IMG/VR virus record: IMGVR_UViG_3300007517_000005 | Span: 21,512-85,511 of that record | DNA: 64,000 nucleotides | From: a virus | Reading direction: 5' to 3' (one strand) | Part shown: one piece after another, positions 1 through 64,000 of the stretch | How positions within the stretch are numbered: position 1 is the stretch's first letter | Layout: each line of letters opens with the position of its first letter | The notes under the pieces: generated by a model | Databases searched by the model: none | What the model was told of the DNA's origin: nothing | The model's input: only the letters and a program-made list of their open reading frames with translations | Translations under genes and position numbers: made by a program

Positions 1-16
1 TGGCATAATCTATCTC

Positions 17-1303
17 CTAGTAAGGCATGAAGTTTAAGTCACCTTGTAGCGAGAGGCGATTATTGATGTCCCCTATAGATGCTACTGTCATGTGTACCAC
101 ACGGTATGGATACGTCAAGTAAGGCATACCTGCATTACCCATTTGTAGGTACATGCCAGGGGCCGCAGGTATATGCGTCTCCATATTAGTCCTAGACCAT
201 ATGCCCGGCTTACCATCTGGACTCTCACCAATACAGAACTGTGTACGACCAGGTGCTTGTGCCTCACCCGATGGACTCTTCTCACTAATGAACACTACCT
301 TGTTCTTAGGCCAGATACGCTTATTGATGCCATCTACAGGGTCAATGAACTGTGTATCTACTTCACGAATCTGCAACCCTGCAATGGCCGTAATCATACC
401 ATCAGGGCCGAATTGAATGAACTGACTGTACTGACTGGTACCACCTTGTTCAATATTCAATCCACTGCCATTCTGGTACATCATCATCTGCCCAGTAGAC
501 CATCGAGAGATGTTACTAGTTGATAACACAGACCTTAACTCTGGTGACATATACATTGCCGTCAAGTCTGACTTATGTGTCATCTTGAACCAGTGCTTGA
601 TGGCTTGGATAGTGTATACGTAATCACTGTATGGGTCAGCCCACGAGATACCTACATTCTGGGGGTTGATGGAGTTGGTGTCCTCGAATGACCTGAATAC
701 ACGGGCCTCATTCCTCCCCCCTATACCAGTAGTCACGTTATAACTGAATAGGTTATACGCAGGTATATTACTCGCTACATCTGTAAACACTCCAGTCCTA
801 GGGTCTGTATAGCGTATACCACCCAGTAACATACGTGCCCTGAACACATCCCATGTAAGGTTATGCTCCGCTACCATCGTGGCAATCATCTTCTGGATCT
901 GCTCACCAGTAGGGTATGGGTCATTACAATTCCTTACCCTGTTATTGATCTCCCCATAACATAGCGATGTACTCTGCCTAATGAATAGAGGCTGTACATA
1001 GAACATCCTCTCCCTACCATAGTTTGGGCCTACTAATACGTCGGGCTTACATGGGAGTACAATTGGGAAGATAGTGTGATTGGGCTCCATTGATTGACGC
1101 ACCACTACAGTCTGTGCTTCAATTGTCTCTACCGGGAATAGCTCCGTCAATGGAGTCACACCTAGCATGGGGATGTATGATTCCGCTAACTCTGTGAATA
1201 CACGCCCCCATTGCGCTTCTGTAGTGCCTGTCGTAACCCATGGAGAGATGTATGGTCCAAAGTTATAAGGCCCGTTAGGTTGTGTCTGTAATCCTTGTGG
1301 CAT
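17..1303 (-). CDS. Major capsid protein (HK97 fold, lambda gpE-like)
   Basis: 428 aa, directly downstream of the protease/scaffold gene; LTELFP...HNLTWDVFRARMLLGG...IWPKNKVVFI...GRTQF...GMPYL pattern resembles gpE-like capsid proteins. Confidence 0.72.
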   Translation of the reverse strand: MPQGLQTQPNGPYNFGPYISPWVTTGTTEAQWGRVFTELAESYIPMLGVTPLTELFPVETIEAQTVVVRQSMEPNHTIFPIVLPCKPDVLVGPNYGRERMFYVQPLFIRQSTSLCYGEINNRVRNCNDPYPTGEQIQKMIATMVAEHNLTWDVFRARMLLGGIRYTDPRTGVFTDVASNIPAYNLFSYNVTTGIGGRNEARVFRSFEDTNSINPQNVGISWADPYSDYVYTIQAIKHWFKMTHKSDLTAMYMSPELRSVLSTSNISRWSTGQMMMYQNGSGLNIEQGGTSQYSQFIQFGPDGMITAIAGLQIREVDTQFIDPVDGINKRIWPKNKVVFISEKSPSGEAQAPGRTQFCIGESPDGKPGIWSRTNMETHIPAAPGMYLQMGNAGMPYLTYPYRVVHMTVASIGDINNRLSLQGDLNFMPY

Positions 1304-1335
1304 GTTTCCTTTACCTTATATATTGCGTATATTAG

Positions 1336-2577
1336 TTAGATAGATGTCCTAGTAGCCTTCTGGCGATTCTCAGCAGCTACCTTCTTCAAGTAACCCTCGA
1401 CACCGCCTTCTTGCTCTGTGGGCATACCTGCTAGGCCTACCTGGTGTGTCACTACTGGTGTTTGTTGTAAGGCACCCACTAATAGGTCTCTGATACTATC
1501 CATTAACGATGTCTCTACTTCCACACCACCCTGAGATAACTTTACTACCTCACCCTTAGACTCCAATGCCTGCCTAATGGCTGCGTAACGGTTCACAATT
1601 ACAGCACTCGCACCCATACTCATTAATTGGTTGACCTCTGCCTCCTGCGCTGCACGTGACGCATGATTGCTATACATCGACGCATTGGTCTCCGCCTTAG
1701 CTAATCTGTCCCTCAACTCCACTAACTCCGCCTTAGCTAATGCACTAACCCTCTCTGTCTCTGCATCCACTACCGCCTTAGCACGAGCTTCTTCTTCTTT
1801 CACACGCTCCTGGTCAGCCTTTACCTTCGCTAAGATAGCTGTTGTGATGGCCTCTACATCCACACCAGGGTGTAAAGTAGATGCCGCTGATGCTACTGCT
1901 TGGGGGATGTTTGTACTCGGTGTAATCGCATTAATCACTGGTGCTAATTCCACAGGGATTGCCACTTGGGGAATTGCCTCTGGGATACTTGTCGCTGCAC
2001 CAGTTGTGGGTGATGCTTGCTCAGGGATAGATTGTCCTGTCATATTGATCTCTCCTTGTATATTCGTGGATAATCTCATCACACTAGTTATAACCTCCAC
2101 AGGGGCGTCACCTTGTGATAGTAACTGGACCTTCTCATCTACACCCCATGGGAGGTATGGTGTATTAGTTAAGGCCACACGACTAATCGCCATGCCCCTA
2201 CGCTCACCATTACCCTTATCTAATAGGTTCCTGATGAACTCACCAGATGAGTACTCATACCCCCCTTCTGCCACTATATTGGCTGTGCCAGGGGCCACAT
2301 TGAAGTAACCATCTAAGTTATCCCCATTTACCATCAAGTACTTCAAATCACCCCTCTTACGGGCTGAGTCTGTACTATTAGGCTCTTCATCTAAATGACC
2401 GAAGGTTAAGTGAGTCTCAAATCCCAGCGCCCTTTCATTGAAGTTCGTTATCGCATCAGTGAAGTCCTGGGCAGTGAATGCTACCGTACCGTACGTATCA
2501 TGTTTCCACGATCCTACCTTCGCGATAGGTACCTTCAGTATGTTATGGGAGTTTAACTCCCCCATTGCTTCTACCAT
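1336..2577 (-). CDS. Capsid maturation protease/scaffold (Mu gpI-like)
   Basis: VPIAKVGSW, FGH, YEYSSGEF and VALTNTPYL motifs of Mu-type prohead proteases; Ala/Glu-rich coiled-coil C-terminus. Confidence 0.78.
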   Translation of the reverse strand: MVEAMGELNSHNILKVPIAKVGSWKHDTYGTVAFTAQDFTDAITNFNERALGFETHLTFGHLDEEPNSTDSARKRGDLKYLMVNGDNLDGYFNVAPGTANIVAEGGYEYSSGEFIRNLLDKGNGERRGMAISRVALTNTPYLPWGVDEKVQLLSQGDAPVEVITSVMRLSTNIQGEINMTGQSIPEQASPTTGAATSIPEAIPQVAIPVELAPVINAITPSTNIPQAVASAASTLHPGVDVEAITTAILAKVKADQERVKEEEARAKAVVDAETERVSALAKAELVELRDRLAKAETNASMYSNHASRAAQEAEVNQLMSMGASAVIVNRYAAIRQALESKGEVVKLSQGGVEVETSLMDSIRDLLVGALQQTPVVTHQVGLAGMPTEQEGGVEGYLKKVAAENRQKATRTSI

Positions 2578-2748
2578 TGTACTCTCCGTACATTACACTC
2601 CCCTAGGGTCGCAGCCATGCGGCACTCCTTTGCACGGCACTACATTAGAGTATCACGTGCCCTCTATTTATCTCTCTTACCACACGCTAAATGCTCTATG
2701 TATGTATAATGTGTGGATTGTGCACATATTTATAACTATCAAACAAAC

Positions 2749-3138
2749 ATGAGACAATTACATTGGTACGCTGTCCAATACCACATACTGCAGAAGGCTA
2801 TGGCTGGTGTAGTAATAGATGTCCTTGTAGAGCATGCCCCCACCATTGCCTACCGCAAAGCTAAGGGTAAACAACAAATCATCTCACTACCACCAGATGA
2901 TGATATATACCTCTACGTATACAGCAGCATGATAATGGAAGGGTACATCTTAGTGCCCTCCCCAGATAATACAGTACATCTATGCAGTGGTGGTTCTGCT
3001 ATATATAATGTCACTGACTCTACCTGCACGTGTCCCGCCTATACCTATAAGGGGATGGCCTGTAAACATATGCAGATGCTTAAAGGTTATTCAGTTTATA
3101 GGCTTAGAGCTATGGCATTACGTTCTAAAGCTATGTAA
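2749..3138 (+). CDS. SWIM zinc-finger protein
   Basis: YNV...CTCPAYTYKGMACKH (CxC-x8-CxH); ATG at 2749 preferred, with TATAAT at 2705-2710 upstream. Confidence 0.7.
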   Translation: MRQLHWYAVQYHILQKAMAGVVIDVLVEHAPTIAYRKAKGKQQIISLPPDDDIYLYVYSSMIMEGYILVPSPDNTVHLCSGGSAIYNVTDSTCTCPAYTYKGMACKHMQMLKGYSVYRLRAMALRSKAM

Positions 3139-4237
3139 TGCCCCTATATAATCTACAATCATACACAGAACTATTTAGTACCCTGACCTCTATACAGTTT
3201 AATCCAGGCACTACACCCTTACTCATACCCTGTGGGAACTTGTACTCTGGCGAGTAACTGATATCTACACCTAAGCCAGCCTGTAAGTATAAGTAGAATA
3301 TCATACCAGGGTCTGCACCAGTAATAGTCCCTAACTCACCATCACTCTGGTACGTGTGTAGCTGCATCGTACCATCGAAGGCTATAGGATACCATACTGC
3401 TGTAGCCCCCGTATTCTTTACTTCATAGTCTACTAATTGTACCGATAACTTACTACTCAATGTTAAAGAGGTACCACTTACAGGGCCCGTGAATGTAGCA
3501 CCACTTAATGCAGCTAAGCCCGGCGCTTCTAATAGTACTGTATCCCCTGTCGTCGATAACCTTAATGTGGGGCCGGTGGTAATAGTTCTATACTGCAGGA
3601 TCGTGCCTACCTTCCCATTATATATACCTACACCTACCCCTACATTCACACCACTATTACTCTCTCCAGGGGGTGTACTAGTAATGCCCATCACCCTTCC
3701 TTTCGTATCAATGGATAGTGTAGGGTTTGTATACGTACCCGCTAACACTCCTGTGGGCTTTAGTAATGGGTTAGGGTATCCTCCTATTAAATCTCCACCA
3801 GCTAACCCTGAAGGGGGCATAGATGTTGGATAATCAGGTATAGATATACCAGGGGTGTGAGTGTGTGAGTCTGGTATTACTGATGGGGAAGGGTACTGCC
3901 CCGATAGATCACCACCTGCTGTACCACGTGGGGGTGCACTATCCCCTTCCATAGAGAACCTCACCCACGTTGGTGCTGTGTCTAGTAATACGAACACCTC
4001 GTCTGTGTCTACTTGTCTACACAATTTACCTACATCTGTATTGGTAGAGGTCACCGCCAATCTAGCTAACTTATTAGGGAACACCCACGCAAATGGGGCA
4101 TGTACTTCCTTCGGTGGTAAATCCCTATGATTTAATACATCAACACCCTGCGGTAATTCATTAGTAGGGATAGATACCTGTACATCCCTTACCTCACCCG
4201 TAGGTAATGTTACCTTAATAGTTCCTTCTATGATCAT
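3131..4237 (-). CDS. Virion structural / fibre-like protein
   Basis: Repeated AGGDLxGxYPxP and GTYTNPTLSIDTKGRV motifs typical of fibre proteins; follows the portal gene. Confidence 0.5.
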   Translation of the reverse strand: MIIEGTIKVTLPTGEVRDVQVSIPTNELPQGVDVLNHRDLPPKEVHAPFAWVFPNKLARLAVTSTNTDVGKLCRQVDTDEVFVLLDTAPTWVRFSMEGDSAPPRGTAGGDLSGQYPSPSVIPDSHTHTPGISIPDYPTSMPPSGLAGGDLIGGYPNPLLKPTGVLAGTYTNPTLSIDTKGRVMGITSTPPGESNSGVNVGVGVGIYNGKVGTILQYRTITTGPTLRLSTTGDTVLLEAPGLAALSGATFTGPVSGTSLTLSSKLSVQLVDYEVKNTGATAVWYPIAFDGTMQLHTYQSDGELGTITGADPGMIFYLYLQAGLGVDISYSPEYKFPQGMSKGVVPGLNCIEVRVLNSSVYDCRLYRGIT

Positions 4238-4285
4238 TTGATAGCCCTCTTAATAGACTGTGTTTGACTTAGGTTTAGATCTCTT

Positions 4286-5716
4286 TTATGAGCCTATACT
4301 AGGCTTTGTACTATCTACAGTCGGTACCGCTGCTGCTTGTTTACTACGCTTCTTACTCCTGGGGAATGAGAGTAGGTCACGTACATGATTATTATCTATA
4401 TCATCTGAAGAGTCTATGTACCCTTTATCGGTCATCATGGCTATTGCATCTACTAATACCTTAGTCTCACTCCACCTTATTGGTAACTGCGGTAAGTCCC
4501 CGTAATCGTACGCTGCAGGAACAACCCTAGGATCGAAGTTGTACTGTATTAACTGCGCTACTACTGATGATAGGAAGTCCTGCGTAACCCTCTGATATAT
4601 GCTCGTTATGAAGTGGTGGTACATCTCCACCTGCCTCTCCGATGACTGCCCTGAACCTAACCCACTATTAGTATCTCTCATTATTAAGTTGGGTATGTTC
4701 AATCCCGTCATCATCTGCAGGTCGCACATATTGATGGCATCCGTAAAGGCAGATGCAAAGTTACTACCGGTAGTCAATGCCTCTAACTTCACGGGCTGGT
4801 CTACACTTAACTGTGTCAACACTAACCCCACTTCACTCCTCATCTCCGATAGTTCCCTCGCTACTACCTCATGGTAGAACATAGGCCTATCCTCTGTAGG
4901 GTGCTGCTCATCTGATTGCTGTATTGGTACTATCGCATATACTATCGGGGTGCCATACCTATCCAATGCCACCATCATTAGATCTAATATAGACCTCTTG
5001 AATAAGTGGTACTCAAATACTGCTGTCAACATGGACTCACCCTCTGGGTTATTGCCCATCCCCTCGTGCACTGTGTGGCAGAACTTGCCCTTATTTAATC
5101 TAACCCATCCCCCTACTGTAGATGTATCCATGGGCTTGGGTACCCATATACCTGTCTGATTGAAGTCCATACCTACTGATGTAGTATTAGGTACTTTCTC
5201 CCCATGCGTTAACATACCATTAGCATTTACTACATACCTGACTTCTGTCGGGTGGTACGTTACTACATCAGTTAACCAAGTCTGTGCCTCAGATCTAGGT
5301 CCTATTTTACCACACCATATGGCTTCCCCTAACCCATCCCCCGCCCATAGACTTTGATACGTTAGATCCTTCAACCACTTCTTCACACCCCCCTTTAAAT
5401 TAGCTGCTACAAACTCCTCAATCATAGGGTGTGAGTGTGCGAAGGGGCCCGCCATTGCCGCTACAGAAGAAGCAATCATATTCAATGCCTCTTTAAAGAC
5501 TGGCTCATTGATCCTAGCGTAATCGTATGCCGCTAATAAACCAGGGTCTCTGCGCCTCCTCGTCTGGAATGTCTCCCCTGTAGATATTAAAGGGGTCGCG
5601 CGCCCCAACATACCCATCTTTCTTGGTTGTCTCCTTATTAGAGCACTAGTCCCCACGGGGGGTAATGTACTCAACCCTGATTCCTTACCGCCCGTCGGGT
5701 GCTGATCCATTATCAC
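4286..5716 (-). CDS. Portal protein (DUF935 / Mu gp29-like)
   Basis: NNPEGESML...FKRSILDLMMVALDRYGTPIVYA...GLGSG...LIQYNF pattern; 476 aa. Confidence 0.8.
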   Translation of the reverse strand: MIMDQHPTGGKESGLSTLPPVGTSALIRRQPRKMGMLGRATPLISTGETFQTRRRRDPGLLAAYDYARINEPVFKEALNMIASSVAAMAGPFAHSHPMIEEFVAANLKGGVKKWLKDLTYQSLWAGDGLGEAIWCGKIGPRSEAQTWLTDVVTYHPTEVRYVVNANGMLTHGEKVPNTTSVGMDFNQTGIWVPKPMDTSTVGGWVRLNKGKFCHTVHEGMGNNPEGESMLTAVFEYHLFKRSILDLMMVALDRYGTPIVYAIVPIQQSDEQHPTEDRPMFYHEVVARELSEMRSEVGLVLTQLSVDQPVKLEALTTGSNFASAFTDAINMCDLQMMTGLNIPNLIMRDTNSGLGSGQSSERQVEMYHHFITSIYQRVTQDFLSSVVAQLIQYNFDPRVVPAAYDYGDLPQLPIRWSETKVLVDAIAMMTDKGYIDSSDDIDNNHVRDLLSFPRSKKRSKQAAAVPTVDSTKPSIGS

Positions 5717-5795
5717 TCCATATAAACGCCCCCTGTAAAGGCTAGGTTCGCTATGCTACCCCCCAAGGGTCGTAGCCATACGGCACTCAGCCCTG

Positions 5796-6332
5796 CTACA
5801 TCTTTGGTAATGCTATGTCGTGGAATAGACTCCTCTGTGGTGTCCTATCTTCCATAGCTTGCTTGATCTCATTAGTCTTCTCCTGCGTCTTCTTCTCACG
5901 CTCGGAGATAAACCCATTCACGGCCTTGACTACCGCCTTTCTATCGAAGAACCCTAACTCTAACCAACTTTTACCTAGTGGCAGTGATGTCGCATTGGCT
6001 ATCGCTACCCAGTTATCTAACTCTAATCTCTTAACCGTATCCTCTACGGTGTAGATTATGTGAGCCTCCCATATATTGGGGATCTCTGGGTCGTACTCTG
6101 CTACTAGATTACAAAACCTACGCGGTATGAGTCTACTACGGGAAGCATACCCTGCCTGCGGATCCTTTAAGTGTAATGGTAATGCTACACGGCCCTCACT
6201 ATAACCTAGTGGGGCCGCTGCCCTTGCATACCATGCCGTAGCATCTCTTAAGGTGTGCCACCAGGGGCCTTCGCAGGAGACCTTCTCCCACCAGATGCTG
6301 GGGGAGTGGCCATCGATGCCATGAGCTTTTTT
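5796..6332 (-). CDS. -1 frameshift extension of the tail chaperone (gpGT-like)
   Basis: The -1 frame after A AAA AAG (+ strand CTTTTTT, 6326-6332) stays open about 178 codons to TAG at 5796 and has no early start codon of its own; absent from the ORF track. Confidence 0.7.
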   Translation of the reverse strand, partial: KKAHGIDGHSPSIWWEKVSCEGPWWHTLRDATAWYARAAAPLGYSEGRVALPLHLKDPQAGYASRSRLIPRRFCNLVAEYDPEIPNIWEAHIIYTVEDTVKRLELDNWVAIANATSLPLGKSWLELGFFDRKAVVKAVNGFISEREKKTQEKTNEIKQAMEDRTPQRSLFHDIALPKM

Positions 6333-6679
6333 GCCTGCTCTTGCGCCTGCGCCCTTAACTTATCGTCAATGAATGCAATCGTCATGAATAACTCAAGGAA
6401 GTACTGTACCTCCTTCGGGTCCCACTCCATAAACAATTGGATTGGGTCTCTCCCAAACTCTACTTGCTGACCCATCTCATCTACTACACGCTGCCCATCT
6501 ACTTCTACAATAGATGCCGCTGCCATTAACTCCTCTAATGTATAACCCTGCTCCCTTGGATTATTACCCGCATACGATTGATACTGCTTTGCCAGATACA
6601 CACGATCCTCGAATGTGAACTGCCGTACCTTGACCTCACGGCCCGATGGTAATACTACTGGGTATAATACTGAATCCAT
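6248..6679 (-). CDS. Tail assembly chaperone (gpG-like)
   Basis: 143 aa, VVLPSGREVKVRQFT start; in-frame slippery heptamer A AAA AAG near the 3' end. Confidence 0.68.
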   Translation of the reverse strand: MDSVLYPVVLPSGREVKVRQFTFEDRVYLAKQYQSYAGNNPREQGYTLEELMAAASIVEVDGQRVVDEMGQQVEFGRDPIQLFMEWDPKEVQYFLELFMTIAFIDDKLRAQAQEQAKKLMASMATPPASGGRRSPAKAPGGTP

Positions 6680-6828
6680 TTTGCTCTTACCTACTATTGG
6701 TTATTACTTACTACATCTATTCCTATACGCCGATATGTTACACATAGTGGGCATTTATAAGATGAGTACACGCACGGTGTGTGCCCCCTCTGATGTAAGT
6801 CGCTACGCTCCAGGTGTGCGATACTACC

Positions 6829-9800
6829 TTATCCTACCACGTTTACTTCCCAATCATCCCCTTCTGAGTAATCACTCTCACCACTTGGGTATGCACTGAA
6901 GTCCGTAGTGGGATTATCCATCACATACGATACCTCTATAGCCGCTCTCATAGGGTCTCCATCATCATCCATTACCGTACCCTCACCCACTTGCGCTAAT
7001 CTCTCCCCTATCATATCCTGCCTCTTTGATTCTGTTTCTGACATACTCCTCACGAAGCTCTCTACAATGCCTAGTGATGGTATTAAGTTAGTGCCATGCA
7101 CTGCTACCTCCCCCCCTATTACGGATGTGAGCATCCCTAGTACAGATGATAGTACTGCACCTCCTAATGTATTGGAGGCCGCCTTCCACCCCTTGTACCT
7201 ATCTACATCCATAGGTCTATCTACACGTAAGGGGCTAAACTTAGATAGTATCCTCTCCGCACCACCCATAATGGCAGGGGCTATTACCGCTGCACCCATA
7301 AAGAACCCTACCTCTCTACCAACCCATCTCCTTACCCACTCCCCCTCATCCTGTGAACCCTTAGACTCCGCATGTGCCATCCTCGCTCTAAATGATTGCC
7401 CTAGTACTGACGCCACACCTGGTCTACCCATTTGCGAGTACCCTAACATCGATACCGTCCCACCCACTACCTGCCCTATTGTATTCTCGTTGATAGAGCC
7501 GGTCGCCATTAGTGAACCTAAGAGTGTGAGCCCTGCACCCAATACCATGTCATTCATGTCGTGCATCCTACCTACGGCATCGTGCATCTCCTGACTATGC
7601 CTTGCATGACTAGCCGCCTGAGCTCCTGGATTCATGCCCGTTAGTACTGCCCTAGGGGGATTTGATGTTACTGCCTGTGCCCTCAAGGCAGCACTAATTA
7701 TAGGCGTAGACGCATCGCCCATCTCTCTACCCCGTATCTCTCTGGTCTCCGCCTGGTGCAGTGGATCTCTTGCCTCTACTATGGCCTCTTGTGACGCCTG
7801 CTGCGCTGTCATACCCTTGGATACCTTCTGCTCGGATAGTCTCCGGATGGTCGCTGATAATACTTCAGCTTCTGGTAATGATGCCCCTAACGCACTACTG
7901 ATTGTGCCAGCCCATGATTGATCTGAGTGCATGGTCTGACTATTGAACGCATCCCCTATATTATCTAGTAATCGTCTCCTCTGTCCTGTTGATGTAGCCT
8001 CTAATGCTACATCCAAGAACCCCATGGGGGAGCTATGCTCACCTATCACCTCCCCCGCGCTATTCCTTACATTGAACTTCCTATAACTCTCCCCCTCCCC
8101 TAATGGGTCATCATGGTACCCTACACGTATACCCCCATCCTTCTTATTGATGACCCTTACGCCTACACCACTCACACTATTCAACTCAAGGAAGCTCCTA
8201 CCACCTTGAGTCTGACCTAGTACCTGCTCCATACCTGTACTATCGCCCATGAAGTCCTTCATCACGGTCATGTAATGTGAGGCAGCCTCTGGGTCTATGC
8301 CATTCATACTACTATTCATTAGGGCTATCGTTATATCTGTATCCGCTAACTCCGTTGATATGCCTGACATTGTCTGAGACCTACCGCCCCCTAACTTCCC
8401 TGCCTTCTTCCTCAATGTCTCTAATGTGACGAACTGATTCAATCCCTCCCCTACACTACCGAAGATAGGGTCTGTCTGTTTCCTCCCTTCATCTACTAAC
8501 GCCAGCATTAAGGCCTTGTTCTTGCTCGAAGCTTCATCCCACCACTCATTCGCATCCTTTGATAGGGCCGCCCCTATGTCAGCCTTCAATGAGGGGTCGG
8601 ATATGAACTTCCTATCCATAGCCTCATCCCGATCCACATCCTCCCCAACCCCTAAGAAGCCACGTATGCCACTCCATATTGTATCTAGGAATGGTTGATT
8701 GTCTTTTGACCCTAGTTCGTAGCGGAAGGCAGTAATCGTAGCTCTCATGTCCCTCGCTACTTTGTACCTGACTACATCCCCAATAGTCCCATCTGATACA
8801 TCCACACCCCTATCGCGCATCTCACTACTCAAGCGCGTCATCTCCTCATTAGATGAGATCTTGTACTCCTTACTCAAAAATGCTATAGAACTATCATCTA
8901 TGCCTGTCAGGGGCTTACCATATACATTATTACTTGATGTCTCTATCAGGGTACTTAACTGCATGTATGACCGTAATCCAGGGCCAGGGCCTAACTTACC
9001 CGCCATCTCACTCAAGACTGCCCTCGCACTCGCATCATCCCCCTGGTCAATGTACTTCTGGTACTCCCCATGTGTCTTCTGTAAATCACCTAATACATCC
9101 GTGTCCCCCTTGAATTTGATACTATCCCTTAGTAGCTGCTGTGCACTCTTCATGAATGCCTGCAATGACTCCGCTCTCTTCGCCTCTATATGTACCTGAT
9201 TGAATGTCCCCTCTACATCATCTGCCATAGTGGTACCAGCATAGTACTCCTTCATACTATCCATCACGGTACTGCCACCCTCACCGCCTAGTACATGCGA
9301 TAGAGCTATTAAGGGACTATCGCGGAATAAGGTACCCACTAGGGCATTGTATGACTTACCTAATATGTCACCGCCCGCTACCCCTAATGTCTTCGTTAAC
9401 ATGTCATATACTGTGGGGCTCATTGATGCACCACTACCCATACCCATATACTTACTGTAATTGGATACTGCTACCTCTGATGATGATAGTTGGGCCGCAC
9501 CCTCCATTAGGCTACTACTTACATCCTGCTCAGGCTTAGCTAAGATAGACTCCATCATCTTAGTTATTACGTCTGCTCTCAATGATGGGTTGTTTGTTAA
9601 TAGCTCCCTGAAGTGATTATCAGACACATCCTTCAACATCACTGACGTATCTATATTGGAGGTAGATAATGCCTCACTTATTGATGCACCCTGCTTGAGT
9701 GATGATAATGCACTTCTGAAGTCCTCTGTTGCATGTATAGACTCCATCGTCGCATGTAACGCCATGATGTTATTATCGTGCGCTACCCCTTGTACCCCAC

Positions 9801-12800
9801 CGAATAATCCCCTCGATTGCTGTAAGTACGTAGGCAGTACCTCCATTGATATGGGCTTCTCCTGGTACTCACTCATGAATGCTTGCGATACCCCTAAGTA
9901 AGATGACACCTCCTTCCTCAGTAAAGGGTCATATGTCTGCGCTAATGTATCCCTCACCGAGGACATCTCCGCATCTATAGCTTTGATCCTCATGCCTATC
10001 TCCTCATTAGCTATGCGGTACTCATCACTCGCTAACCAATACTCATCTAAGTACTCACCCCCATTACTACTCGCCTGCTTCCTCAGCATCCCCTGCCTTA
10101 ATGTATTACTCTTCACCCTATCCGTTAGCCTCTGCCTATCATTCATGGCAGTCCCTATCTTGGAGAAGATTACCGTGAAGTTATCACCATCATAATCTAG
10201 TAACCCCAGTGCATGACCTGACATCACGGGCATTAACCCCAGGCTCTTATTGCGTCTCTCATCTAACTGTGACATCCCCTGACTCTCTAAATACACATTC
10301 AAGTTCTTCACTAACCCCACGGCTGTAAATTGCTGTCTCTGTAACTCCGTAGAACCGAATGGGGCTGACCTGAAGACTGTTGCCTGCAATACATCAGATG
10401 TATTTAGAGATACCTGTAATGACTCCATACGCGCTAAGGGGGCCTCAATAGATGTCCACTCACCCCTACCCTTATGTAATGTATCTAAGGCGCTACTTAA
10501 CTCCCTTAACTCTGTGCGGCTTGTCTCTATTAACTCCTTCTGGGAAGTGTCGTAACCATATGCACTATCTACTCTCTCAAGTGATACCAATAGTTCATCT
10601 ATAGATACCTTAGATCTATCCACAGAGTCCGCTAATAACTCCCTACTCTCACCCATCCCTAATCCCTGGAATAGACTCCTATCTATCCTATACGTCTCTA
10701 TACGCCCTCGTACACTACCCTGCCACTGCCCCATACTATCTGCATTGATAGCCCTCCCTAACTGTTCTATGAGGTTCTTATTAGGGACTACCTTCTCACC
10801 CGCTGCCATTGCCTGCTCACGGTTAGCGTACTCCTCACCACCTACCATGAATGATGACATCGTCTCCGTACGTGAGAACAACCCCTCCCACTCCTTCGTG
10901 GCGTTCTCTCTTCTTCTAGGGTCTGCTGCTATCTGCTGTCTCTCTACTATCTCTCTTAACCTCCCTGTCGGGAGTGCTAACGACCTTGTTACCTTATCCC
11001 TCTGCTTACCCGTCCACGATGACTCTACTGTCTCGTACTTCCTATAATAATTACCATCCCCTGACTCTGATACACGTAATTGACTATCGCCCCCTACACT
11101 GTATCTCTTGAACCAAGTACCGCCCTCTTCGTTATAACTACTGCTAGTGTTGAATGCTGTATCGAACTGCCTGCGTTGGTACTCAAGCTGCGATGTAACA
11201 TTACCCTCCGCCTCCCTTAACCTAGTCAGTGTTCCCTTCTTTAATGTTATATCCCCGTACGTGCCAGTAAAGGCCACACTCTGCTCTAGAACGCGCGATA
11301 ACCTCCCTAATGGTGGTAACTCATTAGCTGTTGTCTCTATTAATAAGGATGGTGTAATAGACGTATATGGGTCTATACGGTATGGCTTATCTTTACTAGA
11401 TACGTACTGGTCATCTAACGCTAACCTAGCACGCCTCTCACTACCCTCGTATACCTTCTTACTCCTTAACCATGACTCTAATGCTGGGGGGTTTACTGTC
11501 CTCTCGTAACTGTTCTCCCATACACCACTCGCACTACGCAAGACCTGCTCCCCTAGCTCTACTGCAAAGTAATTACCCTCATTACCCTCTCGTGCACCTA
11601 CTATATCTCTATAACTCCTCACACCTGGTAAGTTCGGGATATCTTCTGTACCCACACGGGAACGGGTATAATCCTTTATCTCCTGCGTTATACGGTCTGC
11701 TTGTACCTGGCTCACACCTATACCAGACCTTGTCTCCATTAGGGTAGATACATGGTTAGCATCTTGTATAGTCCATAACCGGGCCGCTATATATTCCTTC
11801 TGTAGTAAAGGGTTCCTTGTTATGTACTCTACATCCCCTTGCACTGTACGCAATAACATTGAGCCCTTCTCCCCCATACCACCCATTAAGGCATCCCTCT
11901 CCGCTTTCAACAATCGCATGCTATCCCTTGATGCAGGATCGGATAAGGAGCGTGTTACCTCCTCTAATCTCTGACGGCGTAGAGAATCACGTACATCCCC
12001 TGCACCACGCATACCTTCCTCGGGGGCTAAAAACATCCCCTGTGGTAATCCGAATGTGGCGGCGAATGTACCCACAAACCCACGTAATCTCGCCTCCATC
12101 TTCAAGCGTGTACCCGTTGATGCCTCCGCTATCCTCTCCACAATCCCATACGCGGTCACATAATAGTTCTGTAGTGCTTTCACCTCATCTGCTGTGAACT
12201 CTACAGACCCCGCCCCTGTTGCCTTTACCTTCGATAAGGTAGAGAATATATTACCTATTGCAGTTCCTGGACTGAATGCAGATGCTAGTGTTAGTGTACT
12301 CCTCACTAATTCATCTGTATACGATCCATACTGGATACCATATGTTCTTAAGTCCTCTGCACTGGGTAGGTAGAAACTAGTACCTGGTGATACATCGTCG
12401 AACCTCGCAATGATGCGCCCTGACTCCGATGGCATACTATCGAATACCACCGCTGGTAAATGATATATACCTCTCTCATGCGACATCTCTCTGGCTATAG
12501 CTTCTGCCTCCCCCACACCAAATGCCTTAGTCGCTAGTAACTCATATCTCCTACCCACATCCTGTATGGCTGATAGGGATGTACTATACTCACCCCTCCA
12601 CATAGAACCTAACAATGATTGCGTGTGTATACTACTGGGATTACTAGCCTCGAATAATAATGTACTCAACTCACTCCCTAATGTGCGTACATCCCCCACA
12701 CCACTTGCTAGGGCAGTCACTCTCTCTTCAATAGCTATCTGTACCGCCCCACCATAATCTTTATATGACTTCTTCAGGGCCGTTATATCCTCCATCCCTG

Positions 12801-22188: not shown

Positions 22189-23437
22189 ATGAAAAGAGCA
22201 CTCGTTGAGAGACATACTGTACTCCTCGCTACAGTCGGCAGTATCGCATATGGTCTGACATTATCTACCTCCGATAAGGATATCAAAGGCATCTGCATCG
22301 CACCCGCTGAATATTACTACGGTCTCAAACAGTTCGAGCAGAAGGATAAAGGCTGGGATGATACAACAGATCTCTCAAGTGGTCTATTCCCAGTCCTTGA
22401 TGGTATTAAAGACTGCACTATATATGAGCTCAAGAAGTTCCTCCGCCTGGCCATGAATAATAACCCCATAGTACTGGAGATGTTATGGCTCAACGATTAT
22501 GAGTACTTATCTACAATAGGGCGTGCACTTGTTCGTAGTAGACATCTATTCCTATCCAAGAAGGTCAAGCATACCTTCCCAAGGGTCGTAGCCTACGGCA
22601 CCTACATAGGCTACGCATACGCACAACTGAAGAAAGTATCTACACATAAGTCATGGTTACTCAACCCCCCTACTGCTAAGCCTCAAGCTAATGACTATGG
22701 CTTAGATGATGCACACCTCCCTGTCGGGAGTGCTAACGACCTCCCTGTCGGGAGTGCTAGCAACGCTGTGAGCGTAGCGACTAACGACCTCCCCTTAACT
22801 AAGAGTCAGATGGGCTCATTCCTAGAGTACATACTAGTGCTCACTAAAGATAGTATTGAATTCATGGAACCCGTGGCTGAACTCAAGAAGCTACTACTCG
22901 AAGATATAGACCTTACCGCTATCGTTAAACAGAGACCACTAACTACTGATGTTATACCCTATGTGCAGGCATTGACACGTGGTAGTACAAACTTCATGCA
23001 ATTACTACAAGCTAGTCAGGCTTATAGGAAGGCTATCTCTGAGTGGGATAACTACCAACAATGGAAGACTAATAGGAACCCAAAGAGGGCCGCACTTGAA
23101 GCACATTGTGGGTTTGACTCTAAACATGCTGTGCATAGTGCCGCATGGCTGCGACTGCCAAGGAGTGTACGTCTATTACGTCAAGGTCTTGAGGTGTTAC
23201 TACATGGTACCCTCACTGTTGATAGGCGTGGTTGATAGGCGTGACGCGGGTGATGCACCGCAGTTACTCGCTATACGTAATGGTGAGTATACCTATGAGC
23301 AAGTCATTGAGATAACTGATGCCCTATTCCTAGAAGTAGATGAGGCTTATAAACTATCCACTCTACCTCATGGGGTGCATCAGGAACATATAGATATACT
23401 GTGCACACAGTGGGTGCGAGATAGTCTGAGTAATTAA
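22189..23437 (+). pseudogene. Predicted nucleotidyltransferase (YcgL/RlaP/NrdC.11-like), frameshifted near the 3' end
   Basis: GSIAYGL..SDKDIKG, NNPIVLEML, GYAYAQ, RNPKRAALE..GFDSKHA..RLL; the C-terminal DAGDA..LLAIRNG is in another frame owing to a 13-bp tandem duplication (23218-23243); three in-frame element insertions. Confidence 0.85.
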
Positions 23438-23771
23438 CACTACGTTTGACCTACCTTTCTGATGTAGAGCACATACCATTACATAATAGATACAATGTCA
23501 CATTGGCCGCAGACCCTAATATTGATTACGTTATGTGGAATGAGTGAGGCCCTGTAGAACATACATGCGGTGTCCCTATACAGATTAGAGTAGTAGGAGA
23601 TGACGCACCTGTATTATTAACTGCCTCCACTCATCGTTAAACCCAGTACATCATAGATGTCCAGCATCTTTGATGCAGTAGCTATTAAAGCATTAGCATA
23701 CACTATCCATAGTTGTGGTAGTGATTCTGTACCACCACACCTCATTGAAGAGTTTAGAGGGGTGGTACATA

Positions 23772-24257
23772 TTACAATCCCTGACCCGTCGGTTTTATGA
23801 TAGCTGCCCCATTAACAGAGGCTAGTAATATAACCGTATCGGGTGCTGCATTGGGGTGTATTATAGTTGTACTAATCCCCCTACCAGCAGCCACATTACC
23901 CGCCTTAGTCAATGTCTCGCACACACTCACACCATCTATCATGGGCGTTATTAACCACCTACCATACTTATCCTTACCGTGTAATAAGAACTTGATCTCT
24001 GTATCTATAGGGAGGGCCGCACTTAATCTACCCCTAGCCTCTACGCCAGCTACTGTCCCCATCTCCGCTGCATAGAACTTCCATAGTCTGCACCTTACCT
24101 TCTTCAAGGTTAGCATCCCATCCCCCTGAATGTAGTAATCAGGTGGTAAGATAGATATACAGGGCATCACTATGGGCGTTAGGTTTATATCTAAGATTAA
24201 TGTATCCCCGTCCACTATGCGCTTGACTATCCCTGCGTGAGCTACTATCTGTTTCAT
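23772..24257 (-). CDS. Thermonuclease (SNase-family) protein
   Basis: RIVDGDTL...RCRL...AAEM...GKDKYGRWL motifs. Confidence 0.82.
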   Translation of the reverse strand: MKQIVAHAGIVKRIVDGDTLILDINLTPIVMPCISILPPDYYIQGDGMLTLKKVRCRLWKFYAAEMGTVAGVEARGRLSAALPIDTEIKFLLHGKDKYGRWLITPMIDGVSVCETLTKAGNVAAGRGISTTIIHPNAAPDTVILLASVNGAAIIKPTGQGL

Positions 24258-24276
24258 ACCCTATACCCTTAAGAAC

Positions 24277-25674
24277 ATGACTGATCTGATGACTATGACC
24301 GCACTGGCCTCGGACTGTACCCCACAACAGTTGGCACTAGATTTCATTACCTATAAGGGTTCGCAGTGGGTGCCCATTACTCGTATATACCGCAACACAA
24401 ACTATTACTACAATAATCAGAAGTACCTATCACAACATGGGCAATCCCTTACCCTCACAGGTGTTGAACTACTAGAGTATAAGAACTTATACCATGCACA
24501 GGTAGGGTATAAGTTGAAAGGGCCTCAACTTACTATCGTAGATACCGCTAAGGCAACAGCTTACTTACATCTACTCAATCTTAAATCACACACCCCTTTA
24601 GGGACCGTGAACGACACTTGTGGGCAATCGTGGTTACATGACACTGCTACAGTAACTGATATCACCTCTACCTTAGAGGCATTATTAGAACAGCCAGTAG
24701 ACTCGCTACGCTACCCAGCGTTGCTAGGCTGTCACAATACTATCCTTGCTGACTTGATGCGTATTACACAGGATAAGGGATTGCATTGGACTCCCTATGT
24801 TAATGGCATATACTTACCTATGGTCGAGGCATCACTCGCTAAAGGTATGGAGAAAGATGATTACTCTTCCAATAGCTGGGGCCCTAAATTACCTGGCACC
24901 TCTTACCTACTCAAAGGGGATTACTTACGTACCTTCAAAGATAACTACATTCGTGAGCATGGGTCGTGGCCTTACCCGCGTACCCGCTCCCTCTGTATAG
25001 GGGATTGGGAGCATGCCTATGGTTACTTAGTGCAAGGGAAGAGTACCACTGCTAATGCCTTCCAATCAATGGGCGCTAATAGCATACAGCAAATAGTTAC
25101 TATAGCCCCACCCTGTCCTGAGACGTGGGCCTCTGAAGAGACATTGGTGGATCGTGTGTTTAAGTTGATGGAACTATCCCCCATCAGTATGCAGCGTGAG
25201 GCTTGCTTCAGTAACTCACTCGCTAATACACCCACTACTAGACGTGTAGATGCCATTGAACATGTGCACTCCCCTGATGGTATTAATCGTGTACATGTAT
25301 ATGAGTTCAAGAAGACTAGGATTACAGGGGCCGATGTCTACGATACCGTAGCTGGTAAAGGGTACCTACATCTAGTAAAGGAACAGTACCCTACCTCTAA
25401 AGTGTGCCTATTCATGGTCGGTAATGCTATCGATCCCATGGCACAGCGATTACTTGAGTGCATGTCAGGTGTTGTCTACTTACCACTGAGTACACTACTC
25501 AATCGTATACTCGCCTCCATCATTAACTCCTGGCCGCAGGAAGGGCATTACCAATTACGTAAGCACTACCTCAGTCAGTTCAGTGACATACTCCCGCAGG
25601 AGATGCTATCCGGCCCAGTGCAACACCCACAGATAATAGCTACGTACATTAAACCTCGTACCATAACAACATGA
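24277..25674 (+). CDS. Protein with C-terminal PD-(D/E)xK nuclease-like domain
   Basis: RRVDAIE...VYEFKK; contains a 27-bp in-frame family A element (24701-24727). Confidence 0.55.
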   Translation: MTDLMTMTALASDCTPQQLALDFITYKGSQWVPITRIYRNTNYYYNNQKYLSQHGQSLTLTGVELLEYKNLYHAQVGYKLKGPQLTIVDTAKATAYLHLLNLKSHTPLGTVNDTCGQSWLHDTATVTDITSTLEALLEQPVDSLRYPALLGCHNTILADLMRITQDKGLHWTPYVNGIYLPMVEASLAKGMEKDDYSSNSWGPKLPGTSYLLKGDYLRTFKDNYIREHGSWPYPRTRSLCIGDWEHAYGYLVQGKSTTANAFQSMGANSIQQIVTIAPPCPETWASEETLVDRVFKLMELSPISMQREACFSNSLANTPTTRRVDAIEHVHSPDGINRVHVYEFKKTRITGADVYDTVAGKGYLHLVKEQYPTSKVCLFMVGNAIDPMAQRLLECMSGVVYLPLSTLLNRILASIINSWPQEGHYQLRKHYLSQFSDILPQEMLSGPVQHPQIIATYIKPRTITT

Positions 25675-25904
25675 CAGTTACACCTCACAATAGAGAGATG
25701 ATCCTGAAACTATGGCTTGTACAGCGTACAGATGGCGTAGAAGAAGATGAAATAGATTCTATGGTCATCGCTTCTCCCACTAGTGAAGATGCTATACGAC
25801 TGTTCTACAAGGCCTGTGCACATAATATATGGTCCCGTCAAAGGGATCTACTCACTACCTGTATTGGTACGAGTAACGATGATAAGCCCTGTATAATACT
25901 CTAA
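25671..25904 (+). CDS. Small protein, paralog of the repeats in 33714-34235
   Basis: LWLVxRTD...MV...CIG pattern shared. Confidence 0.55.
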   Translation: MTVTPHNREMILKLWLVQRTDGVEEDEIDSMVIASPTSEDAIRLFYKACAHNIWSRQRDLLTTCIGTSNDDKPCIIL

Positions 25905-25907
25905 GGT

Positions 25908-26639
25908 ATGACAGATATGCAACATTGGCAGAAGGAACATCCACTATACGCATTGAGCGTACGTAACCCTAAACCTAATAGGAAGTTACTATATGAAGGG
26001 GAAGACTTTGTAGTTAGATGGTCTAAGTATTATATAAAGACGTATGCACGCTGGGATGATGAATTACGTAATGGTAGTAATACCTTTCATGTTCACACTG
26101 ATGTCTATCATGCTAATTCTGATGATAAATCAGAATGTGTATTCCTATCTGATGTACCTGAGCAAGTGGCACGTATACCTCAACATGTACGTGCCCTTCA
26201 GAAGTGGAATGGGTGCCATTCTATAGGCCCCTGGTACTACTTAGAGAATACCGTGTATCTAGCTGGTAATAGAGACTATAATGGATTACTTGAAGGGGAA
26301 GTTAGACAGTTACGTAATGGGAAGACTGGTCAGCTAGTATGGCAACTCTCAGTCCTAGATGATAAGGGCAATGAGGTACCACGTCATACCCTCCAATCTA
26401 TTAACCCAGAAGGTGATACCTGCCCGACTACTGAATATAAACTAGTGTGGCGGCCATGGAATCAGATAGGTAAAGGTAAAGAGAGACAGTTAAATGCTGC
26501 TAGAGAGGTCGCTATATGGCCTGATGCTACTGATGAACAATTGATGTCTGATGACCTGAGACAATTGCTGATTGATAGACACCCTGCCCTAATACAAGAG
26601 TTCCATGGTGTGATAGTGGGGCTGGGGTTCACTTGGTAA
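25908..26639 (+). CDS. Hypothetical phage protein
   Basis: 243-aa ORF in a co-directional run. Confidence 0.6.
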   Translation: MTDMQHWQKEHPLYALSVRNPKPNRKLLYEGEDFVVRWSKYYIKTYARWDDELRNGSNTFHVHTDVYHANSDDKSECVFLSDVPEQVARIPQHVRALQKWNGCHSIGPWYYLENTVYLAGNRDYNGLLEGEVRQLRNGKTGQLVWQLSVLDDKGNEVPRHTLQSINPEGDTCPTTEYKLVWRPWNQIGKGKERQLNAAREVAIWPDATDEQLMSDDLRQLLIDRHPALIQEFHGVIVGLGFTW

Positions 26640-26684
26640 TATTACACGATACTAATTAGGGGCACTGCACCCTAGGAGAAAGCT

Positions 26685-28724
26685 ATGACTACATATGACT
26701 TCAAAGCCTTTGCTACCGCTATCAATGATCACTTCAAGTTGATGGCTAACTATAACCTATATACCACTACTGCTTCTAAAGATGATCTATACGACGCATA
26801 CCTACAAGCATACCCTGATGGTACTAACCCTATATACGTGAATCGTACAGAGTATGATTGCTCTACCTGTAAGGAATTCATACGTAACATTGGGGGTGCG
26901 GTTGCTATCGTAGATGGGGCAATAGTACCTGTGTGGGATGTGCCGGGGCTTGAGTACCCATACAATGTGGTTGCTGAGACTATGTCCGCTTACGTTACAT
27001 CACACCCTATTAGCTCTGTCTTCTGCCTTAAAGAACTATCCTATGGTGCACCACATAGTAAACAGTTATTACAGGGTGGGGATATACGCACCTGGTACCA
27101 CTTCTATGCGCGTGTAGATGCTAAGTACCATTCCAATACCCCGGCACAAGTTATAGGGGACTCTATTACTGCTATGCAAGTCCTACGTAGAGGATTGAGT
27201 GAGTTAACCCTGGACTCTATCACTACTGTACTAGAACTCATAGATACTAACTCTATCTATAGAGGGGCTGAACATAGGGCCGCTCTCGTAGCCTTTAAGA
27301 CACTTAAGGAGTCGTATGACACTACACCCGCAGAACAACAGGAACTACTGCTATGGCTTAATGTGACACACCATAATGCACGGTTCCGTAATACTGTCAT
27401 CGGTACATTAGTACAAGACCTATCAGATGGTGTGGAACTAGAGAAGGCAGTACACTCCTTCGAGACTAAGGTTGCACCTACTAACTATAAGAGGACTAAG
27501 TCCCTTATTACACCCGGTATGCGCGATGGTGCCCTGAAGACCGTGCGGGAGTTGGGGCTTGAACCCTCCCTCAGTCGTAGACATGCACGTGTATCTGATG
27601 TCTCCATTAATGATGTCCTGTGGGTTGATAATGCAGTACGGGGGCTTATGAAGGAAGGCGGTATAGCTGCACTACTGCAGACACAAGTTAAGGTTAAACC
27701 CCCTAACTTAGATAGTGCTACCCCTATCAGTATTGAAGACTTCATGTCCTCTGTACTCCCACAGACTACTACGCTGCAGGTATTACTGGAGAGTAGATTA
27801 CTAGGTAACCTAATGAGCCTCACTGCACCTTGTGATGTGAGCTCCCCGCGTATCTTTAAGTGGGGTAATAACTTCGGGTGGTCATACCGTGATAATGTGG
27901 CCGATAGTATTATCAAGCAGAGAGTTAAAGGGGCGGGGGGTAATGTTACCGCCCCCTTTAGGGTTAGCCTCGCATGGTTTAACTATGATGACCTAGACAT
28001 ATACGTTTATGTACCTGGGGGCGGGTGGCCTATATGCTTCATGAATAGGACTGTGGGCACAGGTACATTGGATGTAGATGCAAATGCAGGTCGTCGTCGC
28101 AGTAGAACACCCGTCGAGAATGTATGTTGGACCGCTCCGATAAATGGCACCTATCAGGTACACGTTAAGAACTTCAGTAAGAGAGAGTCTATTGATGTAG
28201 GCTTTACCTTAGAAGTAGAATCCATGGGGATTATCTCTACATACCATTACGACCGCCCTGTAGGTGATCGCTGTATTGTACATTGCCTAACCATTACCGT
28301 CAGGGGTGGACAGGTAACTGATATCACAGCCGCCCCCAATGTAGAAGGTAATTCATCTTCCACGACTGAGTGGGGCCTCATGACACAGACACTCGTGAAG
28401 GTAGATACCGTAATCCTCAGCCCTAATTACTGGGGGGATAATCATAGTGGTAATAAGCACTGGTTCTTTATCCTACATGAGTGCCTCAACCCTGAGCCTA
28501 CTAGGGGTATCTATAATGAGTTCCTGCGCCATGAACTAGAATCACATAAAAAGGTGTTTGAGGTGCTCGGTGATCTTACTAAAGTACCGCCTGTGCCTGA
28601 ACAACTATCAGGCCTAGGGTTTTCGTCTACACGTAACGATAAGCTTAAAGTCATAGCTACTGGCATCAAAGCTAACAGCGCCGTGAGCATATCGACTAAA
28701 GCCTATGAGATTAACTTCTCGTAA
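26685..28724 (+). CDS. Conserved phage protein with YfaP/DUF2135-like domain
   Basis: 679 aa; YDCSTCKEFIR N-terminus; SLAWFNYDDLDIYV...LDVDANAG...PVENV; AGGAG RBS. Confidence 0.6.
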   Translation: MTTYDFKAFATAINDHFKLMANYNLYTTTASKDDLYDAYLQAYPDGTNPIYVNRTEYDCSTCKEFIRNIGGAVAIVDGAIVPVWDVPGLEYPYNVVAETMSAYVTSHPISSVFCLKELSYGAPHSKQLLQGGDIRTWYHFYARVDAKYHSNTPAQVIGDSITAMQVLRRGLSELTLDSITTVLELIDTNSIYRGAEHRAALVAFKTLKESYDTTPAEQQELLLWLNVTHHNARFRNTVIGTLVQDLSDGVELEKAVHSFETKVAPTNYKRTKSLITPGMRDGALKTVRELGLEPSLSRRHARVSDVSINDVLWVDNAVRGLMKEGGIAALLQTQVKVKPPNLDSATPISIEDFMSSVLPQTTTLQVLLESRLLGNLMSLTAPCDVSSPRIFKWGNNFGWSYRDNVADSIIKQRVKGAGGNVTAPFRVSLAWFNYDDLDIYVYVPGGGWPICFMNRTVGTGTLDVDANAGRRRSRTPVENVCWTAPINGTYQVHVKNFSKRESIDVGFTLEVESMGIISTYHYDRPVGDRCIVHCLTITVRGGQVTDITAAPNVEGNSSSTTEWGLMTQTLVKVDTVILSPNYWGDNHSGNKHWFFILHECLNPEPTRGIYNEFLRHELESHKKVFEVLGDLTKVPPVPEQLSGLGFSSTRNDKLKVIATGIKANSAVSISTKAYEINFS

Positions 28725-28784
28725 GATTATACGTGGGGTATGTCTATCCCCACTACCACACACATAGCTATGGAGACACACAAT

Positions 28785-29055
28785 GTCAGGAACTCAAGGC
28801 GAAAGCCACTGAGCTTGTAAGACGCAAGTTGAAGCAAGCTATTCTGACCAGCCTAAGTCGTTACGCTCTTAGCGTTGCTAAGTCTTAACTGACTACGTTA
28901 TTTGAGTCACGACACCCTGGGATCTTGCTAGTCCTCTGCCCTGTCGCTAGTGGTTAAACAGTTCTAAAGTCACTGGAACAGTGCTACTAGCCTAGCTACG
29001 CTCCCAGCGTAGCGACCTAACAAACTCTTATAACATTGGCGAAGCAAACATTACC
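28785..29055 (+). ncRNA. IscB omegaRNA (HEARO-type) scaffold with two family A insertions
   Basis: TGACCAGCCTAAG, GACTACGTT, GACACCCTGGGAT, TTAAACAG..CAGTG and AACATTGGCGAAGCAAACATTACC hallmarks. Confidence 0.8.
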
Positions 29056-29293
29056 TAAGAAATTAGAGGCCCCACAAGGGCAACCGTTATGCGTACAGGG
29101 TTGTGAGATTTGAGATGGTAATTGTCCCATCGAAAGTGCCGTAGGCTACGACCCTTGGGGAGTACACTACAAAAGTACACCTAGTCAAACAGCCCCAAGG
29201 CGGTAATGGATAGATTCACGGTGGTTCAAACCACCCGCGTTGTTTCCCTCTCAGGGCTAAGGCCACTGAGTTTCCCACTTACCGAGGTTTTCT
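28785..29293 (+). mobile_element. Non-autonomous IS200/IS605 IscB-type element with iscB almost entirely deleted
   Basis: Starts GTCAGGAACTCAAGGCGAAAGCCACTGAG; matching end hairpin CTCAGGGCTAAGGCCACTGAG; ends before ATGA; only ATGCGT and a short remnant of iscB are left. Confidence 0.8.
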
Positions 29294-29725
29294 ATGACCA
29301 CTACAGATATCAATGACATCTTCTTCTACGCCGCTGTTCATAAGTTACGTTACCCCTCCTGCACGGGTATGCTCACTACTGAGCAATTGCTAGACTTACC
29401 CCTTGTGTATAGTGGGTCGGGTGCACCACGCCCTAACTTAGATGATACCGCTAAGGCTATCAATATCGAACTCCGTGGCTATGCTGAAGAGTCCTTCGTG
29501 CGTAAGGGTGTCAATCGACAGGAAGCAGAACTGAGAGCAGCCCTTGAGATAGTTAAGTACATCATCGCTTACAAGCAGGATGAGGATAAGAAGAAGGCTG
29601 ATAAGGTAAGTAAGGCTTCTAAGAGAGCTACATTATTGGAGGCCTTTGAAGCTAAACAGAAGGCTGAGTTAGGCGCTATGTCAACAGAGGATTTACTTAA
29701 GCAGTTGGCTGCCTTGGAGGATTAA
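29294..29725 (+). CDS. Conserved phage coiled-coil protein, likely partner of the 679-aa gene
   Basis: KLRYPS..GMLTTEQLLDLPL..LDDTAK..ESFV pattern. Confidence 0.65.
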   Translation: MTTTDINDIFFYAAVHKLRYPSCTGMLTTEQLLDLPLVYSGSGAPRPNLDDTAKAINIELRGYAEESFVRKGVNRQEAELRAALEIVKYIIAYKQDEDKKKADKVSKASKRATLLEAFEAKQKAELGAMSTEDLLKQLAALED

Positions 29726-29969
29726 TGAAGTTCTATTACTGCGTAAGGTAGAACAAGAAGATTACTGTATCAGAGATGCTGGACATCTCTGATGTACTGG
29801 CTTAGCAGTCTCACGTTACCCTCAATAATGAGACATATGCTGGTGGCACATCGAACGCTTGGTATTTAAGCCTGACCACAAGCTAGTCCCTCAAACTGAG
29901 GACGGTGGAATTGATTGGGGTCGAGTGGCACGAGTTAGTATTTTCTGGATAGGAGATTATCATGACTGA
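29725..29969 (+). pseudogene. Degraded HigB-like toxin gene
   Basis: C-terminal KPDHKLVPQTEDGGIDWGRVARVSIFWIGDYHD overlaps the higA start; upstream part is broken by stops and frameshifts. Confidence 0.6.
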
Positions 29970-30267
29970 AGTTTTACAGCCTTTTACCCCGGATTGGATC
30001 TCGCCGCCAGGGGAGACGATAGCTGATTTAATTGAAGAACGGGGCTGGAGTCAGGTTGATTTAGCAAAACGCCTGGGCTACACCTCGAAGCACATAAGCT
30101 TGTTGATCAATGGTAAAGCGTCGATCACAGAAGAAATAGCACTCAAATTAGAAGATGTATTGGGCAGTAGTACAAGCTTTTGGTTGAGCAGGGAAGCACA
30201 GTATCGCGCAAAGCTGGCTCAACAGGGAGCCGGCGCTCTTACGTACAAGGAGAACATTGGCTCATGA
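29962..30267 (+). CDS. higA: HigA-family antitoxin (XRE HTH)
   Basis: PDWISPPGETIADLIEERGWSQVDLAKRLG..KHISLLINGKASIT..ALKLE..FWLSREAQYR. Confidence 0.88.
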   Translation: MTEVLQPFTPDWISPPGETIADLIEERGWSQVDLAKRLGYTSKHISLLINGKASITEEIALKLEDVLGSSTSFWLSREAQYRAKLAQQGAGALTYKENIGS

Positions 30268-30653
30268 TGACTGTTAATACTGCTGGCCCATTATCGTGTC
30301 ACGCACAACTAGCTGGTGGTAAACTACTGCACCTCCATAAGTGTACCGATGATACCTCCCTGCTGCGACAAGACTATTGGGTCTATGGTATTACATTGCC
30401 TTCAATAGGTGAGACCTATACTGAGATGTGTGAAGAACATCGAGCATATTTAGAGTCTCCAGAAGTTATTAATTGGATACTCAACACCTACCACCTGAAA
30501 GAAGATGTCTTCAATAAAGAGTATACTTACCATAACTTTACCTTTGAATGTTTGGATATTGACCATAGAGCTACATGGGTTTTCATTAATGAGGCAGCCT
30601 ATATTTATGAGTTCACACTTGATTGCGATACTCTCTACTTCTGCAGTCCCTGA
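30264..30653 (+). CDS. Hypothetical protein
   Basis: AAGGAG RBS and ATG at 30264; its 5' end is duplicated, degenerate, at about 30697-30800. Confidence 0.55.
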   Translation: MMTVNTAGPLSCHAQLAGGKLLHLHKCTDDTSLLRQDYWVYGITLPSIGETYTEMCEEHRAYLESPEVINWILNTYHLKEDVFNKEYTYHNFTFECLDIDHRATWVFINEAAYIYEFTLDCDTLYFCSP

Positions 30654-30912
30654 AGTTTGATACACATAAGGGGGCAGTAATATACCCGCCCTCCCTACAT
30701 ACAAGGAGAACATTGACTCATGACTAATAACTCACTACAGTATAACGTACGCTATGGCTTCTTAGATGGCGGTGAGCTACTACACCTCCATAAGTGTGTG
30801 CGTACAATGAGGCGTTAAGCATATAGTTATGGGCCGGCCTATTGTCACACAGAGAAGTAAGTTGATGTCAGTTATTTAATGAGGCAAGAGCTATAAAAGA
30901 GAGAGGATAACT

Positions 30913-31245
30913 ATGAGATGTATATACACTGTCCACACTGGCATATACGAGGAAAGAGACGATAATCTGTGGCCTACACCGAGACCCCCTATGTTAGATT
31001 ACGTGTACAAGTGCACGGTGAACTACTCCTGCAAACTACCACCATCTATTAATGCCTCCGTGTGGGAATTGGTAAAGCCCCTTGGTATGCCAAGCATGTG
31101 GTGGGCTACTGATGTATTGACACCCCCTTCTATAGGCTGGGATGTGGATGTACCTGGTCATACCACAGAAGTCAGGATCATAGGTATGAAACAGTATAAG
31201 CATCATCTAGTAGCTTCTTGTAAGGTTCTACATGAACAGAGTTAG
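30913..31245 (+). CDS. Hypothetical protein
   Basis: GAGGA RBS. Confidence 0.5.
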   Translation: MRCIYTVHTGIYEERDDNLWPTPRPPMLDYVYKCTVNYSCKLPPSINASVWELVKPLGMPSMWWATDVLTPPSIGWDVDVPGHTTEVRIIGMKQYKHHLVASCKVLHEQS

Positions 31246-31327
31246 ATATGCCCCCCTTGTAAAGGTGGAGTCAATGAAGGGAATTACCGGGTTCTAAGTT
31301 AACTTAGATAGTTTATTAAGCGTCACT

Positions 31328-32232
31328 ATGAACTACATAGACATTCACGATAAGATCATTGGTACCACGCACAGTCTAGAATTATTACCGCCTTCTATTT
31401 TGGAGGATGTACTGAATACCTAGCAACGCTGGGAGCGTAGCGACCTACTGTACATTCAATTATGTCAGAGATATGCAGCACCCGTCTATCAAGGTAAATA
31501 TACATGCTGCTATGGATACGGGTATGGGTACTTACCGCACTGTGTGCACTGTATTGATTGATAATCTACCTAGCATACTCTTCTTAGTGAATACTGATCG
31601 TGAAGAATATGAGTACTCCTATGAAGAGCTGCAACTTAGTTGACATATGAGTGTACAATGTCGTATTATACATGTAACGAGTTGAGGGCAGGATTATAAA
31701 TTATGTTACCCCTGAAGAAGCAGCACAGCACTTAGGTGTTACTTAACCCATAACTATAAGGTTATACTTCTGCTTACCTTTGAGACTTCCAACATGGTGG
31801 CCAAGGTAAAGAGAAGGATTGGGTCTAAGACTGCCAGGGTCATGTTAACGAGGTTCAAGCAGACATTAAAGCATCAAGCTGAACTTTGCTCCCGTGAGGT
31901 AGTAGAAGTGTCTGAAGCCTACACCAGTAAGACTTGTACCAAGTGCGGACAAGTACATACAAAGCTAGGTCGCTACGCTCCCAGCGTTGCTAGGCAGTTC
32001 CAAGATCTTTAGGTGCCCTTGGCATTATGCTAAGGGCTTTGAGGGATATCTCCACTACATTAAGTAGTGCTATCATTGACCCCTGAGTAGTGATATTCAG
32101 GAATGTTCAGTGTAAATATATCAGCTAGGTGGTACACGTATGTTGTACGGTAAGGCATACATCTATGAGCGCAGAGTCAGTGGCTATGTCGAGAACACAG
32201 AAGGGTTAGGGGTTTTACTAGACCGTAGATAA
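31328..32232 (+). pseudogene. 127-aa gene broken by a family A element and an IS607 remnant
   Basis: Removing 31423-31447 and 31629-32124 restores one uninterrupted ORF (MNYIDIHDK...EYSYEE|LGGTRMLY...LLDRR*). Confidence 0.7.
31629..32124 (+). mobile_element. Internally deleted IS607-family element (tnpA and tnpB remnants)
   Basis: YVTPEEAAQHLGV (TnpA HTH start); TnpB C-terminus FKQTL..VSEAYTSKTCTKCG..KLGSSKIFRCP..GIMLRAL; AG at both boundaries. Confidence 0.8.
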
Positions 32233-32253
32233 ACCCTACACACACAATAAAAA

Positions 32254-32286
32254 GGGGAGTGCTATCAGATAGACACTCCCCCGTTT
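32254..32286. terminator. Intrinsic terminator-like hairpin
   Basis: AAAAA-GGGGAGTG...CACTCCCC-CGTTT. Confidence 0.5.
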
Positions 32287-32331
32287 GCGTGGTACACTAT
32301 AAATATCAACCTAAATAGGGGACCCCGCAAT

Positions 32332-33093
32332 ATGTTTAATATATCACTGACCACCGCTACATACAACCCGACGGCAGCTACAGGCATCAAGAGAGCCATC
32401 TACACCTACTCTCAAGATAATAGGGTTATTAAGTCATCCTCCAAGAAGAGAGTCCTTAAGCTGCGTGGGAAGAGGGTTGCTAATGGCCCCCTATATAATA
32501 ATGAATCCCTACGCGCACCATTAGATGAGATATCTACTTCTATACTCACGATAGTCGGTGTACTGTATATGGGTGCAGAGAGGAAGTCTACAGTGCCTGT
32601 ACAGTGGGTGCAAGATAGACGTGGTAACTGGAGACGGGCTATCACACAGAAGGCATTCAGAGCTCTTCCACAGTACATGCAGCAGATCGCTATAGATAAA
32701 GGCGTGGATGTTAGAGGGAGTGTTACCTTCTCACGCTGCGTAATGGCGTGGGCTGGTATTACTGTCAGTGGTCTCGATGTACACCACGTCAATATGGATA
32801 CTACAGATGACCGTCTCGGGAACTTACAGGCATTAACTAAGGCTGAACATGCTGCCGCACATGCTGATAAGGATGACCTCCTATGGGATGCTGATTGGTA
32901 CGAGTACAACTCATACTGTGAAGGACTGCTGCGTATTAATCAGACCTTCTTATTGAGTGATGAGGATATCGCAGTAGCTATAGCGGCTGCATTAGAGCCT
33001 CCTACACACGAGATAGAAGAACTATCTGATGCTGATCGGTGGGACCTGGCATGGGCTGCAATGTGGGCTGACGAAGAGATAGAGATAATGTAA
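32332..33093 (+). CDS. HNH endonuclease
   Basis: DVHHVNMDTTDDRLGNLQALTKAEH; acidic tail. Confidence 0.8.
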   Translation: MFNISLTTATYNPTAATGIKRAIYTYSQDNRVIKSSSKKRVLKLRGKRVANGPLYNNESLRAPLDEISTSILTIVGVLYMGAERKSTVPVQWVQDRRGNWRRAITQKAFRALPQYMQQIAIDKGVDVRGSVTFSRCVMAWAGITVSGLDVHHVNMDTTDDRLGNLQALTKAEHAAAHADKDDLLWDADWYEYNSYCEGLLRINQTFLLSDEDIAVAIAAALEPPTHEIEELSDADRWDLAWAAMWADEEIEIM

Positions 33094-33110
33094 CTACTAC
33101 AAAGAGAGAT

Positions 33111-33701
33111 ATGAATATAACTGGACGATGGGATGCTGTGAGCCTGACGGGAGAAGGGACCGGCCCTTACATTACTGTCACTGGTGAGACACTCACGACT
33201 ACTATTACCATAGATAATGATAGGCAAGTTAGTATTAATATCATTGATCTGTCCAGCCCATTAGGTGTTGGGGTAGATGTAGATACAGCGTATGAGGCAG
33301 TGATTGGCCTTGAGGCGCAGCTAACTCAAGTCTTCAGTGTATGGTCGATAGAGCAGTACCTCAAGGATAAACTACTATCACAAGTATCATTGGTAGGCTG
33401 GGGTGGCCGTAACTGGCTACTACAGTGTAATGATGAAGGACTATATTGGCAGCTATTACTTAAACCTGGTAGACGAGCTAATATAACCGTCACAGTCTAC
33501 CTAGACATAGATCTAGATGCTTACTTAAATCTTCATGAGCGTACTGTAACTAGACGATATATATGCCTTGAAGCTAGAGATATCCATGGGGTAGTGGCAG
33601 AGATACACGCAATAGATATCCCCAAAGATGTACTGATTATAGATGATCAATTAGTTAGGGACTACTTACCCCAGGATTATATAGCGGTTAAAGATGTCTG
33701 A
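33111..33701 (+). CDS. Hypothetical protein
   Basis: Co-directional run, short spacers. Confidence 0.55.
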   Translation: MNITGRWDAVSLTGEGTGPYITVTGETLTTTITIDNDRQVSINIIDLSSPLGVGVDVDTAYEAVIGLEAQLTQVFSVWSIEQYLKDKLLSQVSLVGWGGRNWLLQCNDEGLYWQLLLKPGRRANITVTVYLDIDLDAYLNLHERTVTRRYICLEARDIHGVVAEIHAIDIPKDVLIIDDQLVRDYLPQDYIAVKDV

Positions 33702-33713
33702 TAGGTAATAGAT

Positions 33714-34235
33714 ATGGCAAAGCTATGGTTGGTAGGGCGTACAGATACCACGAGGAATGAGTACCTTGAGATGGTTGTATCTGCAGGTACGAGAGAGCAG
33801 GTACTGAGTATTAATCCCAACAATGGGAAGGTTATAGAGTTATATAAGGATGGTAGTGGTTACTACTGTGCGGGGTGGACTGATCCCGAACACCTAACTA
33901 TAGAATGTATTGGTGCCTCAGTACATACAAGTAACCGCCTCATACTAACATCATGGAATGAAGGGGAGAATGGCACACCCTCACCACCATATACTAAGGG
34001 GGGAGTACAAGATACTATCACTAACTTATACCTAGTAGATAGGGGGTTCTGTATCTATTACTCCTTTAATAAGGTACTCATTGCTTGTGATAGTTTAGAG
34101 AGTACAACTGCTACATCATTACTAAATGAGATGTTGGGTATCAACTGGTACCAGGAACGGTTCGCATATATAGAGTGCGTTGGTACGACCAATATACACG
34201 GCATAGTATTAGCATCTTACGGGGCTGGCTCATGA
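33714..34235 (+). CDS. Hypothetical protein with two copies of the 25671-type domain
   Basis: LWLVGRTD..IECIG and LYLVDRG..IECVG. Confidence 0.6.
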   Translation: MAKLWLVGRTDTTRNEYLEMVVSAGTREQVLSINPNNGKVIELYKDGSGYYCAGWTDPEHLTIECIGASVHTSNRLILTSWNEGENGTPSPPYTKGGVQDTITNLYLVDRGFCIYYSFNKVLIACDSLESTTATSLLNEMLGINWYQERFAYIECVGTTNIHGIVLASYGAGS

Positions 34236-34615
34236 ACATAACTAAGCTCAAAGAGATAATCTACTGGAGTCTTGAGGGTGTACAGGTGCCGCGAGCCACG
34301 CCCCTTCTTGAGGTATTGACACACATCAAGTGCCATACTACAGCGCCCCTATTAAGGAGTCCTAGAAAGCCACGCCTACGTGAGCACTACTCTGTAAATC
34401 CCACAGTATCTATATATATTAAGGGGGTTAATAATGCCATTGACTCAACCATCGTATACAAGAGTAATGGCTACGTAGATATAGAATCATTAATGCCTGA
34501 TATACAGTTATGGATAGAGGAGAACCATAGCATTAGTAATTGGGAGAGAGAGTCGCGGGAGTATGATAGGGTCACCAACTACCACCTAAATGGTATCGAT
34601 TACCCCAACATATAA
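34232..34615 (+). CDS. Hypothetical protein
   Basis: ATGA overlap with the upstream gene. Confidence 0.55.
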   Translation: MNITKLKEIIYWSLEGVQVPRATPLLEVLTHIKCHTTAPLLRSPRKPRLREHYSVNPTVSIYIKGVNNAIDSTIVYKSNGYVDIESLMPDIQLWIEENHSISNWERESREYDRVTNYHLNGIDYPNI

Positions 34616-34861
34616 CAACCCCTTACTTATCTCTCAAGGAGACTACGGGGGTACCGATACGTAGTGAACTACCAGCAACAATAGTAGATATCAAGGTATG
34701 TAAGCTAGGGGGTAGTATCCATATATACTATGGGGATAATGAGTGGAACTATAACATAGAGTTCCCAATAACAGTGCAGCGGATACTGGAAGCCATCCAC
34801 ACTAACTATAAAGGGGCTAGAGACGTACCCTCTATATTCTAAAGGTATAACAGGGAGAGAT

Positions 34862-35656
34862 ATGTCTGATTACTCTGGGGATGCCACATTAGAGGATTGG
34901 TTGAGTAAGGAAGTATTCAATAGCCCGGTACCTAAAGAAGTAGTAGATAAGTTCAAGGGGTACCGCACGGGTATAGAGAATGATGTAGGGGCCTGGATAA
35001 GTCAATCATATGATGAATGGCACATAGGTTGGAGGAGTTGGGGTAGGGGGTACAATACAGTGGACGAGGAGTTTGAGGTAATAGTACAATCATGTATCGC
35101 ACAAGTAACTAAGTACAAACTATCACAGGTAGACATGGCTAGATATACAGGCAAGGCTACATTAGAGGATTGGTTATCTATAGAGGTATTTAAATGCCCC
35201 ATCCCTAAAGAAGTAGTAGATAGATTCGAGGTGTACCGCACACGTGTAGAGGATGATGTACAAGCTTGGATAGATCAGAGTACAACCCACCGTCAAGGAT
35301 GGAACTTATGGGGCAGGGGGCGCGATGACTTAGATCACTCGTTCTATGAGTTAGTAGAAGTATGCACCCCTTATGTTGAGGCGTATATAGAGTTCCATGG
35401 ATTACCTAGACATGATTGTACTATGAGCCTGTACATAGTATTAGGTACACCAGGAGTAGTATCAGAAGCAATGCTTGTAATGGCAGATACATTGGAGCAG
35501 GCATTAGATTATAGTTGCCACATGACAGGCAATGATAGGGCTAGTGCTAAGGGGTACTTAATGTGCGATGTCAATGGTGAGGCGCAGCACCTATACGGTA
35601 ATGTATCTAAGGCTTTGCAAGAGTATGTACAGATCCATAATGCAGGATTATTATGA
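34862..35656 (+). CDS. Hypothetical protein with internal domain duplication
   Basis: ATLEDWLSxEVFxxPxPKEVVDxF occurs twice; GGGAG RBS. Confidence 0.65.
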   Translation: MSDYSGDATLEDWLSKEVFNSPVPKEVVDKFKGYRTGIENDVGAWISQSYDEWHIGWRSWGRGYNTVDEEFEVIVQSCIAQVTKYKLSQVDMARYTGKATLEDWLSIEVFKCPIPKEVVDRFEVYRTRVEDDVQAWIDQSTTHRQGWNLWGRGRDDLDHSFYELVEVCTPYVEAYIEFHGLPRHDCTMSLYIVLGTPGVVSEAMLVMADTLEQALDYSCHMTGNDRASAKGYLMCDVNGEAQHLYGNVSKALQEYVQIHNAGLL

Positions 35657-35820
35657 TAGATAGTATACCGGGTACATTAGAAGTAGAGTGGTGTATCTCA
35701 ATGTACATAGTAACAATACACACATGACTCTAGCCGGTATCAAGGTACCAGAAGGCGTGATATCCAATCAGACCATAAAGGACTTCATGATATCAGATGA
35801 ATACGTACAGTACATAGTAA

Positions 35821-36120
35821 ATGACCAATGAGGTAATAGACATGCAGATAGTTGTAATGATAGCGATAGTAGCAGCGGTGTGGGCAGCCCTCGCCCCAGG
35901 TAAGGCCCCACGTAAGAAATCAGGTGTACCGTCTAGTATGGCAAGGATACGCAAGCTAGAAGGGTTAAGGAATAGGGGGGCCTTAGTTATGAAACTAGGG
36001 CGAGGTACTAATAGTGTGGAGGTAATAACCAGAGATAGTAGGAAGATATTAGATGAGCTAATAGAACAGGAGAAGGATGGCCTGATTAATATATTCAAGG
36101 GGGAGGAATACAATGATTAA
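35821..36120 (+). CDS. Small membrane-anchored protein
   Basis: Hydrophobic IVVMIAIVAAVWAAL; true start may be the second Met after GAGG. Confidence 0.5.
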   Translation: MTNEVIDMQIVVMIAIVAAVWAALAPGKAPRKKSGVPSSMARIRKLEGLRNRGALVMKLGRGTNSVEVITRDSRKILDELIEQEKDGLINIFKGEEYND

Positions 36121-36424
36121 TGACATCAGGCAGTGGGTACAGGAGAATGACCACTTATCATTAATGTGGTGTAATGGAGATGAATTACAGTTCAAAGATG
36201 GCATACATTATTACCGCATCTTGCACGATGCAATAGATGTAGCAATAATAGAAGGATTCTGTAGATGGGGGCCCGATACCAAATACTACATGATGTACAC
36301 GCCTTACTCTAAAGAAGAGCTAGTACGACTAACTAAAGTATGTAGGTACTTAACACAGCATGTAGTGAACACACAAAGTACTGAGATAGACTTAGCAGAT
36401 CTAATGGATATAATCAACCAATAA
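36113..36424 (+). CDS. Hypothetical protein
   Basis: GGAGG RBS, overlaps the upstream stop. Confidence 0.55.
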   Translation: MINDIRQWVQENDHLSLMWCNGDELQFKDGIHYYRILHDAIDVAIIEGFCRWGPDTKYYMMYTPYSKEELVRLTKVCRYLTQHVVNTQSTEIDLADLMDIINQ

Positions 36425-36436
36425 AAAGAGAGAGCC

Positions 36437-37018
36437 ATGAGTAATCAACAGACCGGTACTACTACAGAACTACCAGTATATGCACCTTCATCATGGAAGT
36501 TAAATGCAAGTACGTCATTAGAGAGTACACCTGCGCTATCACCAGGGCGGCAATTAATAGCCTTAGTGGGTAAGAAGAATACGGGTAAGCACACGTACTT
36601 AACGGACTACTACAAGAGTCTTAGTAATGGGGTGTACGAGTATTTAGCATATGAGAGATCTCTTGAGGAGAATGGCATACACCCCCATGAGCAAGTAGAG
36701 TACGTCAATCAATTAAGAGTGAGTGGGGAGTATACGCCAACGCACGATGTATTACCAGACCCTTACATGTTCGTGACGTACAGCCCTTATATACTGGATG
36801 GCATAGGGTGGGATGAGGCACACAATGTAATCTTCTTCCACAGATGTGGGAAGGGTAGATTCTACCGTGGGTCATTACTATGTAACCCCACATTCATGAG
36901 TAGCTTAACGAGGATGAGGAGTGTACTAACCCTCGGCCAGTTCTGGTACACACAGGGTGAGGCATGGTTAGAGGAGTGTGGCGAGGATGTAACAGACATA
37001 GGTTTAGTACTACCATAG
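36437..37018 (+). CDS. Miniature degenerate ABC/AAA_21-type ATPase-like protein
   Basis: ALVGKKNTGKHT (Walker A-like), LEENGIHP (D-loop-like), FVTYSPYILD (THSP-like), LGQFW. Confidence 0.5.
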   Translation: MSNQQTGTTTELPVYAPSSWKLNASTSLESTPALSPGRQLIALVGKKNTGKHTYLTDYYKSLSNGVYEYLAYERSLEENGIHPHEQVEYVNQLRVSGEYTPTHDVLPDPYMFVTYSPYILDGIGWDEAHNVIFFHRCGKGRFYRGSLLCNPTFMSSLTRMRSVLTLGQFWYTQGEAWLEECGEDVTDIGLVLP

Positions 37019-37300
37019 GACATTGTAAGACCAGTATGCCGCCTGTAGTTTATTCTTATAGGCGGGCTTACCATCTTTAGTCTTAATAGCCGCATGCCTA
37101 GAGCGATAATTAGCCCTACGTTTAGGGTCGCGGTGAAGGGTGTAATCACTCATCGTGCTATCGCCGAAGTGTAGTAATCGGCAGTTATCACCTATGCAGG
37201 CAAATACTGCCTTCTTCTTACCAGTACGACAACTCTTGACGGGGGTATTGGGTGTCATGCGCCTCTTCGTACCAGGGATTAATGGTGGTGTACGTTTCAT
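37010..37300 (-). CDS. Small basic phage protein (DUF5754-like)
   Basis: KKKAV..HFGDSTMSDYTLHRDPKRRANYRSRH..AAYWS..LW. Confidence 0.65.
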   Translation of the reverse strand: MKRTPPLIPGTKRRMTPNTPVKSCRTGKKKAVFACIGDNCRLLHFGDSTMSDYTLHRDPKRRANYRSRHAAIKTKDGKPAYKNKLQAAYWSYNVLW

Positions 37301-37351
37301 GTAAACAATCTATATAGTAATACACAATGCAAGCAGTAATGGAGGGGTGAT

Positions 37352-37720
37352 ATGCAAGCAAGTAATAAAGGGGCCGGCCCCCATAATATAAGAGATAACA
37401 ATAGGTCGTTAGCACTCCCGACAGGGAGGTATAGCTGTAATAGCCAAGAAGTGCCGTGCCGCGACCTGGAGACGGTACCTATTGCGGATAGTGATTACCT
37501 TGAGGATATATTAAAGGGTGCAGATGAAGAGACACTAGCAAGTATATTAGAATGTACTGTAGAGGAGTTATATGAGCTCCTAGCGGGTGATAAGGAACTA
37601 ACCATGGAACACATAGATAATCTATCTGATAGTTATGACAGTACGCTAGGGAGTGTATTCAGGGTGGCATGTCAGCTAGCTAATGCAATCAATAATCATA
37701 CGTCAGGAACCTCAGCCTAA
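37352..37720 (+). CDS. XRE-like HTH protein with in-frame family C element
   Basis: LASILECTVEELYELLAGDKELT; element at 37403-37430; last five codons come from the adjacent miniature IS. Confidence 0.5.
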   Translation: MQASNKGAGPHNIRDNNRSLALPTGRYSCNSQEVPCRDLETVPIADSDYLEDILKGADEETLASILECTVEELYELLAGDKELTMEHIDNLSDSYDSTLGSVFRVACQLANAINNHTSGTSA

Positions 37721-37790
37721 AGGTATGAGGCTTGAAAGAGTAATCTAACAAGCCGTCCTATAAGGACGGGGTTTCTACCCAATTAACAAT
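37702..37790 (+). mobile_element. 89-bp miniature derivative of an IscB-type IS200/IS605 element
   Basis: GTCAGGAACCTCAGCCTAAAGGTATGAGGCTTG start, CCGTCCTATAAGGACGG hairpin, ends before ATGA; removal restores an ATGA stop/start overlap. Confidence 0.72.
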
Positions 37791-38135
37791 ATGACGTGGG
37801 GTCTATTCTGGCACATGAATAAGGGATATAAAGACATGAGAGATAGCCGCATAAGTAGAGATGATCTGCATAGGTTACATAATCTGAATGTACTATTTAG
37901 CACGGTGCTAGATGTAATAGATGATTGGGATAGGGTAAACCCAGACGCTACTAAAGAAGATAGGGAGGCTTATAGAGATCATACGTTCAGTATAACGTGG
38001 GATCTATTCTGGCACATAAATAGTAGTATCACGGTATCTGTTGATTATTATGACCCAGACACCACCTGCGAAGAAGACATGAGAGCTAGGTTAGATACAT
38101 ACAATAGTGCAAGTCAATCACGGGCATATAATTAG
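37791..38135 (+). CDS. Hypothetical protein
   Basis: ORF; TWxLFWH repeated twice. Confidence 0.5.
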   Translation: MTWGLFWHMNKGYKDMRDSRISRDDLHRLHNLNVLFSTVLDVIDDWDRVNPDATKEDREAYRDHTFSITWDLFWHINSSITVSVDYYDPDTTCEEDMRARLDTYNSASQSRAYN

Positions 38136-38254
38136 AACTTGCCCAGATAGTGTGCTATAGTCATCATTAGTATGATGTGTGGGAGTACTAGCTTGTAGTG
38201 TATATCCTTCTCCCTGGAGAGGGTGTACACTAAGGCATGGGCTCAACCCACTAA

Positions 38255-38326
38255 TGCTGGGTAGCACAGTGGCAGTGCGCTTGATTGTTACTCAAGATGT
38301 CGTAGGTTCAATCCCTACCCCAGCAG
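38255..38326 (+). tRNA. tRNA-Asn (GTT)
   Basis: Cloverleaf: TGCTGGG/CCCAGCA acceptor, CTTGA-TTGTTAC-TCAAG anticodon arm, GTAGG-TTCAATC-CCTAC T arm; no encoded CCA. Confidence 0.9.
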
Positions 38327-38331
38327 TTATA

Positions 38332-38363
38332 TAAAGCCGGCCTTTAATGTGGGGCCGGCTTTA
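38332..38363 (+). terminator. Hairpin after the tRNA
   Basis: TAAAGCCGGCC...GGCCGGCTTTA. Confidence 0.55.
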
Positions 38364-38457
38364 TAGTGCCGTGACTACGCCCCTTCAAGATAGTAATGGA
38401 GAACTCTGATGCAATTATCTGATGAAGAAGAGCAGTTAATATAAAGGTAATACAGCC

Positions 38458-39013
38458 ATGAGTAATAGATGGAAGACACCTATACATTTAGCAACGCTGT
38501 GAGTGTAGCGATTTAGAGTACTGGAATAACTTTATCCCATACGAGGATAAGGTAGCTGTACTCAATAGTAATACCAAGCAGGATCTAATAAGAGCTATGG
38601 TAGATTACCAGTACAATACATTCTGCAGGGCCATGGAGAGGCAGATACCAGTGAGTCAACCCAGCGGTAAGGTAATACCCTACATAGGTTCATTCTGGAG
38701 GGATATAGAGTGGAGTAGTAGTCGTCAGACTGTGCGTGACGGTAGTAGCACTAATATACACATAGGAAGAATAGTAGAAGATGGTAATGAGCCTCCTGAA
38801 CAAGGGTCGCCCTTCATAGGCTTCATGGCCAATAATAAGTGGGGGTACCCTGAACGTACACTCACTGCTGAGGAGAGGGCACATGTCATCTCCCTATTAT
38901 ATACAGCCATGCTCTCTGATAATAAGGTTGTCAAGGCAGGTACACTACAACACTTATGGGAGTACATGCAGACGTTGAGTGTAGAGTATGAGAAAGGGTA
39001 CGGGCCCCAGTGA
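38458..39013 (+). pseudogene. Gene frameshifted by a 25-bp family A element
   Basis: Removing 38491-38515 (ATTTA duplicated) joins MSNRWKTPIHL in frame to EYWNNF... and ORF 38597-39013. Confidence 0.7.
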
Positions 39014-39025
39014 GACGGCTAGGTT

Positions 39026-39238
39026 CTACTTCTTCTTCATACCCATGAGGACGAAGTAGAACCTAGCCTGCTGCCCCCTCAATCCTTTATCCCCCCTATG
39101 TTTCTGTGCGTACTCTGCAACAGACATACCCGCTCCTTTAGCAGCCTTTGTGAGGGCACCGGGCCTCTTTACAGAATCCTTTATCGATAACTTCTTCTTC
39201 TTAACCATGATCACATCCCCTATCACAAATGAGTACAT
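39026..39238 (-). CDS. Small basic protein
   Basis: IKDSVKRPGALTKAAK..GQQARF pattern seen in phage small proteins. Confidence 0.55.
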   Translation of the reverse strand: MYSFVIGDVIMVKKKKLSIKDSVKRPGALTKAAKGAGMSVAEYAQKHRGDKGLRGQQARFYFVLMGMKKK

Positions 39239-39671
39239 ACAGACTTACATGAGTGCCAACCCCTTATATGTACTAGAGACAGATTGCTGTCATGTAAGCA
39301 CAGGCATTGGGGGCTGGCCCTCCGTTACCGCAACCAAAGAGAGGATATGTATACTACCACCTGAGCATACCTGGTTACTAGATATACAGGAAATGGGAAT
39401 GTGCTGGGACTTCAAGGTACATATATTCCATTACGTTAATACAGCCGCAGGTGAGTCTATAACGGACTTACAGGTTCGTGATAACCCCCATAGGTTCTAC
39501 ATCAATCACCACCATACCAGTCCCAATACACTCTATACAGTACTACCTATATTATTGTTTAATAGAGTAGAAGTGTTAAGTGCACACAACCCTGCTGATA
39601 TAATAATAATGAGCCGCACAAGTACATATAAACTACCACCCCTATTAGATATGAGTGACTCCCCATGGTAA
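39150..39671 (+). CDS. Hypothetical protein, paralog of the next gene; true start probably downstream
   Basis: ICILPPEHTWLLD..IFHYV versus IAVLPPAYRWLLD..IYHYV. Confidence 0.6.
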   Translation: MRAPGLFTESFIDNFFFLTMITSPITNEYIQTYMSANPLYVLETDCCHVSTGIGGWPSVTATKERICILPPEHTWLLDIQEMGMCWDFKVHIFHYVNTAAGESITDLQVRDNPHRFYINHHHTSPNTLYTVLPILLFNRVEVLSAHNPADIIIMSRTSTYKLPPLLDMSDSPW

Positions 39672-40012
39672 GTATAAGTAACACAATGAATAATACAGCG
39701 GCCCTACAGACCCCATCTGACCTATACGTAATAGATATCCAATATAAGTATGTGGGAGACGATAAGGTATACAGCGGTAAGATAGCAGTACTACCACCTG
39801 CATATAGATGGTTACTAGATGCCGATACACGGGTACACCCCATACCAGAACAATGGTCTACCTTTGATAAGACCATATACCATTACGTGGATGTGGCATT
39901 GGGTGAGAACCTCATGCAATTAATACACATGAATAACGCACATGGATTCTACATCGTGGGTAATGCACGGGCCCATATCTTAACAACATACATAAAGGAG
40001 ATGAGTATATGA
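39665..40012 (+). CDS. Hypothetical protein, paralog of the previous gene
   Basis: Shared LPPxxxWLLD and HYV motifs. Confidence 0.6.
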   Translation: MVSISNTMNNTAALQTPSDLYVIDIQYKYVGDDKVYSGKIAVLPPAYRWLLDADTRVHPIPEQWSTFDKTIYHYVDVALGENLMQLIHMNNAHGFYIVGNARAHILTTYIKEMSI

Positions 40013-40251
40013 GTACAGGTGCACGGCACGTCCCTGATGCAGGTAATGACATAGAGTATGCAGTACATAATGTACTAGGTAGGGTGCGGCATAAGGCACT
40101 TGAGCTAGTGCTACACAAACATGATAATAATCCAGAGATAACTATAGACGAGGTAGAACGAGAAGCTGAGGAGATAGTAGAGTTATGGGTAAGGGATAAT
40201 ATGGTGGTGAGGGTGAATCCCATCAACAATACACCTAAAGAGGTTACATGA
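40009..40251 (+). CDS. Hypothetical protein
   Basis: ATGA overlap, GGAG RBS. Confidence 0.55.
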   Translation: MSTGARHVPDAGNDIEYAVHNVLGRVRHKALELVLHKHDNNPEITIDEVEREAEEIVELWVRDNMVVRVNPINNTPKEVT

Positions 40252-40523
40252 GTGATTCAGAACATCTAAGAGATATATTCGCACGTATACGGGGTAAGGC
40301 GTATTATACCGCTTTACTTAAGACGATGAACAGATACACCGGGCCGTTAACTCCTGAGTTAGGAGATATCATAGTAGAGGAAGCGACAGCCTTAATTGAT
40401 AAGTGGGAGCGTAAGGGAGTGTTCAAGGATAACATTACGGTCAGTGTAAGTAAAGAGTCGGGCCCCAAACACATAGATATAAGCATAGGGATATCAAATA
40501 TAACAATACCGACTGACCGTTAA
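40248..40523 (+). CDS. Hypothetical protein
   Basis: ATGA overlap, GAGG RBS. Confidence 0.55.
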   Translation: MSDSEHLRDIFARIRGKAYYTALLKTMNRYTGPLTPELGDIIVEEATALIDKWERKGVFKDNITVSVSKESGPKHIDISIGISNITIPTDR

Positions 40524-40678
40524 ACGTAAGGTCAGTGGATAATATACAGGTACTCCCTGAGCTTAGCTAAATCGTGGTATATGCCACCTACCTCTGAGGG
40601 ATATATATACATGTAGGTACCCCCCCCCCCCCTGCTGTATGTAGGCCACGCTGGTATATCATCCCACTGAGGTAGTAT

Positions 40679-41059
40679 ATGAATCTAGACAGAGTAATCA
40701 GTACGTTGAAGAGGTTCATTGGTGATGCCAATGAGTCTACCTACACACAGGTAGGCAGCATATGGTTATCGCACCACGATCGTTGTCACTTAGAAGTGGC
40801 CGCCCTCCCTGCCTTACCCATGGGCGGAGTGATGGTCACTGGTATTGCAGGTGTCTGCGTACCAGAGTTTGGTAATCAAGAGTGTACTCCCAAGTACAGT
40901 GGTCTGTACGATGAGTGCAGAGTGGCTATTCATCAGGCATTGGTGTATCCATCCCCATGTGGATACCTTCGACTATTTAAATGGTACCTCTGGATGATGT
41001 CCAGAGGTATCAATCCTATCAGTACTGTAATGGTACACAAAGGAATGTTATGTTCATAA
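40679..41059 (+). CDS. Hypothetical protein
   Basis: GAGG RBS. Confidence 0.5.
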   Translation: MNLDRVISTLKRFIGDANESTYTQVGSIWLSHHDRCHLEVAALPALPMGGVMVTGIAGVCVPEFGNQECTPKYSGLYDECRVAIHQALVYPSPCGYLRLFKWYLWMMSRGINPISTVMVHKGMLCS

Positions 41060-41246
41060 TCAAGAGTGTAGGCTTAGTTATAGGAGTATGTGTTGGTTTG
41101 TACCTCACATACTCCTTGAAAGTATATCTGGGTATCAATCTAGATATAGCAGGGGATGAGCACTTCCCTTCAGTCATTGAGAGGAAGTCTCACGGAGTGA
41201 TTAAATGTAGATGGTTCCCCAACCATCACCATTGTAAGTAGTAATA

Positions 41247-41279
41247 TAGTAGGCCCTACCCATGGGCCTATTATTGTAC
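41247..41279 (+). promoter_or_regulatory. Conserved intergenic hairpin motif, copy 1
   Basis: TAGTAGGCCC-TACCCAT-GGGCCTATTATTGTAC. Confidence 0.75.
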
Positions 41280-41296
41280 TCTATCAATTTAGTCCC

Positions 41297-41911
41297 ATGT
41301 TAGTATTAGCTCTGTCTGTTGTCTCCGTGGTATGTGTGGTATCTATTGTATCAGTCGTGTATTTGTACCAACAAGTACAGTCGATGAAAGCTCAATTGGT
41401 GGCAGCACACACCAATACCTCGTTCGATTGTCTCACTCGCACTGGTGTGCGGGTCACGTGGAAGGGCGGTCGGCAGGGATTGATCTTTATGGATCTAGAT
41501 CACATGCACGGCTTGAATAGCCTCCTAGGTTATGCACAAGTAGATGCACTGATCCACCGCGCCCTTGCTACCTTGCGTAGCACCGATGCAGTATCATCGA
41601 TCGGGCAATGGATGAGTGGTGATGAGTTCATCATCACCTGCTTTGCAGGTGAGGAAGTGGGTCTCGCCACGCGGCTGCGTGGTGTCATGAGTGATATCAC
41701 TCAAGAGTTACGGATGGATTCATCCATCCAAGCTAAGCATGCAGAGTTACTGGCTACGGATGCTCGGTATGGCATGTCAGCACCTACGTTTGCAGCCACC
41801 TATGGCTGTGTCACCACAGTGACAGGTGCATCACTAGAAACAGAGGTGAACCGCGCCTCTTTTAAGGTACAGGCTGCAAAGGCCGCCAATGATCGTGGAA
41901 CTGTAAACTAG
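41297..41911 (+). CDS. Membrane-anchored GGDEF-domain protein (diguanylate cyclase-like)
   Basis: N-terminal TM helix; DCLT, FMDLDHMHGLNSLLG..D, SGDEF. Confidence 0.8.
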   Translation: MLVLALSVVSVVCVVSIVSVVYLYQQVQSMKAQLVAAHTNTSFDCLTRTGVRVTWKGGRQGLIFMDLDHMHGLNSLLGYAQVDALIHRALATLRSTDAVSSIGQWMSGDEFIITCFAGEEVGLATRLRGVMSDITQELRMDSSIQAKHAELLATDARYGMSAPTFAATYGCVTTVTGASLETEVNRASFKVQAAKAANDRGTVN

Positions 41912-41930
41912 GCTCTGTATATTTATCTAG

Positions 41931-41963
41931 TAGTAGGCCCTACCCATGGGCCTATTATTGTAC
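41931..41963 (+). promoter_or_regulatory. Conserved intergenic hairpin motif, copy 2
   Basis: Identical to copy 1. Confidence 0.75.
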
Positions 41964-41983
41964 ATACTCAAAGGATAAAGATC

Positions 41984-42535
41984 ATGACTAACTCTAACTT
42001 CGATTACGTAAACAACTACACTCCCGAAGTGGGTGTAGCAATGGACTACTACGCAGCGTCACTGGGTGAGATGTTTGCAGCAGAAGAAGCATTAAATGTC
42101 GCCAAAGAAGCAGAAGAAACAGCATTAGCAGAAGCTGATGCAGCCTCACTACTCAATCACACACAAGAAGAATATCAGTACTACCACCGTACAGTGGTAG
42201 CATTGTGTGCAGCAGAAGATGCAACCTCTGCCGCCCGTACAAACTACGATGCTGCGTGTGCAGCATGTCTAATTCAATTAGACAATCTCTTAGCCGCAGA
42301 GGCAGCAGTATTGTACAACTTATACTGGGACGCCCAGTTAACGGTGTACGCTGCTGAAGAAGCAGAAGAAGCTGCATTAGCAGAAGCTGATGCAGCGTCC
42401 TTACTAGATCACACGCGCGAAGAGTATCAGTATTATCAACAGACAGTAGTAAAACTACGCACTGCGGAGGAGGCTGTGATAGCAGCCTGTGAATTACTGG
42501 TAGTAGCTGCGGTGGCTGCAAGCATCACAAAATAA
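41984..42535 (+). CDS. Acidic Ala/Glu-rich helical protein with internal duplication
   Basis: ALAEADAASLLxHTxEEYQYY twice; very few K/R; AAGGA RBS. Confidence 0.65.
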   Translation: MTNSNFDYVNNYTPEVGVAMDYYAASLGEMFAAEEALNVAKEAEETALAEADAASLLNHTQEEYQYYHRTVVALCAAEDATSAARTNYDAACAACLIQLDNLLAAEAAVLYNLYWDAQLTVYAAEEAEEAALAEADAASLLDHTREEYQYYQQTVVKLRTAEEAVIAACELLVVAAVAASITK

Positions 42536-42597
42536 CCCTTCTTTTAGTAGGGGGATCCCCAATCCCCTTCTCTTGACCCCCTTACCCCCTAACATAT

Positions 42598-43251
42598 ATG
42601 TCTATTAACTACTACCACCAAGTCTGCGGCACAGAAACAACCACGACTCGCCTCGCGCGTGGTGGGTGCGGTACATTGACAATGGCCGGCCACTGGGCCG
42701 GCTACAATTGGATATCAAAAGTAGATCAGAGTGGATGTGCAATGCCACTCGTCCAACGTGAGTGGGAGATACTCAAAGAGTTACAAAACACTGGCTTAGT
42801 GCCAGTAGTGAGCCCTGTCTCACCGCACATAAACGGTAGTATCATGCACATCCAGTGCATCGATAATGCTGCCAGTCTGCTTGACTATACACAAGCATAT
42901 CTAAATGGGTTAATACCTATTGGGGTATTGCGGGACATATTAACATTAGTGGTAACTGCTGTTACCACGTTCCACTCACTCGGGTGGGTGCACAACGACC
43001 TACACAATGGGAACATTGTCGTAGGACATAACCAGTACACATGGGAAGTGTACATAATCGATGTGGCCATGGCCACACGCGCAGAAGAAGAGGTACCAGA
43101 AGCCTTAGCAGAGGCATTTAGTATACCTCACTTACCCAGTGAGGACTGGTACTTCCTCAAGTGGTCAATAATGGCCGAGGCGGAGGAGTACGAGGACGCG
43201 GATAAGGGGCGGGAGTTGCAAGACTTAGTTGATGAATTGATACCTGAGTAA
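42598..43251 (+). CDS. Protein kinase-like (Ser/Thr, RIO/Kdo/APH fold)
   Basis: LARGGCG, K..REWEIL, HNDLHNGN, IIDVAMA. Confidence 0.8.
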   Translation: MSINYYHQVCGTETTTTRLARGGCGTLTMAGHWAGYNWISKVDQSGCAMPLVQREWEILKELQNTGLVPVVSPVSPHINGSIMHIQCIDNAASLLDYTQAYLNGLIPIGVLRDILTLVVTAVTTFHSLGWVHNDLHNGNIVVGHNQYTWEVYIIDVAMATRAEEEVPEALAEAFSIPHLPSEDWYFLKWSIMAEAEEYEDADKGRELQDLVDELIPE

Positions 43252-43255
43252 TTAG

Positions 43256-43288
43256 TAGTAGGCCCTACCCACGGGCCTATTATTGTAC
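43256..43288 (+). promoter_or_regulatory. Conserved intergenic hairpin motif, copy 3
   Basis: One loop substitution relative to copy 1; precedes the polymerase gene. Confidence 0.75.
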
Positions 43289-43309
43289 TTACAACAATCA
43301 ATGAATATC

Positions 43310-46300
43310 ATGGCTACTTCAAACAACGGTTCCATTGTTTCTACCACCACCTCTACTACTCCTTCTGCTACTCCTTCTGCTACTACTATGAACACTACAT
43401 CTACCTCTTCCATCTACAAAGCTGCTGCTGCAGCCCGCAAAGCAGCAAAGGCAGCAGCAAAGGCTGCACCAGGTATTGCCATTCGTGCAGCGAAAGCAGC
43501 TAAGGCTGCAGCCATTGAAGCTGAACGTGAGGCAACTAAGGTTGCCGCTATTGAAGCTGCGCGTGCGGCTGCAGCTATTGCCACTGCTACACGGTTTGAA
43601 GTCTACTGCTACTTGACTGTAGCCTCTATTAAGGGCAATGCTGCCACTGCGGCAGTTATGGGTTCTACCACATTGGTAGTAGCCGCTGCCTTTGCAGTAG
43701 CAGTCTTAAAGGTACGCCGCCCACGCAAGGCCACTCGTGCCGCTCGTAAAGCAGCCGCACGGAAGGTAATGGGTATTGCATCTCGCAAGGCTAACCGCCC
43801 TTCTAACCGCCCCTCTCGCGCTACAGTAAGCACTTCTAGTGCGTTTGTACGTAAAGTGCACCGCAACAGCATGGCTGTTAAGCGTGCAGCACGCATGGGT
43901 GCATTAGCTGTGTATCAGTATGTAGCTATTGCTACTGCTGTCGCGGCACCTGTTCTGGCTAACACTTCTACCTCTGAAGTAGAAGCTATACTAGAACGCC
44001 CTAAGCGCACTGCGAAGGTAATGCCTTTAGCTTTGGTACGACCCAACGTACGAGCAGTACGCCACTATATTGCAGTTGCAGTTGCAGTTGCAGTTGCAGT
44101 AGAGGTAGAGGTAGAGCCTACTACTGCATTCTCACGCACTGAAAAGGCCGAGGCTGACAAAGCTAAGGCTTCATTGAAGGGCAGCCGCACAAAGGCGCAG
44201 GACGATGCTATCGAAGCTAAAGCTAAACGTAAAGCTGAAGCTAAGGCTAAGAAGGCTGCTAAGTCTACTTCCACCCCCAAGACTAAGACTGATAAGAAAG
44301 ATAAAGGTAAGGGCATCACCTCTGAACGCAAAGGAGCCCACAACCTAGTTGTGGCGGGCCCTACCGCTGACAACTACGGTTGGGTAGAGATATCCAATGA
44401 GGAGTTACTCCTCTCCCTTGAGTCTTCAGACTCTCATACTGCAGTAGGTCAAGCTGCAGAAACTATTCACAAGGACAATAACGACATGACTACTAACTTC
44501 TCCCCTGAAGTAATCACAAAGAACTTAGAATGCTTACTGGCTGGGGTTATTACTCCCGCAGAAGCATTCCTATTGGCACAGCACCAAACTGTAGCCGCCA
44601 CAACTGTGGTAGATGGTTCTGTGGTGTGCATGAAAGCACCCGCAACTCCTGCTACATTAGCGCCTGTGACTAATGTAGAATTGGCCTACACAAGCGAAGG
44701 CCGGTTCTACCCTGCCAAGGCTTTAACCAAAGAGTACTTTGCAATCCCGGCAGACTTCTACGCTATGGAGTCCATCCGTATTGCGTACAAATCAATGAAG
44801 TTGGATACTCACACGTATAACTTCTACGATGAAGGTGGCACTGTCTCTATTAAGACTAACAAACACAACAACAGTATCTTCATCAACAATTCCCACCCTC
44901 GCATCTACTTAGTAGATGGTGTAGAGTACCACTTCAACAACTTGTTGGAGGCAGTGTTCAATGAATCTATATCTGCCACTAATGCAGGTGTGCTAGAACA
45001 GTGGGCTGACTTCAATATTGAAGTTACAGGAGTAGCTGAAGATTTGGGGTGTGACTTAGAAGAAGCTACTACTCTAGTAGTAGCAGCAGGATTTGTTAAA
45101 CCAGCCCAACCTATCCACTACATAGTCCCTATCGCAGAGCGTGTAGAGACTAAAGAGAAGGGTAAGTTTGAGTATAAACTGAATGAGAAAGCTATCATCG
45201 AGAGTGCAGCCTTATGGGAAGAACAAGGCTATGAAGTACTCGTTATTAAAAGCGAGTTAGTGGTTAGCAACCTCTCTGTAGAGAACTTCCGCTACAACGG
45301 GTGCATTCCTTGCGAACCCATTACTAACCGAGAGCTAGAGCGGTTAGTATTGAGTGAGGTTGTACAGAAATGGAGTGCTGATAATATCCACTTATCAGTG
45401 AAACCCATATCCAACCTGTCTGAATGGTTGGATAAGGTAATGAACTCCAATACCGGCTCTGTAAAGAGCATTAGTTTCTCCTTCAATAACATCACCAATA
45501 TACAGCAACGTATATCTGATGTGAAGGGATTCTCACACGAGTTCACCTTCGCTACTCCCAAAGATCACTACGATGCTTTAGGTTTGGAGGAGGGTTCTGT
45601 ACCTGCGTTTACAATTAACTTGTGGACTAGCGCCCCTGCTAAATCTGCAGTAGTAAGCCAGAAGGTTATGGCAGATGTCTTAACCAATGTACCAAAGTTA
45701 GAACGCCGCACTGGTACACAAGGTTCATCTTTGTCTGTGCGCGGCTTATTTGCACAGAATGCAGGTCGTAATAATGTGAAGCCTGATGCTCCAAGACAAT
45801 CATTAGCTCATAAAGTGCTCGCTACTAATGTTGTAGCTTCAACCACTAGTGCATCAGTCACTAATGAAGTGATTACACCTACTGTTGCTGAGGCTAAAGA
45901 GGCTACCGCTTCGGCTGTTGTCATAGACACAGTATCTGGTGGGGCCGCTTTTGAGGTAGATTCAGTTGGTGGTGCATTAGATACAGCCCCAGTTATTAAT
46001 GCTGGTGATGTATTAAAACCCGCAGCGTCTAGCAAACAATCAGCTACTCCTGTAGTAGCTACAACCTTGAAAGACGTAGATAGTCAATTACTAGCCTTGA
46101 CTGGCTCATCATCTGATGATGAAGAAGAAGAGATTGATTTAGATGATATGGATCTCTGCCAAGCAGTAGAGTTGAAGGAAGTAAAGTTTACTCCTAGCTA
46201 TGATGGCGACATCAAAACTATCATAAACGACTTAGATTTGGCTATAACAACCATACCCGCAGGTGGTGACTACGGGAACTACCTCAACGATGTGATATCC

Positions 46301-49300
46301 ATCTCTGAAGAGTTGTCAGGGGATGAAGCTACCCAAGTGTTAGTCCACGAACTAATGCACGTAGTAATCTCCAACGTCAGCGAAGATGCGGCTAATAGCT
46401 TCATCACTGACTGGTTAGACACGGTGGGTCAATCTAGTATCTGCCCCGCAGACATGAGTATGGAGGAACAGTTCTGCTACTCCTTCATGGAGTACGAGCA
46501 TAATGTAGATGACCTATCCGCATTCCTAGATGGAGTATTCAATCGTGATGATAGCTGGGTTGATGCTTACAACGCATTAGCTGTAGCAGCCGGGCCAGAA
46601 GTAGCCGCTAAGTCTACTGCCCACCTCAGCATCATCGCTGAGGGCACTGCACCTGTAGTACCAGCATTGAGCCCCATGAAGGCCGCCTTATTGGCGGTGA
46701 ATGATCAAGAGATCATCATCGTAACAAATAACAAGGGGACAGTGCCAGTAGCATACACTGATGCGTTCCCTGAACTGTTAGATGTTATGCCAAGAACGTT
46801 GGAGTACGGTAGCACAACTACTGTGACTGCCGCCTGTGGTGTTACCTTGCATGCTATCTGCGCGGTGAGTGAGACAGGCACTTTGCATACTGACTCACTG
46901 AAGAGTGGCTTGATGCACATCGCAACTCTTGGTTGCGATAAGAAGTACGTCTGTGAACCAGACCTGGGCTTTGGCGATGATATCATCATCAAGCCCTACA
47001 TATTGGGTGCTGTCACTACCTTGTTAGGACAAGCTAAGGTACGCACTTTACAATTACCTGTAATGGGGCGCCTCGTTAAAGCATGGGCTAATGCCGGTGC
47101 TGTGGTAACGTACCCTAAAGCAGACCTAAGCCTATGGGCCGCTGATTTATGTCGAGGTACAGCACTAACTGCTACTGCAGTAGGTACTGGTGAAGTGCTG
47201 ATGGCACAACGCACTCCAAGTGGTCGCTCTATGGTTGCCACTATGGCGATCATTAAAGAGGACGGTACAGTTGATAAGGCTGCCTTAGCAGTCGGCTTAA
47301 CTGAATTAGAAGAAGGTATCGCTAATGGTCTAGTGCCACTGCCAATCACGGTATACAGCAATCAACAGGTTGCCTTTAATACCATCAAGTACCAACACTC
47401 TAATGCCATACGGGGGGTAGAGGTTGTAGACTATGAGCAGAATGTCTTCCCCGAAGCAGTAAAGATTGGTGTCTTAACGAAGGGCCCCAAAGGTGAAGTA
47501 GGCGCTGACCTATATAAGTGGTATAGCTTCTTACGAGATGGTATCAGCGGGGGCGCTGGCCTGTACAATGTACAGGAGTTGAGCGTAGAGCTCTTCACAG
47601 AAGCATTCAAGGCAGTAGGGTTGCCTGTAAACCTAGCTGGGTTCGCATTATGCCCAATGCCACTACGCTTCTTAAAGAACGGCATGGTGTTCGTACGTAA
47701 TGGTAAGACCGCCAAAGGTGTAGTAGAGAATGCTACTAAGTTCGAGGACATGATCGATAAGACATTACTCGGTGTGTTATTAGATAGTGGTGTAAAAGTG
47801 TACACAGCGCAATATGCGTGGGATGCTGCTGCTAAGAAGTCCATGATTCGTGGTGTTGTAGAGAACATCTACGATTACGAGCAAGGGTATGGTCTGGAGC
47901 CATTACCAGAAGGTATAGCTGGCCAAGACATGCTGAAGCTGAAAGAAGATAATGAATTCATGTACCCTATCATCGCATTGGGTACAATAGGTCACAGCCT
48001 AGACCAGTACATGCAGAAGCATGTCCACGATACACTACAGTACCTGGTAGACAACTTCGGCGTAGGTGTCGCAATCCGCTATACACAAGCATTACTCCCT
48101 GAGTTAATGCAGAAGGAAGGCGTGATGACGACCGATGGTACATTACAGTATCGTCTATCCGTGTTCAGCTTGCAGAATGCAGCAGAGTACTACATGGAGT
48201 TCACTCCTGTAGAAGGTCTGAATGATACGGATCCTAACTGGCTATCCCCACGCGACTGTACAATCATCTCGCGTCGCCAGTATGACGTGAATGCCATCAC
48301 TAACCTGTCTGGCTTCCCTGACACTATGTACGATGGGACTGTGGTAGCACTGGCTTTGGCTATCTCTGCAGCTTGTGGGCGTAAGGTAACACAGGATGCC
48401 TTTGAGGGTTACCTTGCTGGTACCACTAACCTCTGGGCCCGTAGTGAGAACTACGGTAAAAAAGGTATCACCGAGAAGTTCGCCAACTACTCACTGACAT
48501 CTACACTGAAAGTCATCATTGACAACAGTGGTAAGACTATTTCAAGTACACCGAACCACGTTATTGACGCAAGTGGTGTCCGCTTAAGCAAGGAGACAGG
48601 TGCAGGTCGCTGGCCATACCACATGCCTTGTAATGCCCCCCTAGACCTCTCTGTAATGCAGTGTCTAATGAAGAAGGGGCAACTTGTTATATGCGATAAG
48701 TACGCTATGGAGCGTATTGTAGTAGGTGATGGCGCACGTGCCATGATGGCCTCTATACTGACTGTAGAGCAAGCTTCTGAGCTAGCCGGCTATAACCAGA
48801 ACTATGGTCTGAGCATGGCCCTAGACCCCAACAATGGTAACTGTGTAATGTCAGTATGCTGGCCTACGGATAAGGCTAGTAAAGCATTGAACCGGCCGTG
48901 GCAGTTCAATGGAGCCAGCCAAGCAGATGGCTGGCATGAGAAGTTAAGCTGGTGCCCATTGCACACAGACTTAGGGAACAACAAGCGCTCCGCTATCGAA
49001 GGTTTCAAGCGCACCTTTATCGCTACTAACGACTTTATGTCGCACGGCAGCGGTACTGCACAACAACATCCTGACGCCTCTTTGTGGAGTCTATTTGTAC
49101 CAGGCTCCATGTCGGCTACATTGACCTGGAACCAAGTTCCAGCAGTACAAGAGAAAGTGGATGCCAATGGTAATCACTTAAAGGGTCTGCGTTGCAATAC
49201 TGCAATCATGGGGCCCGTATCAGGTGAAGGCCCCGCTGGTAAGGATGCAGATGGCAAGGAGGTACCAGTGTCTAAGTGGTTCTGCGATACCTTTGCGAAG

Positions 49301-52300
49301 ATGTTCGTAGAGAATGCCATTAAGAAGGCTATGTTTGAAGCCGATGGCACTACTCCACGGGTATACGCTCCAGGTGAGGAGATGGTAGTAATACTCGATA
49401 AGTTAATGGTCAAGGGTAATGAAGTAGTTGGATACTACCCTAATGGTCAGACTCCTGGCTTACCTTCATCCCGAACTGTATTGTTTACCAATGATTTAGG
49501 TAAACAGGACTGCGTTATCACAGGGTACCGTTTACTCCCACAGCAACGTGGTGAGAAGTTACAGATACGACTAGACTATGCGACAGTCATGGATACCAAT
49601 AACATTGACACTTCAATGTACTCTGGTATGAAGGGGCGTGGCCTAGGTATCAAGTTCATCATCAACCACGATGGCACTATTGAGTACATCGGTAAGGTTC
49701 TTTATAATGGGGAGATGGTTGACGCCAATGAGTTGTACAAACGTGGGGCTATCCACGTAACTCCAGAAGGTCTGAAAGGTAACTACGCCTTCATACAAGG
49801 GTTCGCCTCTGCACACGGTAATGCAGTAATGAGCGGCCCTTACCTGACCATTGACAGTACCATGCCAGATGGTACTCCTAACCCTCACTACCTCCTAGGT
49901 AGTGCAGACATGGTATCGGATATGTCCGATTCTAATGCTTACTTCTACAAGTGGATGAAGAGCATCACGCAAACTAACCGCATGCGGAAGACAGTGAACC
50001 GTGATGTATGGGAAGAGATTGTAGCCTACAACCGGGAAGCATTAGGCCCCGATGGTAAGTTACCAGGCTTAGTCATCATCCCACAACCTGGCCCCTACGC
50101 TATTGAGTGGGATGGGGAAGTAGATGGGCAACCTCACGTCACTACACCCAATGTAGTGACGGTAGAGTACGACGTGCAGATCGCAGTATTTGATTACTGG
50201 GTGCAAGTGGAAGTCGCTACACCGGGTGCATGTACAGGTGACCAAGGCGCTACCTCTGAGCAAGCAGTGCACATTGAGGTCATGCGTGAAGCTACTGCCA
50301 CCCACTTATGGAAAAGTAGTGCGAAACAACGCAAGGGTGTAAATAGTGCAGTAAGATCTGCAGAAGTCCACGCTAACGTGGAAGCAGGTATTCAGGAAGA
50401 TGGCCTGTTCCAGTTCAATCCACTAGACAAAACACATCAAGAGTTGATGATGCACTTGTTGAATCAAGTGTCTAGTACAGGTGTACGTACAGAACGTAAG
50501 CCTGAACACTTCTTCATACTGTTAGCTACATTGTTCGGTGGGGCCGCTATGAACCCAACCGCGCTATGGTTGAACATGTTAGCAGGTAAGGTATCAAACC
50601 TTGACTATGTTGAAGGTGCTAAGGGTATGGAAGTAGTTACCAACAGTGGTGGCTATAACTACCTGACTGAAGTTACTGGCTTATTGGAGCTAGTGATGAA
50701 TACACTGGGTGTCTTTCCCTTAGAAGAGCTAGGCTTAACGTTACGTGACTTGCAGGAACTTGTTAGCATAGCTATTCAAGATCACCTGACAATGGACGTA
50801 GCCGGTACACGCACAGTAGTGGAGAGCATCACTGGTGTTACCATGAGCACATCCGCTACAGCCCTAGGTATACAGATGTATATCATGGACCTTATTGGGT
50901 TAGGGTACACAGTAGTAAAACAGGTTGAAGGAAAGCCTGAACCGGATCTAGCCATCATCCCATTGCACGTGGGACAAGGTTTAGTGATCAATACAACTTC
51001 AGAGAACACTGAAGCTGGTGAAAGCCAGGAGGCGGTGACTTATGTTGACCCGACTGTGTTCTTACAGTTGGGTGCATTTGAGGTTAGCCGCATAGCCGCA
51101 GACCCTAAGACTCATGCCCCTGCACGTACTGTTACAGGTGCTGCTACAGGTGTGGTCAATGACATACACCACGCATTCGTGGAATGGACCACAACACAGT
51201 TCTGGCAACGTAATGGTAGCGGCACCCGCCCACACTCCATGAACTGCCGCTTGCGGGCATCCATGGCGGGTTGGATTGGGGTTAACAGTAAGAAATCAAC
51301 CCAGCTTAACGCTAAGGGTGTACTGTCACGCGTAGCACGTATTAACAAAGGTGGTGTAGCTGGTAAAATAGATACAGGCTTAGGCCCTGAATTAGGTCAC
51401 CACATCGTCACCGATAAGAATGGTACACCAGTAGGTAAGCTACCTGTAGCCATCATCCACCCTGACTGCTTACTAGCCAAAGGGCTGAAGCATGGTGACT
51501 TAATTGCAGTAGGCCGTACCCCCACGGTATCCCTAATAATGGCCGTAGTGCGCTTCTCCCGCGTATTCGGACGTATGGGATATATCCGCATGTCCTTCTC
51601 CGTATGGGCCGCTGGTAACAACGGAGATAGCGATGGAGACCCATGTAACCGCATCCGTATGGGTGGCGCCACCGATAAGGGTTGGTCTGGCTTAACCTAC
51701 CGAGGTGCGATGAAGATCAATAAGAGTGCCCTCGGTATGGGCGGCTATAGCATAGTGTGTGGTGTCCCCTTACATCAACATGACTGTGCAGAGTTCGTGT
51801 CCTTTACGAACTCCTGGACTAAGAAGGTATTCAATGATGCCTTGATACCTGACTCCATTAAAGCATGGCTAGCCGTTAAAGGCTTGAAGGTCAAGGGACT
51901 GGAGACATTGGTTAACTTGATGTTACCTGCTAGCTTACTGGATAGTGCACGTAAAGTGTCACAACACTACCGCGCTAACGTAGGCGTCGCCTATGGTTGG
52001 TGTAGTGCATACTCCGCACACATGAAGGAGAAACACTCATACCTGAAGGCAGTACTGAATGCTGTCTTGAAGAGTGAGGCTGCTTTAGCTTGTGGGCATG
52101 AACTGCCATCAATAGATACATTGATGGAAGTGTTAATGAGTGGTGAAATCTATGAAGCTATCCGACTTACCGCTGTAGATACAGTGGTGGATGGTACAGT
52201 AATGACCACTATAACTCAAGATGCAGAAGCAGTTGTGCGGATCCGCATCAAGTACCCTGCCATTATGGCACTGTATGACCTCAAGCTAATTGCTGAAGTC

Positions 52301-59646: not shown

Positions 59647-59997
59647 ATGACTACTCAAACCCTCGCAGAATCATTACTACCCTCAGATCCCATCAATGAA
59701 TTACAGACACACTACCTCGGCGTGCTGTGCGGTGATTGTGACCGCCACTTGTTCATACCCCTGTTCTTCAAAGAACTGAAAAGGTTGTTGGGTATAGACC
59801 TAATACCAGCTAGTGAAATATACAACGATAGTATAACATTCACAATAAATGGGTGGTACGTAATAATGTTACTACCAGATAAACACACCGAGCTCACTCA
59901 AGAAGTCATATGCCCACAATTCACAATGAAAGGTAAAGAGCGTACAATTACGCATGATAACGTATCTGAGTTAATAGACACGTTAAATAACGTGTAG
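59647..59997 (+). CDS. Hypothetical protein
   Basis: ORF. Confidence 0.5.
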   Translation: MTTQTLAESLLPSDPINELQTHYLGVLCGDCDRHLFIPLFFKELKRLLGIDLIPASEIYNDSITFTINGWYVIMLLPDKHTELTQEVICPQFTMKGKERTITHDNVSELIDTLNNV

Positions 59998-60218
59998 TTC
60001 TAGTAAGAGGCCCGGCTCTATAAATAGCAAGAAGTAGGCACACACCCATAAATACCTACTCCCTGCTATAAACTACATGTGTGCAATCTACTATGATTAC
60101 ATTAATCATAGTAAATTGCATAATCTCTAATCGTAAGCTGTGTATAACAACAGTTGACACTAAAGGCAGCCGCAGCCATGCGACACTATGCAGCCTCTGT
60201 CACCCATGCAGTGAAGGT

Positions 60219-60353
60219 CTAGCAACGCTGGGAGCGTAGCGACCTAGCAACGCTCAGAATGCTGTTGTCCTCTCTCCGAAAGTGCCGTGGGCCGCGACCC
60301 TTGGGGAGAGCACAGCGAGGAAGCATCCTGCGAGGAGTGAACGTAGCGATCTA
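60219..60353. mobile_element. Composite A + A[D[E-reverse[B]]]
   Basis: Same layers as 57128 but E lies in the opposite orientation inside D. Confidence 0.78.
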
Positions 60354-61113
60354 AAGCCCTTGTAAATGCAGATAGGTGATAATCAACTAAGTAAAGGTGA
60401 AAGATATGTCTATTACATACAGCTTGAATGTCAAAGGCCACTTGTGCATGCACAGTGAAGAGGGCCGGCCCTTTACACTATGTGGGGCACAGTACATCTA
60501 CACCCCTCCCTTGGGGAGGTGCTAGCGACCTCCTGTATCAAGCAAACTGAAACGTTAGCGGCCCTTAATGCCTCTGTGCAATATGGGTCGCCCTACAATA
60601 ACGTAGAAGGTAATGATGATGATGGATAATATACCCACACACACAACGCTCTAAAAACCTATAGTACCCATACACAACAAAATATGGTAGTATTATGGAG
60701 TTCAACTACAGAGGTTACAGAGGGCCGTATATGTGCGAAGAAGGGGTATACTTTGGGCAGGTGTTAAACACAGGCGCAGAGTTAATCTCGTTCCAAGGAG
60801 ATACAGTAGCTGGTGCATACTCTGCCTTCAAAGATGCAGTAAATAATTACCTAAACTAACAACAAGCAAATGACAACAAAACCAACAGATAAAGAAATTG
60901 ATGATAGACTAGCCCAGCTAGAAGATGCACTGAATAGGCATAAAGAGGCTCTAACAGTGTATGAAGAAGAGATCAAAGGACGCGAAACTGGTAAAACAAC
61001 CCCAGCATCTAACACCTCTGACACTTCTAAAGATTAAATGTAAGGCTGCATACTACCCGTTTGAATGTGTGTATGCAACCCTACTTTAGAGAATGTGAGC
61101 GACCCTTATACAA

Positions 61114-61186
61114 CGGCTCTTAGCAATCTGGTGAATGCACAAGCCTCATAAGCTTGCTGAGGTGGGTCCGATTCCCACAGGGCCGA
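61114..61186 (+). tRNA. tRNA with CAT anticodon (Met or Ile2)
   Basis: CGGCTCT/AGGGCCG acceptor, CAAGC-CTCATAA-GCTTG anticodon arm, GTGGG-TCCGATT-CCCAC T arm. Confidence 0.82.
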
Positions 61187-61273
61187 TTAGAAACCACAAC
61201 CATGTGACGCTGCCAACGGTTAAGGCATAGTACCGGATACTCAAAGACTAACAAACCCACACCCCTAAAAGCC

Positions 61274-61831
61274 ATGACTGACACAATGACAGATACCAAT
61301 CTCGTTACAGATGCTGACACCCTGTTAGATGAAACTGTAGAGTTAGAAGTCAGTGAGGAAACATACGCACCCGTAATGGATGCGTACCCAGATATAGTGC
61401 TCCCAGCATCAACCATAGATTCAATCCACTGTGATGAATCTCTGTCTGAGTTACAAGGACTGGTTGAATACTTGACATGTGAGTTACAGGCCGCGCAATC
61501 TAAACTACAAGACCAGGTAACACAAATGATGAATGACGCTAAAGCAGAAGCTATTGCCGCTAAACATGCGGCCAATGAAGAAGTCGTAATGCAAGCGCTG
61601 GTACAGCCAGATGTGATGCGAATCCTCGCAGAAGTCATCACACTCCTGCAAAGTGACAAGGCAGGGGCTCTGTTAGACGTTATCACATCCCTCCAAGAAG
61701 GGGATGTGGTATCTGCTCAACAGACAATGTTATCCTACGTAACGCCTGCCGCACCTATCGCAGAAGCAGCACCGTACGTTGAGTACACACAACCCGCACC
61801 TAAAACTTCATCATCCACCTGGTCACTGTAA
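61274..61831 (+). CDS. Acidic coiled-coil protein
   Basis: 185-aa ORF. Confidence 0.6.
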   Translation: MTDTMTDTNLVTDADTLLDETVELEVSEETYAPVMDAYPDIVLPASTIDSIHCDESLSELQGLVEYLTCELQAAQSKLQDQVTQMMNDAKAEAIAAKHAANEEVVMQALVQPDVMRILAEVITLLQSDKAGALLDVITSLQEGDVVSAQQTMLSYVTPAAPIAEAAPYVEYTQPAPKTSSSTWSL

Positions 61832-61947
61832 CGCTCACAACCCGTCTATATGGCGGGCACCCCCTACAATCATCCACCTGCATCAAAGATGCCGTGCACC
61901 TAATCACTGTAACCCTCACAGCCCGTCTATATGGCGGGCACCCCCTA
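61823..61947 (+). repeat. Two 44-bp direct repeats with an internal hairpin
   Basis: TCACTGTAACSCTCACARCCCGTCTATATGGCGGGCACCCCCTA at 61823 and 61904. Confidence 0.8.
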
Positions 61948-61949
61948 AC

Positions 61950-62810
61950 ATGTTATCCCTATTCAAACCACAGACAATGTCCGCATCCCAAATGTTAGAC
62001 AAACTAACTAAGTTACGTACCCAACGTGCCCAGTTAGTGATACAGTTATCTAACGTAGATAATGAAATTGCCCCCCTAGAGGCATCCCTCAATAAGTTCA
62101 TCAACCCCCAAGCAACACATACCCAACCAGTTGCCACCCCTATTAAAGTTACCACACAAGTTAACAACACCCCGTTGGTCGCTAAAAGAGACCTACAAAC
62201 ATGCACACAAACAAACAAGCCAATAACACAGCCAGTAACACAAGCACCACTCTCTACTATCGAAACTGTACCTAATAAACCAATGCCGCCTACGCAACTT
62301 GCAACTACTGCCGCCCCTAAACAAACAGCAACAAGTGCAAGTACAGTAGTACCCGGCATGGAAGCAATGGTAAGGTCACGAGCCCAGTATCACACAGAGG
62401 AACTACAGATCACGTCTGTGGTAAACTCAGGTGTGATTGAAATGTATAACCATTACTTAGGTAATGGAGTCGCACCTCTAGAAGGGTATACAGTTACTGA
62501 CCGTGTATCAGCCGCAAGTAAACCATACAAACTAATGGCAGTACCAGCACTGAAGATCACATGCACGTTAGTACAACCTTTACCCGAAGGTATGATAGAG
62601 AAGAAGAGAGTAATCAGTGAGTGGCTAGAAGCTAATGACTACCTCCGTAGTGAAGACCCTAACAAATTCATATTCGAGACAGAGTATGATAAATGGGGTC
62701 ACCGGTACTCGCCATACCTATCAATTGATAGCAAAGGCTGTACACTATACATACGTGTAGGAGCAGTGTCGTTAGATAGCCCACAACCCTGGCCCATACT
62801 AATTGCTTAA
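61950..62810 (+). CDS. Hypothetical protein with Pro/Thr/Gln-rich linker
   Basis: ATG at 61950 just after the repeats. Confidence 0.6.
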   Translation: MLSLFKPQTMSASQMLDKLTKLRTQRAQLVIQLSNVDNEIAPLEASLNKFINPQATHTQPVATPIKVTTQVNNTPLVAKRDLQTCTQTNKPITQPVTQAPLSTIETVPNKPMPPTQLATTAAPKQTATSASTVVPGMEAMVRSRAQYHTEELQITSVVNSGVIEMYNHYLGNGVAPLEGYTVTDRVSAASKPYKLMAVPALKITCTLVQPLPEGMIEKKRVISEWLEANDYLRSEDPNKFIFETEYDKWGHRYSPYLSIDSKGCTLYIRVGAVSLDSPQPWPILIA

Positions 62811-62891
62811 CGTACACTAAGACAACTGTGTAGTATAGCAACATAGCTGAATGTTACTGGTAATAGATGCCGCCATCTAACTACCACAATC

Positions 62892-63296
62892 ATGTCCCTG
62901 ACCATCGCCTCCAGCTTAGAAGATCTGAACAACACACCTTACACGTACGAGTTCAACAAACGTCTACATCTACTAAAGTACTTCCTGTATGAGGTACTAG
63001 GGCCGCAACATATGCTAGCAGTAAATCACATGAATAATGAGATACTACTAGCATCACAAGTGCCTGGAAGAGGTATGGGATCAGCTATTGCCTTAGTACT
63101 ATCACCTAAATATAGTACTAAGATAATACTGCATGACCATCCTAATGTAACGCAAAGACTTATCATGTACCTACTACGTGGTATCGGTGAAGAAGTACTG
63201 CGCCCAATAGACGTAGAAGCTGGCGAGTCCAAAGCACTAGAACTTATGAGAAGTGCACTAACCAGAGAATACTACCGCACTCCACAAGGGTCGTAG
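62892..63296 (+). CDS. Hypothetical protein
   Basis: ORF; its stop is supplied by a partial family B element. Confidence 0.55.
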   Translation: MSLTIASSLEDLNNTPYTYEFNKRLHLLKYFLYEVLGPQHMLAVNHMNNEILLASQVPGRGMGSAIALVLSPKYSTKIILHDHPNVTQRLIMYLLRGIGEEVLRPIDVEAGESKALELMRSALTREYYRTPQGS

Positions 63297-63356
63297 CCAT
63301 ACAACACCCACACAAACTAAACACTACTGGGGCTCCCATGCCCCTCCGTAAATACA

Positions 63357-64000
63357 ATGACACACCCACAACAGTTACAATTACAAACAGAGATCTGCTA
63401 CATAGCAGACGACTTCCTCAAACACATGTCCGTGCTTGAGATGACATTAGAAGTGACCACCGCCTCTATACTTGAAGCAACCAAATGCTTACCAAGTAAG
63501 GAGCGTAAAGCAGTGCAACACGTCATAGAGCGTGTTTCACCAATAGGTCTAAAGAACCTACTAGAAGCAGTGCGAATGACTGCCTCGCGCACTAACCACT
63601 TACGCACACAAGTATATGCAGATGCCGCTAAAGCGCTTGTAGATACTATCTACACACAGAAAGGTGTAGCCGGGCCAACTAGTGAGCGCACGTTCACGAG
63701 CGCTGCAGATGGTGCTGCAGCAGCTATAAAAGAAGTAGCAACTGCAACAATCGCTGCACCTAAACCTGTAGTAACCCCTACCAAAAAGTCTAAGCCACAA
63801 GTCAATGCTGCTGAACGTAAAGCAGCTATGGAAGTCTACAAACAATGGGCTCTCAAATGCCCATTAGTAAGGTGCCTAGGTAATCCAACCGAACCACCTT
63901 CAGATGCCCACCTCTGGGTGATGACATGCGGATACCTAATGTCATCAAAACAAGAAGCACAAGCTACCCTAACTTTAGGGTTAAATGCACTACGGTGGCA
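63357..64000 (+). CDS. Hypothetical protein running off the window end
   Basis: MTHPQQLQLQTEICY... open to the end. Confidence 0.6.
   Translation, partial: MTHPQQLQLQTEICYIADDFLKHMSVLEMTLEVTTASILEATKCLPSKERKAVQHVIERVSPIGLKNLLEAVRMTASRTNHLRTQVYADAAKALVDTIYTQKGVAGPTSERTFTSAADGAAAAIKEVATATIAAPKPVVTPTKKSKPQVNAAERKAAMEVYKQWALKCPLVRCLGNPTEPPSDAHLWVMTCGYLMSSKQEAQATLTLGLNALRW

Follow-up and report, generated by a model that had tools for sequence, protein, structure and literature searches.

Dispersed hairpins of 20-29 bases with features of mobile DNA in a phage genome fragment

The question raised by this locus is whether short hairpins scattered through a phage genome are mobile DNA and, if so, by what route they reach new sites. 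The window analysed here is a stretch of 64,000 nt from the IMG/VR record IMGVR_UViG_3300007517_000005 (record positions 21,512-85,511; the whole record is 85.5 kb).

Families and distribution of the hairpin copies

A preliminary description of the window had named five families of such hairpins, A to E; each motif was found in place, and the occurrence of both orientations was borne out for the copies in the record. At ≤3 mismatches, motif matches numbered seven for A, four for B, five for C, two for D and one for E, where 0 are expected from shuffles. An iterative Hamming census (≤5 mismatches, nested copies un-nested) recovered 39 copies from the 85.5-kb record (33 lie within the window) and 0 from a shuffled genome, so that copies are more numerous than first described. 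Reading the sequence yielded about 12 extra degenerate, fused or outer nested copies, and overall there are about 45 copies of 20-29-base hairpins once degenerate, nested and fused ones are added. The cores of A, B and C are 20-24 nt long and consist of a single short hairpin and a tail with TA(N)CGACC. The five families occur as proposed, but D was seen solely within A and E solely within D, and E has three copies in the window, not one, when split ones are included. Both are modules within A, perhaps long versions of it and not elements in their own right, and they may be incapable of independent movement.

The copies are inserted in genes, in RNA genes and in one another, the majority being intergenic, with a cluster at 54.5-60.6 kb amid small genes. 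Those outside the genes treated in the next section are listed here, with nesting in braces.

2600-2626, plus strand: B2 copy, 27 nt, intergenic, upstream of the ORF at 1336-2577
5761-5787, plus: B2-type copy, intergenic, adjoining the portal gene
10963-10986, plus: C copy, 24 nt, in frame in a minus-strand ORF of 3897 aa, translated RSLALPTG
18606-18632, minus: B2-type copy, intergenic
18934-18958, minus: A copy with GTG loop, followed by a 32-bp tandem duplication
19199-19225, minus: B2 copy
19282-19305, minus: C copy
19696-19720, minus: A copy with AGG loop and TTA end
24707-24733, minus: degenerate A-like copy with a 1-nt indel
31423-31447, plus: A copy, exact consensus, intergenic
37403-37426, minus: C copy, 24 nt, within the ORF at 37352-37720
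38491-38515, plus: A copy with ATTTA on each side, downstream of a tRNA gene
54532-54555, minus: degenerate C copy
54953-54981, plus: chimeric B-like copy, the B 5' part fused to an inverted B2 stem
55503-55621, no strand assigned: degenerate cluster, a C hairpin joined to an inverted B2-like stem, plus a B-like copy at 55595-55621
56379-56430, plus: A{D}, with D (56387-56413) within the A loop
56966-56991, plus: exact B copy, 26 nt, in a small ORF at 56761-57099
57131-57287, plus: five-level nest A{D{E{B{A{D}}}}}, with outer D 57139-57270, E 57148-57254, B 57163-57240, inner A 57182-57233 and inner D 57190-57216
57452-57478, minus: degenerate B2 copy
57620-57652, plus: fusion-type copy, CGACC, CTTAAGG hairpin and C-type tail
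58043-58068, minus: degenerate B copy
58341-58357, plus: right half only of A
58724-58747, plus: fusion-type copy, CTTAAGG hairpin and A-type tail, immediately upstream of an HNH gene remnant
59316-59369, minus: D{E}, with exact E (59332-59360) in the D loop, running over the 3' end of the HNH frame
59385-59433, plus: C{A}, degenerate C with exact A (59402-59426) at its GCTA site
60222-60246, plus: exact A copy, in tandem with the next composite
60247-60353, plus: A{D{E(inverted){B(inverted)}}}, with the B copy at 60281-60306
60504-60531, plus: C-like variant, CCTCCC-TT-GGGAGG hairpin with TGCTAGCGACCT tail
63279-63310, plus: degenerate B2-like copy

The nest at 57131-57287 was confirmed base for base. 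Tandem duplications of 13 bp and 32 bp lie near element copies, and the phage has further conserved hairpins at 41.2-53.1 kb.

Hairpins of this kind might serve as promoters, terminators or RNA-processing sites that recombination has spread and selection has kept, and not be selfish mobile DNA. Their mostly intergenic position, their concentration amid small genes and the other conserved hairpins of the phage would suit such a role, but copies of either orientation lie within coding sequences, a structured RNA and a pseudogene, nest five deep and are dispensable in close relatives, and we consider it extremely improbable.

Filled and empty sites

The following copies lie in or beside genes for which homologues could be compared.

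22577-22603, plus strand: B copy with its ACCT duplication, 27 nt, in frame in an RlaP-like nucleotidyltransferase gene (FPRVVAYGT)
22719-22742, plus: C copy 1, 24 nt, in the nucleotidyltransferase gene (LPVGSAND)
22743-22790, plus: C copy 2, broken by a 24-nt A copy at 22760-22783
23137-23163, minus: B3 copy, 27 nt, in frame in the nucleotidyltransferase gene (SAAWLRLPR)
28785-29054: HEARO (IscB-type) RNA
28854-28878, minus: A copy in the HEARO RNA, TAAGT on both sides
28995-29019, plus: A' copy in the HEARO RNA, perfect stem, CCC loop, CCTA duplicated
29135-29160, minus: B copy downstream of the HEARO match
31966-31990, minus: exact A copy breaking the zinc-ribbon part of a TnpB remnant

Excision of A from the TnpB remnant gives back TKLGSSKIFRCP, a recognisable sequence as had been claimed, and the TnpB homologue of Microcoleus phage OR578706 represents the empty site, being unbroken there (AAGCTAGG-CGGTTCC); the Pfam PF07282 match to the remnant ends at the insert. 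Excision at 28854-28878 likewise restores an RNA sequence, as described earlier for a site near 28860, and this sequence is the HEARO consensus, the Rfam alignment displaying A as an insert. The RNA itself had been labelled an omega RNA; it is of the HEARO (IscB-type) kind and not a TnpB omega RNA. The same A is common to the window and two HEARO copies on another phage contig, G001. Against the Rfam HEARO model A' also shows up as an insert, and both G001 copies are without it, having the empty site CTAG-CCTA-ACAAG; the G001 copy at 18.9 kb is without the downstream B (empty site TTGA-GAGT-ACAC).

In the nucleotidyltransferase gene, B and B3 are each absent from nine of nine homologues. The closest homologue (P0002, 93% identical) has a single C where the window has C followed by C{A}, and homologues more distant than this have no C at the 22719 site. 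Copies within confirmed genes are 24 or 27 nt long, whereas 25, 26 and 29 nt are common elsewhere; within genes only copies with a length that is a multiple of three persist, which points to selection.

Metagenomes contain both filled and empty forms. An independent assembly from run X1 agrees with the window over four copies, showing 0 differences. In runs X2 and X3, contigs are missing exactly 27 nt (B) at 22573, and one X3 contig is missing exactly 24 nt (the A inside C) at 22757 while other X3 contigs retain them, so that two independent metagenomes lack exact element lengths and one sample has both forms. In runs X2-X4, positions 37407-37478, the region of a C copy, are swapped for 27 different letters. 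Because independent assemblies reproduce the copies, these are not the assembly artefacts that the preliminary description had considered, and the empty sites in TnpB, HEARO and nucleotidyltransferase homologues and in metagenome contigs mean that homologous loci are not always filled. The relative L122, with a portal protein 85% identical and collinear over 21 kb, has no copies against four or five in the window record, and the B2 site at 2600-2626 lies where its alignment has a gap. Contigs G001 and G002, which have no protein in common with the record barring ORFs that overrun the elements themselves, carry exact A, B and E copies.

Instead of gain, the presence/absence differences could record exact losses through slippage at the flanking repeats. 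Empty sites, polymorphic metagenomes, a copy-free collinear relative and identical copies in unrelated contigs uphold the part of the earlier proposal that saw ultra-small elements in a phage as mobile or recently mobile; active spread, which it also proposed, is inseparable from slippage loss. A, B and C are very probably true mobile micro-elements, and the elements are copied to new sites. They rank among the smallest mobile DNAs seen and are so far known from a few phage contigs only.

Targets, strand and route of movement

Each new copy lies directly 3' of a short target read on a single strand (YTA for A, ACT or ACCT for B, ACCT for C), and the target recurs at the 3' end of the copy. The orientation of A to its triplet is always the same, with 0 of 21 copies opposed. 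The flank and end triplets of A covary: where one is CTA so is the other, and the same holds for TTA, seen in two independent events. This confirms that the flanking duplications described earlier are real. Junctions vary by one base, A being 24 or 25 nt and B 26 or 27 nt long. The nests arise because the elements themselves offer insertion targets: CCTA in the B loop, GCTA in C and ACT in E.

True 3-4-nt duplications and the 8-bp inverted repeat carried by the A ends would fit a DDE transposase (IS5/Harbinger-like for YTA) making a 3-4-bp staggered cut, with the stem arms as terminal inverted repeats. The ends, however, are merely 3 nt apart, so that no double-stranded synaptic complex is possible, the non-palindromic target is never met in opposite orientation, the wobble pairs are strand-specific, and no DDE family is present among 66 ORFs; a DDE mechanism is very hard to sustain.

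Conservation of the hairpin concerns one strand. Pairing holds in 96.4% of B-stem cells, with compensatory changes in 16 cells, and 27 of 28 distinct copies retain a U.G wobble that the other strand would show as a C.A mismatch. The element folds are modestly stable (z about -2). D folds best on the strand opposite to the one used in writing A{D}, which leaves B as the main basis of the strand argument.

Movement might need no dedicated enzyme if hairpins stalled the phage replisome and the nascent strand switched template via 3-5-nt microhomology, copied a hairpin unit elsewhere and switched back, leaving the unit flanked by microhomology. Targets that resemble the last 3-6 nt of each element, orientation tied to the target, junctions that differ by one base, the half elements, fusions and loop-flipped A', and the nearby tandem duplications would all be accommodated. 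Template switching alone, however, would be expected to pick up sequences of many kinds and not just eight families; these few families are identical letter for letter across unrelated phage contigs, the wobble pair of one strand is conserved, and a collinear relative with similar replication genes is copy-free. We therefore regard it as quite improbable.

The elements are probably non-autonomous micro-insertion elements similar to the small dispersed repeats (SDRs) known from filamentous cyanobacteria, moved in trans through a single-stranded hairpin. The intermediate would most likely be ssDNA, possibly a minicircle, and a trans-acting enzyme not found on the fragment would cut and join the hairpin. 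The logic would be like that of IS200/IS605 peel-and-paste or REP-RAYT, with recognition of the hairpin and insertion 3' of a motif that matches its own cleavage site; the TA(N)CGACC tail shared by A, B and C is compatible with a single enzyme, such as the one shared mobiliser proposed earlier, though not proof of it. That the chemistry is specifically of the IS200/IS605 or REP-RAYT kind is a tentative suggestion by analogy. The one-base junction variation is untidy for precise HUH chemistry and counts against it, as does the single hairpin, since IS200/IS605 elements need two (left and right ends) and make no duplication.

Hosts, mobiliser genes and related systems

The exact A 23-mer had no match when 185,579 species were searched, each represented by one genome, and at ≤3 mismatches A gave one match (with three mismatches) in 401 cyanobacteria, compared with two for a reversed-pattern control. 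C had 0 matches in 151 genomes from the order of a Microcoleaceae genome, and A, B and C had none in Nostoc punctiforme NIES-2108 and other named strains. A, B and C were not found in the cyanobacterial genomes sampled, and the true host may lie outside this sample; among the sequences searched, the three families are confined to a few phage contigs. The co-occurring RT, HUH or recombinase gene that the preliminary description had suggested looking for was not found either: the 85.5-kb record, G001 and G002 (about 200 kb; fragments 30-51% complete) yielded no RT, Y1/HUH transposase, integrase or DDE transposase, an absence that is weak evidence because the three records are fragmentary.

The failure of these phage fragments to yield a mobiliser gene would be explained if cyanobacterial SDR machinery, possibly via RNA, acted on phage DNA during infection, the phage being a passive target. 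The size, nesting, compensatory hairpin changes and G.U pairs of the elements fit what Elhai et al. (2008, Genome Res 18:1484) reportedly described for SDRs, and the nucleotidyltransferase and the TnpB remnant of the phage suggest filamentous cyanobacteria as hosts. Insertion at a precise point is a further likeness, PMC4390886 placing the 21-nt SDR5 precisely between nucleotides 3 and 4 of HIP1 (GCGATCGC), an 8-base palindrome abundant in cyanobacterial genomes. A host machine, however, should fill the host chromosome with the same families, none of which appeared in the cyanobacterial genomes searched, and the close relative L122 is copy-free; host-driven movement is unlikely.

SDR1-8 of Nostoc punctiforme and relatives (Elhai et al. 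2008, as cited in PMC3116915, PMC4390886 and PMC13756078) had a function still termed unknown in 2026. They reportedly resemble the present elements in being 21-27-nt dispersed units with a compensatory hairpin, precise short targets, nesting and no known mobiliser. The present elements differ in that they lie in phage contigs and not in cyanobacterial chromosomes, that neither N. punctiforme NIES-2108 nor any other cyanobacterium searched yielded A, B or C, and that the phage record is without any HIP1 octamer. Clear duplications of 3-4 nt, and copies that sit in frame within protein genes, also set them apart. The element sequences appear to be new, SDR1-8 having been compared by description only.

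Like REP/REPIN-RAYT (TnpA-REP) and IS200/IS605 systems, the elements are short imperfect hairpins of a kind recognised single-stranded, with strand-specific insertion beside a short motif and non-autonomous units that would be served in trans, and IS200/IS605 accessories (the TnpB remnant and HEARO RNA) are present in the same phage genome. Unlike those systems, they have one hairpin in place of paired ends or an inverted doublet, copies inside genes, a duplicated flanking triplet that varies between sites, no conserved GTAG or CGTC head, and no Y1 transposase found in about 200 kb of element-bearing contigs. Palindromic selfish repeats that survive in frame in protein-coding genes are known as Rickettsia palindromic elements, and the Correia elements of Neisseria are palindromic selfish repeats that duplicate a TA target. 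Both are 100-150 bp long, whereas the present elements are 24-29 bp, mutually nested and phage-borne.

Architecture, nesting and target sites of the elements

The five families A to E are hairpin micro-elements of 20-29 nt, with B2 and B3 as variants of B, and A' as an A with a perfect stem and a CCC loop. All five motifs were found where the preliminary description had placed them: allowing up to three mismatches, A gave 7 matches, B 4, C 5, D 2 and E 1, against none in shuffled sequences, and a k-mer scan showed that the most repeated 11-mers in the genome are all part of A-E units. An iterative census, in which each match was removed before the sequence was searched again, identified 39 copies in the 85.5-kb record, 33 of them in the window, and none in the shuffled genome; the same census gave 8 and 7 copies in two other phage contigs. 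Inspection of the dense regions revealed further copies (fused, halved, bearing indels or forming the outer layers of nests), making about 45 copies a fair total for the record. Orientation along the genome is without clear bias (B 9:8, A 10:5 and C 5:3 in the census) and therefore allows no inference on leading versus lagging strands.

In A, an 8-bp stem containing a single A.A mismatch, a loop of 3 nt and GAC together form a 22-nt core, after which comes a triplet that repeats the one preceding the element. Among 22 distinct flanks, the triplet before A was CTA in 14, TTA in 5 and GTA in 1. At both the HEARO copy and 38491, which are independent events, TTA before the element is matched by TTA after it, and the triplet is thus either a true duplication or specified by the same recognition event. 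None of 21 A copies is oriented oppositely to its triplet, implying that the target is read on one strand. B has a 23-24-nt core followed by ACT, with ACCT instead in an in-frame copy of 27 nt, whilst C has a 20-nt core followed by ACCT; the CGACC core first noted as common to these families was recovered as a TA(N)CGACC tail in A, C and inverted B. The junctions differ by a single base among copies, A being 24 nt in the nucleotidyltransferase gene and 25 nt elsewhere, and B 26 or 27 nt, with duplications of 3 or 4 nt. Copies in confirmed genes measure 24 or 27 nt, which indicates that only frame-keeping versions persist there. These features bear on the possibility that the units are DDE-type MITEs, which have terminal inverted repeats and insert in either orientation with a duplication of fixed length; the strict orientation of A, the variable B duplication and the lack of any DDE family among the 66 ORFs of the record all argue against it.

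A copies with A-first loops (AGG, AAG) end in TTA and those with G- or C-first loops in CTA, with one exception, 38491. The pattern, seen at 19696, 28854 and 38491 and in copies in L109 and in G001 (another element-bearing phage contig), represents two independent events only; it might hint that the loop base contacts the cleavage triplet, but is too thin to support a claim.

The families contain each other's target motifs: CCTA occurs in the B loop, ACT in E and GCTA in C, the last having been used three independent times. Nests can therefore arise. Writing X{Y} for Y nested inside X, positions 57131-57287 correspond exactly to A{D{E{B{A{D}}}}}, a five-level nest, positions 60222-60353 to a single A and then an A{D{E{B}}} whose E and B are inverted, and positions 22719-22790 to C followed by C{A}. 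The C{A} arrangement occurs at three independent places. D was seen only in the A loop and E only in the D loop, as is also the case in G001 and a further element-bearing contig, G002; C{A{D{E}}} is present in G001/G002.

The B stem was examined in an alignment of 32 B-type copies, 28 of them distinct, from four records. Paired cells amount to 96.4%, 16 cells are compensatory, with U-A changed into C-G at pair 5 and A-U into G-C at pair 6, and 27 of the 28 distinct copies retain a U.G wobble at pair 2. These values were matched by none of 500 shuffles and slid registers collapse. Since the wobble pairs become C.A mismatches on the opposite strand, the hairpin acts on one strand, as single-stranded DNA or RNA, rather than as a cruciform. 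DNA folds of single units are of modest stability (-5.8 kcal/mol for A, -5.6 for D on the minus strand and -6.0 for E; z of about -2), and D folds better on the strand opposite to that of the surrounding A, so that the strand argument rests on B. In L109 (2745-2880) and upstream of the window (9013-9066 and 13175-13228 of the genome), B and B3 alternate in head-to-tail arrays with a period of 53-54 nt. Because CCTTGG, in the 5' part of B3, is reverse-complementary to CCAAGG, in the 5' part of B, adjacent B and B3 units could pair.

Empty sites and presence/absence polymorphism

Empty sites were observed in five independent comparisons, demonstrating that the copies are insertions. One lies in a truncated gene:

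31737-32124: TnpB remnant (RuvC and zinc-ribbon part only), with 78% DNA identity to a 561-aa ORF of Microcoleus phage My-WqHQDG

This remnant is disrupted by an A insert and a deletion of ~40 nt. The aligned Microcoleus phage gene reads AAGCTAGG|CGGTTCC at the place where the window has 25 extra bases, and the Pfam zinc-ribbon match stops at the insert. Similarly, A at 28854-28878 and A' at 28995-29019 appear as lower-case inserted runs when the HEARO RNA at 28785-29054 (Rfam RF02033, 123.7 bits) is aligned to its covariance model. Two paralogous HEARO copies in G001 do not contain A', the empty site being CTAG-CCTA-ACAAG and the filled site having CCTA on both sides; one of the two also lacks the B at 29135 (empty site TTGA-GAGT-ACAC) and has its own 25-nt A-type insert.

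In the RlaP-like nucleotidyltransferase gene (22189-23235), the peptides FPRVVAYGT (B, 27 nt) and SAAWLRLPR (B3, 27 nt) are absent from nine homologues. One of these, P0002, which is 93% identical, has a single C (LPVGSAND) at the place occupied in the window by C and an adjoining C{A}; empty sites in P0002 were established at the protein level. A locus search among viral contigs with the nucleotidyltransferase as query found no close relative.

We also compared contigs from independent public metagenome runs over window positions 18500-38499. Exactly 27 nt are missing at 22573 in runs X2 and X3, and one X3 contig is without exactly 24 nt at 22757 at a depth of 436 of 970, showing that filled and empty forms coexist in X3. 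Run X1, assembled with a different program, reproduces the window across four copies with 0 differences and is probably the source sample. The preliminary description had allowed that the elements might be constant in homologous loci or be artefacts. Empty sites exist, and an adapter or assembly artefact is excluded since the copies are carried by independent runs and assemblers. In addition, the relative L122, with a portal 85% identical and 21 kb of collinear sequence at 70-78% DNA identity, has 0 copies there compared with 4 or 5 in this record; the site of the C copy in the 3897-aa ORF falls within a stretch unaligned to L122.

Two tandem duplications were observed in this part of the window. 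A 13-bp duplication at 23213-23238 (GTTGATAGGCGTG twice) causes a frameshift in the nucleotidyltransferase gene, with the last ~65 residues carried on in ORF 22979-23437; unless a sequencing error is responsible, this disruption is very recent. The other, of 32 bp at 18950-19013 (AGCGTTGCTAGGTACACTCACCATGACTATA twice), starts within an A copy, and run X2 has 765 other letters in its place.

Phage context and relationship to known dispersed repeats

The virus record, a single sequence of 85,511 bases in which the window occupies 21512-85511, is ~51% complete (CheckV) and has a GC content of 46.6%. It encodes capsid, Mu-type portal, tail sheath and baseplate proteins, consistent with a myovirus-like phage, together with two giant ORFs of 3897 and 3253 aa. 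The cyanobacterial octamer HIP1 (GCGATCGC) has zero occurrences in the record. The host is probably a filamentous cyanobacterium, judging from the nucleotidyltransferase, whose best homologues belong to Symploca, Phormidium, Oscillatoria, Planktothrix and Nostoc, and from the similarity of the TnpB remnant to Microcoleus phage My-WqHQDG. Metagenomes of freshwater, lakes, ice and salt lakes, generated in several studies, contain DNA near-identical to the phage. A tRNA gene (38255-38326; Rfam, 67.7 bits) lies 165 nt upstream of an A copy. Another conserved hairpin (GGCCC...GGGCCTATTATTGTAC), outside the mobile families and probably regulatory, is present in four copies (41244-41283, 41928-41967, 43253-43292 and 53100-53139) that flank the 3253-aa ORF and its upstream genes on both sides, and three 69-nt repeats in tandem lie just downstream of this ORF, at 53187-53415.

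Motif searches beyond the window, as the preliminary description had proposed, located the families only in a few phage contigs. The exact A 23-mer had 0 matches among 185,579 prokaryote species, each represented by one genome, and at three mismatches A matched once in 401 cyanobacterial genomes against twice for the reversed control, which is chance level. C was absent from 151 genomes of the order of a Microcoleaceae genome, and A, B and C from N. punctiforme NIES-2108 and eight other named strains (Scytonema, Chlorogloeopsis, Cylindrospermum and Calothrix among those searched). In IMG/VR and JGI metagenomes, the families are confined to a handful of contigs from two other samples. Two of these contigs (51 and 62 kb) have only the HEARO unit and the micro-elements in common with the record, and share no protein with it except ORFs running over elements. 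A C 17-mer match in the IMG/VR contig G408 (58% GC), which contains no other element, was attributed to chance.

The small dispersed repeats (SDR) of Nostocales are reportedly small and nested, with hairpin covariation and precise targets. The phage elements behave in the same way: units are 24-29 nt with cores of 20-24 nt, in at least 39 copies in 85.5 kb, compared with the many-copy SDR units of 21-27 nt; the B stem is conserved through compensatory changes; and insertions are nested at precise targets, as in the five-level nest and the recurrent C{A}. The likeness is one of features and has a counterpart difference, in that SDR reside in the chromosomes of heterocyst-forming cyanobacteria, whereas A, B and C are absent from those searched. 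On present sampling, A-E are thus best described as apparently phage-restricted, SDR-like micro-elements.

By the features tested, the elements do not appear to be REP/REPIN, IS200/IS605-type elements, MITEs or RPE. REP sequences are extragenic and accompanied by a RAYT gene in the same genome, whereas phage copies are also found inside genes and no RAYT gene was detected in the fragments G000 (the present record), G001 and G002. REPINs are inverted doublets, unlike the direct B/B3 tandems of the phage arrays, and B variants do not conserve the GTAG of the GTAG/CGTC head of REP. IS200/IS605-type (PATE-like) elements insert on one strand 3' of a fixed tetra- or pentanucleotide, generate no duplication and have distinct left- and right-end hairpins; here insertion is strand-specific, following YTA, ACT or ACCT, but the motif recurs at the element end and varies with the site, and there is a single hairpin per unit. 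The repeat units match no Rfam family, only the HEARO and one tRNA reaching the gathering score in the window.

Candidate mobilisers and proposed mode of movement

The elements multiply by copy-and-insert events at a short target, read on one strand, that recurs at the 3' end; the hairpin is likewise conserved on one strand, and insertions into genes pass a frame filter. A co-occurring reverse transcriptase, HUH enzyme or recombinase, suggested as the mobiliser in the preliminary description, did not emerge from the fragmentary contigs searched: neither a Y1/HUH transposase nor a reverse transcriptase was found in three large contigs, PF01797 (RAYT/Y1) had no match in G000, G001 or G002, and no integrase or DDE transposase is encoded among the 66 ORFs of the record. 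As all of these records are fragmentary, the enzyme may lie in the missing half of the genome or in the host. The record does contain a SWIM-finger ORF and two HNH_3 endonuclease frames:

32332-33093: HNH_3 ORF, intact
58731-59402: HNH_3 frame, 223 aa, open from stop to stop, with ATC where the homologues L111 and L112 (60% identical) have ATG

The second frame has an element directly upstream, and D{E} overruns its 3' end and is translated there; in two other element-bearing contigs, a C element follows the 60%-identical homologues. Phages commonly carry HNH genes. The ATC in place of a start codon, the overrun 3' end and the absence of a homologue from G001 and G002 count against an HNH mobiliser, which is a weak lead only.

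Movement would involve a single-stranded hairpin intermediate handled in trans, for which the nearest working model is the peel-and-paste mechanism by which IS200/IS605 and REP-RAYT systems move single-stranded DNA. Physically, a single-stranded circle of 25 nt can exist, in contrast to a 25-bp double-stranded synapse; both systems insert next to a short motif, on its 3' side and on one strand; and the same genome contains relics of the IS200/IS605 transposon family. However, no TnpA was found in the contigs searched, there is one hairpin per unit instead of two ends, the flanking triplet depends on the site and junctions vary by one base. Rival explanations are that host SDR machinery moves the elements, that copies are made by hairpin-induced template switching, or that the units are the DDE-type MITEs considered above. 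We tentatively propose, as a possibility with the odds against it, a phage-encoded enzyme of undescribed kind that excises and inserts single-stranded hairpins of 20-24 nt 3' of targets of 3-4 nt. Were this correct, the elements would be the smallest autonomous-system transposons known, and a phage of ~170 kb would provide a tractable model for the 18-year-old question of SDR-type movement in cyanobacteria.

How very small dispersed repeats move has been an open question since 2008, and the function of SDR5 was still called unknown in a 2026 paper. A small phage genome offers clean empty sites, within-sample presence/absence, an element-free relative and no copies in sampled host genomes, and means that the mobiliser can be sought in ~170 kb of phage DNA and the infected cell instead of in a 9-Mb chromosome. 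The elements can alter phage proteins by adding peptides of 8-9 residues, interrupt guide RNAs and nucleases of IscB/TnpB type, and break short-read assemblies at predictable places.

The HEARO (IscB-type) RNA is contained in a unit of ~540 bp (28754-29292) with no adjoining IscB ORF. This unit is absent en bloc from a related strain in run X2, and its word depth in run X1 is ~9000 compared with ~12 for its surroundings. Two more copies are present in G001, where they precede different small ORFs, and the unit looks like a mobile, protein-less guide-RNA unit.

Follow-up and report, generated by a model that had tools for sequence, protein, structure and literature searches.

Does one phage encode two giant, highly divergent single-chain two-barrel RNA polymerases, one carried in the virion and the other made early in infection? 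The question arises from a viral DNA stretch of 64,000 nucleotides (IMGVR_UViG_3300007517_000005:21512-85511; hereafter the window), in which two giant open reading frames (ORFs), P0001 and P0002, were predicted to carry an R..P motif followed by DxDGD. Both motifs are present (DYDGD at 10183, DSDGD at 51626), and all full-length homologs found retain them. The window makes up half of a cyanophage with a contractile tail, Ma-LMM01-like and related to Fukuivirus. Ma-LMM01-type phages have been published as lacking an RNA polymerase and as wholly dependent on the host enzyme (PMC9927357, PMC5780444). A phage-encoded polymerase in these model viruses of toxic Microcystis blooms would change the reading of their three-class expression programme, and would bear on the striking lack of host transcription change during infection.

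The 85.5-kb IMG/VR record that contains the window is judged to be ~51% complete. In the phage collection the two giant ORFs have their best matches in Microcoleus phage My-WqHQDG (65% identity for P0001, 43% for P0002) and, at 24-27% identity, in Ma-LMM01, MaMV-DC and related Microcystis phages. The two genes occur together in four of five related IMG/VR records, one a complete 252-kb genome, and Ma-LMM01 carries both, gp064 being of the P0002 type and gp080 of the P0001 type. Neither a sigma factor nor a T7-type RNA polymerase was found in these related IMG/VR records; the Ma-LMM01 clade encodes a family A DNA polymerase (gp178) and a primase (gp134). The window shares with Ma-LMM01 the gene order major head protein (gp086), gp085, portal-like gp083, gp081 and giant gp080, and the following genes belong to this cluster:

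17-1303, minus strand: major head protein gene, homolog of Ma-LMM01 gp086 (phrog_30785, E = 2.6e-99)
4286-5716, minus strand: portal protein gene, homolog of Ma-LMM01 gp083 (phrog_113, E = 4e-16; tblastn, 5e-77)
6248-6679, minus strand: gene of 143 aa flanked by P0001 and the portal gene, Ma-LMM01 gp081 homolog
6829-18522, minus strand: P0001, giant ORF of 3897 aa, ortholog of Ma-LMM01 gp080 (phrog_31006, E = 3.9e-92)

All these head genes lie on the minus strand with P0001 in first position, and P0001 therefore leads the head-gene operon, as expected from its predicted placement in a virion cluster.

The case that P0002 is a two-barrel polymerase is well supported, and the features on which it is built are these:

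43283-53044, plus strand: P0002, ORF of 3253 aa, the C-terminal third orthologous to Ma-LMM01 gp064
46196-46366, plus strand: zincin-type metalloprotease motif region, HELMH at aa 1022 (phrog_87, E = 7.7e-4)
49130-52729, plus strand: predicted two-barrel polymerase core, aa 1950-3149 (AlphaFold2, Foldseek, 78 homologs)
49631-49654, plus strand: β-like basic loop K2117-G-R-G-L-G-I-K2124 (K-x-R-x-x-G-x-K)
51515-51640, plus strand: β′-like barrel motif R2745-T-P-T ... N-N-G-D-S-D-G-D2786
51926-52069, plus strand: 48-residue helix, model residues 933-980, ~100 aa past the catalytic loop (DSSP)

The DSDGD motif (aa 2782-2786, nt 51626-51640, plus strand) follows G-R-T-P-T at aa 2744-2748, and R2745-T-P2747 precedes its first Asp by 37 aa, the corresponding distance in E. 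coli β′ being 35 aa. The flanks are also alike, with R-T-P-T/N-G-D-S-D-G-D in P0002 and R-A-P-T/N-A-D-F-D-G-D in E. coli β′. This likeness to bacterial β/β′ (R-[AT]-P-T, then 35-37 aa to N-x-(G)-D-x-D-G-D) extends to a basic K...K loop in the upstream barrel and a long helix after the catalytic barrel, whereas P0002 differs in being one chain. In shuffled sequences D.DGD arises by chance in 2.8% of cases for P0002 and 6.5% for P0001, and in 0.16% and 0.8%, respectively, with R.{1,2}P 30-60 aa upstream; a single occurrence is therefore weak evidence, and conservation carries the weight. With P0002 aa 2055-3253 as the query, exhaustive HMMER searching returned 78 representative clusters of this family, mostly 950-1700 aa long. 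Among 63 relatives K2117, R2119, K2124, R2745, P2747 and D2782/D2784/G2785/D2786 are conserved to 90% or more, and K2117, R2119 and K2124 are invariant in an alignment of 33. The basic loop and the R-T-P-T...N-G-D-S-D-G-D motif are ~665 aa apart in P0002, with a barrel-motif spacing of about 440-665 aa across the family.

As modelled by AlphaFold2 from a 63-sequence alignment, the P0002 core (aa 1950-3149) is confident (pLDDT 80.2, pTM 0.79), and both motif regions lie in β-rich domains with pLDDT >90. The upstream domain holding K2117/R2119/K2124 is a candidate β-type barrel, in keeping with the β-like region foreseen in this ORF, and the 48-residue helix may, by inference only, be a bridge helix. 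Foldseek against the PDB gave uniformly weak E-values (0.07-0.4, none <0.001), and despite this the best matches were nearly all double-psi β-barrel domains: the p97/CDC48 N domain, the designed barrel 7di0 (target TM 0.76), the VCP-like ATPase barrel 7dg9 (0.67), dimethyl sulfoxide (DMSO) reductase barrels, expansin and kiwellin. Interspersed among these were RNA Pol I A190 and African swine fever virus (ASFV) RPB1, the RNA polymerase rows having E-values of 0.2-0.4 and low probability; the single-chain enzymes 6VR4, 2J7N, P23-45 and YonO were absent from the 50 PDB matches listed. In BFVD the MaMV-DC ortholog ranked first (8.7e-33), with a weak tail of LEF-9, RNA polymerase subunits of phages and giant viruses, crAss-like pieces and RlpA barrels. 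The model thus places P0002 in the double-psi β-barrel class, as a predicted two-barrel polymerase. The whole protein matched no polymerase family in Pfam or PHROG, PDB sequence and profile searches matched no polymerase, and eight relatives run against Pfam gave nothing relevant, with RNA polymerase domains missing even at E = 1; across Pfam, PDB, Foldseek and hhalign, no characterised RNA polymerase was matched significantly, in sequence or in structure. No clamp, flap or sigma-binding element was recognised in the single chain.

The N-terminal part of P0002 has a different distribution. HExxH occurs in only 5 of 55 long relatives, among them Ma-LMM01 gp064 (HELVH at aa 242, KLRGLGKK at aa 932, RTPM...NEGDADGD at aa 1311-1352), and this confinement to long members implies that the zincin-bearing extension is an add-on. 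A role of P0002 as tape measure was considered and rejected, as the extension is absent from most relatives and the Ma-LMM01 tail module has better candidates.

P0001 presents a similar motif in a very different protein, with the following features:

7099-7548, minus strand: hydrophobic membrane-type segments, aa 3659-3808 near the C terminus (Kyte-Doolittle scan)
10183-10371, minus strand: β′-like catalytic-loop candidate F-R-S-A-P-F-G...K-S-L-G-L-M-P-V...D-Y-D-G-D, aa 2718-2780
17539-17874, minus strand: PLD-like (HKD) domain, aa 217-328, HQKVMVTD at aa 309 (PF13091)

PF13091 scores 30.7 bits on P0001 (cut-off 27) and is also annotated on most close homologs. The DYDGD motif spans aa 2776-2780 (nt 10183-10197, minus strand), F-R-S-A-P-F-G spans aa 2717-2723, and R2718/P2721 precede the first Asp by 58 aa. 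Among relatives drawn from a large collection (13 proteins) and from IMG/VR (9 loci), R2718, P2721, G2723 and D-x-D-G-D do not vary in the 14 to 23 that were aligned, down to 22% identity. Most relatives read N-L-G-D-F-D-G-D; the window's own loop, G-L-L-D-Y-D-G-D, is without the Asn of N-x-(G)-D present in most of them. Of shorter, free-standing versions of the P0001 core, a search found one fragment only. P0001 is a candidate for a virion or ejected protein whose acidic loop is of the polymerase type; on virion composition, the MaMV-DH01 paper holds that mass spectrometry remains necessary.

The fold of this region was approached through P0008, an ortholog 68% identical to P0001, of which aa 1606-2805 were modelled by AlphaFold2 from a 22-sequence alignment. 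The choice of P0008, in which most of the variable insertion is absent, allowed the loop and the conserved blocks downstream of it to fit within 1200 aa; the model accordingly leaves out the 370-aa insertion of the window's P0001 (aa 2250-2620) and the region 1480-1640. The result is poor (pLDDT 58.7, pTM 0.34) and nearly all helical, with pLDDT <50 at the loop (model residues 772-850) and at the S-K-E-P-x-G-x-K site. Around the loop this low-confidence model has helices, no strands and no barrel, and Foldseek returned generic helical proteins only, with no double-psi β-barrel and no RNA polymerase among them. Profile comparison by hhalign singles out the loop as the best local match of P0001 both to bacterial β′ and to the P0002 family, over 22-30 columns only: 22 against a 31-sequence bacterial β′ profile and 30, at a probability of 47%, between a loop fragment profile and the P0002-family barrel. 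Nothing beyond the catalytic loop aligns with P23-45 gp64/gp96, phi14:2 gp66 or E. coli β/β′, and the loop profile finds in an antibody CDR about as good a match as anywhere in the PDB. Neither Pfam and PHROGs on the whole of P0001 nor PDB sequence and profile searches matched a polymerase, and Pfam on seven loop fragments gave nothing relevant at E up to 10. Three stretches could be proposed by eye for a β half, namely R1536...K1545-G-V with N-P-S-N-L-K-S, S-K-E-P-I-G-T-K at 1814 and T-R-L-K at 2140; none is backed by hhalign. Likewise, β-type G-D-K...K-G-V and N-P...S-R motifs, a bridge helix and a trigger loop assigned by eye in P0001 were discarded when hhalign against E. coli and 31-sequence β/β′ profiles did not recover them. 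The expectation of two single-chain two-barrel enzymes, each with a β-like region ahead of its catalytic motif, is therefore borne out by conservation and predicted fold for P0002, and for P0001 in its conservation half only, its ortholog model being low-confidence and helical and no β-like barrel having emerged.

As a polymerase P0001 is a candidate with about an even chance. The joint reading that we propose, in which P0002 is a two-barrel RNA polymerase and P0001 is probably packaged and holds a far more diverged second polymerase centre, has an even chance of being correct. It is also quite possible that P0002 is the only polymerase and that P0001 is a giant internal-head or ejection protein with a PLD nuclease front and a membrane-active end, its DxDGD loop being a Mg/Ca metal site for some other activity, or structural. 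The almost wholly helical P0008 core with no barrel at the loop argues for such a protein, together with the Foldseek search that found neither double-psi β-barrel nor RNA polymerase, the profile tests that found no β-like half, the 6.5% of P0001 shuffles with D.DGD, the presence of another D.DGD at aa 3852, and the equally good match of an antibody CDR. However, no other feature of the 3,900-aa protein is as conserved as the loop and its upstream R..P.G, the N-L-G-D-F-D-G-D of most relatives is close to the universal N-A-D-F-D-G-D, the 30 columns shared with the P0002-family barrel run counter to a polymerase-unrelated loop, and the poor P0008 model may reflect merely its 22-sequence alignment. 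For P0002 itself, we infer that it makes RNA. The two-barrel superfamily also includes QDE-1-type RNA-dependent RNA polymerases and archaeal PolD, and P0002 might thus be an RNA-dependent RNA polymerase or a primase-like or PolD-like DNA polymerase rather than a transcriptase; this is very improbable, given that the clade already has gp178 and gp134 for DNA synthesis and no other RNA polymerase or sigma factor, and that the nearest weak matches of P0002 are DNA-dependent RNA polymerases.

The order in which the two proteins might act can be judged from the promoters downstream of P0002 and from the timing of their orthologs. Two elements follow the P0002 gene:

53100-53139, plus strand: copy of a conserved 40-nt hairpin element (family D9)
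53187-53454, plus strand: tandem array of 3.3 copies of a 69-bp unit, sigma70-like promoter units

The counterpart in Ma-LMM01 is a 42-bp × 6.7 array between gp064 and the early gene gp063. In both arrays each unit is sigma70-promoter-like and the last unit ends in GGGATATAA; the last, partial unit of the window's array ends in GGGATATAAT. Sigma70-like promoters have been inferred for all three Ma-LMM01 expression classes (PMC5780444). The tandem arrays fit transcription of the early genes by the host enzyme, not by an injected polymerase. Timing data come from Ma-LMM01, the only relative with a transcriptome, and not from the window's phage: there gp064 and gp080 both belong to class B5 ('middle'), the genes gp054-gp063, next downstream of gp064, make up the early class, and log2 values at 1 h are 1.58 for gp064, 0 for gp080 and 7.9 for early gp063. 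P0002 had been assigned to an apparent early operon, which these data do not support, as the gp064 ortholog is a middle gene and the early cluster begins after the tandem array downstream of it; nor do they back the timing proposed for the cascade, both orthologs being middle genes.

A cascade in which P0001 enters the cell together with the DNA to transcribe an early operon including P0002, which then takes over as in P23-45, is consequently unlikely. The P23-45 precedent, the place of P0001 within the head operon and the co-occurrence of both genes across the clade are in its favour, but gp064 is nearly silent at 1 h (log2 1.58) when the adjacent early genes stand at 7-8, tandem sigma70-like promoters fitting the host enzyme front the early cluster, and the polymerase nature of P0001 is unproven. 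Under the joint reading, the C-terminal ~1200 aa of P0002 would form a single-chain two-barrel polymerase, most likely a DNA-dependent RNA polymerase, in which a β-like barrel would supply K2117/R2119/K2124 and a β′-like barrel ~665 aa downstream the Mg-binding D2782/D2784/D2786, and which in this lineage would be fused behind an extension of ~1950 aa with a zincin motif. P0001, with its N-terminal PLD-type nuclease domain and hydrophobic C terminus, would be made with the head genes and probably be packaged and ejected; its invariant R..P...DxDGD loop would probably constitute another polymerase centre, one that has diverged much further. Transcription of the early cluster would then fall to the host RNA polymerase, starting at the tandem sigma70-like promoters that closely follow P0002, the P0002-type enzyme, made in the middle period, would transcribe middle or late genes, and P0001, if it is a polymerase, would act from the incoming virion. 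A still more ambitious version, with both giants as polymerases, P0001 as a head-packaged PLD-nuclease-polymerase fusion ejected via the contractile tail, and the host enzyme completing a three-polymerase programme, is rather doubtful; if true, it would explain the near-untouched host transcription in Ma-LMM01 infection.

The combination of two such enzymes had been put forward as one not recognised before, and here a precedent exists. Thermus phage P23-45 has a virion RNA polymerase, gp96, and a non-virion one, gp64, both of the single-chain two-barrel type (Chaban et al. 2024, PMC10770324), and a virion plus non-virion pairing is thus not new in kind. As in P23-45, the two proteins considered here are very different, and one of them, the candidate P0001, is a giant virion-module protein. 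P23-45 gp96, which a DFDGD loop brought to light, is fused to the tape measure protein; this giant protein of P23-45 also has a metallopeptidase motif, whereas here the zincin motif lies on the other enzyme, P0002. The P0002 barrel fragment aligns best with gp96 (97 columns, hhalign probability 43%), along G-L-K-x-G-D-[IL]-x4-R-x-P ... DxDGD. In contrast to these likenesses, the P23-45 proteins have no significant sequence similarity to the P0001 or P0002 families, P0001 is not a tape measure but has a PLD domain and precedes the portal gene, the host is cyanobacterial and the tail contractile, and the ortholog of the second enzyme, gp064, is a middle rather than a pre-early or early gene.

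The general layout of P0001 is also that of crAss-like phi14:2 gp66 (PDB 6VR4), a giant virion protein of 2180 aa that is encoded in the structural module and has a mid-chain R-x-P ... DFDxD loop; gp66, from a podovirus of Bacteroidota, has no detectable similarity to either family here. A second polymerase is not known in phi14:2. P0002 in turn resembles the YonO (SPbeta prophage)/QDE-1 type, in which β-like and then β′-like barrels follow one another in one chain without a sigma factor, and its minimal relatives (about 950-1070 aa) are in the size class of these enzymes, which yielded no sequence match to P0002. New compared with the published record are a predicted polymerase in a group described as RNA polymerase-free, a zincin-fused enzyme, and a PLD-nuclease-fused candidate in a contractile-tailed phage. 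With its 78 representative clusters, some of them zincin-fused, the P0002 family would add a new deep branch to the single-chain two-barrel polymerases; Pfam has no model for it or for the P0001 family. Ma-LMM01 is in culture and has both genes (gp064 and gp080), which makes the question directly testable.

Further copies of the 40-nt hairpin element lie at 41244, 41928 and 43253, so that the copies bracket P0002 and the two small genes before it. As the element overlaps the TTG at the head of the ORF, the true start of P0002 is probably at 43301, 43310 or later.

In P0008, a closely related ortholog (JGI) of the giant ORF P0001, the loop reads D-V-D-G-D (aa 2443-2447). Position 2 of the P0001-family loop can therefore be F, Y or V, whereas its Gly and all three Asp residues are fixed. 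P0001 itself has further features beyond this main loop:

6955-6969, second D.DGD (M-D-D-D-G-D-P), aa 3852-3856, near the C-terminus
10663-11775, variable stretch of ~370 aa, aa 2250-2620

The second D.DGD is partly conserved, appearing as D-G-D-G-D-P in relatives, and its setting is not polymerase-like. The variable stretch stands between the conserved N-side blocks and the catalytic-loop block; it is mostly missing or far shorter in many relatives, with 40-80% gaps in divergent members.

A conserved 40-nt element occurs around P0002, the predicted single-chain two-barrel polymerase, in four copies:

41244-41283
41928-41967
43253-43292
53100-53139

It consists of a 12-bp stem (G-U pairs included) that encloses a 7-nt loop, with TTGTAC after the hairpin. 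The element precedes three consecutive genes, P0002 among them, and another copy lies immediately 3′ of the P0002 stop. Because a copy overlaps the TTG given as the P0002 start, the true start is probably located further downstream.

Directly 3′ of the P0002-type gene and ahead of the next gene cluster, which in Ma-LMM01 is the early cluster, the window phage and Ma-LMM01 both carry a tandem array:

Window 53187-53454, 69-bp units
Ma-LMM01 43271-43551 (L001 7272-7552), 42-bp units

In both phages the array units each look like a -35/-10 pair; the last of them is partial and terminates in GGGATATAA(T/C).

Elsewhere in the window, the following ORF features were recorded:

22189-23235 (+), ORF of 348 aa for a nucleotidyltransferase that belongs to the RlaP / RNA-repair Pol-beta family (PF10127 at 3.3e-14; phrog_388)
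34858-35277 and 42105-42474 (+), two small ORFs with internal direct repeats, 147 and 118 nt long, at 74-76% identity

Several families of GC-rich palindromic elements of 20-45 nt, some of them nested, (CTAGCAACGCT...AGCGTAGCGACCTA, CCTCCCTGTCGGGAG and CCCCAAGGGTCGTAGCC) are spread between genes at many window sites:

22715-22784, 28979-29022, 56372-57304, 59378-59429 and 60198-60353, example sites
10954-11001, copy within P0001

Follow-up and report, generated by a model that had tools for sequence, protein, structure and literature searches.

What is the function of a single phage protein of 3,897 amino acids whose gene lies beside the genes for the portal and the major capsid protein? The question is raised by a 64,000-nucleotide stretch of viral DNA (positions 21,512 to 85,511 of IMG/VR record IMGVR_UViG_3300007517_000005), which is referred to as the window. 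A first-pass annotation of these letters had claimed an open reading frame at 6829-18522 and had read its product as a fusion of a PLD nuclease, an RNA polymerase and a membrane-type C terminus. The reading frame is present, with GTG as its start codon and an ATG two codons in, and the motifs quoted were all located at the expected places and in the domain order proposed. The source is a Fukuivirus-like (Ma-LMM01-like) contractile-tailed cyanophage encoding this multidomain giant protein. The features of the locus are as follows.

6829..18522, minus strand: giant gene, 3,897 aa; first of a minus-strand run that continues with a small ORF, the portal and the major capsid genes.
18388..18522, minus strand: basic N terminus; the first 45 aa hold 17 K/R and no D/E.
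16543..17910, minus strand: bilobed PLD/HKD phosphodiesterase-like domain, about aa 205-660.
11773..15075, minus strand: predicted beta-like (second-largest-subunit-like) RNA polymerase module, aa 1150-2250, from AF2 and Foldseek.
13732..13905, minus strand: presumed beta-type double-psi barrel motifs, aa 1540-1597, from a motif comparison by eye, with no statistics.
10723..11835, minus strand: variable linker, about aa 2230-2600, where distant members are not alignable.
10153..10380, minus strand: putative beta'-like catalytic motifs, aa 2715-2790, from conservation and HHalign.
8623..10125, minus strand: conserved helical stretch following the Asp triad, aa 2800-3300.
7099..7548, minus strand: three Gly/Ala-rich hydrophobic helices, aa 3659-3808.
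6832..7005, minus strand: acidic C-terminal tail, with 15 D/E in the last 60 aa.
5796..6679, minus strand: conserved small-ORF neighbour, made up of a 143-aa ORF and of 187 start-less codons that overlap it in the -1 frame.
4286..5716, minus strand: Mu-type portal protein gene (Pfam PF06074, E 7e-19; synteny).

The protein belongs to a family of giant phage proteins with about 44 representative clusters; they share one motif order, and almost all measure 3,000-5,400 aa. One member is gp080 of Ma-LMM01. Only 20-30% identity is shared among 40 members, and conservation across the family indicates that the motif residues are not chance strings. The sole PHROG match was phrog_31006, which is without functional annotation. 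At full length the protein gave zero Pfam matches, PLD included, and megablast against phages returned no match. Nothing significant emerged from PDB sequence searches with the giant protein and the PLD fragment, or from PDB profile searches with two family profiles.

Both ends of the protein agree with the first reading, which had described a basic N terminus and Gly/Ala-rich hydrophobic helices near the C terminus. Three hydrophobic segments are present, at aa 3659-3677, 3734-3756 and 3784-3808, and most family members carry one to three such segments 100-270 aa from the C terminus.

The clearest enzymatic signature lies near the N terminus. The first half of the PLD domain carries HQKVMVTD at residue 309 and GSLN at 322, giving H309-x-K311-x4-D316-x5-G-S-x-N325 followed by E342. 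The second half carries HSKQY at 581, GSSN at 612 and NRE at 637 (H581-x-K583, S613-x-N615 and N637-x-E639) and lacks an Asp at +7. H309, K311, N325 and E342, together with H581, K583, N615 and E639, were invariant in 30 of 30 family members, and position 316 was D or E among them. Compared with the PF13091 consensus, HxK(x)4D(x)6G[GS]xN, the spacing of the half-1 motif is one residue shorter. In a Pfam scan of the isolated fragment aa 195-700, PF13091 (PLDc_2) matched aa 217-328 with 33.1 bits versus a cut-off of 27, a match found solely with the fragment scanned alone and not with the whole protein. The second half gave no Pfam match in the fragment scan, and HHalign placed the two halves in register at a nonsignificant E of 0.32. 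Homologues carry a precomputed PF13091 annotation, and BFVD names the Ma-LMM01 homologue 'PLD phosphodiesterase domain-containing protein'; the nearest NCBIfam models, DpdK and NucT, were weak and under curated cut-offs. When shorter stand-alone relatives of this part were sought, just truncated copies of the giant-protein family were returned. The fragment match above the cut-off and the invariant H-x-K...N...E of both halves uphold the PLD domain that had been proposed, and the sequence evidence supports its presence in the giant protein. The HxK...GSxN chemistry is common to this protein, the PLD-superfamily nucleases (Nuc, NucT, DpdK and BfiI) and poxvirus K4, but here the two halves stand 270 aa apart in one chain and are fused to a putative polymerase. 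The K4 nicking-joining enzyme is itself a virion-packaged PLD nuclease; among PLD chains, the PDB profile search touched this one alone, on the HKD motif and with E 0.9.

The polymerase claim was then split into its two halves. For the first, the extent of the beta-like module was estimated as about aa 1200-2230, and the module includes a conserved K-x3-IPQRLKN-x2-G-x-R at aa 1211-1226. An AF2 (AlphaFold) model of aa 1150-2250 had a pLDDT of 70.3, and the best 50 PDB matches listed for it by Foldseek were all RNA polymerase beta, Rpb2 or RpoB subunits, with modest E values of 0.014-0.083 and probability up to 0.97. These second-largest subunits span bacteria, archaea, Pol I-V, vaccinia and phiKZ, and most of the BFVD structural matches were viral RNA polymerase subunit-2 proteins. 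The model thus supports a second-largest-subunit fold for the beta-like module. Within it, FKGVAV at 1544 and LVNP at 1583 form the series LFKGVAV then GLVNPSNLKSF...HGG, for which the E. coli beta counterpart is GNKGV...LNPLGVPSRMN. The family conserves L-x-K1545-G-V and N-P-S-N-L-K1590-S...H-G, with conservation of 90% or more at both K1545 and K1590. We infer that the beta barrel is placed on the K-G-V motif.

For the second half, FRSAP at 2717 and LLDYDGD at 2774 belong to a segment F-R2718-S-A-P2721-F-G2723, then L-D2776-Y-D2778-G-D2780-N-F-T-V-I-F. P2721, G2723, D2776, D2778, G2779 and D2780 were invariant in 40 of 40 family members, and R2718 was at least 90% conserved. Aligned locally to E. 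coli RpoC with HHalign, the family matched best at exactly NADFDGD (450-469, 20 residues, P 0.076). An AF2 model of aa 2600-3300 reached a pLDDT of 61.8 overall and <50 across the catalytic motifs; this low-confidence model contained no barrel and gave no Foldseek match. The beta'-like fold was not recovered because the model is poor at those motifs, and the putative catalytic half is read from the invariant motifs only. The RNA polymerase of the first-pass annotation is thereby sustained for its beta-like fold, and its beta'-like fold was not recovered. Past the triad, the model predicts an all-helical region beyond aa 2800, in which G-x-x-I-L-G-K-x-Y-N (3047-3059) and Q-L-L-R-D-S-I-K-x-K (3128-3137) are near-invariant, about 280 and 350 aa past the triad. 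These motifs may be equivalents of the bridge helix or trigger loop; a likeness seen by eye between G-x-D-I-L-G-K-T-Y-N and the RpoC bridge helix, D-T-A-L-K-T-A-N, was unsupported by HHalign.

The beta-like then beta'-like order holds in all family members, and it is the order of all single-chain two-barrel polymerases (PMC10770324). About 1,230 aa separate the two putative barrels, a greater distance than known enzymes show. Within the variable linker between the two modules, a copy of a 28-nt palindromic mini-element occurs in frame at 10959-10986.

Profile-level homology to any described RNA polymerase family was not found with Pfam, PF05183, PF00623, PDB profiles or HHalign. Pfam scans of five more fragments (polymerase motifs, second PLD half and C terminus) gave nothing, and PF05183 (RdRP) and PF00623 (Rpb1 domain 2) yielded no candidates when the virus record was scanned in six frames. 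PF05183 does detect a signal in a Bacillus subtilis control, presumably the SPbeta YonO polymerase. HHalign of the family gave nothing against E. coli RpoB, against phi14:2 gp66 alone or against a 24-member crAss gp66 alignment, with a probability of <1% for the last. Membership in the crAss gp66 family was rejected because profile similarity is absent. In the literature searched, neither a two-barrel polymerase nor PLD was connected with Ma-LMM01, gp080, cyanophage or Fukuivirus, and no Ma-LMM01, Microcystis or cyanophage entry was found in the supplements of the two-barrel catalogue. The Ma-LMM01 polymerase of PMC2579912 is an unrelated TV-Pol element.

These failures bear on a reading in which the protein is an ejected structural or effector protein, head-internal or in the tail lumen and maybe a tape measure, with PLD as its sole enzyme, no RNA synthesis, and 'polymerase' motifs that would serve structure or metal binding. 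We consider this unlikely, while noting that it agrees with the failure of every sequence and profile test for polymerase homology, with a catalytic barrel not recovered by AF2 and with a tape-measure-like, all-helical prediction past aa 2800. It would leave the best 50 PDB matches and most BFVD matches of aa 1150-2250, all to RNA polymerase subunit 2, unaccounted for, and the invariance of D-x-D-G-D and R-x-x-P-x-G in 40 divergent members is difficult to reconcile with a spacer role.

The gene neighbourhood speaks to the same reading. The first-pass annotation had placed the giant gene next to the tail chaperone and had suggested that its product possibly doubles as a tape measure. Neither statement was supported. 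The 143-aa neighbour was not recognised as a tail chaperone in PHROGs, Pfam or NCBIfam; its PHROG match, phrog_32670, is without functional annotation. Portal and major capsid genes follow the 143-aa ORF, and the locus is therefore a head module. The sheath, presumed tube and baseplate genes lie at record positions 9-17 kb with capsid and portal genes intervening, and the tail module is >10 kb from the giant gene. The small ORF pair always stands between the giant gene and the portal gene, and the 187-codon start-less frame is kept in at least 6 related loci; such a G/GT-like overlapping-frame pair next door would suit a tape measure, and the small ORF possibly encodes a chaperone for the giant protein. 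We sought a tape measure in the tail module and recognised none, which also leaves room for the giant protein in that role, and P23-45 shows that giant tape measures are possible (PMC10770324). On the other hand, the giant protein has no match to a tape-measure PHROG or Pfam family, no tape-measure-like feature was detected in it, and its linkage is to the portal and not to sheath, tube or baseplate. Of 21 related IMG/VR loci, 15 have the giant gene adjoining the small-ORF-plus-portal cassette, and both orientations occur. Tape measure as the primary reading was rejected because of the gene position and the absent family matches.

Expression of the Ma-LMM01 homologue is consistent with a virion protein. 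Transcripts of gp080 were zero at 0 and 1 h and rose at 3-6 h with the portal gene (PMC5780444 Table S3), and gp080 is classed as 'middle' (cluster 2, B5), as are the portal and other structural genes. A virion polymerase should be encoded by a non-early gene of the structural module, and the giant gene is such a gene by its portal linkage (15 of 21 loci) and by the timing of gp080. From these two lines we infer that the giant protein is packaged into the virion and ejected.

The same timing could be read another way. If the protein were a PLD-RNA polymerase fusion made from the middle period, transcribing middle and late genes and never packaged, the 'middle' class of gp080 and its rise from 3 h would be expected. 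The giant gene shares the strand of portal and capsid in the window; in LMM01-type genomes it is its own divergent transcription unit, as would suit a nonvirion enzyme, and no virion proteomics for the Ma-LMM01 group were found in the literature. We regard this reading as distinctly improbable, since portal adjacency is conserved in both orientations, the B5 class also holds portal and structural genes, and the basic N terminus, membrane-type helices and size are typical of ejected proteins and not of cytoplasmic polymerases. Moreover, the middle and late promoters of Ma-LMM01 look sigma-70-like. Its published transcriptome explains every gene class by promoters of this type (PMC5780444), which speaks against an injected polymerase as well.

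A third reading takes the two-barrel core for another polymerase, either a QDE-1-like RNA-dependent RNA polymerase or a PolD-like DNA polymerase/primase for replication. The pattern D-[YF]-D-G-D-x-Y-x-V, which we take to resemble the motif of eukaryotic RNA-dependent RNA polymerases, favours the former. Although PolD also has a two-barrel core (PMC10770324, PMC7281927), this reading is very improbable, as PF05183 is silent on the virus record yet detects its target in the Bacillus control, the structural matches are to DNA-dependent multisubunit enzymes, and a double-stranded DNA phage has no evident need for RNA-dependent synthesis.

Taken together, the data point to a new family of proteins that probably combine a packaged and ejected RNA polymerase with a PLD nuclease-like domain and a membrane-type C terminus. 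In this proposal, the single chain would run from the basic N terminus through a bilobed PLD domain with both half-sites intact, a two-barrel polymerase and the hydrophobic helices to the acidic tail. The polymerase would comprise the beta-like module (about aa 1200-2230), the variable linker and the beta'-like module, with D-x-D-G-D at 2776-2780 as the putative magnesium site. The protein, made alongside the structural proteins, would enter the head by way of the portal region and leave it through the tail on ejection, after which the C-terminal helices would engage the cell membrane. The polymerase could then transcribe the first phage genes off the incoming DNA, in the manner of N4 gp50, crAss-like gp66 and P23-45 gp96. 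The PLD domain, most like the small Nuc/NucT/DpdK-type nucleases, would cut nucleic acid rather than lipid, and its targets could be host DNA or RNA or the phage's own ends.

A broader proposal is put forward more tentatively, at slightly less than an even chance. In it, cyanophages of the Ma-LMM01 type, and beyond them a larger set of uncultured phages of 100-250 kb, would inject an unrecognised single-chain two-barrel RNA polymerase, PLD-fused at its N terminus and membrane-anchored by its C terminus, so that first-gene transcription would be coupled to DNA entry at the membrane. For toxic Microcystis blooms, Ma-LMM01 and its relatives serve as the model lytic phages, and three temporal gene classes of Ma-LMM01, without a change in host transcription, were left unexplained, with no phage polymerase known (PMC5780444). 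This bloom-infecting group may carry its own transcription enzyme, apparently unreported. If so, the published view that Ma-LMM01 runs three gene classes on unmodified host polymerase would be revised. Contractile-tailed phages would gain their first virion RNA polymerase of the single-chain two-barrel kind, and PLD would for the first time be seen joined to a polymerase. The enzyme would also add one more deep branch to the two-barrel polymerases, a family for which no sequence link to any of the 23 catalogued ones could be detected. A contractile-tailed case would then join the N4, crAss-like, P23-45 and phiKZ-like phages in delivering their own transcription enzyme.

Among those systems, coliphage N4 gp50 (about 3,500 aa) is packaged in the head, ejected and transcribes the early genes. 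Its polymerase is central, with flanking domains that serve packaging and ejection, and it is a T7-like right-hand polymerase whose fold is unrelated to the two-barrel enzymes. In E. coli RpoB and RpoC, K-G-V...N-P...[KR]-S and R-x-P...D-F-D-G-D follow the order of the giant protein, and their spacing inside each barrel is similar. Unlike the multisubunit beta/Rpb2 and beta'/Rpb1, the giant protein consists of one chain; neither Pfam nor HMM comparison shows similarity to them, and no clamp, sigma-binding or other lineage domains of multisubunit RNA polymerase are recognisable in it.

Closer in design is gp66 of the Cellulophaga crAss-like phage phi14:2, a virion RNA polymerase (PDB 6VR4; bioRxiv 10.1101/2020.03.07.982082). 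It has the giant single-chain two-barrel design proposed for the present protein, with its gene in the structural block, its catalytic segment is R-x-P...D-F-D-x-D, and its packaging and ejection for early genes provide the working model for the giant protein. The two differ in the metal-binding motif (DxDGD versus DFDID in gp66), in the PLD domain and C-terminal hydrophobic helices that gp66 is without, and in their phages, a podovirus of Bacteroidota for gp66 and a myovirus of cyanobacteria for the giant protein. The precedent for a polymerase fused to a delivery protein is gp96 of Thermus phage P23-45, a tape-measure-fused virion RNA polymerase of 5,002 aa (PMC10770324), in which a two-barrel polymerase is part of a giant virion protein that passes through the tail and has a membrane-active end. 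In gp96, however, the polymerase is N terminal (aa 1-1200) and the remainder is a genuine tape measure, encoded in the tail module of a siphovirus, whereas in the giant protein the putative polymerase is central, preceded by the PLD domain and followed by about 600-1,100 aa, and the gene is linked to the portal.

The giant gene is an uninterrupted open reading frame of 3,897 codons on the minus strand (window 6829-18522), starting with GTG and carrying an ATG two codons in. As the best-supported reading, which we favor with moderate confidence, its product belongs to a new and deep-branching family of two-barrel RNA polymerases made as a single chain, with an N-terminal PLD nuclease-like fusion and C-terminal membrane-type helices, linked to head genes and probably delivered with the DNA. 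All sequence strings quoted in the first-pass annotation were located, including HQKVMVTD (aa 309), GSLN (aa 322), HSKQY (aa 581), GSSN (aa 612), and NRE (aa 637) and, in the polymerase region, FKGVAV (aa 1544), LVNP (aa 1583), FRSAP (aa 2717), and LLDYDGD (aa 2774). The basic N terminus (17 Lys/Arg and zero acidic residues in residues 1-45) and the Gly/Ala-rich hydrophobic C-terminal segments (three, at aa 3659-3677, 3734-3756, and 3784-3808) were found as described there, and the C terminus is acidic, with 15 Asp/Glu in the final 60 residues.

When aa 2600-3300 were used as query in an exhaustive HMMER search, 44 representative clusters were recovered, nearly all of 3,000-5,400 aa; the few short members look like contig fragments. 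Among the homologues is gp080 of Microcystis phage Ma-LMM01 (3,562 aa, "hypothetical protein"), which is homologous over its full length at 22-24% identity. A motif census revealed a single architecture across the family: HKD at ~aa 300, Q-H-x-K at ~600, IPQRLKN at ~1200, L-x-K-G-V at ~1500 with N-P-x-N-x-K-S 45 residues on, R-x-x-P-x-G at 2500-3100 followed by D-x-D-G-D 60 residues on and L-G-K-x-Y-N 280 later, and one to three hydrophobic segments 100-270 aa before the C terminus. Distant members are unalignable only over the stretch matching aa 2230-2600. A 28-nt palindromic mini-element, ACCTCCCTGTCGGGAGTGCTAACGACCT, lies in frame in this variable linker (window 10959-10986, aa ~2513-2522), encoding RSLALPTGRL, a peptide missing from the closest full-length homologues; an identical copy occurs at 22715-22742, and related copies occur at 19282, 37403, and 54532.

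An AlphaFold2 model of aa 1150-2250 was built with 20 family members (mean pLDDT, 70.3; pTM, 0.55). When the PDB was searched with Foldseek, the best 50 matches were all second-largest subunits of multisubunit RNA polymerases, including bacterial beta (one cyanobacterial), archaeal RpoB, subunit 2 of Pol I/II/III/IV/V, and the vaccinia and phiKZ enzymes (E, 0.014-0.083; probability up to 0.97; 230-570 aligned columns). In BFVD, the Ma-LMM01 homologue came first (E, 4e-31), followed by matches to RNA polymerase subunit 2 from baculoviruses, poxviruses, giant viruses, nudiviruses, and one jumbo phage. The E values are individually modest, yet such exclusivity for subunit 2 across two libraries of structures is hard to attribute to chance. 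The segment around K1545 falls on a beta-strand inside the beta-rich block of the model. As read from the sequences, L-F-K1545-G-V, with N-P-S-N-L-K1590-S 40 residues on, parallels G-N-K1065-G-V of Escherichia coli beta, with N-P-L-G-V-P-S-R-M 33 residues on; the beta-type barrel is placed, putatively, on the K1545/K1590 motifs.

For the beta'-like half, P2721, G2723, D2776, D2778, G2779, and D2780 are invariant in 40 members sharing 20-30% identity, and R2718 is conserved in at least 90% of them. The AlphaFold model of aa 2600-3300 had a mean pLDDT of 61.8 (<50 over both motifs, the remainder being all helices), and no structural match was found for this low-confidence model. Thus, the catalytic barrel is backed by motif conservation and position, not by fold. 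HHalign placed the strongest local match between the family profile and E. coli RpoC exactly on residues 450-469, the NADFDGD loop; at a P value of 0.076, we regard it as no more than suggestive. Two near-invariant motifs 280 and 350 residues past the triad, G-x-x-I-L-G-K-x-Y-N (3047-3059) and Q-L-L-R-D-S-I-K (3128-3135), stand roughly where the bridge helix and trigger loop are expected, a correspondence that HHalign did not support. Hence, of the RNA polymerase proposed in the first-pass annotation, which had called for domain-wise structure prediction, the beta-like half was recovered as a polymerase-like fold (aa 1150-2250), while the beta'-like half stands on its invariant motifs with a poor, matchless model. 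A polymerase core is likely present.

The whole protein gave zero matches to Pfam. The fragment aa 195-700 matched PF13091 (PLDc_2) at 33.1 bits (cut-off, 27) over aa 217-328; PF13091 also appears in the precomputed annotation of most homologues, and BFVD names the Ma-LMM01 homologue "PLD phosphodiesterase domain-containing protein." In a 30-member alignment, H309, K311, N325, and E342 of half 1 and H581, K583, N615, and E639 of half 2 are invariant, and the catalytic His and Lys are therefore retained in both half-sites. The second half, undetected by Pfam, has a variable insert and no Asp at the motif position; HHalign aligned the two halves in register, below significance. The PLD domain proposed earlier is thus very likely present. 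We read it as a bilobed and probably active phosphodiesterase of the PLD type, acting more likely as a nuclease than as a lipase; among curated models, the small nucleases DpdK and NucT come nearest, each far under its cut-off.

The source IMG/VR virus record (85.5 kb; estimated completeness, 51%), of which the window is positions 21512-85511, carries these genes after the giant gene on the minus strand.

6679-6248, minus strand: 143-aa ORF, next after the giant gene
5716-4286, minus strand: Mu-type portal gene (PF06074, E 7e-19), after the 143-aa ORF
between portal and capsid genes, minus strand: two genes without assigned function
17-1303, minus strand: major capsid protein gene, 83% identity to the Microcoleus phage My-WqHQDG capsid

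The capsid protein is 42% identical to its counterpart in Ma-LMM01 (genus Fukuivirus). Tail sheath, baseplate protein, and cell-wall hydrolase genes lie farther along the record. This tail/baseplate region includes a cell-wall enzyme cluster (record 6593-11063) with an M23 peptidase, an Amidase_2 protein, and a baseplate-like protein to which a beta-lactamase-family domain is fused. Because portal and capsid genes come next and sheath and baseplate genes are farther off, the giant gene is the head of the head module. The tail chaperone that had been assigned beside it is not recognizable as such.

Of 21 related IMG/VR loci (contigs of 16-252 kb), 15 have the giant gene adjoining homologues of the 143-aa ORF and portal; in most of the other six, the flank on the portal side is largely missing. 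Orientation varies, some loci being like the window (same strand, upstream) and others divergent, like Ma-LMM01. Across these loci the gene sits between the same two neighbors, the small-ORF-plus-portal cassette on one side and a 114-aa ORF on the other, in opposite orientations by phage lineage, which implies that an 11-kb unit consisting of this single gene was inverted in place; evidently it flipped during evolution and kept its cassette neighbor.

In the Ma-LMM01 transcriptome, gp080 falls into the expression subclass of the portal gene: its reads are absent at 0 and 1 h and increase at 3 and 6 h (PMC5780444, Table S3). This timing suits a product destined for the following round of infection rather than an early enzyme. 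A basic N terminus, large size, and conserved hydrophobic helices near the C terminus are traits of ejected proteins. From synteny, timing, and these features, we infer that the giant protein is a virion protein. Against packaging, all three Ma-LMM01 gene classes were ascribed to sigma-70-like promoters (PMC5780444); our search found no virion proteomics on the Ma-LMM01 group. Given a polymerase, packaging and ejection are fairly likely. The gene lies among the head genes in Ma-LMM01-like cyanophages, and the enzyme would probably enter the cell along with the DNA.

The giant protein could conceivably act as a tape measure, as the first-pass annotation had suggested, since no tape measure was recognized in the tail module, where a gene encoding 622 aa of unassigned family occupies the usual position; P23-45 offers a precedent (PMC10770324). 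However, the position of the giant gene is unsuitable, and its product matches no tape-measure family, both arguing against this role. The 143-aa ORF matches no family with assigned function. A start-less 187-codon frame overlaps the 3' end of this ORF and occupies the remaining interval up to the portal gene (window 5796-6679, minus strand). Both parts are conserved beside the portal gene in related viral contigs, the overlapping frame in at least six loci, making a frameshifted product plausible and suggesting a programmed frameshift. Grouped with the portal gene rather than tail genes, the small ORF may equally serve as a chaperone for the hydrophobic end of the giant protein.

Elsewhere in the window, a second giant ORF (43283-53044, plus strand; 3,253 aa) has no Pfam family and a weak metalloprotease PHROG match at aa 972-1028. 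About 80% of its length is conserved in My-WqHQDG (42% identity), and only the C-terminal ~350 aa is conserved in Microcystis phages. Directly after this ORF, a 69-nt unit is repeated three times in tandem (53187-53415); just upstream (41297-43251, plus strand) are a small GGDEF-like ORF (22.9 bits; Pfam cut-off, 23.8) and an ORF of 217 aa bearing a Kdo/WaaP-type kinase domain (PF06293). Short repeats that form hairpins, belonging to several families, e.g., CTAGCAACGCTGGGAGCGTAGCGACCTA and GTGCCGCATGGCTGCGACCCTT, occur between and sometimes inside genes over 18600-64000 (sites include 22744-22784, 31407-31447, 59386-59426, and 60206-60246) and are candidate mobile mini-elements, terminators, or phage-polymerase promoters.

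No significant polymerase homology was detected by Pfam polymerase families, PDB sequence and profile searches, or HHalign, the last including a 24-member alignment of the crAss gp66 family and E. coli RpoB. The giant protein therefore fits no described polymerase family. Neither Microcystis, LMM01, cyanophage, nor the gp080 accession appears in the supplements of PMC10770324, which catalogues 23 families, and our literature search found no published link of Ma-LMM01-like phages to a two-barrel polymerase. The profile negatives are consistent with the low similarity reported among two-barrel families, which have little in common beyond the Asp motif (PMC10770324). Around that motif, the family's F-R-S-A-P-F-G...(~50 residues)...L-G-D-F-D-G-D-x-Y-T-x-I-F parallels N-R-A-P-T-L-H...N-A-D-F-D-G-D-Q-M-A-V-H of beta', and the same segment parallels Y-R-I-P-N-Q-G...G-S-D-F-D-I-D-K-M-Y-V-M of the crAss family.

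Follow-up and report, generated by a model that had tools for sequence, protein, structure and literature searches.

Within the window, the 64,000-nucleotide stretch of viral DNA analysed here, one of two giant open reading frames has a product annotated as a "hypothetical" protein of a freshwater cyanophage. Which function may such a protein have? A first, sequence-only reading had suggested a self-processing polyprotein that contains an RNA polymerase (RNAP) and a zincin-type protease. Judged by sequence conservation and predicted structure, the C-terminal approximately 1,400 residues probably form a very divergent single-chain two-barrel RNAP of the Ma-LMM01 gp064 family, which is placed within a multidomain protein. 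The frame, its regions and its immediate surroundings are organized as follows:

43253–43292, + strand: conserved hairpin + CTATTATTGTAC element, directly upstream of the giant frame
43283–53044, + strand: giant open frame, 3,253 codons counted from TTG 43283
43388–44317, + strand: Ala/Lys/Arg-rich low-complexity N-terminus (approximately residues 36–345), seen in the translation and weakly conserved among homologues
44321–45682, + strand: conserved N-terminal domain or domains (approximately residues 347–800), delimited by invariant columns
45683–46159, + strand: Ser/Thr/Ala/Val-rich low-complexity linker (approximately residues 801–959), ending in an acidic DDEEEE
46160–46594, + strand: zincin-like metalloprotease domain (approximately residues 960–1104)
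46682–47182, + strand: macrodomain-like fold (approximately residues 1134–1300), from Foldseek and conserved columns, its limits drawn from secondary structure and not from an alignment
47183–48859, + strand: middle alpha/beta region (approximately residues 1301–1859)
48860–53041, + strand: two-barrel RNA-polymerase-like module (approximately residues 1860–3253), homologous to Ma-LMM01 gp064 and approximately 78 metagenomic clusters
49475–49759, + strand: beta-rich Lys domain, candidate beta-like barrel (DPBB-B), with invariant Lys and strands at model residues 206–300
51341–51664, + strand: beta'-like barrel (DPBB-A, approximately residues 2687–2794), from secondary structure and hhalign register
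51926–52069, + strand: candidate bridge helix, 48 residues (2882–2929) with invariant H2895-Y2896
52379–52408, + strand: candidate trigger-loop-like element YEGLGLSGYS (residues 3033–3042), invariant, at the end of a long helix, tentatively assigned
53187–53415, no strand: three 69-bp tandem repeats, just downstream of the giant frame

Translation more likely starts at ATG 43301, ATG 43310 or ATG 43388 than at TTG 43283. This TTG falls within the conserved intergenic hairpin, and the database gene call gives a product of 3,218 aa. S347 is the first invariant column in the alignment of close homologues; the region which begins there (residues ~347–800) has no match in Pfam, even at an E-value of 10, and corresponds to no known family.

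The motifs on which the first reading was built are all present. HELMH (residues 1022–1026, nt 46346–46360) is followed by EEQF (residues 1061–1064, nt 46463–46474). The beta-like motif GMKGRGLGIKFII starts at residue 2115 (nt 49625–49663) and carries K2117, R2119 and K2124. GRTP starts at residue 2744 (nt 51512–51523) and DSDGD at residue 2782 (nt 51626–51640), and the distance of 37 residues from R2745 to D2782 is indeed beta'-like, the corresponding values being 35 in E. coli beta' (R425 to D460) and 39 in phi14:2 gp66 (R1322 to D1361). From typical residue frequencies we estimate that D.DGD occurs by chance about 0.04 times per protein of this length. Their conservation is the stronger argument for the reality of the motifs. 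All five are kept in 10 close homologues. Among 11 homologues of 43–53% identity, H1022, E1023, H1026 and E1061-E1062-Q1063 are invariant, and G2744-R-T-P as well as D2782, D2784, G2785 and D2786 are kept in at least 90%, a value which is not higher only because one alignment row is partial.

In a set of 1.8 billion representatives, the wider family, including gp064 of Ma-LMM01, forms 78 clusters at 50% identity. Among deposited phages it occurs in Ma-LMM01-type Microcystis phages and one Microcoleus phage; a scan of viral contigs for relatives found none. Many members are bare putative polymerases of approximately 1,300 aa, without the protease. In an alignment of 38 sequences with a mean column identity of 16%, K2117, K2124, R2745, P2747 and D2782-x-D-G-D are invariant, and R2119 is nearly invariant in the wider family. 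Three Asp, one Gly, RxP and two distant Lys that remain unchanged at such low identity constitute an active-site pattern. The Ser at the centre of DxDGD, which had attracted attention in the first reading, finds its counterpart in nearly all members long enough to span the site, as these show D[S/T/A/G]DGD; therefore, a small centre residue is a trait of this family. The exceptions are one member with DFDGD and a 1,211-aa member (P0077) without an exact DxDGD match.

Structure prediction had been proposed as a check for a barrel fold, and we obtained an AlphaFold model for residues 1860–3059 (pLDDT 82.5, pTM 0.81). In a Foldseek comparison to the PDB, double-psi beta-barrel (DPBB) folds made up most of the best matches, among them p97/VAT N domains, FwdD, the DMSO-reductase barrel and a designed DPBB (TM to target 0.69); RNA Pol III C128 and the plant (maize) RDR2 were also found. 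In BFVD the homologue from MaMV-DC came first at 2e-29 and nudivirus LEF-9 next at 8e-3, and further matches included a crAss-phage protein and giant-virus RNAP beta subunits (0.08–0.24). All matches to RNAP subunits, which are known as listed entries without aligned residues, have E-values above 1e-3 and are weaker than those to DPBB folds. Around the triad, the predicted order of strand, RxP, strand, strand, helix, DxDGD loop and strand is the same as in beta'.

When the family profile was compared by hhalign to an alignment of beta' and to the two RNAPs of phage P23-45, the catalytic block was the only match. The highest score was reached with the virion RNAP gp96 of P23-45 (37.3 over 119 columns), followed by its non-virion RNAP gp64 (28.9 over 201 columns); in the alignment of beta' sequences 46 columns matched, with both RxP and DxDGD in register to the segment NRAP...NADFDGD. 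The respective E-values of 0.0025, 0.017 and 0.04 come from single comparisons and fall short of the usual thresholds. The scores of gp96, gp64 and beta' exceed those of all 15 controls (13.6–22.2), and the block GDxV..RxP..DxDGD stands in register across the family, E. coli beta', gp96 and gp64. The single E. coli beta' sequence gave a 23-column motif match only (E 0.1), E. coli beta nothing relevant, and deepening of the gp96 template for a profile recovered P23-45 itself only.

Two-barrel RNAPs share a defining pair of features: one DPBB holds a DxDxD triad, and the second contributes two basic residues (PMC7824862). In the proposed active site D2782, D2784 and D2786 would bind Mg from one beta-barrel, following the R-x-P turn, and K2117 and K2124, located approximately 660 residues upstream in a second beta-rich domain, would be the counterpart of the beta-subunit lysines. 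The first reading had noted the likeness of GMKGRGLGIKFII to beta; the region around it is a candidate for the second, basic-residue barrel, with two Lys invariant and one Arg nearly so. Like K1065 and K1073 of beta, the two Lys lie in a separate upstream beta domain, and like in beta', R-x-P precedes DxDGD at a similar distance within the same order of strands and helices; in contrast to the bacterial enzyme, everything is in one chain here, and the Lys are 7 instead of 8 residues apart. Behind the Asp-triad barrel a bridge-like long helix and a conserved Gly-rich loop would follow. A 48-residue helix with an invariant H-Y and then such a loop are predicted in this order, as in two-barrel RNAPs, for which the position of the bridge helix relative to DPBB-A has been described (PMC10770324).

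Sequence searches alone did not lead to a polymerase. Pfam gave no polymerase match for the whole protein, for its sub-ranges at an E-value of 10 or for 36 family members, and the same was true for NCBIfam and for searches of PDB sequences with the protein and three profiles. PHROGs returned only a weak metalloprotease match. PF00623 had no significant match over the whole virus record; within the module neither RNA_pol_Rpb1/Rpb2 of Pfam matched nor were sigma-binding or flap elements recognised. The polymerase assignment is supported, not proven, by the predicted fold, the invariant residues and the register-correct alignments to beta' and to two proven phage RNAPs.

For the domain around HELMH and EEQF, sequence and model support an IrrE/ImmA (M78)-like zincin of the HExxH...E type, as had been proposed. 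The giant frame matches the metallo-protease phrog_87 with an E-value of 7.7e-4. Peptidase_M78 (PF06114) is below threshold here (E 0.063, 13.5 bits versus a gathering cut-off of 22) and sub-threshold in six out of 11 homologues (best E 5.8e-4). The region is modelled with a pLDDT of 85–96 as a helix, three strands, the HExxH helix and further helices, which fits the zincin layout. There is no zincin among the Foldseek matches listed, which are filled by macrodomain entries. HExxH is absent from many family members, one of 1,674 aa among them; therefore, the polymerase cannot depend on the protease for its function. Calling the protein a self-processing polyprotein is a reasonable inference by analogy to the literature (PMC5512222).

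Directly after the zincin and before the polymerase, the model predicts a macrodomain-like fold that is newly described here. The sequence-only reading did not mention this fold. Dozens of macro domains from four lineages are among the PDB matches of this middle domain, including those of alphaviruses and coronaviruses and TARG1 (E 4e-4 to 2e-2, probability 1.00, approximately 150 columns, TM to target 0.5–0.63), and the region contains a conserved C1224-E-P-D-L-G-F-G. Pfam Macro had no match in the giant frame at E-values up to 10 and none among the 11 homologues. Also new is a NADAR domain (3e-20) inside the polymerase module of relatives, among them the protein of Microcoleus phage My-WqHQDG. 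If true, it would be the first case, in the literature searched, of ADP-ribose-processing domains joined to a two-barrel polymerase. The succession of protease, macro domain and polymerase resembles alphavirus nsP2-nsP3-nsP4 and coronavirus Nsp3, the macro domains of which are the best matches to the middle domain. However, both the polymerase fold (palm versus two-barrel) and the protease are unrelated. The resemblance is one of convergent architecture and not of homology.

Further copies of the hairpin + CTATTATTGTAC element are located at 41244–41283, 41928–41967 and 53100–53139. The same element is found at equivalent intergenic places in the Microcoleus phage My-WqHQDG, and its sequence is kept between phages whose proteins are only approximately 50% identical. 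In Ma-LMM01 seven 42-bp repeats lie just downstream of gp064. The neighbours of the giant frame are small and non-structural, with small kinase-like and GGDEF-like genes in front of it; a distance of 25 kb separates it from the head module, which is encoded on the opposite strand. A location in a short hairpin-punctuated gene run and away from the head module suggests early synthesis. A second giant frame (6829–18522, 11.7 kb) adjoins the portal and major head protein genes and carries a canonical FRSAP...DFDGD. In hhalign its family shares with the gp064 family the DxDGD block only (E 0.12), and its profile gave nothing against beta' or crAss RNAPs. A search for small hairpin elements with five specific cores and up to two mismatches detected approximately 30 loci in the window, none of them inside 43283–53044, where a permissive 11-mer has only two matches. 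The absence of insertions noted earlier is thus correct, but to conclude from it that the gene is essential goes too far, since the 11.7-kb frame contains only one insertion and any long constrained frame would show such depletion.

How the protein is delivered is a matter on which a different view can be taken. Possibly, although with a clearly lower probability than early synthesis after infection, the whole protein travels in the virion as a "polyvalent" effector, enters the host together with the DNA and is cut by its own zincin into the basic N-terminus, the macro module and a virion RNAP for the first genes. Its size and metallopeptidase-bearing multidomain layout are those of polyvalent proteins (PMC5512222) and also of the N4 and crAss virion RNAPs (PMC5512222; bioRxiv 10.1101/2020.03.07.982082), packaging into myovirus heads is frequent for Macro and NADAR proteins (PMC9503650), and the N-terminus is basic and of low complexity. 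Like polyvalent proteins, the giant product combines a zincin-like metallopeptidase with enzymatic modules whose targets would be nucleic acids and host defence; those proteins, however, are defined by delivery with the DNA, whereas here the gene lies outside the head module and is known from sequence. Against packaging speak this position after the kinase-like and GGDEF-like genes, the fact that it is the other giant which neighbours the portal and major head protein genes, and the many protease-free family members of approximately 1,300 aa. A virion proteome or other proteomic data were not found for this phage group, for which mass spectrometry is described as still needed (PMC9927357).

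That the module is a two-barrel nucleotidyl transferase other than a DNA-dependent transcriptase, such as a QDE-1/RDR-type RdRP, a primase-like enzyme or a PolD-like DNA polymerase, is improbable. RdRPs and archaeal PolD use the same two-barrel core (PMC7824862, PMC10770324), the maize RDR2 match would fit, and the small residue in the centre of DxDGD is unlike that of transcriptases. But the closest in-register alignments are to beta' and the DNA-dependent P23-45 enzymes. Furthermore, these phages have been described as devoid of any RNAP (PMC9927357), whereas Ma-LMM01 possesses DNA polymerase I and a primase (PMC5780444); therefore, the unfilled role is transcription. Least of all do we expect a non-catalytic structural or ejection protein with a barrel and acidic loop for, e.g., metal-dependent folding or binding, since the lack of a significant sequence match to any polymerase and the occurrence of DPBB folds in many non-polymerase proteins are opposed by an Asp triad, Gly, R-x-P and two Lys invariant at 16% identity and by a motif spacing and secondary structure that agree with beta'.

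For a single-chain two-barrel RNAP, the closest known systems are gp64 and the N-terminal domain of gp96 of P23-45, the precedent for a non-virion and a virion enzyme of this type in one phage (PMC10770324). Common to both systems are one chain with barrel B (here a candidate) before barrel A, the aligned catalytic block, a resemblance to cellular RNAP that is not detectable beyond the motif, and two very different enzymes per phage (here putative ones), of which one lies within a giant protein of the virion module. However, the similarity is marginal, the module of approximately 1,400 aa compares to 616 aa in gp64, the centre residue here is Ser/Thr, and the fusion is to zincin and macro-like domains instead of a tape measure protein. 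The first reading had also pointed to crAss-like phages. Correct is the association of zincins with their polymerases: phi14:2 gp65 is a zincin that in some crAss-like phages is fused to the RNAP, with a cleaved polyprotein proposed (bioRxiv 10.1101/2020.03.07.982082), and gp66 (PDB 6VR4) together with gp65 likewise presents a giant phage protein, a DxDxD barrel and an adjacent or fused zincin. Yet the motif is DFDID in gp66 and DSDGD here, and the gp66 gene belongs to the structural module with packaging proven, whereas our frame, read from DNA alone, lies among non-structural genes. A crAss-family polymerase was rejected, as hhalign against gp66 and an alignment of 45 crAss RNAPs produced irrelevant short matches (E 0.18 and 0.32); no similarity to crAss virion RNAPs is detectable.

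According to the proposed mechanism, the polymerase is preceded in the same chain by a zincin of IrrE/ImmA type and a macrodomain-like module for ADP-ribose, and in relatives it also carries the NADAR insert. It would be produced soon after infection and would then transcribe the later phage genes without the host RNAP. The zincin might serve to trim the protein or be directed at a target in the host, and the macro module might remove ADP-ribose marks or signals of the host defence.

This phage group has been described as lacking an RNAP and using host sigma70 transcription throughout (Ma-LMM01, PMC5780444; MaMV-DH01, PMC9927357). In the Ma-LMM01 transcriptome, computational analysis detected sigma70-like motifs in front of every gene class and no promoter specific to the phage (PMC5780444), which is a point against a phage polymerase. 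Host-only transcription left three temporal gene classes with almost no change in host expression unexplained; a cryptic phage polymerase, probably two, would explain these classes, if true. A direct test can be made in a cultured system, with Ma-LMM01 gp064 and gp080 in Microcystis aeruginosa NIES-298. Single-chain two-barrel RNAPs, which are few (YonO, crAss gp66, P23-45 gp64 and gp96, QDE-1) and serve in reasoning on the origins of RNA polymerases, would gain a further family.

In a rather speculative joint reading, Ma-LMM01-type and Microcoleus jumbo cyanophages may run a self-contained transcription system. The head-module giant, with a PLD domain and a canonical DFDGD barrel, would be injected and read the hairpin + CTATTATTGTAC signals; these might flank an early operon, with the second, seemingly unrelated two-barrel RNAP as its largest product. 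Armed in the jumbo lineage with zincin, macro and, in relatives, NADAR domains, this polymerase could clear ADP-ribose adducts or signals of the host defence while transcribing, and would be the counterpart, in a DNA phage, of the polyproteins in which RNA viruses combine protease, macro domain and polymerase. Among the sequencing runs listed as containing the sequence there is no RNA run; the DNA runs, of which the one with the full length may be the source sample, are freshwater and aquatic metagenomes.

The record IMGVR_UViG_3300007517_000005 comprises 85.5 kb, of which the window covers bases 21512-85511, and is 51% complete according to CheckV. A full-length copy of this DNA is present in a freshwater metagenome, possibly the sample it came from. 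The nearest deposited phage is Microcoleus phage My-WqHQDG, a 'jumbo' myovirus of ~240 kb; the Microcystis phages Ma-LMM01, MaMV-DC and MaMV-DH01 are more remote relatives. Two giant ORFs are found in the window, together with the following features:

17-1303, major head protein, separated from the portal gene by two further ORFs
4286-5716, Mu-like portal, with the other giant ORF directly upstream
6829-18522, minus strand, other giant ORF, 3,897 aa
38255-38326, tRNA-Asn(GTT) gene
41297-41911, plus strand, GGDEF-like ORF with a weak diguanylate cyclase match (22.9 bits, Pfam cut-off 23.8)
42598-43251, plus strand, kinase-like small protein with sub- or near-threshold Kdo/WaaP and Pkinase matches
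43283-53044, plus strand, giant ORF under study, 3,253 aa
61114-61186, tRNA-Met(CAT) gene

The kinase-like ORF is located immediately 5' of the giant ORF and shares 47% identity with its My-WqHQDG counterpart; Ma-LMM01 gp062, two genes from gp064, is annotated 'kinase'. Elsewhere in the window, a 679 aa ORF (26685-28724, plus strand) matches phrog_1735 at 2e-223, a widespread phage protein of unassigned function.

The sequence-only reading had described the giant ORF as a polymerase with a zincin motif, and all motifs named there were found at their places in the 3,253-aa protein. The distance from the R-x-P turn (R2745) to the first Asp of the DSDGD triad (D2782) is indeed 37 residues; E. coli beta' has 35 here, and phi14:2 gp66 has 39. 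Ten close homologues (2,358-3,410 aa, 43-53% identity) share the zincin and lysine (K2117/K2124) motifs without exception, and the residues of GRTP and DxDGD almost without exception. When residues 2060-3253 were run exhaustively with phmmer against 1.8 billion representatives, 78 clusters were matched; these are mostly proteins of 1,250-1,700 aa whose match lies around residues 2620-2920. Nearly all family members covering the site have D[S/T/A/G]DGD and one has DFDGD; P0077, a homologue of 1,211 aa, is without an exact DxDGD match. Ma-LMM01 gp064 (1,673 aa, 'hypothetical protein') also belongs to the family, carries DADGD and is colinear with residues ~1777-3057. The alignment of 38 family sequences has a mean column identity of 16%, and still K1867, G1907, G1924, K2117, K2124, K2165, E2310, R2745 and P2747, followed by D2782, D2784, G2785, D2786, F2838, H2895, Y2896, Y3033, E3034, L3038, G3040 and R3178, are invariant. 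Such a pattern marks the active site of an enzyme and is not a product of chance.

Profile comparisons with known RNA polymerases (RNAPs) lend modest but specific support to a polymerase. With hhalign, the family profile aligns locally to 73 aligned beta' sequences at a single place (46 columns, E 0.04), where V..RTPM...NEGDSDGD is paired with VLLNRAPTLH...NADFDGD of beta'. The same block, including GDxV before R-x-P, is aligned in gp96 and gp64 of the Thermus phage P23-45, both experimentally proven single-chain RNAPs. Here gp96(1-1200) scored 37.3 (E 0.0025, 119 columns) and gp64 28.9 (E 0.017, 201 columns), against 13.6-22.2 for the controls, thirteen unrelated phage proteins and two reversed sequences. 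A reading of the polymerase as a crAss-family member was rejected, as no similarity between crAss virion RNAPs and the family profile was found, even using a 45-sequence alignment.

Neither single-sequence nor profile queries gave a polymerase match in Pfam, NCBIfam or PDB sequences. Since sequence searches were thus blind to the polymerase, residues 1860-3059 were folded from an input alignment of 52 rows, yielding a confident model (mean pLDDT 82.5, pTM 0.81). Double-psi beta-barrel (DPBB) folds dominate the top Foldseek matches in the PDB: p97/CDC48/VAT N-domains, formylmethanofuran dehydrogenase subunit D, the DMSO-reductase barrel and a designed DPBB (TM to target 0.69). None of the PDB matches is below E 1e-3; the list also includes yeast Pol III C128 (343 columns) and maize RDR2. 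Among predicted viral structures the MaMV-DC homologue ranks first (2e-29). Next come a long 'minor tail protein' and the beta'-like subunit LEF-9 of a nudivirus (8e-3), then one protein from a crAss phage and several RNAP beta subunits of giant viruses (0.08-0.24). At the triad the model runs strand, R-T-P, strand, strand, short helix, DSDGD loop, strand, which is the identical order of elements as in bacterial beta' (VLLNRAPTLH / GIQAFEPVLI / AIQLH / PLVCAAYN / ADFDGD / QMAVHVP). C-terminal to the triad lies a 48-residue helix with an invariant H-Y, then a helix with the invariant YEGLGLSGYS loop at its end; in the model, this order is that expected of bridge helix and trigger loop, for which they are candidates. 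The extent of the candidate lysine-bearing barrel is approximate. Residues ~2466-2564 (nt ~50678-50974), missing or unalignable in close homologues and of low confidence in the model, probably represent a lineage-specific insert within the connector joining the two barrels.

The zincin region (residues 960-1104, pLDDT 85-96) is modelled as a helix, three strands, the HELMH helix and helices bearing EEQF. It matches phrog_87 'metallo-protease' (7.7e-4) and, below threshold, Peptidase_M78 (IrrE/ImmA, Pfam), both in the window protein (0.063) and in six of the 11 homologues (5.8e-4 at best). HELVH occupies the equivalent place in Ma-LMM01 gp064 and two metagenomic relatives. Since HExxH is absent elsewhere in the family (from a 1,674-aa protein and every ~1,300-aa one), the protease is an accessory part. 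P0008, a relative on a 266-kb contig, has tandem zincin-like domains (residues 1029-1194 and 1228-1350). For the model of residues 940-1870, macrodomains head the Foldseek list (prob 1.00, E from 4e-4, ~150 columns), with alphavirus nsP3, coronavirus Nsp3, TARG1 and a Streptomyces macro protein. Judged by secondary structure, the macro-like domain may span approximately residues 1134-1300, and to our reading the conserved C-E-P-D-L-G-F-G looks like phosphate-binding loop two of macro domains. Three relatives, the My-WqHQDG protein among them, have a bona fide NADAR domain (3e-20), inserted ~190 residues past the triad, where the bridge-like helix precedes it and the Gly-rich loop follows:

P0012, residues 2963-3094
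P0011, residues 2823-2948
P0014, residues 919-1042

The window protein has an unrelated stretch of ~80 residues at this site. Because two different ADP-ribose-processing folds join one polymerase lineage, they point to a role in countering NAD/ADP-ribose-based host defence. In phages, macro- and NADAR-type domains are usually standalone (PMC9503650).

The likeness of the two giants is limited to the DxDGD block. The family of the other giant has the more canonical consensus FRSAP...NLGDFDGD (FRSAP...DYDGD in the window copy), with a PLD-like domain (PF13091) in homologues; its Ma-LMM01 homologue is gp080 (3,562 aa), and contigs of relatives carry both giants. By analogy to N4 and P23-45, the head-module giant (6829-18522) would be the injected enzyme and the product of 43283-53044 an early-made second polymerase. 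That the latter is itself a packaged polyvalent effector is a less likely rival reading. All database records of the family read 'hypothetical', and a full-text literature search found no paper describing it. Every phase of the Ma-LMM01 transcriptome was concluded to be host sigma70-dependent (PMC5780444), and the MaMV-DH01 genome was stated to be without RNA polymerase (PMC9927357). New are the macro-like domain, the NADAR insert in relatives, the controlled hhalign comparison and the conservation of a hairpin element in My-WqHQDG. This 40-nt element consists of a 7-bp GGCCC stem with a 7-nt loop (GGCCC-N7-GGGCC), then the invariant CTATTATTGTAC. Its four copies in the whole 85.5-kb record bracket four consecutive genes, three preceding small genes (n=3, 41297-43251) and the giant ORF and one lying 3' of the latter:

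41244-41283, hairpin element
41928-41967, hairpin element
43253-43292, hairpin element
53100-53139, hairpin element
53187-53415, three 69-bp tandem repeats, immediately 3' of the giant ORF

The element is kept in sequence and intergenic position in My-WqHQDG (listed as L001: 11707, 12782, 13507, 14718, 25061) despite merely ~50% protein identity, and is therefore not just a generic terminator; it may serve as a promoter, terminator or processing signal specific to the phage. At the place matching the 69-bp repeats, 3' of gp064, Ma-LMM01 has seven 42-bp repeats, directly beyond which lie gp063-gp054, the sole early genes of this phage (PMC5780444). Other hairpin families of 20-40 nt, with the cores AGCGTAGCGACCTA, CTCCCTGTCGGGAGTG, CCAAGGGTCGTAGCC and others, occur in both orientations at ~30 loci, densely at 18.6-32.5 kb and 54.7-60.3 kb. 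As the sequence-only reading had noted, none of these is inserted in 43283-53044; one, at 10954-11001, lies within the other giant ORF.
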